Positions 1 to 35,920 of a DNA stretch of 35,920 bases are shown here, piece after piece (positions within the stretch are counted from its first letter, which is position 1; each line of letters begins with the position of its first letter). The stretch lies in IMG/VR virus record IMGVR_UViG_3300025070_000018, one strand, 5' to 3'. The notes below the pieces were generated by a model. It did not search any database, was not told the DNA's origin, and saw only the letters and a program-made list of their open reading frames with translations. A program made the translations under genes and the position numbers. The DNA is from an uncultured virus (IMG/VR IMGVR_UViG_3300025070_000018) (Duplodnaviria > Heunggongvirae > Uroviricota > Caudoviricetes).

Positions 1-82
1 CAAGGGCGCAGTAAGTCCAGAGTGTTTGCTCAGAATCTAGCTCGATATTTTGTATATCTACGTTCTTTATTATTTTTGCCAT
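1..82 (-). CDS. 5' end of a probable family A DNA polymerase chain (truncated by window edge)
   Basis: Not in the ORF track. RBS AGGAG precedes ATG at 82 and the frame reads MAKIIKNVDIQNIELDSEQTLWTYCAL, with the next codon starting G. This fits the ExoIII motif YxxxD missing from ORF 610-1695. Confidence 0.6.
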   Translation of the reverse strand, partial: MAKIIKNVDIQNIELDSEQTLWTYCAL

Positions 83-99
83 TGCTTTTGTCTCCTGTG

Positions 100-330
100 T
101 TACTCATAGTCTCTCTCAATTATCATGTCGATATAGTGTTTTGCTTTTAATAAATCTTGTTTGCCTCCTTTGTCTTTATGCCTGCAGATATATTTGATTG
201 CGTTACCTTCTGCAAAAAGAAAATTGTTTTGATTAACGAACTCAGAGGGTTGTATCTTATATTTTTTGTAGTGGTCACCGCCCACCTGTGTACTGTATGC
301 TGTTGTTGCTTTATTATTTGTATAACTCAT
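100..330 (-). CDS. DUF3310 family protein (T7 gp1.7-like putative nucleotide kinase)
   Basis: QVGGDHY...GNAIKYICR...KGGKQDLLKAKHYIDM signature. Confidence 0.85.
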   Translation of the reverse strand: MSYTNNKATTAYSTQVGGDHYKKYKIQPSEFVNQNNFLFAEGNAIKYICRHKDKGGKQDLLKAKHYIDMIIERDYE

Positions 331-601
331 CTATGCCACCTATAATATTAAATATTTCTTCCCTTACATTCTTCGCATTTAATTGTGCATAGTCGCACAC
401 AATACTGAAATCTTCTGTCTTTCCTCTCAGCCAAATCTTGGCTCGTTCTTTGTTTGATAAACTCTCTCGGGACTTGTTCTCTGTGAGAAAGTCTGATATC
501 GCTTGGTCTATTACTGATCTCCACAATCGTACTTCACTTTCGATAGTTACTAAATCATTTGGTATATGTAACTCCGCAAAGTATGGAGCACGTTTGGTCA
601 T
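314..601 (-). CDS. Conserved phage hypothetical protein
   Basis: In operon context; LWRSVIDQAISD...AKIWL...DFSIVCDYA pattern. Confidence 0.7.
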   Translation of the reverse strand: MTKRAPYFAELHIPNDLVTIESEVRLWRSVIDQAISDFLTENKSRESLSNKERAKIWLRGKTEDFSIVCDYAQLNAKNVREEIFNIIGGIDELYK

Positions 602-609
602 TATTACAT

Positions 610-1695
610 CTATTCATCTCTCTTAGTACTCTTTGAAAACTTAGCCATAGTTTTCCAAGCACCCTCGTTTGTGTATATCGAACCTAAAAAGCCTAAGCCT
701 TTCTGTTGTTCGGGCTGTAGTGCATGCTGGGCATGCATTGTATCGTGGATAGTTCCATTGACTGTGATGTTGTATTTATATTCTAACCACGACACATCAT
801 ACGTTTGATTTTGAGCGACCTTAGTAATCTTCTCGTTCTCAAGAACATGCTTTATCCAAGCCCAAGCTCGTTGCTCATGGGCAGGGTCGGTCCAATAGTT
901 TTGGAGTACGTTGCGCTTGTCTTTGAATGGTATAACGAGAGCGACAGTATCGCTTGGAGCGAAACCAATACAAGTAATAAAACCGCCCCCTGTTTCAATG
1001 TCGAAACTGAGTGGCTGATCTGTGTTATTCTCTCTAATAAATTTTTGTTCGAAGTCCTCGAGGTCTTTGATGTCTGGTTCAATCCATAACTCTCTTTCTT
1101 TTATTTTGATTTGTGGTGTGTTGGATTCCTCGACAGCCTTCCTAATATCTGCTAAGACAATAGGACGGAAGTCGAAGTTTCTAATAACGGCACTAGGACT
1201 AAACGTAGGCATAACTTTGGTCCCACCTGTGAGGTCCGATTTAAGAATGGTTCCCCTGTAAGTACCTATCTTGTCTAGTCCTGTCAGCGCCCATAACGCA
1301 ACGCTACCCATGGCAATAATGACATTAGGTTTGCACGCGTTAAGCTCGTTTTGCAACCGCTCTAATTCACTCTCGTATTCTTCTTTTAAAAAGCCGAAGC
1401 CATGCACAGGATACTTGGAGCGCCACTTATTCTCTTTACTAAACTTAGAATAGTTCTTCTTGTTCATAAAGAAATGGGCGGGGTTCTCTTGTGCAGGCTT
1501 CTGAGCGAGAGCATGCGTAAGCAAACAGTTCTCCACATTTAGTTCTAATATCTCACACATTTTGTGAAACATTTTTCCCGTACTACCAATCATGATTTCA
1601 CCAAGACGTTGCTCATCCGTAGTTGGAAAATCAAATACGAAAGCTATCTTGCAATCACCGTTAGGTTGTTGTGAAGGTACTGTCTGCTTAGTCAT
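610..1695 (-). CDS. Uracil-DNA-glycosylase-like domain fused to PolA-type 3'-5' exonuclease (ExoI and ExoII)
   Basis: The N-terminal part is UDG family 4-like (KPNVIIAMGSVALWALTG..IGTYRG..PTFSPS). The C-terminal part has SFDIET (ExoI), AQNQTYD (ExoII), HDTM and GLGFLGSIY. Confidence 0.85.
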   Translation of the reverse strand: MTKQTVPSQQPNGDCKIAFVFDFPTTDEQRLGEIMIGSTGKMFHKMCEILELNVENCLLTHALAQKPAQENPAHFFMNKKNYSKFSKENKWRSKYPVHGFGFLKEEYESELERLQNELNACKPNVIIAMGSVALWALTGLDKIGTYRGTILKSDLTGGTKVMPTFSPSAVIRNFDFRPIVLADIRKAVEESNTPQIKIKERELWIEPDIKDLEDFEQKFIRENNTDQPLSFDIETGGGFITCIGFAPSDTVALVIPFKDKRNVLQNYWTDPAHEQRAWAWIKHVLENEKITKVAQNQTYDVSWLEYKYNITVNGTIHDTMHAQHALQPEQQKGLGFLGSIYTNEGAWKTMAKFSKSTKRDE

Positions 1696-1696
1696 G

Positions 1697-2134
1697 TTAG
1701 AGTATTCTCTTTACTGTTGGTTGTAGAATATCTTTATTCTGCCCCACCATCTCGTGCTTGATTAAGCCCTTGAAGGTTTTGCCAATTGCCATCTCTAGCA
1801 ATTCACTGTAAGGCAGGTCTTCCACATGACCCATGTCTAACCCGTTGGTTAGAAACGACTTCAATCCTGTTGCAGGATTGTTTACTTTCAAGGCGTTAGG
1901 TGTAGCCCAGAACTCCATACGAGTTGGCTGTGCGTCCTTGAGTTTCTCGTCAGTTAAATCTGAGTCGATCACTCCAATCGCCTTAACGTTTACTTTGATG
2001 AGGGGGGTATTATTTTGACCCACTTCATCCGCTCTATAAGAAGTTATAGAGAACTCATAACTACCCTCTGGTAGCACGACAGATTCTGGCGTGTCATTGG
2101 GTGTCATGTTTAAAAAGTCAGCAACATTCGACAT
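1697..2134 (-). CDS. Putative single-stranded DNA-binding protein (DUF669-like)
   Basis: LPEGSYEFSI motif, beta-rich, directly after a Sak4-like ATPase. Confidence 0.6.
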   Translation of the reverse strand: MSNVADFLNMTPNDTPESVVLPEGSYEFSITSYRADEVGQNNTPLIKVNVKAIGVIDSDLTDEKLKDAQPTRMEFWATPNALKVNNPATGLKSFLTNGLDMGHVEDLPYSELLEMAIGKTFKGLIKHEMVGQNKDILQPTVKRIL

Positions 2135-2937
2135 TATTTATCTCCTTTCGTATTGCTCTCTTTGAGTTTAGACTGCGCATTACTTTGAATAGAATCAAAT
2201 AACTTTTGCAAGTTAAGTTCAATGTTCGGCTCTATTAAAGACGGCGCGGTAACTTTCAGATCCATTCTATGATCTGACATTGTACGTAACGTGCGCTCTG
2301 TTCCTTTACTAGATGAACGAGTATCTATTCTGCATACACAGTTAAAGTACCTACCTATCTTAGTAGATAACTTCGAACCGACAGATGTTGGATATGCTTT
2401 TGACACACCCAAATCGCCTTCCATATACTGCATGTGCGTGGTTACCACTACATTACATTTCACTTCATTGCCTGTGATATATTGTATAATGTTCTGGACA
2501 TCACGCGCCGCCGCTCCCCACTCGGGTTGGCTGGCTTGCTCTGTTGGTTTCTTATTGTTAAAGACAAGAGCCGCTCTCAAAGCAGCTTCGCCTAACAGTG
2601 TGAGGGAATCAATTACTAAAACTGTATCGTCTCCCCACTCTTTCACAGGACCTAAGTCTTCATCGCCATCTTTCCAATGGGATAACAAACGTGCCCCTCG
2701 TCTAAACGAGTCCGCCTGTCCTAGTGAATCTCTTAACGTAACATATGAAACGTTCTGTACTGCCTCGGGTTTTAAAAACTCGGGCAAGATATCAAGTCCG
2801 TCATCATAGTCTAGTATACGTAATTTTTTACCTGCGTTAGCTAAACTCGCTAGAGCAGATGTCTTACCACTACCACTATCTCCGCAGAGTAATAGCTTGG
2901 TAACACTTGTTGATTTATGTTTACTTATGTTTGCCAT
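2134..2937 (-). CDS. AAA_24/Sak4-like P-loop ATPase (single-strand annealing recombinase)
   Basis: Walker A GDSGSGKT, LRILDYDDG, Walker B LVIDSLT, VVVTTH. Confidence 0.8.
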   Translation of the reverse strand: MANISKHKSTSVTKLLLCGDSGSGKTSALASLANAGKKLRILDYDDGLDILPEFLKPEAVQNVSYVTLRDSLGQADSFRRGARLLSHWKDGDEDLGPVKEWGDDTVLVIDSLTLLGEAALRAALVFNNKKPTEQASQPEWGAAARDVQNIIQYITGNEVKCNVVVTTHMQYMEGDLGVSKAYPTSVGSKLSTKIGRYFNCVCRIDTRSSSKGTERTLRTMSDHRMDLKVTAPSLIEPNIELNLQKLFDSIQSNAQSKLKESNTKGDK

Positions 2938-2962
2938 ATACTGGTCTCCTATAATGTTTTGA

Positions 2963-2990
2963 ATTATATACTATTAAAAAGATTTGTCAA
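2963..2990 (-). promoter_or_regulatory. Sigma70-type promoter TTGACA-N16-TATAAT
   Basis: Consensus hexamers (2990-2985 and 2968-2963) in the intergenic gap upstream of the ATPase. Confidence 0.75.
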
Positions 2991-2995
2991 GAAAA

Positions 2996-3955
2996 TTATT
3001 TACCACCCTTGATAACTTCAAGTTCTTGTGGTTTTGTTTCTTCTAAATCTGGGTGATACTCTTGGTGAAAGTCATTACCAAAGAACATTCCCCTTTGTGA
3101 TTTCGCATGAGCACATGCTTCTCTATATCTGCAACCGCCGTAGTTTCCACATGATGTAAAGTTCGCGGGATAGTATTGCGAGCTAGCATATACATCTGAT
3201 ATACTAAGATGATGCAACGTATCATTGTACCACTCATCAATTAATTCTTTAGGTACAGTGTATACTTGTCTTGCAAACCTTGTGAAGTTCGCGCCTGTCT
3301 GCACTGCATCAATGATGAAGCCATCCACAGGTAACTTCAATACTTCACGACACGCCCAGATGTATGCGAACACTTGGTTGTTGGGCATATAGCCATTGAA
3401 ATACCAGTCTGACAAAGCAGTCTTAGTTGTCTTGGTGTCAACCAGGTACAGCCTGTCATCAATAGAAACAATCTTATCTATTCGACCGCTGAACCTATGA
3501 CCTTGGTCACCAATGGGTACTTCAAACCTTTGCTCTAGTGCTGGCGATCCGTCTGGCATGGTAGCTAGCTTTAGCTTATCATCCCAGAACTCTTCTGCTT
3601 TCCAAACAACCGCTCGGAGCGCCGCCTCTAAACCTCTTGCATTTTCATCAGCAAGTTTTAAATCCTCACCGTAATCACGCAAGACCATAGCTACCGCACG
3701 TTTTGTAGATTCACTTTTAGTTAACCCCTCGTGCCTCGCTTTGTCTAGTTCTTCTAAGCCATGGTGTACTGCGGAACCAAATCCTGTAGCACTTGAGTAG
3801 CTTGTAGATTTCCAACCGTCTAACACAGACAGCTTGTAATATCTAGGGCAAGCTAAGAAAGAACTTAGGCTTGAAGTGTCCCATATCTTTTGGATGGGCT
3901 GATTGTTTTCATCCCATACAAACTTTCTAATTCTTGGTAATTCGTTCTCACTCAT
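2996..3955 (-). CDS. PD-(D/E)XK exonuclease, Cas4/RecB/AddB-like, probable Fe-S cluster
   Basis: CPRYY; FGSAVH; GRIDKI..LVDTKT; QVFAY; C-terminal C-x5-C-x5-C. Confidence 0.85.
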   Translation of the reverse strand: MSENELPRIRKFVWDENNQPIQKIWDTSSLSSFLACPRYYKLSVLDGWKSTSYSSATGFGSAVHHGLEELDKARHEGLTKSESTKRAVAMVLRDYGEDLKLADENARGLEAALRAVVWKAEEFWDDKLKLATMPDGSPALEQRFEVPIGDQGHRFSGRIDKIVSIDDRLYLVDTKTTKTALSDWYFNGYMPNNQVFAYIWACREVLKLPVDGFIIDAVQTGANFTRFARQVYTVPKELIDEWYNDTLHHLSISDVYASSQYYPANFTSCGNYGGCRYREACAHAKSQRGMFFGNDFHQEYHPDLEETKPQELEVIKGGK

Positions 3956-3965
3956 TGTTGTCTCC

Positions 3966-4205
3966 TTATTTTATAGATGGTAGTATAACATTAGGTCTAT
4001 ACTCCACGTAGTTCTCAATCAAATCTGACGGTACACACTTCAACATCAAACCCTCTATGTCATTAAGTTCTTTTGATATATTTGCGCGTGCTATCTCACA
4101 ATTATTAACATCGGGATAAAGAAATTCAGATGCCATGTTGATACATTTCTGATCATCAACAGGACCCAAACATAAATACCCTATTAAAAATACTACAGTT
4201 TTCAT
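3966..4205 (-). CDS. Small hypothetical protein with hydrophobic N-terminus and 4 Cys
   Basis: ORF coupled to the upstream gene (ATGA overlap). Confidence 0.65.
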   Translation of the reverse strand: MKTVVFLIGYLCLGPVDDQKCINMASEFLYPDVNNCEIARANISKELNDIEGLMLKCVPSDLIENYVEYRPNVILPSIK

Positions 4206-4435
4206 GTCTCTGACACTAACATATCAAGTATATTCTTTTCAAATTTCTTAGGTGCTTTTGTTGTTGCGCTCTTTTTGGATATACGTTTACCGCTTGACTC
4301 CGCCTCACGTACGTTGATACGTGTAGCTTTTAAATAGTCTACTATTTTTTGAATAGCTACGTCATCATTGGACAACTCAACTGAATCTTTCTCCAATAAT
4401 TCTGTAGGTATTTCTATCTCTGGCTTATCACTCAT
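4202..4435 (-). CDS. Hypothetical protein
   Basis: RBS AAGGAG, operon context. Confidence 0.7.
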   Translation of the reverse strand: MSDKPEIEIPTELLEKDSVELSNDDVAIQKIVDYLKATRINVREAESSGKRISKKSATTKAPKKFEKNILDMLVSET

Positions 4436-4444
4436 CTTATCTCC

Positions 4445-4753
4445 TTAATGTTTTGTTGAGGTGTCAGTCTTTGTGGAAGAGAATACAGAACTCATTGCGT
4501 CCCCTGTCTTGTTGTTATTCTTTTCCATCTCGTCAATCATTGGTCCCGCTGTTGTGAATGTATGTAGTACATCCGCTAGTAAACCAAAGCTACCCATTGT
4601 TCCATACTTTAGTAAAGACAATCTCATTCCTATCTCATATAGCGCTGATATAATAACATCAGTATCATAATCTTTTGATACATCCAACAGCGGGTCTCTC
4701 AAACTTTCTACACATGCTTCAAACGAAGCACGATATTGTTTATCATCTGTCAT
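4445..4753 (-). CDS. Hypothetical protein
   Basis: RBS AGGAG, ATGA overlap. Confidence 0.7.
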   Translation of the reverse strand: MTDDKQYRASFEACVESLRDPLLDVSKDYDTDVIISALYEIGMRLSLLKYGTMGSFGLLADVLHTFTTAGPMIDEMEKNNNKTGDAMSSVFSSTKTDTSTKH

Positions 4754-5076
4754 ATTTTTTCTCCTGTATTTGTGTCAACAATCTCTAGTTCCTTGACATC
4801 ATCTAAGATGTGCATGATTTCTACACCATCATCAACTTGATTAATTTTAAGTACATCATATTTTGTAGGGTCTCCTTCCCCTGTTTCTTCAGCCAACTTC
4901 TTGTATGCTTTAATGTACTGATAAATACGCATACGTAAAGTGAAAGGCTTGTCATTCTTAATGATAAACCTAGGTGATTCATCACTTGTTGGATCATCAA
5001 TTGCCTTAACGATTTTTTCTAAAGCGATTGAAATATCTGTCCAACGGTAAAGGTTGCCCGTCTTTGCCTTCTTCAT
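4750..5076 (-). CDS. Hypothetical protein
   Basis: RBS AGGAG, operon context. Confidence 0.7.
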   Translation of the reverse strand: MKKAKTGNLYRWTDISIALEKIVKAIDDPTSDESPRFIIKNDKPFTLRMRIYQYIKAYKKLAEETGEGDPTKYDVLKINQVDDGVEIMHILDDVKELEIVDTNTGEKI

Positions 5077-5218
5077 TGTTCAACTCCTGTAAATATTCGT
5101 GGTCATTTGGATCAAACATGGGATCATTTTCAAATTCTTCCACATCAAAATCCTCTTCTAGTTCTAGGGTTTCATCTAATAAGTAGTCATCCCCTGTTGT
5201 GTATTTACGTTTTGCCAT
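5006..5218 (-). CDS. Acidic hypothetical protein (start reassigned to MAKRKY)
   Basis: AGGAG precedes ATG at 5218. Confidence 0.6.
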   Translation of the reverse strand: MAKRKYTTGDDYLLDETLELEEDFDVEEFENDPMFDPNDHEYLQELNNEEGKDGQPLPLDRYFNRFRKNR

Positions 5219-5226
5219 GCTTACTC

Positions 5227-5346
5227 CTATCCTATTATATTTAATACAACACCTATAGCTAACAGAATAAATACTCCGTATGTAGATACCCACATCATTG
5301 CACCTGTTATTCTATTACATATATCTTCCAAGATAATTAGATTCAA
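5227..5346 (-). CDS. Putative 39-aa membrane peptide
   Basis: TTG start overlaps the GGCT stop; MNLIILEDICNRITGAMMWVSTYGVFILLAIGVVLNIIG fills the gap exactly. Confidence 0.45.
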   Translation of the reverse strand: MNLIILEDICNRITGAMMWVSTYGVFILLAIGVVLNIIG

Positions 5347-5774
5347 TCTCTGCCACTCCATTCTTTTATGTTCTTTATTGTTGTCACTCTGAAATCAGAG
5401 AGAACTTCTTTCCCTGTAATTTTCGCTGGTGTTTCTTCTACTAAAAACATTTCTGCCACATGCTCTGTGCCATCCTCTAGTTCCACTAGCGTATTTACAA
5501 GTGTATATCCTGCATTGAGTTCCATATCACACACGGCTGCGTAAACGTTATCATCTTTAACATGATACAGCTCGCCTTTGATTCTGTATTTACACACCTT
5601 GTTATCGTAGTGTCTAAATGTTATTGGATAACTGTGCAAGAAATCTTTGATAGTATAATTACTATCTACGGTTATTGCTTTGCCGATTCTTTTTTGTTTT
5701 GCCATTAGCCCGTTGAGTCTTTCTCCCTTTTTGAGAGTTCCGTACACGAACACTAATCTTTTTTGTTTTACCAT
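5343..5774 (-). CDS. Gamma-glutamylcyclotransferase (GGCT/AIG2-like)
   Basis: VFVYGTLKKG, YP, IKGELYHV, DME..GY motifs. Confidence 0.85.
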   Translation of the reverse strand: MVKQKRLVFVYGTLKKGERLNGLMAKQKRIGKAITVDSNYTIKDFLHSYPITFRHYDNKVCKYRIKGELYHVKDDNVYAAVCDMELNAGYTLVNTLVELEDGTEHVAEMFLVEETPAKITGKEVLSDFRVTTIKNIKEWSGRD

Positions 5775-6117
5775 TCTCTCCCTTCATGTTTTCGCGTAGC
5801 CATTCTTTGAGTTCAGAACGACAGAGTAATTCTGTCATAAAGTTTCCAAAGGAATTAACTACTGTCTCTTCTTCTTTATCTTTAAGTTGATACTGATAGT
5901 ACGCAACGTGCATACACTCATGTATCACTACATTCACAGCATCAGCACCACCGCGTTCAATCATTTCCTTATCAAGATAGATTTTATACGGCGGTTTCTG
6001 TACGAATGTACCTTGTGCCTCACTTACTTCATACATGATATCATGGGGGGCACATATTAATTCCACCGAAAATGGTCCGATAGTTATATATTTAGGTAGC
6101 TTCTTACTCTTCGCCAT
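5662..6117 (-). CDS. Putative zincin-like metallopeptidase (HExxH)
   Basis: VVIHECMH...EEETVVN; start set at MAKSKK just downstream of a promoter. Confidence 0.6.
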   Translation of the reverse strand: MAKSKKLPKYITIGPFSVELICAPHDIMYEVSEAQGTFVQKPPYKIYLDKEMIERGGADAVNVVIHECMHVAYYQYQLKDKEEETVVNSFGNFMTELLCRSELKEWLRENMKGENGKTKKISVRVRNSQKGRKTQRANGKTKKNRQSNNRR

Positions 6118-6122
6118 AGTTT

Positions 6123-6151
6123 TGTATACCATGTATCATGTTCTTTGTCAA
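6123..6151 (-). promoter_or_regulatory. Sigma70-type promoter TTGACA-N17-TATACA
   Basis: Hexamers at 6151-6146 and 6128-6123; ATG 5 nt downstream. Confidence 0.65.
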
Positions 6152-6177
6152 GTAAATTCTCGAATTTTCTCGAGTTT

Positions 6178-6330
6178 TTATGGATGTGAAACCACACCCA
6201 CTTCATCTTTTCCTTCTTCATCTTCGCTCCACCTTTCCATTATCTGTTCACCTGTTGAATCATCTATGTAATAGATGTGACCATTGATAGTAATATATAC
6301 GCAGTCATTTGCTCGCACATCTATCTTCAT
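6178..6330 (-). CDS. 50-aa hypothetical protein
   Basis: MKIDVRANDCVYITINGHIYYIDDSTGEQIMERWSE...; ATGA overlap with the upstream gene; below the ORF-track cutoff. Confidence 0.6.
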   Translation of the reverse strand: MKIDVRANDCVYITINGHIYYIDDSTGEQIMERWSEDEEGKDEVGVVSHP

Positions 6331-6548
6331 TCTTTCTCTCCGTCATTGTGTCGGGGTGTGTGATACAACCAACCCAAGTCACTGACCTCTTGCCTGTTAA
6401 ATGCTTCGACAAATTGACGGACATTAAAATATTTAGGGTTGTGTTCTGCTGTACCTACGCCACTATCAAGGAATCTTTGCAGTTCTTCATCCGTCACTTC
6501 GTCGGTTGGATTCCAATAAGCTATGTCCCATACGTTATTATCCTTCAT
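6327..6548 (-). CDS. Hypothetical protein (start MKDNNVW)
   Basis: GGAG RBS before ATG at 6548. Confidence 0.6.
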   Translation of the reverse strand: MKDNNVWDIAYWNPTDEVTDEELQRFLDSGVGTAEHNPKYFNVRQFVEAFNRQEVSDLGWLYHTPRHNDGEKE

Positions 6549-6744
6549 TGTGTGTCTCCAACCAATTAAAGTATGCCTTGTGGTCATCTATTTTCTTTTT
6601 AGGAAAAGCGTCATAACATTCAGCCAGTCTCTCTATCATAAATGATTTCATTTCTTTGTCTGATATATGCTCATCCATAAATTCATATACATGTTTAGCA
6701 AACAGATAGTTGTCTCTTGGTATCTTGCTTTGTTCTTCTGTCAT
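6538..6744 (-). CDS. Hypothetical protein
   Basis: GGGAG RBS, operon context. Confidence 0.65.
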   Translation of the reverse strand: MTEEQSKIPRDNYLFAKHVYEFMDEHISDKEMKSFMIERLAECYDAFPKKKIDDHKAYFNWLETHNEG

Positions 6745-6916
6745 TGGTTCTCTCCCTTTCTTGTATAATATTTTTAATGCTAGTGACTGAACGATTGGCT
6801 AATGTCTTGTCAATCTCAGCTACCTCATCTTGCATAAGTATGATTCGCTTATCTAGTATCTCTATCTCGCGTCTCAATTCTTCTACCCTGTCTTGCAGTA
6901 TACTACTACTCACCAT
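6695..6916 (-). CDS. Coiled-coil hypothetical protein
   Basis: Heptad pattern LQDRVEELRREIEILDKRI; start uncertain. Confidence 0.55.
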   Translation of the reverse strand: MVSSSILQDRVEELRREIEILDKRIILMQDEVAEIDKTLANRSVTSIKNIIQERERTNDRRTKQDTKRQLSVC

Positions 6917-7433
6917 GTAATCTCTCTTTCTCTTTGAACCACTGAGGTTTTGCACGACCCTTCTCCCACTTGGCAAAGTATTTTTTCTCATGGAAATAAT
7001 AATTGCGGTATGCTTCTACGGGATTGTCTTTGTTCTTGTACTCGTCGGGCATACACTGTGGTATGGTTGTCATATCTATGTTGTTATCTTTGCAATAGGA
7101 TTCATGTATGTCTTGTTTGAATCTGTTGATTACCTCAAGGATTCTTTCTGACTTATGAATCTTACCAAAGCGATAGATGTATTCAACATTGATTTGATTT
7201 GCGTGTTGATACGCCCACATAAAATTGTAGTAGCTATCGCCTACCCATCTAGTCATGGGGTGATTGGGATATGCAGTCTTATATACTGTGTCGCCCTTGA
7301 CCAGCTGTGGGATCTGATTGCGGACAGCAGTAGATAACATCTGACAAGTTTCCAATAACATTTTAGGTACATGCTTGTCACATAGGTTTCGTGCTGACAC
7401 TTCACTGTCTGGGTTTAGATAAAATAGATTCAT
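6906..7433 (-). CDS. Pyrimidine dimer DNA glycosylase / endonuclease V-like
   Basis: MNLFYL...LCDKHVPKMLLETCQMLST, NHPMTRW, RFGKIHKS, PQCMPDEYK, AYRNYY. Confidence 0.85.
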   Translation of the reverse strand: MNLFYLNPDSEVSARNLCDKHVPKMLLETCQMLSTAVRNQIPQLVKGDTVYKTAYPNHPMTRWVGDSYYNFMWAYQHANQINVEYIYRFGKIHKSERILEVINRFKQDIHESYCKDNNIDMTTIPQCMPDEYKNKDNPVEAYRNYYFHEKKYFAKWEKGRAKPQWFKEKERLHGE

Positions 7434-7555
7434 TGTTTGTCTCCCTTTGCTTTATGTTTGAGTTGAAAGTATTTCAGTGCTTGTTGAATACTCATGTCTC
7501 CGTTGATTGATTTCTTTTTAAGTTGTTCGTACTCTAGTCTTTCTCGTTCTGTCAT
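7430..7555 (-). CDS. 41-aa hypothetical protein
   Basis: MTERERLEYEQLKKKSINGDMSIQQALKYFQLKHKAKGDKQ; fills the gap, ATGA overlap. Confidence 0.55.
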   Translation of the reverse strand: MTERERLEYEQLKKKSINGDMSIQQALKYFQLKHKAKGDKQ

Positions 7556-7700
7556 TGAGCCTCTCTTCTATAAACATGTATGCCATGTGCAGTTGGATAT
7601 CTTTCTCTACAATTTCGCGTTGCATTATCTTATATGCTGACGCATATCCTACACACGCCATAGTAATCATCATCAAGAACAATAATAAATTAGTTGTCAT
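7518..7700 (-). CDS. Small membrane-anchored protein
   Basis: Hydrophobic N-terminus LLLFLMMITMACVGY. Confidence 0.6.
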   Translation of the reverse strand: MTTNLLLFLMMITMACVGYASAYKIMQREIVEKDIQLHMAYMFIEERLNDRTRKTRVRTT

Positions 7701-7875
7701 CTCTTTTCTCCCTCGCTAATTGAGCGTTGTTCTCTCTCCATGATTGTGCTTCTGCTTCTGCGAATGCTTGCCTGTCTTCATCTAATTGCTCAAGCATTTT
7801 CATTTCATAATCTTCTAGATTATCTTCGTGTCGTCTTTCTTCTAGTTCCATTAGCCATGCTTTTACTTTACCCAT
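7690..7875 (-). CDS. Hypothetical protein (start MGKVKAW)
   Basis: GAGGA RBS before ATG at 7875. Confidence 0.6.
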   Translation of the reverse strand: MGKVKAWLMELEERRHEDNLEDYEMKMLEQLDEDRQAFAEAEAQSWRENNAQLAREKRDDN

Positions 7876-8062
7876 TTTGTTCCTCGCTTTCTTCTTGAGT
7901 ATATTGCTCAAGTATTTTATTGAAGTGTTCGGTTGCTTCGAACCACCCCTGTGCTATGAGTTCGTCATCAGTCATTTGGTCTTGCTCTTTGTATCTATCT
8001 AAACTATCTGACAATTCAGAGTTCAGTCTGATAATTTCCGTCTGTAATTTACTTATAGTCAT
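7868..8062 (-). CDS. Hypothetical protein, likely leaderless
   Basis: ATG at 8062 lies 6 nt downstream of TATAAT. Confidence 0.6.
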   Translation of the reverse strand: MTISKLQTEIIRLNSELSDSLDRYKEQDQMTDDELIAQGWFEATEHFNKILEQYTQEESEEQNG

Positions 8063-8068
8063 GTCCAT

Positions 8069-8113
8069 ATTATATTCCTTTCATGATTAAAGTCAAGTTG
8101 TTATTGTGTCGCA
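8069..8113 (-). promoter_or_regulatory. Promoter TGCGACA-N10-TTGACT-N16-TATAAT
   Basis: Box 8113-8107, -35 at 8096-8091, -10 at 8074-8069. Confidence 0.75.
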
Positions 8114-8314
8114 CCGAGTATACGCGACAAATATCCGAGATAAATCCGAGGGTCTATAAAATTGTAAATCTGACCCCCACATCCCTCTAATATACGATTT
8201 AAAATATATATTTATTTATTTATATAGTATATATTTGGGCGTGGCACCCTTCAGTTTTACCAACCCTCGTGTTTATGTCGGACTTATGTCGCATATCTAC
8301 GTGAGGAAAATACA

Positions 8315-9052
8315 CTATGCTACCATGCGATAGCCATGCTCACTCCAACCTCTAACTTTTGGACTGTTAAAGGTGGGTAATATAGTGCCGTAAGATAAAC
8401 TCACCATAGCATATGCTAAGTTATTTGGTATAGCTTTAATGCTAGGTGGTCGTAGCTCAGGTAAAACTCTATCGGGGGATAGAGAATCACCACTCGCGTT
8501 AAAGTATGGTACTGATACCTTAGCTTTAGGATACAAGTTAGGATATGATCTCCATATAGAGGGTTGCTTCAAGATTTTACGCATAACTTTATGCCTAGGT
8601 TCTTCGGGCAAGGACTCTTGCATCCAGTGTTGGCGATTCATTCTTGTACCAATGATAGCAGTACAGTAGAAGCTATCGAAAGCATTTCTATTTTTGTTCT
8701 TAGTATCAGCCACAGATTGCATAGCTTTACGTGTACCAGATTCAGTCTCAATCAGATTGAATCTATGCAACCCTTCGTATATAGGTGGCTTGACTTTAAC
8801 GACTACCCACTTAACGTCTTTGAGATACTCGTTGTTGTAGCATGAGAAGTAATTACGTATGATGTTTAAGTCATACTTATCACTGATTGGCTTAGATAAA
8901 GCGTCATAGTTGACAGTATTCTTGTTGATTAATAAAGCTGATGATCTGTTCTTGACCATGTATAGCTTTTGAATATAACCGTTAACTTCATGGAAAGCTA
9001 TCAGTGATTTGTGTCCGTATGGACAAGGCGTTAGCTTTAGTTTTCTCGTCAT
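8315..9052 (-). CDS. Basic hypothetical protein, 245 aa
   Basis: Long ORF coupled (TAATG) to the GATase gene; no motif recognised. Confidence 0.7.
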   Translation of the reverse strand: MTRKLKLTPCPYGHKSLIAFHEVNGYIQKLYMVKNRSSALLINKNTVNYDALSKPISDKYDLNIIRNYFSCYNNEYLKDVKWVVVKVKPPIYEGLHRFNLIETESGTRKAMQSVADTKNKNRNAFDSFYCTAIIGTRMNRQHWMQESLPEEPRHKVMRKILKQPSIWRSYPNLYPKAKVSVPYFNASGDSLSPDRVLPELRPPSIKAIPNNLAYAMVSLSYGTILPTFNSPKVRGWSEHGYRMVA

Positions 9053-9969
9053 TACAGTGCCCCCTTCTTATCTATTAAGTCATCAAACACGTCATACAAA
9101 TCCAACTCAGATGCACTGACCAAATCGCTCAGCATTTGGGCGGTACCTGTTGGGTTGTGGTAGACCACTTCGGATATGTCTGCTTGGCTTAGCCCCGCAA
9201 GGTCGCCTAAGTTGTATGGCTCGTTATCATCACACAAGTCCATAGATTTTTCGGCGTTTGTTTTACTTACACTTTTGTCGTATTCAAATGTGTTTGAATC
9301 ATATGAGTATGGATTCCATGCGGAATTGAATGATATGTATTTGTTCTTAGGCTTGCTAGATATGGTATCAGTTTGAACATCATAATCACTACCCATACCA
9401 CGATTGATTGAGTATGTATTGGATAGCCACATGTTATCCATAGTTTCACCATGGTCCTCGTTGGCAATAGTAAACTTACCATTGGAACCGTCAAGGAATA
9501 GCAGTTTATCAGAGCCGATTGAATCTTCAATCATCTCTAACCAATCCTTGTTGTATATAAGTTCGGGATTGTTAGATAGCATTGGACGTAGTACCCACTT
9601 GACATATTGATGTGTATCAGATTTGTCTACATCAATCATTGGTGTGGGTAATTGTGGACCGTTATGCATTAACCATATGTCCCTGTTGTGTTGCTTCTTG
9701 TTAAGCACTTCGAATGGGTGGCAGTTAGCTTTGTTAGTACCACCGTTAGTTGTGAATCTGAAGTGTAAACCCATTGGGATTTTCATATCTTTGTATTTAT
9801 CCCAGAGTTTGATAACATCATACTCATTGTTTGGCAGTTCTTTGAATGTTTGAATCTTGCCGTCTGCAAGAAACATACCACCAAATCCGTCTGAATTGTT
9901 GGAGTATGCTGACTTGAGTAAATTAGATTTTAACTCACTTGCATTGTCGCTTTTAATAATTAAACACAT
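9052..9969 (-). CDS. Class II (Ntn) glutamine amidotransferase
   Basis: N-terminal MC, NSDGFG, HFRFTTNG, NCHPF, MHNG, SDT. Confidence 0.9.
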   Translation of the reverse strand: MCLIIKSDNASELKSNLLKSAYSNNSDGFGGMFLADGKIQTFKELPNNEYDVIKLWDKYKDMKIPMGLHFRFTTNGGTNKANCHPFEVLNKKQHNRDIWLMHNGPQLPTPMIDVDKSDTHQYVKWVLRPMLSNNPELIYNKDWLEMIEDSIGSDKLLFLDGSNGKFTIANEDHGETMDNMWLSNTYSINRGMGSDYDVQTDTISSKPKNKYISFNSAWNPYSYDSNTFEYDKSVSKTNAEKSMDLCDDNEPYNLGDLAGLSQADISEVVYHNPTGTAQMLSDLVSASELDLYDVFDDLIDKKGAL

Positions 9970-11237
9970 TAGCTTTCCTCACTTTCGTTTTGTATATTTT
10001 TAGCTTTACCCTTAGTATAGCCCTTGCGAACTAGCCATGAGAACAGGTAAGGGTATTGACCTCTGCTCTCAGATTTAGTCATGTACCGTACATAGTTGGT
10101 ATATGATAAACTATTTACTGATTCTGTATCTTTGTCAATGCCTACAGTCTTAACAAAGTTGCATAAAGAATCTACAAATTCAAGGTTTCTAAATATACCT
10201 TGCTTTGCAATATTACCTCTGAATATACGGAACTCAATAGTACGTGGCTTGTGCGTTGCCAATGCTTCGTATTTATCAGAGCGTTGTAAACTATCTTTTA
10301 GGTTTTTAGATTTAAAGGCTGACCACTGGGCTGAACTACGCCCCGCAATACGCTCAATGAAGTCACGATTGTGCTTACCATTGACGAACACCAATAGCTT
10401 GCCAATATCTAGGGGTGTCACGCTTGTACGATCTACGTGTATATGCATACCACAAGTTGAGGTATTCCATGATGATAGTTGATCTGCAAAACCTTTCTCG
10501 CAGAAATCTGACCAACGTTTCTTTTGAAATGATAATGTAGCGGGTGCAGTCACGATTTCGAAACCATTATTAAGTGACCCGTCATGCTTACATATTGCGA
10601 AGCCTCGTAGTATTTGTTCCACATCTTCAGCAATTTCGTATGAGGCACTTGATCGTCTTTCTACTTCGATTTCAGCTCCCATAAGTCGCTTCTCGTTGCC
10701 ATGATACAGTGGTGATAGCTCGTTAGTCACATCATAGTCGTATGAGTGAACACCATTTTCATCATAATCTGCTTCATCATCTTCATAGGGGTAATCATCA
10801 TCATGATAGTATTGCCCGTCATCATCATGGTATCTATAACTACTACTAAGACAGGATTCACAAACGTAGGTATCAGTACCCTCTATATAGGTTAGTTCTT
10901 CAGTATTCTCTACATTCTCGCAATCATCACAGGTTGAAAATTGATACTGTATATCGTTGCGTATTTGATTTGCCAATACTTGAAGTTTGTGTATTGGAAA
11001 TGAATTATTACGTAGTTCGTCAACTGTAGAAGTTTGTGTTCTCCACATGTTTATCTCATTGTGAACAGAAGTATGTAAGTCTATAGCAAATTGGTATAAC
11101 TCACCGTCATCAAGATTAAGGACATCTTGGAATTTCTCGACACTACGGTTGCACTCAAAGTAAAACGTTTTTAGATAGCTATACAATGATACACTTAGCA
11201 ATTTAGTAGTGCGTAGTCTAGTCAATAATGTAAACAT
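9969..11237 (-). CDS. Putative amidoligase (COOH-NH2 ligase, Amidoligase_2-like) with N-terminal CxxC pair
   Basis: GAEIEVE, KHDGSL, GFEIVTAP, TCGMHIHV, TIEFRIFRG. Confidence 0.88.
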   Translation of the reverse strand: MFTLLTRLRTTKLLSVSLYSYLKTFYFECNRSVEKFQDVLNLDDGELYQFAIDLHTSVHNEINMWRTQTSTVDELRNNSFPIHKLQVLANQIRNDIQYQFSTCDDCENVENTEELTYIEGTDTYVCESCLSSSYRYHDDDGQYYHDDDYPYEDDEADYDENGVHSYDYDVTNELSPLYHGNEKRLMGAEIEVERRSSASYEIAEDVEQILRGFAICKHDGSLNNGFEIVTAPATLSFQKKRWSDFCEKGFADQLSSWNTSTCGMHIHVDRTSVTPLDIGKLLVFVNGKHNRDFIERIAGRSSAQWSAFKSKNLKDSLQRSDKYEALATHKPRTIEFRIFRGNIAKQGIFRNLEFVDSLCNFVKTVGIDKDTESVNSLSYTNYVRYMTKSESRGQYPYLFSWLVRKGYTKGKAKNIQNESEES

Positions 11238-11269
11238 GTAAACCTCACTTTCATAACATTATTAAAGAC

Positions 11270-11314
11270 AGTATAACACTAAGTGCGAAAATGTAAACTG
11301 TACATTGTGTCGCA
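11270..11314 (-). promoter_or_regulatory. Promoter TGCGACA-N10-TTTACA-N16-TATACT (extended -10 TG)
   Basis: Box 11314-11308, -35 at 11297-11292, -10 at 11275-11270. Confidence 0.7.
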
Positions 11315-11350
11315 CTTAGTAAGAAGTTTTCAAAGTCAATTTTCCACATA

Positions 11351-11617
11351 TCAACTGTTGTTAATAGTAGTGCTATCGACTTTGATTTCAGTTTCAATGC
11401 TTAAAGAATTGTCAGCATATAGCGATACAAATCCCTGTTTTTTAAGCAGTGTATTAAACCTAGAATACGTAGCTGGATAAGGCACTCCAGCACGTTCTAG
11501 GAATGGTGTTTCGGTATTTAGTGAACTAAATGCGTAGTTATATAGTGCAGTCACATTACCAAACACTTTGATATCGTCAAGGAAATTAGCCCTTGTTGTG
11601 TATACAGTTTTAGCCAT
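11351..11617 (-). CDS. Early hypothetical protein
   Basis: GGGGG RBS, overlap with the upstream gene. Confidence 0.65.
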   Translation of the reverse strand: MAKTVYTTRANFLDDIKVFGNVTALYNYAFSSLNTETPFLERAGVPYPATYSRFNTLLKKQGFVSLYADNSLSIETEIKVDSTTINNS

Positions 11618-11831
11618 TATTTACCCCCCATTTATTGCGTAAGTTATTGATTGTTAGGCTATTGTTAGTAAACTCTGATTTTGCTTCGATATAATCCATA
11701 AATCTCAGCTTATCAAATCGGTTGTTTGATCTCGCTAATATGTGCGTTATATCCTCAACCATAGCTTTGGTTGGATTATGCTTTGCAATTAGTTCAGCGA
11801 ATTCAATAAAATCTTTTCTTGTTAATGCCAT
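11610..11831 (-). CDS. Early hypothetical protein
   Basis: MALTRKDFIEFAELI...NNRFDKLRFM pattern. Confidence 0.7.
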   Translation of the reverse strand: MALTRKDFIEFAELIAKHNPTKAMVEDITHILARSNNRFDKLRFMDYIEAKSEFTNNSLTINNLRNKWGVNNG

Positions 11832-11855
11832 TTTATGCCCCCATTAATTAAATCT

Positions 11856-11900
11856 AGTATGCCATAACCATTTTCAGAGTCAATGGCACATTCTGTCGCA
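11856..11900 (-). promoter_or_regulatory. Promoter TGCGACA-N10-TTGACT-N16-CATACT
   Basis: Box 11900-11894, -35 at 11883-11878, -10 at 11861-11856. Confidence 0.7.
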
Positions 11901-11908
11901 CCTAGCAA

Positions 11909-12139
11909 TTATCTGCTAGATGCTAATTTCATATATTTTGCATAGTCTGGGTGTTGTTGAGCCTTACGAAGTAAAGCCACGCGACCACCATCTGAAAGCC
12001 TTTGATTTTCAGATTTAAACACATAACCCGTAAAAACGGATTTTGCAGGATTTTCATAGCGGTCTTTTTGACCGTTAAATATAGGTGATTTTCCTAAAGG
12101 TAGGAAACCACGCCCAATGATGCCCATGTTTGATTTCAT
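11909..12139 (-). CDS. Early hypothetical protein
   Basis: GAGG RBS, own promoter. Confidence 0.65.
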   Translation of the reverse strand: MKSNMGIIGRGFLPLGKSPIFNGQKDRYENPAKSVFTGYVFKSENQRLSDGGRVALLRKAQQHPDYAKYMKLASSR

Positions 12140-12171
12140 AATTTATTGCCTCTCAATCAATTTCTAAATTC

Positions 12172-12215
12172 AGTATGACAGATTGAATTTTAAAGTCAAT
12201 GTCAAAACTGTCGCA
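12172..12215 (-). promoter_or_regulatory. Promoter TGCGACA-N9-TTGACT-N16-CATACT
   Basis: Box 12215-12209, -35 at 12199-12194, -10 at 12177-12172. Confidence 0.7.
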
Positions 12216-12320
12216 CCCCCAACAACCGTTTAATAGTATGATAAATAACTAATGAGATCGACCTACATTTGAAATAGTTATTTAAAAAGTCTATTAAATC
12301 AGTTGTTAAAAGTAGGTTAG

Positions 12321-12364
12321 AGTATGACACCATGATTTAAAATAGCAAGGTTATTTTGGTCACA
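12321..12364 (-). promoter_or_regulatory. Promoter TGTGACC-N9-TTGCTA-N16-CATACT (degenerate box)
   Basis: Same geometry as the neighbouring promoters. Confidence 0.5.
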
Positions 12365-12373
12365 TGGGGCGGG

Positions 12374-12452
12374 TTGTCGCAGTGCGACAATTAGCCGAGT
12401 ATATGCGACACTATATCCTGCGACAAAATGCCTGATGCGACATATAGTCGCA
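12374..12452. repeat. Cluster of six TGCGAC(A) boxes, direct and inverted
   Basis: TTGTCGCAgTGCGACAA palindrome at 12374-12390; boxes at 12404, 12419, 12436; inverted GTCGCA at 12447. Confidence 0.85.
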
Positions 12453-12520
12453 CTTTATTTTGGTCATGGGGTACCCTACGATTTTCACGCATCAGTACTT
12501 CATGCCTACAAGTGTAGGTG

Positions 12521-12540
12521 AAAGCCCCCGAAGGGGCTAT
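12521..12540 (-). terminator. Probable intrinsic terminator with cUUCGg loop
   Basis: Minus strand AGCCCC-TTCG-GGGGCT-TT, just after ORF 12550-12714; short U tract. Confidence 0.6.
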
Positions 12541-12549
12541 CATCTAGAC

Positions 12550-12714
12550 TTATCTGTTAGCTGTGGCAACTTGTCTCGCAAACCAGAGTGAGTCGATTTG
12601 CCACACTTTGTACACAGGTGCGACTTTTTGTCCCATGTAAATTTTGTTAGTTCTGTTTTTAACCTTACGCTTGAGCCAACCGTAAGATTTAGATTTTAAT
12701 AATGTATTTTCCAT
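12550..12714 (-). CDS. 54-aa basic early protein
   Basis: MENTLLKSKSYGWLKRKVKNRTNKIYMGQKVAPVYKVWQIDSLWFARQVATANR; TGCGACA box upstream (12759-12765), hairpin downstream. Confidence 0.6.
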   Translation of the reverse strand: MENTLLKSKSYGWLKRKVKNRTNKIYMGQKVAPVYKVWQIDSLWFARQVATANR

Positions 12715-12979
12715 ATATCAAGTAGAACATATCCCGAAAGAAAAGTATATGCGCAATATGTCGCAGGGGTTTGGGGCTTGTGTTCGTGGTTTGTTCAGTA
12801 TATACGACTCATATACTGGAGTAATAAATTATTACTATAGAAGAATAGTAGAGATGATTAGAGGGGGGAGGGGTCTAAAATCCAAACCCCACCCCAAAAA
12901 ACTACGTGTGCACATACATACATAATGCATCAAAAAAAATTTTAGCAAAATTTCAGGACCTTCCTACCTTCTCACCTTT

Positions 12980-13186
12980 TCAGGGAGCGGGCGGGCGTTT
13001 GTGCTTGTCGATATATTCCTTGAGGCTGAGGTCGACCCTGTCTGATTTTCGCGTGCCCCCTTGACTGAGGAAGTCCGCCAGCAGGTCGGCAAATTGGTTG
13101 GGGCTTAAGCCATGTGACAACACACGCAATAAGCGCGAAATTCTTTTTTTGATTTTCTCGTTTGATAATATGCGATGATGACCCAT
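12980..13186 (-). CDS. Hypothetical protein, 68 aa
   Basis: ORF divergent from terS; weak RBS. Confidence 0.4.
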   Translation of the reverse strand: MGHHRILSNEKIKKRISRLLRVLSHGLSPNQFADLLADFLSQGGTRKSDRVDLSLKEYIDKHKRPPAP

Positions 13187-13294
13187 AGGCTTTTTGTTCG
13201 AGGGGGCACGCCGAGTGAGGTCAGCGTTTTAAAGCCCCCTCTCTTACAGGAGACACCCGCGAAGCGGGATACTAGAATAGTACCACAACAGCCC

Positions 13295-13323
13295 TTGTTT
13301 ATACAAGAGGGGTATGTTATAAT
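13295..13323 (+). promoter_or_regulatory. Promoter TTGTTT-N17-TATAAT (extended -10) for the packaging operon
   Basis: TGtTATAAT ends 8 nt before the terS ATG; overlaps the imperfect palindrome CCCTTGT-ttat-ACAAGAGGG. Confidence 0.6.
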
Positions 13324-13331
13324 TTTTTAAC

Positions 13332-13796
13332 ATGGATAAAAATAAACCCTTGACAGGTCGGCAAGAATTATTCTGCCAGGAATACATTAAAGACCTAAAT
13401 TCAAAAGCAGCGGCAAAGCGCGCAGGTTACTCAGACAAAGTGGCTGACGCAAAGTCGTATCAGTTTTTGAAAATGGATCGTATTCGAGATCGTGTAGCGG
13501 AGCTCAAGCAAGATTCTATGCGCAGGCTACAACTTGACGCGGATGACATTTTGCGCCGATTAGTTCGTATTGCAGATGCAACTGAACAAGAAGGGGATTA
13601 TAGTGCGGCTATTCGAAGCCTGGAGTTGTTAGGTAAACACAAAGCGTTGTGGACTGATAAGACAGTTAATGAAACAACTATTATGAATGCATTTGCATCA
13701 GGTAATTCAGAAGAAGATATCCAGCGTGACGTGGAGCGATTGAAAAGAATCGCAACACCTAAACTTAAAGTAGTATCAGGAGACAAAAAGAAATGA
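13332..13796 (+). CDS. terS: Terminase small subunit
   Basis: LTGRQELFCQEYIKDLNSKAAAKRAGYS HTH, SLELLGKH; upstream of TerL. Confidence 0.9.
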   Translation: MDKNKPLTGRQELFCQEYIKDLNSKAAAKRAGYSDKVADAKSYQFLKMDRIRDRVAELKQDSMRRLQLDADDILRRLVRIADATEQEGDYSAAIRSLELLGKHKALWTDKTVNETTIMNAFASGNSEEDIQRDVERLKRIATPKLKVVSGDKKK

Positions 13797-13874
13797 TTTT
13801 AACACCAAGGCTAGAGCTGTACACAGGACAAAAAGATGTGGATACTTATTCTCAAATAGTTTTGTGGGGCGGCG

Positions 13875-15452
13875 TTGCTTACATCACAGAATAATTCTCA
13901 AGCCACAGTAGAAGATAGAGACGCAGCAACTAGGCTAGCAGTCAAACAAGCGCGTGATGACTTACTAGCATTTGTAATGCTGATGAACCCTAGCTTCAAT
14001 GTGGGACCTCACCATAGACTGTTATGCGATGAGTTAATGAAATTAGAACAAGGCGATACTGACCGTCTAATGGTATTTGTATCTCCGCGTTCATCTAAGT
14101 CGCTTATTACTTCAACATACTTTCCAGCTTGGGCGCTGGGTCGTAATCCTTATTGGCAGGAAATTGCAGTATCTCACTCAGATGACTTAGCTACTAAGTT
14201 TGGTAGAGCTATTCGTGATATTATTAATACCACAGCCTACAACACTATATTCCCTAAAGTAAAAATTAAAAAAGATAATCGCGCAGCAAACTCTTGGGCA
14301 CTAGAAGAAGGCGGCAAAGTAGCAGGAAGTTTCTTAGCTGCAGGTTCTGGCTCAGGTATCGCTGGTTTTGGTGCGCACTTAGCAGTTATTGATGACCCAA
14401 TCTCTGAGCAAGATGCTTATTCTAAGACAAGGCGTGAACAATTAAACGAATGGTATGCTTCTGGTTTACGAACACGACTAATGCCAGGTGGAAAAGTTGT
14501 GCTGGTGATGACAAGGTGGCACGAAAATGACTTAGCAGGTCACTTGTTAAAGCAGCAAGAGGCTTCACCCCTAGCAGATAAGTGGAATGTTGTACGAATA
14601 CCTGCGCTAAATACTGCAGAATCTTCAGAACAACTAACAAAAGCTAGAAACTCTCTAATTGAACAGGGGTATTTATCAGAAACGTACCCTGAACCTAAGC
14701 TTGGTGAGTCTTTCTGGGGGGCACCTGATCGCGAAAATGGATTTTGCTGGTCAACGGAGGACATTATTCGTACAAAGAACAACACACCCCCGTTTAAATT
14801 TGACGCATTGTACCTACAAAGCCCATCATCTGAGACAGGGGGCATCATTCAAGTAGATTATTGGCAAGATTGGAGCAGTGAAGACCCTCCTGAGTGTGAT
14901 TTTATCATACAATCCTGGGATACAGCGTTCTCTACCCGCACAACTGCAGACTATTCTGTAATTACTACGTGGGGTGTCTTTAAAAAGGACGAACTTAGCA
15001 TGGCAAACATGGTATTGCTAGGAATGGAGAAGGGTCGCTGGGATTTTCCTACACTAAGACAGAAAGCTGTGGACAAATTTATGAAACATAAGCCAGATTC
15101 CATAGTGATTGAGAAAAAAGCTTCGGGTCAATCGTTAATTCAAGACCTAAGACTAGCAGGTTTACCTATACAAGAGTATCAACCTGATCGAGACAAAGTA
15201 TCACGCGCATATGCTATCAGTTCTTTGTTTCATAACGCAAGAATCTACGCACCACTAGATAAAGTGTGGGCAAAAGAAACTATTGAAGAGTGTCGCCAGT
15301 TCCCATCGGGACCTCATGACGATATTGTAGACTCTGTTACACAAGCAGTGCTATATGTACGTAATGGCGGGTACTTAGAACATAGTGATAATTCATGGCT
15401 TGACTTAGACGAGTCATCAGTGTATAATAGAAAACGCAGACGTTATTATTAA
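13875..15452 (+). CDS. terL: Terminase large subunit
   Basis: SPRSSKS Walker A, AVIDDP Walker B, MTRWH, QSWDTA and HDDIVD nuclease motifs; TTG start uncertain. Confidence 0.95.
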   Translation: MLTSQNNSQATVEDRDAATRLAVKQARDDLLAFVMLMNPSFNVGPHHRLLCDELMKLEQGDTDRLMVFVSPRSSKSLITSTYFPAWALGRNPYWQEIAVSHSDDLATKFGRAIRDIINTTAYNTIFPKVKIKKDNRAANSWALEEGGKVAGSFLAAGSGSGIAGFGAHLAVIDDPISEQDAYSKTRREQLNEWYASGLRTRLMPGGKVVLVMTRWHENDLAGHLLKQQEASPLADKWNVVRIPALNTAESSEQLTKARNSLIEQGYLSETYPEPKLGESFWGAPDRENGFCWSTEDIIRTKNNTPPFKFDALYLQSPSSETGGIIQVDYWQDWSSEDPPECDFIIQSWDTAFSTRTTADYSVITTWGVFKKDELSMANMVLLGMEKGRWDFPTLRQKAVDKFMKHKPDSIVIEKKASGQSLIQDLRLAGLPIQEYQPDRDKVSRAYAISSLFHNARIYAPLDKVWAKETIEECRQFPSGPHDDIVDSVTQAVLYVRNGGYLEHSDNSWLDLDESSVYNRKRRRYY

Positions 15453-15462
15453 GGATTGATTT

Positions 15463-17886
15463 ATGGCAGTAGAAAAACAATTTGACATTCCAGAGGGAGA
15501 AGAACTATCTCTCTTTGAAGACTTACCAGAAACACCAGAGCAAGACACTAATGTAATGGCAACACCTGATGGTGGTGCAGAGATTACACTAGAAAATAAA
15601 GCAATGGCAGAAGAAGCTGAGGCAATGGGTCTCTTTGACGATATGGAGATGAGCCCTGATGCAATGCAGCATGATGCGAACCTCGTAGATTTTATAGATG
15701 ACAAAGAGCTAGGCGCTATTGGCAATGAGCTACAAGATTCATTTGAACGTGACAAACAATCAAGAGATGAATACGATTCTATTGCCGAAGATGGTGTAGA
15801 CCTTTTAGGTTTTAAAGCAGAAGAAAGCGATGAGCCATTTCCTGGAGCATGTGCTTCTTCACATCCTGTACTATCACAGGCGGTTGTAAAGTTTCAAGCA
15901 AAAGCATATAAAGAATTATTTCCCACTGAAGGTCCAGTGCGTACACGAATTGTTGGTTTACAAACTCAACAGAAAATGGAGCAAGCAAATCGTGTGCGTC
16001 ACTTTATGAATTATCAAACACAAGTTCAAATGCCTGAGTATGGTCCTGAGCTCGATCGTTTGCTATTTTATGTAGCGCTTTATGGTTCTGCATTTAAGAA
16101 AACATATTGGGATGTTAGTTTACAAAGACCAAGAACTGAATATGTTAAAGCACAAGATTTTTACATTGACTACTACGCGTCGGATTTAGAAACTGCTGAG
16201 AGATTTACTCACAAGTATTCTATGTCTATGAATCAAATCAAAAAGTTTCAGATGGCTGGAACATTTGCTGATGTAGAAGTTAATGATAGTTACTTAGATG
16301 AGTCAGCTGCTCAAGAAGCTTCTGATGAAATCTTAGGTGTGACTAAACCATATGGTGATACTGACCGTGTAGAAATTTTAGAGATGCACGTTAACTTAGA
16401 TTTACCAGGCTTCGAAGATCCAGATGGATTAAAACTTCCTTACATTGTTCACATGACAGATGAAGGAAAGATTCTGGCAATTCGCAGAAACTGGAATGCA
16501 GAAGATTTTAAAAAAGAAAAAAAATTATACTTCACTCATTACTACATGATTCCTGGTTTAGGTTTCTATGGTTATGGATACTTACACTTGATTGGAGGCT
16601 TAACCAAAACCGCAACATCATCTATGAGACAATTAGTAGATGCAGGTACGTTCGCAAATTTACCTGGCGGATTCAAAGCACACGGACTACGAGTGTTAGC
16701 ACCAGACGAGCCTATAGCTCCTGGTGAGTGGAGAGAAGTTAATAGTCCTGCGGGTGACTTAGGTAAATCATTACAACCTTTACCATTCAAAGAACCTTCA
16801 GGAACTTTATTTAATTTAATGCAGTATGTTGTTAATGCTGCAAAAGAGTTTGCTGACTCGACCGACAACATAGTAGACCAAGCGTCAAACTATGGTCCAG
16901 TCGGTACAACAATGGCTTTGCTTGAGCAAAGTTCAAAGTTGTTCAGCGCTGTGCACAAGCGTCTGCATAACGCCCAATCCAAAGACCTGCGAATCTTAGC
17001 GAGATTAGATTTTGAGTATCTTCCTGATCTGTACCCGTATGAGGTCGCAGGTGGTGCACAGCAAGTTTTCAAAAATGATTTTAATTTAAAGTCAATTGAT
17101 GTTCTTCCTGTCTCTGATCCAAACATGCCAACTGAAGCGCATCGCATAGCAAAAATTAATGCCATCATGCAGATAGCACAACAGAATCCAAATGCATATA
17201 ACATGGAACAAATAGGCATGGAATTATTTTCTGCAATGGGTATTGAAGAGCCTCAAAGATATTTGAAGCAACAGCAACAACCTATCTCTGCAGACCCTGT
17301 AACGGAAAACATGGCATCTATGAAAGGTGCCCCTCTCACCCCGAGACCAGATCAAAACCATGATGCTCACATTGTATCTCATGCCTCGATGCTGCAGAAT
17401 CCTGCATACAAAGGAAACCCTGTAATGATACAAACTTTATCATCTCACATTCAAGATCACTTGGCTATGAAATACCGAAATGAAGTAGCGCAAATGATTG
17501 GCGATCCTCAGATTGTACAAGCCATGATGTCAGGTCAACCACTTCCACCAGAAGTAGAAAATCAAATTGCCTTGCTTACAGCAAATGCATCAGATTCTAT
17601 TATGAAGTTAGATGAAGAAAAACAAAAGATTATGTCTGGCGAAAAGAAAGATACGCAAGAACAACAGATTGAATTGCAACAACAAGATTTAGAACTACGC
17701 AAAGCAAGACTAGCCTTAGACGCAAAGAAGCATCAAGACGAAATGACATTAGAAGAATCAAAAGTAATTATCAATGATGAAAATACTGATCTCGAACGCG
17801 AGCGTAAGATGGCAAAAGATGCTATGGACATGGCAAAGCAAGGAATACAAAACGCAAAGATAATGATTAAACGAGAGGAGCTGTAA
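15463..17886 (+). CDS. Portal protein (P22-like, long)
   Basis: Follows TerL; GSAFKK, PGLGFYGYG, LVDAGTFANLPGGFK, PVGTTMALLE; C-terminal coiled coil. Confidence 0.9.
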   Translation: MAVEKQFDIPEGEELSLFEDLPETPEQDTNVMATPDGGAEITLENKAMAEEAEAMGLFDDMEMSPDAMQHDANLVDFIDDKELGAIGNELQDSFERDKQSRDEYDSIAEDGVDLLGFKAEESDEPFPGACASSHPVLSQAVVKFQAKAYKELFPTEGPVRTRIVGLQTQQKMEQANRVRHFMNYQTQVQMPEYGPELDRLLFYVALYGSAFKKTYWDVSLQRPRTEYVKAQDFYIDYYASDLETAERFTHKYSMSMNQIKKFQMAGTFADVEVNDSYLDESAAQEASDEILGVTKPYGDTDRVEILEMHVNLDLPGFEDPDGLKLPYIVHMTDEGKILAIRRNWNAEDFKKEKKLYFTHYYMIPGLGFYGYGYLHLIGGLTKTATSSMRQLVDAGTFANLPGGFKAHGLRVLAPDEPIAPGEWREVNSPAGDLGKSLQPLPFKEPSGTLFNLMQYVVNAAKEFADSTDNIVDQASNYGPVGTTMALLEQSSKLFSAVHKRLHNAQSKDLRILARLDFEYLPDLYPYEVAGGAQQVFKNDFNLKSIDVLPVSDPNMPTEAHRIAKINAIMQIAQQNPNAYNMEQIGMELFSAMGIEEPQRYLKQQQQPISADPVTENMASMKGAPLTPRPDQNHDAHIVSHASMLQNPAYKGNPVMIQTLSSHIQDHLAMKYRNEVAQMIGDPQIVQAMMSGQPLPPEVENQIALLTANASDSIMKLDEEKQKIMSGEKKDTQEQQIELQQQDLELRKARLALDAKKHQDEMTLEESKVIINDENTDLERERKMAKDAMDMAKQGIQNAKIMIKREEL

Positions 17887-20276
17887 TGACATTTCCTATT
17901 GTCGGATCAAATATACCAGGAGGTGCTTTTAGCATTGATAATTCCCTAAGATTTAATGATGATGATGGACCATCTTTACAAAGAACTCCATCAAGTGCAG
18001 GGAATAGAGCAGTTTGGACTTGGAGTGCTTGGTTAAAAATAAATCCTTTAGGGACTCTTAATATTTTCACTGCAGGTGGTTGGAGTGCAGGACAAGACGG
18101 AACAGGACTTGCCTTAATTAATGGTCAATTTTATTCTTATTGGAACACTCCCTCATCACCTACCATTTCATCTGCACTTTTTAGAGACCCATCAGCTTGG
18201 TATCATGTGGTTTTACAAGCGAATACATCAACTTTAAAATTATATGTAAATAGTGTTGAACGCAGTTCCAAGTCAATTAGTGGTAATGGTGCTATTAACA
18301 ACACAAATGAAATGGTAATGGGTAGATACTCCAATACAACTGGTGGGTATTTTGATGGCTACATGGCAGAGGTACACTTTATAGACGGAACTGCAAAAGC
18401 ACCTACAGACTTTGGTGAATTTGATGAAGATAGTGGTATATGGAAACCAATCGAATACACAGGAACGTATGGCACGAATGGTTTTTATTTAAAGTTTAAC
18501 AACACAGGTAATATAGGTGAAGATAGTTCAGGTAATGATAATACATTTTCTCCAACGAATTTATCTGGACCAACAGATATTACAACAGATACACCGACTA
18601 ATAACTTTGCTACTTTTAATTCATTATTTAAAAGAACATCAGTCAATCCTACTTTTTCAGAAGGAAATTGCAAAGTAGTACAAGGTGCTTCTAATGGAAT
18701 AGCTTATTCAACACAAGGTGTATTTAGTGGTAAATGGTACGCAGAAATAAAAGTAGATAATGTAGGCACTGCTACTTCTTGTGGAATTTTAGAGCCATTA
18801 GCATATGACAATGGCAACCCAGACACCCAAGCAATTTATTATCAGAGTAATGGTAATAAAAATAACAAAGGCTCAGCTAGTTCTTATGGTGCGAGTTATA
18901 CAACAGGTGATATTATTGGTATTGCTCTTGACGCAGATAATGGAACATTAGCATTTTATAAAAATGGTGCTTCTCAAGGAACTGCTTTTACAGGATTAGA
19001 TACAAACACTACATGGCTTATTGGTTGTCATGGATATATAAATAGTGGTAGTAGTGGTCAATCTGGTAATTATGGCAACCCACCATTCTCAATCTCATCT
19101 GGCAACAGTGACGATAACGGATATGGAAACTTTGAATACGCACCACCCTCTGGCTATCTAGCACTATGTACTCAAAACCTAGCAACTGAATCACCCCCTA
19201 CGATTGATGATGCAAGTCAATATTTTAATACCTTAACTTGGAGTGGAGATAATACGACAAGAAGTTTTACAGGTGTCGGATTTTCACCTGATTGGGTTTG
19301 GATTAAAAATCGTAATTCATCTGGCGGTCAAGTTGTTTATGACAGTGTTAGAGGAAATGGTAAACAACTTCAAACTCATGAAAGTGGTGCTGAACAAACA
19401 AATCCCCAATTTGGCTATGTATCATCTTTTAATTCAGATGGATTTACTTTAACGCCTGGTACTTATAGTGGCTATGAAAGTGGTAATGTTAATATGTCTG
19501 GTCGTACTTATGTTGGTTGGAATTGGAGAGGCTCAGATTCTAATGCAGTTTCTAACACTGATGGCTCAATCACATCTACAGTATCAGCTAATCAAACTGC
19601 AGGATTTAGTATTGTTACTTATACAGGAAATGGCTCTGATAATTCCACTATAGGTCATGGACTAGGCAAAGCACCTGCTATGATAATTTTAAAAGGTCGT
19701 AGTAGTGTAGAGGATTGGATGGTTTATCACAAAGATTTAACCGCAGGAAGTGAAATAAAATTAAACAGTACCTCTGCTCAAGCTGATGATGTGAACAATG
19801 CAACTTGGGGAGATAATCACCCTAGTTCAGTTGGCTCAAGTACCTTTGCGGTTGGGTATGCAGGAGATAGTAATTCAAATGGAACTACCTATGTTGCCTA
19901 CTGTTTCGCAGAAATAGAAGGCTACTCTAAATTTGGCAAGTTTTCAGGCAATTCAAGTTTGGATGGTCCATTTATTCACACAGGCTTTTCTACTAAATGG
20001 GTAATGTATAAAAATATTACTAGTGCAACCGATTGGATGATACTTGATGACAAAAGAATTCACAATGCAAGTAATTCACAACTTGATTATTTAGAGCCTA
20101 ATACTTATGACCCAGAGGGTGATATGAGATTAGAATTTTTAAGTAATGGATTTAAGCTTAGAGAAGACTCTGAAAGTGGTGCTAAATTTAATGTAACTGG
20201 AGAAACATATATCTACATGGCATTTGCAGAAAACCCATTTGTAACATCAGGCGGAGTACCTGTAACAGCCCGATAG
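17886..20276 (+). CDS. Virion fibre/adhesin-like protein with LamG (ConA-like), SPRY and repeated beta modules
   Basis: WTWSAWLK..FRDPSAWYHVV..FDGYMAEVHFIDG (LamG); SGKWYAE..GDIIGIALD..FYKNG (SPRY); repeated TW/YxGxx..GF/LxP modules. Confidence 0.8.
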   Translation: MTFPIVGSNIPGGAFSIDNSLRFNDDDGPSLQRTPSSAGNRAVWTWSAWLKINPLGTLNIFTAGGWSAGQDGTGLALINGQFYSYWNTPSSPTISSALFRDPSAWYHVVLQANTSTLKLYVNSVERSSKSISGNGAINNTNEMVMGRYSNTTGGYFDGYMAEVHFIDGTAKAPTDFGEFDEDSGIWKPIEYTGTYGTNGFYLKFNNTGNIGEDSSGNDNTFSPTNLSGPTDITTDTPTNNFATFNSLFKRTSVNPTFSEGNCKVVQGASNGIAYSTQGVFSGKWYAEIKVDNVGTATSCGILEPLAYDNGNPDTQAIYYQSNGNKNNKGSASSYGASYTTGDIIGIALDADNGTLAFYKNGASQGTAFTGLDTNTTWLIGCHGYINSGSSGQSGNYGNPPFSISSGNSDDNGYGNFEYAPPSGYLALCTQNLATESPPTIDDASQYFNTLTWSGDNTTRSFTGVGFSPDWVWIKNRNSSGGQVVYDSVRGNGKQLQTHESGAEQTNPQFGYVSSFNSDGFTLTPGTYSGYESGNVNMSGRTYVGWNWRGSDSNAVSNTDGSITSTVSANQTAGFSIVTYTGNGSDNSTIGHGLGKAPAMIILKGRSSVEDWMVYHKDLTAGSEIKLNSTSAQADDVNNATWGDNHPSSVGSSTFAVGYAGDSNSNGTTYVAYCFAEIEGYSKFGKFSGNSSLDGPFIHTGFSTKWVMYKNITSATDWMILDDKRIHNASNSQLDYLEPNTYDPEGDMRLEFLSNGFKLREDSESGAKFNVTGETYIYMAFAENPFVTSGGVPVTAR

Positions 20277-20289
20277 GAGGGGGCACGGT

Positions 20290-20568
20290 ATGGCTAAAGA
20301 CCCAAGACTAAAGAGAGCGGGAGTAAGCGGATTTAATAAACCGAAGCGTACTCCTAATCACCCGAAGAAGTCACACGTTGTGGTGGCAAAAGAAGGCGAC
20401 AAAGTTAAAACAATTAGATACGGTCAACAAGGCGTATCAGGCGCTGGTAAAAATCCAACAACTGCAAAACAAAAAGCTAGAAGAAAATCATTCAAAGCAA
20501 GGCACGCGAAAAATATATCTAAGGGTAAAATGTCTGCAGCTTACTGGGCTGATAAAAGCAAGTGGTAA
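20290..20568 (+). CDS. Highly basic conserved phage protein
   Basis: KTIRYGQQG...RRKSFKARH...SAAYWA. Confidence 0.8.
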   Translation: MAKDPRLKRAGVSGFNKPKRTPNHPKKSHVVVAKEGDKVKTIRYGQQGVSGAGKNPTTAKQKARRKSFKARHAKNISKGKMSAAYWADKSKW

Positions 20569-21125
20569 TGAAAGAACTTAGACTATTATTTTTTATATTG
20601 TTTGCGTTCACATTTGTAGCTGTTGCTACAGATTTAAAAGCTGAAACCAACACGGTGTCTTCAACCGTAGTTACAAACTCCACACCACCTACAGCTAATG
20701 CCCCATCCGTAATTAATTCTAACAGTGATATTTGTAAAGTTGGAGTTGGCTCTAGTGTGCAAAATAATGTTTTAGGTTTTGCTACAGGTTATGTAATAGA
20801 TGATGCGCTATGTCAAAATTTAAAATTGTCTAGGTCATTGTACTCAATGGGAATGAAAGTTGCTGCAGTATCTGTACTATGCCAAGACCCTCGTGTCTTT
20901 GACGCGATGACAGATGCAGGGACTCCGTGCCCATATAATGGTGCCATAGGAACAGAAGCTCAAGATGGTTGGAAGAATAATCCAGAGAGTATTCCTGATG
21001 GAAGTAAATATAAAATAGATTACGTTGAAGCCAACAAACCAGAAACACAGGAGCTTAGTGATGCGGACAATGCTTTATTATTTAAAACTTTGTTTATTCT
21101 TACTACTGGTATCCTTATCTTCTAA
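20568..21125 (+). CDS. Exported Cys-containing protein with C-terminal hydrophobic anchor
   Basis: Signal peptide MKELRLLFFILFAFTFVAVATDLKA; 4 Cys; ends LLFKTLFILTTGILIF. Confidence 0.75.
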   Translation: MKELRLLFFILFAFTFVAVATDLKAETNTVSSTVVTNSTPPTANAPSVINSNSDICKVGVGSSVQNNVLGFATGYVIDDALCQNLKLSRSLYSMGMKVAAVSVLCQDPRVFDAMTDAGTPCPYNGAIGTEAQDGWKNNPESIPDGSKYKIDYVEANKPETQELSDADNALLFKTLFILTTGILIF

Positions 21126-22515
21126 AGCAGACTGCCTTCCTGACATAGAAGGACTTTGTATTCCTGGCGTTACAATCACAGAAGATACACAAGTTGACAT
21201 TGTTGAAGAAGACAAAGGTACAGAAATTGTTACTACAACCACAACTACTGTAACTACCACTACTACCGCAATCACTAACGAAGATTCAGGAGACATTCTT
21301 GATGGTAATAATAGCTATGTCACTACAACTAAACAAGGCGATATGGATTACGATTGGGGTGGTGAAGGACCTGCAAATATTACTAGTGGTAACTCTTGCT
21401 ATGGTCTTGGTTCCGATAAATGTGCACAGATAACAGGTGGTGGTAATTCAACATCTACTATGGGTGTGCCAGGTATGGGCACAACATTTATAAATACAAT
21501 TGACATATCTGATTTAGAAATAGATAATGGTGGAAAAGTTAAATATACAATAGAGGTAGACAAACAAGATGCTCAAGATAGAATATACATGCACATTACA
21601 GGACTTAACGGAACTAGTCAAGTCTTTTCAGGTACTGACATCTTGTCTGAATCTGGAGTATCAACAGGCTACCAATCTTATAAAGGTTCTTTCGATTTCG
21701 GTGGCGTTCTAAAAACATTAAAGATTGAAATAGGCGGTAGAGATATTAATCTTGCTGTAGGTCCTGTGTTTGACGATGTGTCTGTTAATGTATTTTACAA
21801 TGTTATCAATACAATTGTTGAACAACAAATTACCTCAGTGGAAGAAATAGTTTACCTTAATATTTTTGATCCTGTAGAAATAGAGTTCGCAACAGAAGTT
21901 ATTGAGTTTAATGATATTACTGTAGATGAGGCAGGAGATATAGAGTTTGCTCCTATAGAATCACAGCCAGAAGAAGTATCATATGAAACTGTAGAACTAG
22001 AGATACAGGAGTTTGAATTGAATATTCCAGAACCTGAAGTTGCTAGTGTAGAAATAGAAGCTGAGATGGAATTAGAAATAGAAATGGAAGTAGCCCAGAT
22101 AGAGGAAGTAGTAGATGAGCAACCAACAGAAGAAGAAGCAACAGAACCCGATAGCGAAACTACTGAGGAGCCCGTTGTGGAAGTTAAAGATAGTACCGAA
22201 CAAGAAGACGTACAACAGGAAGAAGCTGAAGAGCCTAAAGAACCTGTAAAAGAACCTAGCGCCAAAGAGAAAGCGGCAACTAAAGTAGTAAAAAAGATTG
22301 ATGACAAAGCTAGATACGATGAATCAAATCAAATAAAAACATTAATAGTAATGCAAATCTTAGGCAATACTAAAACATTTTTCGATACTCAATCAACAAT
22401 ACAAGATGCAAATGTTAATGAGTATTTGAATAAAGTAATAGATGACCCATACGGTGATTTATTTATAGCAGAGCAGGGACAAATAATGGAGGAAATAATA
22501 AATGCCCAGTATTGA
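21061..22515 (+). CDS. Exported acidic protein with beta-sandwich-like domain and Glu/Pro-rich stalk
   Basis: GGAG RBS; signal MRTMLYYLKLCLFLLLVSLSSKA; Thr run; GPVFDDVSVNV; long E/P-rich tract. Confidence 0.75.
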   Translation: MRTMLYYLKLCLFLLLVSLSSKADCLPDIEGLCIPGVTITEDTQVDIVEEDKGTEIVTTTTTTVTTTTTAITNEDSGDILDGNNSYVTTTKQGDMDYDWGGEGPANITSGNSCYGLGSDKCAQITGGGNSTSTMGVPGMGTTFINTIDISDLEIDNGGKVKYTIEVDKQDAQDRIYMHITGLNGTSQVFSGTDILSESGVSTGYQSYKGSFDFGGVLKTLKIEIGGRDINLAVGPVFDDVSVNVFYNVINTIVEQQITSVEEIVYLNIFDPVEIEFATEVIEFNDITVDEAGDIEFAPIESQPEEVSYETVELEIQEFELNIPEPEVASVEIEAEMELEIEMEVAQIEEVVDEQPTEEEATEPDSETTEEPVVEVKDSTEQEDVQQEEAEEPKEPVKEPSAKEKAATKVVKKIDDKARYDESNQIKTLIVMQILGNTKTFFDTQSTIQDANVNEYLNKVIDDPYGDLFIAEQGQIMEEIINAQY

Positions 22516-22960
22516 GTATCAAGGAATGAAGTTTTCTGGAGGGAAATTCTTCATTATACTTTCACTGATCGGTGCCATTGTAGGTGGTGGCTGGTCTGGA
22601 TATAAATTTTATGATGACTATCTTACAATGAAAGCACAAGTGCAAGAATATACAGCACCTGACTTATCAAAGTATGATGAACAACTTGCTGTTTTAAAAT
22701 CAGAGCTAGACATGATCTTAGATGAGATTAACCTAGTGGCTTCAGTAGCCAGGGATTTGAAGACAGACATGAAAATGGATTTACGTCAGATGAACGGGGA
22801 CATTCGGCATATTACTGAGATCGTAAATGATGTTGAAGACAGGCAGAAAGCTGACACAAGAGAGATATTTGATGAGCTTAAGATTATTGAAGATGAATTA
22901 AAACTGGAGTTAGATAAGTCTTTAAATAATCCACTGTCAGGCTTGACATCTAAAAAGTAA
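22502..22960 (+). CDS. Single-pass membrane coiled-coil protein
   Basis: TM FFIILSLIGAIVGGGW followed by heptad repeats. Confidence 0.75.
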   Translation: MPSIEYQGMKFSGGKFFIILSLIGAIVGGGWSGYKFYDDYLTMKAQVQEYTAPDLSKYDEQLAVLKSELDMILDEINLVASVARDLKTDMKMDLRQMNGDIRHITEIVNDVEDRQKADTREIFDELKIIEDELKLELDKSLNNPLSGLTSKK

Positions 22961-22972
22961 TTACTATATAAT
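22943..22972 (+). promoter_or_regulatory. Sigma70-type promoter for hsp20
   Basis: TTGACA at 22943-22948, TATAAT at 22967-22972 (18-nt spacer). Confidence 0.6.
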
Positions 22973-22977
22973 ATACA

Positions 22978-23028
22978 TAGCTGCCGTAAGGGGCTAATTA
23001 ACTTCGCTTGCAAAGGAGGTATATTATG
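22978..23028 (+). promoter_or_regulatory. ROSE-like RNA thermometer candidate
   Basis: GUAA-capped hairpin, then UCGCU (23004-23008) able to pair with SD AGGAGG (23014-23019) with a bulged G. Confidence 0.6.
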
Positions 23029-23424
23029 ACAAGCCTAGAACAATACAATCCATTTTGGATAGGATTTGATGACCTGTTCAGTAGAATGGACTCATTCAAG
23101 TATACATCATTCCCACCATATAACATTAAGAAAGTAGACTCTGAAAACTATGAGATCGAAATGGCTGTGGCTGGTTTTACCAAAGATGATGTGACAGTAA
23201 AGTATGCAGAAAATACTTTAACCATCACGGGTAAAAAGAAAGACAATCAAGAACCCAATCAAATAATACACAAGGGTATATCTGAAAAGAACTTTACTAA
23301 GAAGTTCCAATTGGCAGATGACTTTGTAGTTGAAGATGCAGGGTTGCAAGATGGGCTGCTTTGTGTTAAACTTAAAAAAATAATTCCTGAAGAAAAGAAG
23401 GAAAAGATTATTAACATTAAGTAA
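23026..23424 (+). CDS. hsp20: Small heat-shock protein Hsp20 (IbpA-like)
   Basis: IGFDDLF, FPPYNI, IEMAVAGF, HKGISEKNFTKKFQL, DGLL, IPEEKK..INI; start after AGGAGG. Confidence 0.95.
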   Translation: MTSLEQYNPFWIGFDDLFSRMDSFKYTSFPPYNIKKVDSENYEIEMAVAGFTKDDVTVKYAENTLTITGKKKDNQEPNQIIHKGISEKNFTKKFQLADDFVVEDAGLQDGLLCVKLKKIIPEEKKEKIINIK

Positions 23425-23434
23425 TCAAACTTTC

Positions 23435-23463
23435 GGGGGTATCTTTCCAGGTGCCCCCTCTTT
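23435..23463 (+). terminator. Probable intrinsic terminator
   Basis: GGGGGTATCT-ttcc-AGGTGCCCCC followed by TCTTT. Confidence 0.6.
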
Positions 23464-23480
23464 AGGTCACAGGAGAACCA

Positions 23481-23699
23481 ATGTTAGATCAAGTTAAGAA
23501 TTATAAAGAACGTATGCAAAAAGTTTTGGCAGAAGCAATTGCTGCCAATAATCAGCAACTCCTTAGTGGATCAGCTGATGACTACGCAGCCTACAGATTT
23601 CTTGTAGGTATAGGTCAGACACTAAACGATATGTCTGATAGACTAGAAACGGAGTACAAGAAATTGTACAAAGACATTGCAGGAGGTAATGATGAATAA
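23481..23699 (+). CDS. Conserved small protein upstream of GroES
   Basis: LLSGSADDYAAYRFLVG pattern; AGGAG RBS. Confidence 0.75.
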   Translation: MLDQVKNYKERMQKVLAEAIAANNQQLLSGSADDYAAYRFLVGIGQTLNDMSDRLETEYKKLYKDIAGGNDE

Positions 23700-24021
23700 A
23701 CTACCAAAGCCGCAAGGCTACCGTATGTTACTGAAACCATGGGAACCGCCAATATCAACATCAGGTGGAATCTTATTATCTGACCAAACCAGAGAGCTAG
23801 CAAAGTTTGCTTGCGTGGTATCTCAAGTAATTGAGATGGGTCCAGAGTGTTATAAGAATATGGACAAATCAGAAACAACATGGTGTAAAGTAGGAGACTA
23901 TGTGCTTACAGGAAAGTACGTTGGACTAAAGTTCAAGTATGAAAACGAAGACTATTCTATCATCAATGATGATGAAGTAGTGGCAATCGTACCAGAGCCA
24001 GATAAAATAAAACACAGATAA
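23692..24021 (+). CDS. groES: Co-chaperonin GroES-like protein
   Basis: PQGYRMLL, TSGGILLS, MGPECY, WCKVGDYV, IINDDEVVA. Confidence 0.9.
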   Translation: MNKLPKPQGYRMLLKPWEPPISTSGGILLSDQTRELAKFACVVSQVIEMGPECYKNMDKSETTWCKVGDYVLTGKYVGLKFKYENEDYSIINDDEVVAIVPEPDKIKHR

Positions 24022-24025
24022 GCAC

Positions 24026-24055
24026 TTGCAATATACCCACAAAATGTGGTATTAT
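24026..24055 (+). promoter_or_regulatory. Probable promoter for the head genes
   Basis: TTGCAA-N18-TATTAT with TG extension; spacer contains the palindrome CCACA-aaa-TGTGG. Confidence 0.5.
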
Positions 24056-24100
24056 ATTGTTCACAGCGTGAAACGCAGTTCGCAACTGACGGAGGTATAA

Positions 24101-25078
24101 ATGATAGAAGACCCAAAACAAGAAGAACTTAATCAAGAGGATGAACTCGAGATTGAGATTGATGAAGGGGGGCACGAAGAGAGCCAACCTGAAGAGCAGC
24201 CAGCTCCAGAACCAGAAACTCCCGAAACTGATGAAGTTGAAGATGAAGATCCTGTAGAGGAAGAAACACCTGAATTAATTCCAGAAGAAGAGGAAGAGTC
24301 TGATGACAAAACCAAATATGGCAAACGAGCTGAGAAGCGAATCAAACGCCTAGTCAAGCAACGTAAGGAGCTTGAGGAAAAATTAAAATCACTAGAAGAT
24401 GAGAAACAAAAGTTTCAGTCTGAACGTGAAGAACTTCTAGGTAGATCCGCAGAGTCAGAACTAGCTGCAGTTACGCAGTACGGTGACAGACTTAAGGCTC
24501 AAGAGAGAGAAGTACTAGCTACTCTTAAAGATGCTAAATCAAATGGTGATGTAGATAAAGAAATAGAAGCTACCGATAAGTTAGCTTCGATTAAAGCTGA
24601 GTCTCTCATTGTTAAACAGTACGAAGAGAAAGCTAAGTCAGCTTCTACTAAAAAAGTTTCTGCTGAAGAAACTGTTGAGAAGCCGCAAAATAACACTCCT
24701 GTCCCAGACAGAAGAGCTATTCAGTGGCAGAAAAGAAACTCATGGTTTGGTGGGCAAAACCAATCTGAAAAGATTATGACCCAAGCAGCCATGGTAGTAC
24801 ACAAGGAGTTAATAGATGAAGGTATATATCCTGACGCTGATCCTGGTGAGTACTATAGTGAACTTGATGCTCGCATCCGTTCTGAGTTTCCTGAAAAATT
24901 CAAGACAGCGAGTACAGCGAAAAAAGTACAAGTAGTAGCGGGTGGAACGCGCACTTCCCCCAGTGGCAAACAGAAAGTCACATTGACTAAATCAGAGGTA
25001 GACACTGCTAATAAGTTAGGAGTATCTTTACAAGAATATGCGCGACAAAAAATGCGCCGAGATGGAACGGCGGGATAA
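24101..25078 (+). CDS. Putative capsid scaffolding protein
   Basis: Acidic N-terminus, long coiled coil, W..RNSWFG, C-terminal ANKLGVSLQEYA; upstream of MCP. Confidence 0.7.
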   Translation: MIEDPKQEELNQEDELEIEIDEGGHEESQPEEQPAPEPETPETDEVEDEDPVEEETPELIPEEEEESDDKTKYGKRAEKRIKRLVKQRKELEEKLKSLEDEKQKFQSEREELLGRSAESELAAVTQYGDRLKAQEREVLATLKDAKSNGDVDKEIEATDKLASIKAESLIVKQYEEKAKSASTKKVSAEETVEKPQNNTPVPDRRAIQWQKRNSWFGGQNQSEKIMTQAAMVVHKELIDEGIYPDADPGEYYSELDARIRSEFPEKFKTASTAKKVQVVAGGTRTSPSGKQKVTLTKSEVDTANKLGVSLQEYARQKMRRDGTAG

Positions 25079-25089
25079 GGAGTAGATGA

Positions 25090-25557
25090 ATGACACAGGC
25101 TACTAAGACAACTCGAATAACGCGAGCTTCGGGTACTCGCAAAAAGACGTGGACTCCACCGAGCAAATTGGAAACTCCAAAAGCTCCAGAGGGTGTTCAC
25201 TATAGATGGGTTCGACATGAACTCTTGGGTGATGATCACGCAGGAAATGTTCATGAAAGAACACGTCAAGGATACGAGCCAGTTAGACCAGAAGAACTTG
25301 GCGGCGACTGGCAAGCGGATGTTTTAGACACAGGTAAACATGCGGGTATAGTTAGAACAGGTGATTTGATTTTGATGAAGGTTGATCAAGAAATTGCTGA
25401 CCAAAGAAACGAATACTTTTCTGACAAAACCAAAGCTGCAGAGGGAGCAGTCAACTCTGAGTTGCAGAAAAACAATAGCGCAGTTGCACCTATAAGCCAA
25501 GACGAACAATCTTCCGTCTCAGTAGGCGGGGGAAGGAACGCAAAGTTTGAGGACTAA
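25090..25557 (+). CDS. Conserved head-module protein
   Basis: WTPPSKL..PEGVHYRWVR..GYEPVR..GDLILMK. Confidence 0.75.
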   Translation: MTQATKTTRITRASGTRKKTWTPPSKLETPKAPEGVHYRWVRHELLGDDHAGNVHERTRQGYEPVRPEELGGDWQADVLDTGKHAGIVRTGDLILMKVDQEIADQRNEYFSDKTKAAEGAVNSELQKNNSAVAPISQDEQSSVSVGGGRNAKFED

Positions 25558-25605
25558 TCGTTTGATTACCTCTGCTTTGCAACATAATAACAACGGAGGT
25601 AAAAC

Positions 25606-26205
25606 ATGGCATATGGTTTAAAACCAGTCAAGCACGCTAAAGGTGGTCTCGTAAGAACCAATAACTTTAGTGGTGTTAATGGTTACAGAGTTGCTGCCAC
25701 TGCTCCTAGTGCATTCTTCGAAGGCGATCTCGTGACTTTCTCAGGAGGTAACATTGTTACCGATATGGGAGCAGCATCACCAGGCGCAGTCGTAGGTGTT
25801 TTCTGGGGCGCAGAATATGTAGACAATGCATCAGGCGAAGTAAAATTTGTCAGAAGCATTCCAGCATCAACTGTAGCTAAAGATAAGTACAAAGTGTACG
25901 TATATGATGATCCAGATATCATCTTTCAAATCGAAGCAGATCAAGATACAACAGCTATCGCAGCTGCTGACGTAGGTAAGAACGTACAAATCGTAGCATC
26001 ACCAACAGGTAGTGCTATCACACACAAATCAGGTCTTGTAGCAGATTCTAGCACAAAGAACACAACTAACACATTCCCACTAACTGTACTAGCTAGTGCG
26101 GAGTTAGATGATTCTTTCACATCAGCTGGAACATCTATGGATATTTTGGTGAAAATAAATACTCATCAATTTGGACTAGGCGCTACTGGCGTAACAGGTA
26201 TATAG
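25606..26205 (+). CDS. Putative capsid decoration/minor head protein
   Basis: MAYGLKPV, FEGDLV, VGVFWG, VYDDPD; immediately upstream of MCP. Confidence 0.65.
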   Translation: MAYGLKPVKHAKGGLVRTNNFSGVNGYRVAATAPSAFFEGDLVTFSGGNIVTDMGAASPGAVVGVFWGAEYVDNASGEVKFVRSIPASTVAKDKYKVYVYDDPDIIFQIEADQDTTAIAAADVGKNVQIVASPTGSAITHKSGLVADSSTKNTTNTFPLTVLASAELDDSFTSAGTSMDILVKINTHQFGLGATGVTGI

Positions 26206-26216
26206 GAGGATAAATT

Positions 26217-27125
26217 ATGGCTATATCAAGAGCACAAATCCTTAAAGAACTTGAGCCAGGTCTTAATGCGATTTTTGGTACTGAATACAATAGGTACGAA
26301 AATGAGCACGCCGTCTTGTTCGATGAGGAAACATCAAACAGAGCTTTCGAAGAAGAAGTACTCTTCCCAGGCTTTGGTAATGCAGGTGAGAAGTTCGAAG
26401 GTGCACCAGTATCTTACGCCGATTCAGGTGAAGGATATGTATCACGATACACTCACAAAACTGTAGCATTAGCATTCTCATTAACTGAGGAAGCTATGGA
26501 AGATAACTTATATGATAAGTTGTCAACCAGACTAACTAAAGCTTTAGCAAGAGCGATGGCTTCTGCTAAGCAACTTACTGCAGCTAACGTGTATAACAAC
26601 GCATTCAGCGGTTCATACACAGGCGGTGATGGGCAACCATTAATTTCTAATGCACACCCATTACAAAACGGCGGTTCAGGTTCTAACAGACCTGCTACTT
26701 ACGCTGACTTATCTGAGACATCATTAGAAACAGCATTAATTGATATTGCTGGTCTAACAGATGACAAAGGTGTGCCAGCTGCAATTCAAGGTAGAACCTT
26801 ACACATCCCAAGACAATTAGTATTTGTTGCCGAGAGATTAATGAAATCTCCAAACAGAGTAGCAACTGCTGACAATGATATCAATGCTATCAACTCTATG
26901 GGTATGCTTCCTGGTGGATACTATGTGAACCACAGATTCACAGACACTGATGCATTCTTCATTAGAACTGATGCTCCTAACGGTATCAAAATGTTCAACA
27001 GAGCAGCTATGAATACTAAGATGGAAGGTGACTTTGAAACAGGTAATGTACGATACAAAGCCAGAGAAAGATACAGCTTCGGTTGGTCTGACTGGAGAAG
27101 TGTCTACGGAAACCAAGGTGCTTAA
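26217..27125 (+). CDS. Major capsid protein
   Basis: MAISRAQILKELEPGLNAIFG...TEEAMEDNLY...DFETGNVRYKARERYSFGWSDWR; strong RBS; terminator follows. Confidence 0.92.
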   Translation: MAISRAQILKELEPGLNAIFGTEYNRYENEHAVLFDEETSNRAFEEEVLFPGFGNAGEKFEGAPVSYADSGEGYVSRYTHKTVALAFSLTEEAMEDNLYDKLSTRLTKALARAMASAKQLTAANVYNNAFSGSYTGGDGQPLISNAHPLQNGGSGSNRPATYADLSETSLETALIDIAGLTDDKGVPAAIQGRTLHIPRQLVFVAERLMKSPNRVATADNDINAINSMGMLPGGYYVNHRFTDTDAFFIRTDAPNGIKMFNRAAMNTKMEGDFETGNVRYKARERYSFGWSDWRSVYGNQGA

Positions 27126-27136
27126 TCACTAATTCG

Positions 27137-27172
27137 GATAGGGGGTTTACCATAAAGGTGCCCCCTTCCTTT
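27137..27172 (+). terminator. Probable intrinsic terminator after MCP
   Basis: GGAtAGGGGGtttACC-ataaa-GGTGCCCCCTTCC followed by TTT. Confidence 0.6.
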
Positions 27173-27227
27173 AACTATTAACACCATAGACTGCAAAAGC
27201 AGACTATATAACAAAGGAGTATAGACT

Positions 27228-27431
27228 ATGGGAACAACAACTTTTTCAGGACCAGTAAACACACAATCTGTTATTGGTCTTAACGTATACACAGTGGCTA
27301 CTGCACCAGATGGTGTAGAAGGTCAAATTGCATATTTCTCAGATGGAGCTGCAGGGTCTGCAATCTTAGCTTTCTATGATGGAAGCAACTGGAAAAGATG
27401 CGACACTGGTGCTACAATAGCATCGTCTTAA
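27228..27431 (+). CDS. Small virion structural protein
   Basis: MGTTTFSGPV..AFYDGSNWKR; AAGGAG RBS. Confidence 0.75.
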   Translation: MGTTTFSGPVNTQSVIGLNVYTVATAPDGVEGQIAYFSDGAAGSAILAFYDGSNWKRCDTGATIASS

Positions 27432-27474
27432 TTTTAACGGGGGAGGCAACTCCCCCACAACAAGGAGTTTATAA

Positions 27475-27780
27475 ATGGTAAGATCAGATTTAAGACCCGT
27501 AACCAGAACAACAGACGGTCGTGTGACTTACACTGATGGTGGTTCAGACTACGTAGGAAGAACAAGACTACAAGGTATGATTATTGCTAATGATGGTGTG
27601 GGTGCAGGTAGCGTGGTTTTCTATGACAATACATCTGCAACAGGTACAGCTTTATTAACTATTGACGTACCTCAAGGTGATGTAATGAACATTGGATTAC
27701 CAGATGCAGGTGTTCTTTTTAAAACAGGCATTTACGTAGATTTAACAAACATTTCACGAGTAACTTTATTCGTTCAGTAA
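27475..27780 (+). CDS. Putative virion structural protein
   Basis: Beta-rich, GVLFKTGIYV; AAGGAG RBS. Confidence 0.75.
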   Translation: MVRSDLRPVTRTTDGRVTYTDGGSDYVGRTRLQGMIIANDGVGAGSVVFYDNTSATGTALLTIDVPQGDVMNIGLPDAGVLFKTGIYVDLTNISRVTLFVQ

Positions 27781-27789
27781 GGGGGGCAC

Positions 27790-28503
27790 GTGGCAACTTC
27801 TGGCACATACACGTTCAGCCTTGACATAGCTGAAATAATACAAGAGGCGCACGAGCGCGTCGGATTAGAACTCAAGTCGGGTTACGACTTAGTAACAGCT
27901 AGACGTTCGCTCAACTTACTTCTGACTAAATGGGTTAATGAAGGCGTGAATTTATTCACTCTTGATTTAACAACAATTAATCTTACACAAAATCAATCTA
28001 CATTCTCTATTGGTTCAAATCAATATCTTGATATATTAGATGCTAGTGTACGTGACACTAACAGCACACCTTCAACAGATACAGCTTGTGAAAGAATCAG
28101 TTTATCTGAATATTTAAACTACCCAAACAAATCTACAAAAGGCAAGCCTGTTCAATATGCAGTTGAACGTAACAGCCAGTATGATTCCTCAGGCGTAGCA
28201 TCTCACACAGGATATTTATTTCCTGTACCTGATCAAACATATTATCAATTACTTTGCTGGACTATTAGATATCCGCAAGATGTAACAGATACATATACAC
28301 AAAACCCAGATATCCCTAGAAGATATTTACCAGCATTAATTAGTGGGCTAGCTTTTGAAATAGCTAATAAAAATCCTGCTAAAGTAGATGCCGCTAGACG
28401 TGGTGAATTGAAATCTATTTATGTGGAAGAGTGGCAGTTTGCAAAAGAAGAGGATAGAGAAAGAGCAAGTTTTTATATTCAACCTAAGATTCGCGGGTAC
28501 TAA
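27790..28503 (+). CDS. Head-tail adaptor / tail tubular protein A-like
   Basis: ATSGT..IIQEAHER..ARRSLNLL..W.NEGVNL..PNKSTKGKP.QY..FPVPD; GTG start. Confidence 0.7.
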   Translation: MATSGTYTFSLDIAEIIQEAHERVGLELKSGYDLVTARRSLNLLLTKWVNEGVNLFTLDLTTINLTQNQSTFSIGSNQYLDILDASVRDTNSTPSTDTACERISLSEYLNYPNKSTKGKPVQYAVERNSQYDSSGVASHTGYLFPVPDQTYYQLLCWTIRYPQDVTDTYTQNPDIPRRYLPALISGLAFEIANKNPAKVDAARRGELKSIYVEEWQFAKEEDRERASFYIQPKIRGY

Positions 28504-28508
28504 GGGCG

Positions 28509-29351
28509 ATGGCTAAAAGAGCTTCAGGTAAATATGCATATCTGATAGACGATCGTTCTGGCAGGAAGATACGATACAAAGATGCGCGAACAGAGTGGAA
28601 TGGGCTTCGAGTTTACAAAAAAGATTGGGAGCCCAAACACCCGCAACTCACACCACCTAAGCTCGGACCCGAAGCAACATCATTAGAAAATCCTAGACCT
28701 GATAGTGACAACGTACCTACAACAGTACGTTTTGGTATCTATGGTTCTGGGTATTCACCACCAGCACAAGTAGCATTTGGATCTATAAGTATCGCAGTTA
28801 GAGAAGAAGCAGATTCTTTAATAATGCAAACTGCTTTTAGCATCCCAACAATTGCCACAGGTTACACACTTATCGGTGAAGCACTATCTTCTACACGTGG
28901 TTCCGTGACTATCAATACTGCAGAGGATGCGGATTCACAATTATTACAAACAGCACTCGGTTCATTTAGTTTCAGTGCGCAAGAAAACGTGGTTGGTCAG
29001 TCAGCGACTACAGCAAAAGGTAGTCCAACATTTAGTGCTAGCTCAACCGCTGATCCAACAGGGCAATCTTTAGCTTCAGAGCACGGAGCTGCAGGATTAA
29101 ATTTTAGTGGTACTGAAGTACCTGCTGGTCAAGAATTAACATCTGGCATAGGCTCTCTAACATTCCAATCCAGTTCTACAATAACATCACCAAATCAATC
29201 AGCTGCAACTGGCATCGGTACTCCAACAATTAATACAGGAGAAGACGTGAACGGGTTGCAACTTTCAACAGGATTTGGTACAATATCAATTGCAATAGAC
29301 AACACAGGATGGGGTGCAGATTCCTGGGGTGCTAATGCTTGGGGTACATAA
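28509..29351 (+). CDS. Structural protein with conserved N-terminal domain and Gly/Ser/Thr-rich repeats
   Basis: ASGKYA..DRSG..EWNGL..WEPKHPQL..PRPD, then ~20-aa repeats and GWG..WG..WG. Confidence 0.7.
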   Translation: MAKRASGKYAYLIDDRSGRKIRYKDARTEWNGLRVYKKDWEPKHPQLTPPKLGPEATSLENPRPDSDNVPTTVRFGIYGSGYSPPAQVAFGSISIAVREEADSLIMQTAFSIPTIATGYTLIGEALSSTRGSVTINTAEDADSQLLQTALGSFSFSAQENVVGQSATTAKGSPTFSASSTADPTGQSLASEHGAAGLNFSGTEVPAGQELTSGIGSLTFQSSSTITSPNQSAATGIGTPTINTGEDVNGLQLSTGFGTISIAIDNTGWGADSWGANAWGT

Positions 29352-30040
29352 TGGGATTAACATATAATCAACTTAAACAAAACGTGCAAGATTGGCTAGA
29401 AAATTCAGCCGTATCTTTTACAACAGCAACAGGTAGCGGTAAAGCTCCTATTGATTTGTGTATTGAATTAGCTGAATTACGTATAGCAAAAGAGACAGAC
29501 CTTACTGCCTTCAGAAAAATTTCAACACTATCCTTGACAGGGGGCACGGCAACAGTAGCAGTACCTTCTGACATGGTTATACCAAGATACTTAAGGATTC
29601 TGAATGGAGATTTCTTATTAGATAAAGATGAATCATTTATCAAAGAGTACAATAAGAATCCGTCGAGTACGGGCACAGTTAAATACTATGCCTTAAATCA
29701 AACTGGAACAACATATACAAGTGGAAATCGACAAACTAATTTCTTGTTTGGACCAACTCCAGCCCTTGCAACAACAGTAGAAATAGGGTATACTATTAGA
29801 GTTCCAGGGTTATCACCAAGCAATCAAAACACTTATCTAGGTGATAATGCCCCAGACGCCATACTATACGGTACACTGATTGAAGCTATAGGATATATGA
29901 AAGAGACACCTCAAGTAATAGAACTATGGCAAGGTTATTACAATCGAGCAATCCAAACATTGGCGAATGAGGAACAAGTAAGAATGCGAAATGATGAGTT
30001 TCGTAATGGTGAACTAAGAACAATGCAGAGAGGACAATAA
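29351..30040 (+). CDS. Second adaptor-like virion protein
   Basis: TYNQLKQNVQDW, IELAELRI, FGPTP, YLGDNAPDAILYGTLIEA; TAATG coupling. Confidence 0.7.
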   Translation: MGLTYNQLKQNVQDWLENSAVSFTTATGSGKAPIDLCIELAELRIAKETDLTAFRKISTLSLTGGTATVAVPSDMVIPRYLRILNGDFLLDKDESFIKEYNKNPSSTGTVKYYALNQTGTTYTSGNRQTNFLFGPTPALATTVEIGYTIRVPGLSPSNQNTYLGDNAPDAILYGTLIEAIGYMKETPQVIELWQGYYNRAIQTLANEEQVRMRNDEFRNGELRTMQRGQ

Positions 30041-30043
30041 AGC

Positions 30044-30499
30044 ATGGCAATTACATCAGCAATATGTAATAGCTTTAAACAAGAGATTTTACAAAGTAAA
30101 CACGACCTAACTAATGGTTCAGGTAATACTTTTAAGATTGCTCTGATTAAAGCTGAATCAGCCCAAAGCGGTACTTATGGCGCCTCGACCACAAATTACA
30201 CAGACGTAACTGGAAACAGTGATGAGCTAGCTAATGGTAGTGGATATACTACAGGTGGTAACACTTTAGTAAGTGTAACTCCTACATTAGATGGATCAAC
30301 AGCAGTTTGTGATTTTGCTAATACATCATGGTCAAGTGCTACATTTACTACAAGAGGTTGTATAATTTATAACACAGACGATTCTAACTCAGCCTTAATG
30401 GTGTTAGATTTCGGAGCAGATTATTCGGTTTCTAATGGTACATTTACCATTGAGTTTCCAACAGCAGACGCAAGTAACGCAATTATAAGGATTAGTTAA
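30044..30499 (+). CDS. Conserved tail-associated protein
   Basis: MAITSAICNSFKQEIL..FKIAL..GYTTGG..LDFGAD..GTFTIEFP. Confidence 0.75.
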   Translation: MAITSAICNSFKQEILQSKHDLTNGSGNTFKIALIKAESAQSGTYGASTTNYTDVTGNSDELANGSGYTTGGNTLVSVTPTLDGSTAVCDFANTSWSSATFTTRGCIIYNTDDSNSALMVLDFGADYSVSNGTFTIEFPTADASNAIIRIS

Positions 30500-30999
30500 T
30501 GGCATCTACCTGGAGTAACGGTGGTTTAAACTTACGTTTAATGACCACAGGTGAGAACGATAACACCTGGGGAGATCAAACGAATGATAACTTAAAACGT
30601 CTTGAGAACAAGATTACAGGTTATGCTTCTGTTTCATTATCAGGTACAACACACACATTAACATTTACTACTGACCCCACTTCTTACACTGACGAAGATG
30701 GAAGAAACTTTGTCCTTAACTTCGGAGGTTCACCAGGGGGCACTTGTACGGTTACCATACCTGCACTAGAAACAGTGTACATGGTGCTGAACAATACAGC
30801 AGATAGTAATGACATAATCCTAACAACTGGTAGTGGTACAACATTTACTGTACCTGCTGGGCGTGACGCGTTTGTTTATTCGGATGGTACTAATGTAGCT
30901 AATGCATTAGCTGACCTCCAAGTTACAACAGTAAATGGTACAGATTTAACAACTGTTCCATCAAGTGGATTCGTAATCGCAATGGCGATTGCATTATAA
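30499..30999 (+). CDS. Tail fibre-related protein
   Basis: TGENDNTWGDQTN, YSDGTNV, C-terminal IAMAIAL. Confidence 0.7.
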   Translation: MASTWSNGGLNLRLMTTGENDNTWGDQTNDNLKRLENKITGYASVSLSGTTHTLTFTTDPTSYTDEDGRNFVLNFGGSPGGTCTVTIPALETVYMVLNNTADSNDIILTTGSGTTFTVPAGRDAFVYSDGTNVANALADLQVTTVNGTDLTTVPSSGFVIAMAIAL

Positions 31000-31010
31000 A
31001 GGAGTAAGGA

Positions 31011-31337
31011 ATGGCACAAAATTTTAGAAGATATACTTCTAACGCGGTAGGAACTTCCGCAGCTACCCTCTTTACTGCAAACTCATATGATACTGTAGTT
31101 GGAATCTCAGTCGCAAATATTACATCTAGCGCTATTAACGTAGATGTATATATTAATGATGCAAGTAATGATATTTACTTGGTCAAAGATGCGCCGATTC
31201 CTGCAGGTTCATCTTTGCAGGTATTAGACGGTGGCGCGAAATTCGTAGTCCAATCGGGCGATGCATTAAAAGTAATTTCTGATACAGCATCTTCAGCTGA
31301 CGTATGGGTTTCAGCAGTAGATGATATATCAACATAA
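31011..31337 (+). CDS. Tail-associated beta-sandwich protein
   Basis: MAQNFRR..LVKDAPIPAGSSL..KFVVQSGDALKV. Confidence 0.75.
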   Translation: MAQNFRRYTSNAVGTSAATLFTANSYDTVVGISVANITSSAINVDVYINDASNDIYLVKDAPIPAGSSLQVLDGGAKFVVQSGDALKVISDTASSADVWVSAVDDIST

Positions 31338-31347
31338 GGAGTAAGAA

Positions 31348-31998
31348 TTGAGTTATATAGGGAATCAACCAGCCGAGAAGTATACAACCTTCTCTGTTCA
31401 GCACTTTACAACTAGTGCTACAACTACATATACGCTTGATCACCCTGTAGCAAATGAAAACGAGATTGCTCTTTTCATCAATAACGTGCGCCAAGAACCT
31501 GGGTCATCTTATGCTTATACAGCAGACGGAACTAACCTAGTGTTATCAGCAGCAACTGCTGGAACTGATACAATGTATTGCGTATTTATTGGTAAAGCAG
31601 TGCAAACAATTACACCAGGTGCTAACAGTATTACTGCTAACATGTTTAACAGTAACACATCATTTGAATTTCCAACACAACTATATGTAGCTGAAGCAAC
31701 ATTAACTGATGGAGCAACGATCAGTTGGAACTTAGAAACACAACAAGTAGCTAAAGTAACTCTAGGTGGTAACAGAACACTAGCGGCTCCAACCAATCAA
31801 AATGCTGGAGGCTTTTATGGTCTAATGATTATTCAAGATGGTACAGGATCTAGAACTCTTAGCTTCAATACTGTATACAAGTTTACTAACGGGATAGCTC
31901 CTACATTAAGTACGGCAGCTGCCGCAAAAGATATTCTAGTATTTAGAAGCGATGGTACAAATTTATATGAAGTAGGAAGGAGCGTCAACGTAAGCTAA
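31348..31998 (+). CDS. Tail fibre-related protein
   Basis: SYIGNQP..NNVRQEP; C-terminal TLGGNRTL..IQDGTGSRTL..SDGTNLY; TTG start after AAGGAG. Confidence 0.7.
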   Translation: MSYIGNQPAEKYTTFSVQHFTTSATTTYTLDHPVANENEIALFINNVRQEPGSSYAYTADGTNLVLSAATAGTDTMYCVFIGKAVQTITPGANSITANMFNSNTSFEFPTQLYVAEATLTDGATISWNLETQQVAKVTLGGNRTLAAPTNQNAGGFYGLMIIQDGTGSRTLSFNTVYKFTNGIAPTLSTAAAAKDILVFRSDGTNLYEVGRSVNVS

Positions 31999-32609
31999 TG
32001 TTTGCTCTAGTAGAAAATAATCAATTCGTTAAGACAGTATCTTCTAGCAAAGGGATTGAACTTAACGGTGTACAATATCCTAAAACAATTTTCACATTAT
32101 GGACTGAAGCAGAAAGGAATGCGATAGGACTTTATGAGATCAATGTTAATTCGGAAAACAAAAAGGATGAAGCGTATTACATTAATACGAACATCACATA
32201 CGCTTTTAACGGTGGGACTGTTACTGGTTCTTACGGTACTTCTACCGCTAAACCTTTAACTAATATTTTATTTACTGAAGAAGATGAGATTCCTTCTGAT
32301 AGAGTCGTGGGTGATATCAAACAGTATGGATTAAAAGAACAAAAGATTTCTATTATTAAACAACAAGCTGCAGGCTTATTAGCGCCAACAGATTGGCATG
32401 TAGTTAAAGCAGCAGAAGTTGCAGAGTATTCTGTACCTACAGATATCTCTACATACAGAGCTGCAGTTCGTACAGCATCTAATGATATGGAAACAAAGAT
32501 CAATGCGGTAGCAGATGTAGATGCACTGAAAACTTTATACGAATACACAGAACAAGAAGATGAAACTTTTACTAGACCACTTGGTGAGTTTCCAAAGGAG
32601 ATCGAATAA
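31998..32609 (+). CDS. Tail fibre assembly chaperone-like protein
   Basis: LLAPTDWHVVK..YRAAVR motif. Confidence 0.65.
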   Translation: MFALVENNQFVKTVSSSKGIELNGVQYPKTIFTLWTEAERNAIGLYEINVNSENKKDEAYYINTNITYAFNGGTVTGSYGTSTAKPLTNILFTEEDEIPSDRVVGDIKQYGLKEQKISIIKQQAAGLLAPTDWHVVKAAEVAEYSVPTDISTYRAAVRTASNDMETKINAVADVDALKTLYEYTEQEDETFTRPLGEFPKEIE

Positions 32610-33199
32610 TGGCTATATCTAAAATACAAGCAGAGAGTATGAATCTTGCAGATACTTATGACTTTACAGGTACTGTTACTGGAACACCAAACGATATGGT
32701 TCAAGTTGCTAGTGCTACAGGCGGTGGTACAGCAACACAAGTATTTAATGGGTGTTTTACAAGCACTTATAAATTTTATTTAGTATTAGCTAGTTATAAT
32801 TTATCTGCAACAGGTACTGTAAGTTTTAGATTTCAAGATTCTTCTAATAATGAAATTACAACATCAAATTATTATAATGCAGGTCTTAATGGAAGAATGG
32901 AAATTGGAGGCTCTGGTGTAAGTAGTATTGGTAATTGGGGTGGAACATCAATTCATCATGGTAAAGTCTCTTTAAATGTAGCAGAGCCTAGTGTAAAAAT
33001 GTTTGTCTATAATCCATTTGCTAGTGAAAAAACAGTATGTGACACAGTATTTCACGCTCAAGATAATGCTAGTGGTTTTAATACTGTCTTTATGGGTACA
33101 ACTCTTGATTCAGCGACATCAGTGACTGGTATAAGGTTTTTAAACTATTCAGGTAATTTTAATTCAAGGTCTGAATTTAGAATATATGGGATAAAATAA
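32609..33199 (+). CDS. Fibre tip / receptor-binding module
   Basis: FTSTYKFY, VTGIRF, FRIYGIK. Confidence 0.65.
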   Translation: MAISKIQAESMNLADTYDFTGTVTGTPNDMVQVASATGGGTATQVFNGCFTSTYKFYLVLASYNLSATGTVSFRFQDSSNNEITTSNYYNAGLNGRMEIGGSGVSSIGNWGGTSIHHGKVSLNVAEPSVKMFVYNPFASEKTVCDTVFHAQDNASGFNTVFMGTTLDSATSVTGIRFLNYSGNFNSRSEFRIYGIK

Positions 33200-33513
33200 T
33201 GACAAACGAAAATAAAAAATTTGTAGTATCGCCAGAGAATCCTAAAGGAGTATTGGTAGATATGACATCAGAAGAAATAGCACAAAGAAAAAAAGATTTA
33301 GATGCTATACCTTCAGAACTTGATAGAGCATTAAACAGTCTTAGAGAGAAAAGAAACAATTTATTAGCCAAAACAGATTGGACTAGCAGTAGTGATTTAA
33401 CAATGTCTGATGCTATGACAACTTATAGACAACAACTTCGTGATGCTACAACAGGACTAGATACTGTAGAAAAAATAGAAGCATACGAATTTCCAACAGA
33501 GGTATTAAAATAA
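33199..33513 (+). CDS. Phage tail assembly chaperone
   Basis: LREKRNNLLAKTDW..YRQQLRD..FPT. Confidence 0.75.
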   Translation: MTNENKKFVVSPENPKGVLVDMTSEEIAQRKKDLDAIPSELDRALNSLREKRNNLLAKTDWTSSSDLTMSDAMTTYRQQLRDATTGLDTVEKIEAYEFPTEVLK

Positions 33514-33968
33514 TGGCATACATAGGTAGAGTACCACAGACTGGCGCATATCAACTCATAGATGATATCTCAGGATCATTCAACGGTACCTTAACAAGTT
33601 TCACTTTACAGTCTGGCTCGCAGAATATTTCTGTAGAGACAGAGCAGTCTTTAATCATCAGCATTTCAGGCGTTGTCCAGTACCCAAATACGGCGTACAC
33701 TGTTAGCGGCAACACGATTACATTCACCAGTGCCCCCCTTGCGACCGATACGTTTAGCGGCGTGCTGTTAGGAAATGTATTTGATATCGGAACTCCAACG
33801 GATGCAACCGTAGGGCAAGCATCATTGAGCTCCACATTCATCTCGCAAAACGCGCAGACATTTAACAACATAACAATTGGTGCAAGCAAGAACGCTTCAG
33901 CCGCAGGACCAATTACTGTCAGCGGAACTTTAACCATTCCATCTGGTAGTACTTTTGTGATAGTATAG
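33513..33968 (+). CDS. Tail fibre-related protein
   Basis: MAYIGRVP..SGVVQYP..ITFTSAP; C-terminal AGPITV..TIPSGSTFVIV. Confidence 0.7.
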   Translation: MAYIGRVPQTGAYQLIDDISGSFNGTLTSFTLQSGSQNISVETEQSLIISISGVVQYPNTAYTVSGNTITFTSAPLATDTFSGVLLGNVFDIGTPTDATVGQASLSSTFISQNAQTFNNITIGASKNASAAGPITVSGTLTIPSGSTFVIV

Positions 33969-33980
33969 TAGGAATAAATT

Positions 33981-34550
33981 ATGAGTACATTAGAAGTAAA
34001 TACAATAGCCCCTCAATCAGGAACAACAGTTACGATTGGTGGTAATGGAGATACAGTAACACTAGGGAGTGGTGCTACACAGAGTGGATTTGGTGGAACT
34101 AATACTCCTGCTTTTATGGCTCATCTTGGTTCTACTCAAACAGGTATCAGTGATTCTACAGAAGTAAAAGTAAATATTAATACTGAAGTATTTGATACAG
34201 ATAATGATTATGACAATTCAACTAATTATCGTTTTACACCACAAGTAGCTGGTAAGTATTTTTGTTATGGTCAAGTAACTATAAATGGTCTTAACCCAAG
34301 TAATATGTATCAAGGTATTACTAGAATTAAAAAGAATGGTAGTACAGTTTTAGGTCAATTATGGGATTATAGAACTGATGGTATTGGCTATACTATGTCA
34401 CCTTCTGTATCAGGTATTATAGAAATGAATGGCTCATCAGATTATATAGAGTTGTATATATATCATGTTAAAGGAACTAGCGACACTTCACAAATACAAC
34501 CTGGTCAAGATGAAACAAGATTTATGGCATATAAATTAATAGGAGCATAG
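33981..34550 (+). CDS. C1q/TNF-like domain fibre module
   Basis: NTPAFMA, EVFDTDNDYDNSTNYRFTPQVAGKY, MNGSSDYIEL. Confidence 0.7.
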   Translation: MSTLEVNTIAPQSGTTVTIGGNGDTVTLGSGATQSGFGGTNTPAFMAHLGSTQTGISDSTEVKVNINTEVFDTDNDYDNSTNYRFTPQVAGKYFCYGQVTINGLNPSNMYQGITRIKKNGSTVLGQLWDYRTDGIGYTMSPSVSGIIEMNGSSDYIELYIYHVKGTSDTSQIQPGQDETRFMAYKLIGA

Positions 34551-35087
34551 ATGAGCATATTAAAAGTTAATACAATACAGGATAGAGGGGGCAACGCCAT
34601 TATCTCTAGCGATGGTTCTGGAAATTTAACACAGACTTTTGCATCTAATACTCCTGCTTTTGAAGCGTATTTGTCAGCCGACCAAAGTATTAGCCATGCA
34701 ACTATAACAAAAGTTCAATTTAATACAGAAAGATTTGATACTAATACTAACTACGATAACTCTACTAATTATAGATTTACTCCAACAGTAGCTGGTAAGT
34801 ATTTTGTTTATAGTAATGTTAATTTAGGCACTGGTGATTATAACTTATATTCAGTTAGACTTTATATTTATAAAAACGGTTCTGCATATATGTTTACAGG
34901 TAGTGTTTTTAACACATCAACCGCCTTAGAACGAGCAACAAGTATTTCAAATACTATTGATATGAACGGAACATCTGATTACCTAGAAATTTTTGGATAT
35001 GTAGAAGCACATGGTGGTAGTGGAGAAAAATTTGAATGTAATGATAAGGGAACTTATTTCGGAGCATATAGGGTAATAGGAGCATAA
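34551..35087 (+). CDS. C1q/TNF-like domain fibre module (paralogue of the previous gene)
   Basis: NTPAFEA, ERFDTNTNYDNSTNYRFTPTVAGKY, MNGTSDYLEI. Confidence 0.7.
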   Translation: MSILKVNTIQDRGGNAIISSDGSGNLTQTFASNTPAFEAYLSADQSISHATITKVQFNTERFDTNTNYDNSTNYRFTPTVAGKYFVYSNVNLGTGDYNLYSVRLYIYKNGSAYMFTGSVFNTSTALERATSISNTIDMNGTSDYLEIFGYVEAHGGSGEKFECNDKGTYFGAYRVIGA

Positions 35088-35088
35088 C

Positions 35089-35712
35089 ATGACATCAATT
35101 ATTAAAGTAGACAATATTCAAAACACCTCTGGTGATAATATTATTAATGAGAGTTCTGGTACTATTACTGTTGGTGCAAGTGGTGATACTATATCAATTC
35201 CATCGGGTGCTACTATAACAAATAACGGAACTGCTACAGGTTTTGGTGGTGGTAAGATTGGTCAAGTAATCCAAACTGTTATACCAGACATAAAACAAAT
35301 AACATCATCTAGTGGTACATATGTTGACCTTACTAGTTTTAATGCAACTATTACACCTTCAGCAACAAGTAGTAAAGTTCTTATAAACTGTTCAATTAAT
35401 TATGGTGGCACAAGTAATATATATAGTGCTTCAAGAATATTAAGAGGAACCACAGCTATTGGATTGGGTGATGCTGCTGGTAGTAGAACAAGAGGAACTG
35501 TTTTTACTTCTAATAATGTTTTCCAAAAAGCTACTAATAGTGCAGTTCAATTTTTAGACAGTCCTTCAACTACTTCAGAAATAACTTACAAATTACAAAT
35601 AACATTAAATAGTGGTCAAACTTTTAAATTAAACAGTGAAGGTGAAAATATTGATAATGCTGCTAATCATAGAACCATATCAACTATGACACTAATGGAG
35701 GTACTAGCATAA
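35089..35712 (+). CDS. Fibre tip module
   Basis: GKIGQVIQ, ITPSATSSKVLI, LDSPSTTSEITYKLQ, TLMEVLA. Confidence 0.7.
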   Translation: MTSIIKVDNIQNTSGDNIINESSGTITVGASGDTISIPSGATITNNGTATGFGGGKIGQVIQTVIPDIKQITSSSGTYVDLTSFNATITPSATSSKVLINCSINYGGTSNIYSASRILRGTTAIGLGDAAGSRTRGTVFTSNNVFQKATNSAVQFLDSPSTTSEITYKLQITLNSGQTFKLNSEGENIDNAANHRTISTMTLMEVLA

Positions 35713-35920
35713 TGGCAATCACAAGATTAACAGCACCCTCAATCACGGGATTAACAATACCAAACACATCTATTAACAACGCTTCTTTAAATAGTGTTAG
35801 TGCTTTGCCTAGTGGTATTGATACAGGTAAGATTGGTCAAGTAGTTCATGCAAGTACATCATCTGTTCTTAATACAACATCTAGTTCATTTGCAGATTCA
35901 AACATAACTGCACAAATAAC
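35712..35920 (+). CDS. Fibre tip module, truncated by window edge (paralogue of the previous gene)
   Basis: TAATG coupling; MAITRLTAPSITG...GKIGQVVHAS..., open to the end. Confidence 0.65.
   Translation, partial: MAITRLTAPSITGLTIPNTSINNASLNSVSALPSGIDTGKIGQVVHASTSSVLNTTSSSFADSNITAQI

Follow-up and report, generated by a model that had tools for sequence, protein, structure and literature searches.

The DNA analysed here, a stretch of 35,920 nucleotides from an uncultured virus of the Caudoviricetes (the window), has a GC content of 38.8%, against the 37-38% estimated in an earlier sequence-only reading, and is present in runs from 15 marine studies (22 runs, assembled contigs). It covers approximately 60% of a phage genome of about 60 kb; the whole phage, as referred to below, is the window joined via record G001. 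Genes for a Sak4-like protein, the small and large terminase subunits, the portal, an Hsp20 protein, the major capsid protein, an adaptor, a second adaptor-like protein and a tail-fibre-like product are distributed along the window. Thirteen copies of a single octamer, GGGGGCAC, lie inside, between or at the edges of these and other ORFs (Table 1). The sequence-only reading had placed all thirteen, on both strands, at their exact coordinates; it had also listed two copies of a variant with four G residues, AGGGGCAC, of which one was correctly located and the other starts at 17327 rather than 17328.

Table 1. Copies of the word and of its four-G variant in the window, with their sequence context and their state in related phages.
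Element	Position	Strand	Context	Related phages
AGGGGCAC, four-G variant	2691..2698	minus	Inside Sak4-like gene (2134-2937, minus), sense; "A dialect" form	
GGGGGCAC	6046..6053	plus	Antisense inside ORF 5662-6132 (minus); peptide ICAPH	Same peptide in G002 written GCC CCT, so that the motif is absent
GGGGGCAC	9057..9064	minus	End of ORF 9052-9969 and ribosome-binding position of ORF 8315-9052	Word also at this junction in G002, despite a non-homologous left flank
GGGGGCAC	13053..13060	minus	Left arm of inverted pair upstream of terS; inside small ORF 12980-13186	Word in 13/13 aligned loci
GGGGGCAC	13202..13209	plus	Right arm of inverted pair (14-nt arms TCRAGGGGGCACGC); 123 nt before terS start	Word in 18/26 aligned loci
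GGGGGCAC	14717..14724	plus	Inside terL, sense frame; peptide FWGAP	Word in 20/80 aligned loci
AGGGGCAC, four-G variant	17327..17334	minus	Antisense inside portal gene	Full GGGGGCAC in 34/57 aligned relatives
GGGGGCAC	20279..20286	plus	13-nt gap between ORFs 17886-20276 and 20290-20568; ribosome-binding position	
GGGGGCAC	23451..23458	minus	Complement forms 3' arm of terminator-like hairpin after Hsp20 gene	Word in 11/11 aligned loci
GGGGGCAC	24168..24175	plus	Inside ORF 24101-25078, sense; peptide EGGHE	GAG GGG CAC (A form) in G002
GGGGGCAC	27158..27165	minus	Complement forms 3' arm of terminator-like hairpin after major capsid gene	Word in 7/8 aligned loci
GGGGGCAC	27782..27789	plus	Abuts GTG start of adaptor gene 27790-28503	
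GGGGGCAC	29540..29547	plus	Inside second adaptor-like gene, sense; peptide TGGTA	Kept in G003; TQNVS in G002, TANTN in G004
GGGGGCAC	30736..30743	plus	Inside ORF 30499-30999, sense; peptide PGGTC	GGG GGC ACT in G002, G003 and G004
GGGGGCAC	33730..33737	minus	Antisense inside tail-fibre-like ORF 33513-33968; peptide TSAPL	TTALA or SSATT

Several copies occupy positions with a second possible function, all of which had been picked out from the letters alone. The copies at 9057, 20279 and 27782 are found 1-5 nt upstream of a start codon. Those at 23451 and 27158 are part of hairpins (-19.4 and -19.5 kcal/mol, respectively), which are followed by T-rich runs (TCTTT in the former). The inverted pair upstream of terS has arms that are 93% complementary.

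Far fewer copies are expected by chance. In 100 dinucleotide-preserving shuffles of the window, the mean was 0.19 and the maximum 2, and none reached 13, in line with the earlier estimate of well under one copy. The excess persists under an order-3 Markov model of the whole phage, in which 30 copies (1 per 2.0 kb) are found against 0.85 expected, approximately a 35-fold excess, making GGGGGCAC by far the most over-represented 8-mer of this genome. In contrast, the 24 single-letter variants of the word occur at background level (0-3 copies each; 13 together, with 17.6 expected), which fits a reader of the exact octamer. Of the 33 occurrences of GGGGGCA in the whole phage, 30 continue with C. 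In the window, AGGGGCAC is not above chance, with 2 copies against 0.52 expected and at least 2 in 10 of 100 shuffles.

Preferences at the flanks are weak. An A precedes the G run in 11 of the 13 window sites (8 with five G residues and 3 with six), as the sequence-only reading had noted, and a T in the other 2. Throughout the phage, a purine is present at position -1 in 28/30 sites and a G at +1 in 16/30. Such preferences hint at a footprint of some 10-11 bp, as a duplex-binding protein might have.

The word is independent of the coding frame. Copies occur in all three frames, sense and antisense, and 23 of 30 are located inside ORFs, where a synonymous-codon shuffle of the whole phage predicts 1.36 ± 1.09. 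GGGGGCAC is about 5-fold denser outside ORFs, which constitutes 4.6% of the DNA. Both strands are selected: within ORFs, there are 17 sense copies against 1.19 expected (about 14-fold) and 6 antisense copies against 0.19 (about 30-fold). Strand counts are balanced in the phage and its relatives (18:12, 11:13, 7:8 and 6:7). Spacing is slightly more even than in random placement (coefficient of variation 0.62-0.77 vs 0.90-0.95), and there is no clustering. No polarity was detected among the 30 copies beyond that of gene direction (20 co-oriented, 10 not), and the series of orientations along the genomes has no switch point.

Relatives whose TerL is at least 73% identical share the excess: 80 loci carry 165 copies of the word and one of the reversed word. 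Five larger records of such relatives feature 11-24 copies each and none of the reversed word. Sites are also conserved individually, at 16/23 (70%) in G002 and 10/21 in G003, compared with 21% and 14%, respectively, for all aligned 8-mers. Word sites are thus about 3-fold better conserved than other 8-mers, yet they are turning over. The site at 30736, kept in three relatives, is evidently old, whereas the terL site, found in a quarter of the aligned loci, is a derived gain. Upkeep by synonymous codons is exemplified by the peptide AKGAP, encoded by AAG GGG GCA CCT here and by AAA GGT GCG CCA in G002. At times, sites are bought with amino acid changes, as in TerL, in which FWGAP stands in place of the FWEEP or FWPAP of relatives.

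The spelling of the word changes within the clade. In a more distant subclade, R takes the place of the initial G, giving RGGGGCAC, and the A form, AGGGGCAC, is enriched in G003, G004 and G414. The spelling AGGGGG(G)CAC proposed from the window alone gives way to RGGGGCAC as the functional word across the wider clade. The word is restricted to a single clade. Phages that have the structural module in common, among them the distant cultured relative HTVC023P, lack it, with 1 copy each in HTVC023P and MW202426 and none in HTVC027P, 023Pt_psg01 and DSL-LC04. Compared with the motif-less HTVC023P, the clade differs in the whole replication/recombination arm and in TerS. Genes for the UDG-exonuclease, a 145-aa ORF, Sak4, the exonuclease, a GATase-like protein, an amidoligase, the HTH-nuclease, a DUF3987 helicase and TerS are conserved throughout G002-G004, and tblastn detects none of them in HTVC023P.

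GGGGGCAC, or RGGGGCAC in the wider clade, is best explained as a short recognition word kept by DNA-level selection at about 1 per 2-4.5 kb on both strands of marine podophages of about 60 kb. The proposal that it is a DNA-level site under selection, fitted into whatever sequence surrounds it, is borne out by its independence of frame and strand, its survival of the codon shuffle, its conservation and its upkeep by synonymous codons. None of the outcomes named in advance as refuting it, namely loss of the enrichment under a Markov or codon-shuffled null and a lack of enrichment or conservation in relatives, came about. The accompanying list of candidates (a Chi-like site, a site for a packaging or condensing protein, a primase site, or a nick or modification site) is not decisively narrowed, and nothing in the analysis favours a primase or a nick site.

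Our best guess, held tentatively and at less than even odds, is that the word is a Chi-like host signal. A host end-processing helicase-nuclease of the RecBCD or AddAB type would read it, spare the linear phage DNA, whether injected or replicating, from further degradation, and pass it on to recombination. Zheng et al. 2025 (PMC12315714), who cite Bobay et al. 2013, describe Chi-rich phages (LLS, P1, MD8) with similar traits: an exact asymmetric octamer that is the top 8-mer at about 1 per 2 kb (1 per 1.86 kb in LLS and 1 per 1.90 kb in P1, close to the density found here), embedded in coding sequence beyond what codon usage explains, gained and lost over time, and differing between host lineages (GCTGGTGG in E. 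coli and GCTGGCGC in Pseudomonas). The shift from G to R between subclades may be analogous to these host-lineage differences. No Gam-type RecBCD inhibitor was found among the ORFs scanned with Pfam and PHROGs.

Other features set this phage apart from the Chi-rich phages. According to the same source, their sites are read by a known host enzyme, are polar (20/23 in one orientation in LLS and 32/32 in MD8), are clustered near one end and occur in genomes without a recombination module. Here, strands are balanced, sites are evenly spread, and the phage has genes for a Sak4-like annealing protein (PF13479, phrog_124) and a PD-(D/E)XK (Cas4-like) exonuclease (PF12705, phrog_1218). The missing polarity may follow from the mode of packaging, and lowers membership in the class of Chi-rich phages more than it lowers the mechanism. 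Because both terminase subunits are present and related genomes assemble as circles, packaging is probably headful; with ends occurring anywhere, both orientations would have to be present all along the genome, in keeping with the balanced strands and slightly even spacing. The word is also unlike proteobacterial Chi words, and the footprint suggested by its flanks would suit a duplex-binding protein. A search for TerL homologues in genome contigs returned four distant matches (29-32% identity).

Close behind the Chi-like reading ranks a possibility we rate somewhat lower, in which a clade-specific phage protein reads the word as a dispersed "self" tag. Candidate readers include an SF6/SPP1-type small terminase and the HTH-fused Mre11/PolD-DP1-like phosphoesterase. 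The approximately 30 copies, in either orientation, could then mark the phage genome anywhere along a concatemer for protection, for packaging initiation or terminase loading at many sites, for the loading of replication or recombination proteins, or as anchors for condensation. Since the range of the word coincides with a clade whose replication/recombination arm and TerS set it apart from motif-less relatives, a phage-encoded reader is as readily available as a host one. The N-terminal DNA-binding domain of TerS is SF6/SPP1-like (3zqp, E 1.8e-10), the conserved inverted pair with its extended arms lies just upstream of terS, selection on both orientations and the 10-11 bp footprint are as expected for a duplex binder, and the change of first letter could track a diverging phage protein. 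Against this, one HTH domain seldom requires eight exact base pairs, while one-letter variants are at background here, and the phage's ordinary regulatory-looking word, TGTCGCA(C), behaves quite differently, being concentrated between genes in the early region. We know of no phage process, and found none in literature searches, that needs some 30 dispersed intragenic sites, and tailed phages are not known to have a dispersed recognition system of this sort. The inverted pair, 123-279 nt before terS, invites comparison with the pac site of headful phages, a single site or cluster in or beside terS to which TerS binds, but 28 further copies are dispersed, and no pac system known to us shows dispersed extra copies.

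The remaining explanations are less probable. The word could be a "highly iterated" word of the host lineage, uptake-sequence-like or HIP1-like, which the phage has in common through host repair or recombination bias or a host DNA-binding system rather than nuclease control. We consider this unlikely, although Neisseriaceae (DUS) and Pasteurellaceae (USS) uptake sequences are likewise short exact words that occur on both strands and in all frames, with one-letter dialects and some copies in terminators. They have 9-12 letters, compared with 8 (or 7) here, belong to naturally competent hosts and not to a marine phage of lytic appearance, and in terminators typically occur as full inverted pairs. 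In contrast, the two terminator copies described above pair with GGGGGTATCT or GGGGGTT..ACC, a different left arm and not a second copy of the word. Moreover, passive sharing leaves unexplained the purifying selection on sites, well above background in a lytic-looking phage. The word is not enriched in 401 Actinomycetota genomes or in E. coli K-12, none of which is a plausible host. Less probable still is a target for a phage enzyme that nicks DNA (as in T5) or modifies bases sequence-specifically. Such an enzyme might be sought among the products of the amidoligase-like, class-II glutamine-amidotransferase-like, gamma-glutamyl-cyclotransferase-like and T4 endonuclease V-like genes and the HTH-fused phosphoesterase nuclease, but there is no evident reason for its targets to accumulate. 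Known phage nick sites are on one strand, whereas the word is on both, and the ends of assembled contigs are not enriched near it (2/126 within 60 nt against about 1.8 expected).

A role in RNA or gene expression, as a Shine-Dalgarno-like element, terminator arm or promoter box, is very improbable. Five of the 30 copies do lie 1-10 nt upstream of a start codon, pairing of AGGGGG with the anti-SD is possible (SD sequences are used by 47/69 phage genes), and two copies are terminator arms; GGCACG, in addition, resembles the -24 box of sigma-54 promoters. No TTGC-like -12 box is found at the right distance, however, and positions +5 to +7 are mostly A. The letters CAC are superfluous for SD use, yet the final C is nearly invariant, and most copies lie in ORFs, with the stronger enrichment on the antisense strand. 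Expression is thus contradicted as a general explanation, and accounts solely for those few copies that also serve as SD sequences or terminator arms. The T4 late promoter TATAAATA and the P1 C1 operators are also short words with tens of copies per phage genome, but these lie upstream in a fixed orientation, unlike the word studied here. FtsK KOPS (GGGNAGGG) and SpoIIIE SRS (GAGAAGGG) resemble it as G-rich octamers that are read exactly; they differ in being strongly strand-skewed toward a terminus.

An excess of this size, for which the phages pay in codon choice and even in amino acids, means that these genomes are strongly shaped by some machinery that reads DNA. Were a host nuclease the reader, the word could be used to predict the hosts of uncultured phages and would disclose which Chi word an uncultured marine bacterium uses. 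If a phage protein reads it, the word would represent genome-wide self-marking of a new kind. In both cases, the word with its G/A dialect provides a simple, testable handle.

The 35,920-base window contains 13 copies of the word GGGGGCAC, in which a run of five G is followed by CAC; 8 of them are read on the plus strand and the other 5 on the minus strand, and each copy reported in the sequence-only reading is present at its position. Dinucleotide-preserving shuffles of the window yielded a mean of 0.19 copies, with a maximum of 2. The two copies of the 4-G form AGGGGCAC noted in the same reading are also present, one of them a base away from where it had been placed (17328), although this pair alone does not exceed chance. 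Window bases 1–27818 correspond to bases 24034–51851 of G001, an overlapping record of the same phage, at 99.9% identity, and G001 extends 24 kb leftward beyond the window, a stretch with 17 further copies. The whole phage therefore carries 30 copies in approximately 60 kb. GGGGGCAC is by far the most over-represented 8-mer of the phage, and the enrichment persists under an order-3 Markov model (30 copies vs 0.85 expected), one of the nulls against which it was to be checked.

The word is used in an exact form. Throughout the phage, G stands before 30 of the 32 occurrences of GGGGCAC, C stands after 30 of the 33 occurrences of GGGGGCA, and the 24 one-letter variants occur 0–3 times each (13 in sum vs 17.6 expected). 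The flanks are mere base preferences, both at position −1 (A 19, G 9, C 2, T 0) and at position +1 (G 16, C 7, T 5, A 2; n=30). A larger repeat or mobile element is excluded, as flank conservation is limited to these weak preferences. An assembly artefact is likewise excluded, since GGGGGCAC is found in many independent assemblies and contig ends lie within 60 nt of the word in 2 of 126 cases vs approximately 1.8 expected, which is no enrichment.

Greedy ORF mapping, which assigned 95.4% of the phage sequence to 91 ORFs, places 17 of the 30 copies in the sense orientation within ORFs, with frames 0, 1 and 2 all represented, 6 in the antisense orientation and 7 outside ORFs. Synonymous codons were shuffled 300 times within each ORF, preserving every protein and the codon usage of each ORF. 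Shuffled ORFs contained 1.36 ± 1.09 copies (maximum 5) vs the 23 observed, so that the excess survives the codon-preserving control, and the proposal of a DNA-level site accommodated in coding sequences on both strands is borne out. Chance, composition and coding are thus excluded as the source of the excess by the dinucleotide shuffles, the Markov model and the codon shuffle. The codon null leans to the sense orientation (1.19 vs 0.19 antisense copies per genome); strong enrichment thus holds for both orientations, and the difference between antisense (~30-fold) and sense (~14-fold) enrichment is not significant (p = 0.086). DNA outside ORFs makes up 4.6% of the sequence yet holds 7 of the 30 copies (p = 3.6e-4), as would be the case if copies accumulated in the least constrained DNA.

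The contexts described from the sequence alone were also recovered. Five copies double as ribosome-binding sites, including the three in the window that had been recognized as such; two form the 3' arms of terminator-like hairpins, and two, with arms of 14 nt, constitute an inverted pair upstream of terS. The two strands carry 18:12 copies in this phage, 11:13 in G002, 7:8 in G003 and 6:7 in G004, the latter three being related IMG/VR records. The orientation of 20 of the 30 copies matches gene direction, and no polarity switch was seen along the phage genome. Gaps between copies are slightly more even than random (CV 0.62–0.77 vs 0.90–0.95), with p = 0.07–0.16 for each genome, the genomes being mutually non-independent. 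The sequence GGCACG resembles the −24 box of sigma-54 promoters; such a promoter is excluded, as there is no −12 box, the word occurs on both strands and most copies are within ORFs.

Coordinates of the features discussed in the text
Record	Position	Strand	Feature
Window	2691; 17327	minus	Copies of AGGGGCAC
G001	872; 22574		Copies of GGGGGCAC at ribosome-binding positions
Window	9057; 20279; 27782		Copies of GGGGGCAC at ribosome-binding positions
Window	610-1695		UDG-like domain fused to the 3'-5' exonuclease of the split family-A DNA polymerase
G001	22556-23932		Polymerase domain of the split family-A enzyme, left of the window, two small ORFs downstream of the exonuclease part
Window	5343-5774; 9052-11237		GGACT-like (PF06094), class-II GATase-like and amidoligase-like (PF12224, phrog_16683) genes, early arm
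Window	8107-12765		11 of the 12 TGTCGCA(C) copies of the window
Window	12375-12389		Palindromic TGTCGCAGTGCGACA, among the TGTCGCA(C) copies
Window	13332-13796		TerS
G001 (L009)	13762-15207	minus	Fis-type HTH (PF02954) fused to a Mre11/PolD-small-subunit-like phosphoesterase
Window	17886-20276		796-aa lectin/SPRY/DUF7483 protein
Window	23008-24021		Hsp20 (PF00011) and Cpn10/GroES (PF00166) genes, within the structural arm
G002 (L094)	17898-17971		One tRNA-Cys (GCA)

A TerL search of IMG/VR identified 237 relatives, the best 80 of which (73–100% identical, 672 kb in total) contain 165 copies of GGGGGCAC vs 1 of the reversed word. Enrichment in relatives, a further check on the proposal, is evident in the five larger records, which feature 11–24 copies each; the expectation in G002, G003 and G004 is 0.6–0.8 (order-3 Markov). 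Of the 165 copies, 50 are in DNA unaligned to the window and 115 occur at 13 window positions. For instance, the terL site is carried by 20 of the 80 aligned loci, and the portal site has the word in 34 of 57 loci, the window itself having only the 4-G form there.

Occurrence of GGGGGCAC and of the letter preceding GGGGCAC in related records
Record	Length	GGGGGCAC copies	Reversed word	G	A	Other
G001				27	2	0
G002	60.6 kb	24	0	24	4	1
G003	55.7 kb	15	0	15	8	2
G004	57.5 kb	13	0	13	8	0
G005	37.7 kb	15	0			
G006	26.1 kb	11	0			
G414 (complete; search restricted to RGGGGCAC)	60.4 kb			11	11	
Loci with TerL 73-77% identical				42	26	3

Judging from the first-letter counts across subclades, the clade-wide word is therefore RGGGGCAC, and the lineage of the window holds strictly to G. 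Between homologous sites it is precisely this letter that differs, at times through an R/K change (AGG GGG CAC here vs AAG GGG CAC in G004). Of the GGGGGCAC sites covered by BLASTN alignments, G002 retains 16 of 23 and G003 10 of 21, vs 21% and 14% identity for all aligned 8-mers, and 22% and 15% for GC-rich ones; sites are thus retained above background, in line with the selected site proposed in the sequence-only reading. How sites are retained or arise is illustrated at the codon level by the peptide AKGAP, encoded by AAG GGG GCA CCT in G001 and AAA GGT GCG CCA in G002. At the ICAPH and MRAPL sites the difference is limited to the synonymous third base. The TerL peptide FWGAP of this phage corresponds to FWEEP or FWPAP in relatives, the TGGTA site is replaced by TQNVS or TANTN, and PGGTC, encoded as GGG GGC ACT, is retained in all four genomes.

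The best 80 of the 154 relatives found in a second TerL search, from G004, share 74% identity or more throughout; this marks the clade as compact, and no lineage between it and the phage HTVC023P (TerL 36%) was found among these 80. Outside the clade, the word occurs once in HTVC023P and in MW202426, and is absent from HTVC027P, 023Pt_psg01 and DSL-LC04. The top words of HTVC023P are different and resemble glycine-repeat codons. Scanning viral contigs for the inverted-pair pattern gave at least 120 stretches; the 80 examined are mostly chance hairpins. G009, the strongest candidate (7 copies in 27.6 kb, 51% GC), is excluded as a related carrier, having no tblastx match to G002, and the word is absent from its top words. 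G003 is also enriched in GGTGCTGGT-type words (9 vs 0.4 expected), which include seven of the eight E. coli Chi letters and are probably Gly-Ala-Gly repeat codons of one protein.

Ends of homology blocks lie within 30 nt of GGGGGCAC in 4 of 21 cases vs approximately 0.5 expected, both between the window and G002 (p = 0.0005) and between the window and G003 (p = 0.001). The copies involved are all in ribosome-binding positions directly before conserved genes, and the partner carries the word at only 1 of the 4 G002 junctions and at none of the G003 junctions listed. Because this location explains the junction excess, the excess is not evidence for a recombination hotspot.

Genes of the window and the G001 stretches were identified using Pfam and PHROGs. 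Packaging and structural genes encode the small and large terminases, portal, major capsid protein, SU10-type adaptors, tail-fibre-like proteins and a 2,420-aa virion protein. The Hsp20 has viral nearest Atlas clusters. The lectin/SPRY/DUF7483 gene has no match in G002–G004 and is seemingly a virion or fibre gene that spreads horizontally. Replication and nucleotide metabolism are represented by a split family-A DNA polymerase, a DUF3987 helicase and both ribonucleotide-reductase subunits, and recombination by a Sak4-like annealing protein, a PD-(D/E)XK exonuclease (the only PADLOC hit, a weak Cas4 match) and an HTH-fused phosphoesterase nuclease. The latter features motifs such as GDxxSG, GNHS and GHYH, probably starts at the internal Met70, is 63–85% conserved in G002–G004 and has three copies of the word in its ORF. 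The GATase-like match is weak (E 2.8e-4, below the cut-off); this gene and the amidoligase-like gene are conserved in G002–G004 and, with the GGACT-like gene, may make a nucleotide, DNA or peptide modification. In contrast to GGGGGCAC, the repeated word TGTCGCA(C) lies mostly between genes, in the leftward early arm and the control region, and its copies resemble iterons of an operator, promoter or origin. TGCGACA occurs 199 times in 393 kb of relatives vs 42.5 expected.

The nearest cultured phages are HTVC023P-type pelagiphages (TerL 36% identical). The structural module is common to HTVC023P (capsid 60%, portal 41%); no tblastn match to the replication/recombination arm or TerS was found in that phage, and the HTH-nuclease and TerS have only distant homologues (24–45% identity) among cultured phages. 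Runs that contain the window stretch number 20, all of them marine or viral metagenomes, and belong to 15 studies. A TerL search of genome contigs for a host link gave only 4 distant matches, and neither the window nor the G001 stretches L009 and L010 have a tRNA according to ARAGORN. The lectin/SPRY/DUF7483 protein is 34–41% identical to proteins of Roseobacter, Pelagibacter, Methylophilales, Synechococcus and Prochlorococcus phages and, being similar across phages of such varied hosts, offers no host clue. The strong use of Shine-Dalgarno sequences (47 of 69 genes vs 10% background) speaks only against hosts similar to Bacteroidota. In E. coli K-12, 55 copies of GGGGGCAC compare with 36 of the reversed word. 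None of 401 Actinomycetota genomes (15 of them unpublished) is enriched; in the densest, at approximately 1 copy per 12 kb, the reversed word is more frequent still, and the greatest surplus over the reversed word is 30 vs 3. These counts say little, as neither E. coli nor Actinomycetota are plausible hosts.

We tentatively consider GGGGGCAC a candidate Chi-like word, possibly read by a host enzyme. Its density, exactness, clade limits and one-letter dialect all fit a word read in this way. To our knowledge, two documented processes load an exact asymmetric octamer into phage coding DNA, hoarding of the host's Chi word and sharing of uptake sequences with a competent host, and only the former reaches approximately 1 copy per 2 kb. 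Lactococcus provides a precedent for a GC-rich Chi in an AT-rich host. A full-text literature search with either strand of GGGGGCAC retrieved primers and unrelated sequences only, and the accessible portions of two pelagiphage papers (PMC9599517; bioRxiv 10.1101/2019.12.14.876532) make no mention of it. According to PMC12315714, Chi is the commonest octamer in each of the phages LLS (23 sites, 1 per 1.86 kb), P1 (50 sites, 1 per 1.90 kb) and MD8 (32 sites); this paper also cites work in which the RecBCD- or AddAB-type enzyme of Pseudomonas syringae was expressed in E. coli. The present phage differs from described Chi-hoarding phages in that the word shows neither polarity nor terminal clustering, and in its Sak4 and exonuclease module.

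The main rival, which we regard as only slightly less likely, is that the word is read by a putative phage-encoded protein. The clade differs from its motif-less relatives by exactly the gene set able to supply such a reader; moreover, the extended inverted pair at terS is conserved and the flanks of the word hint at a wider footprint. That GGGGGCAC is another host-linked iterated word of some kind is improbable. Even less probable is a nick or modification target, and an RNA-level role is most improbable as a general explanation. For the Chi-like reading, headful packaging of a permuted genome could account for the lack of polarity, as both orientations of the word would then be needed. Headful packaging is suggested by the presence of TerS and a Terminase_6-type TerL, and by the assembly of related isolates as circles described in bioRxiv 10.1101/2019.12.14.876532.
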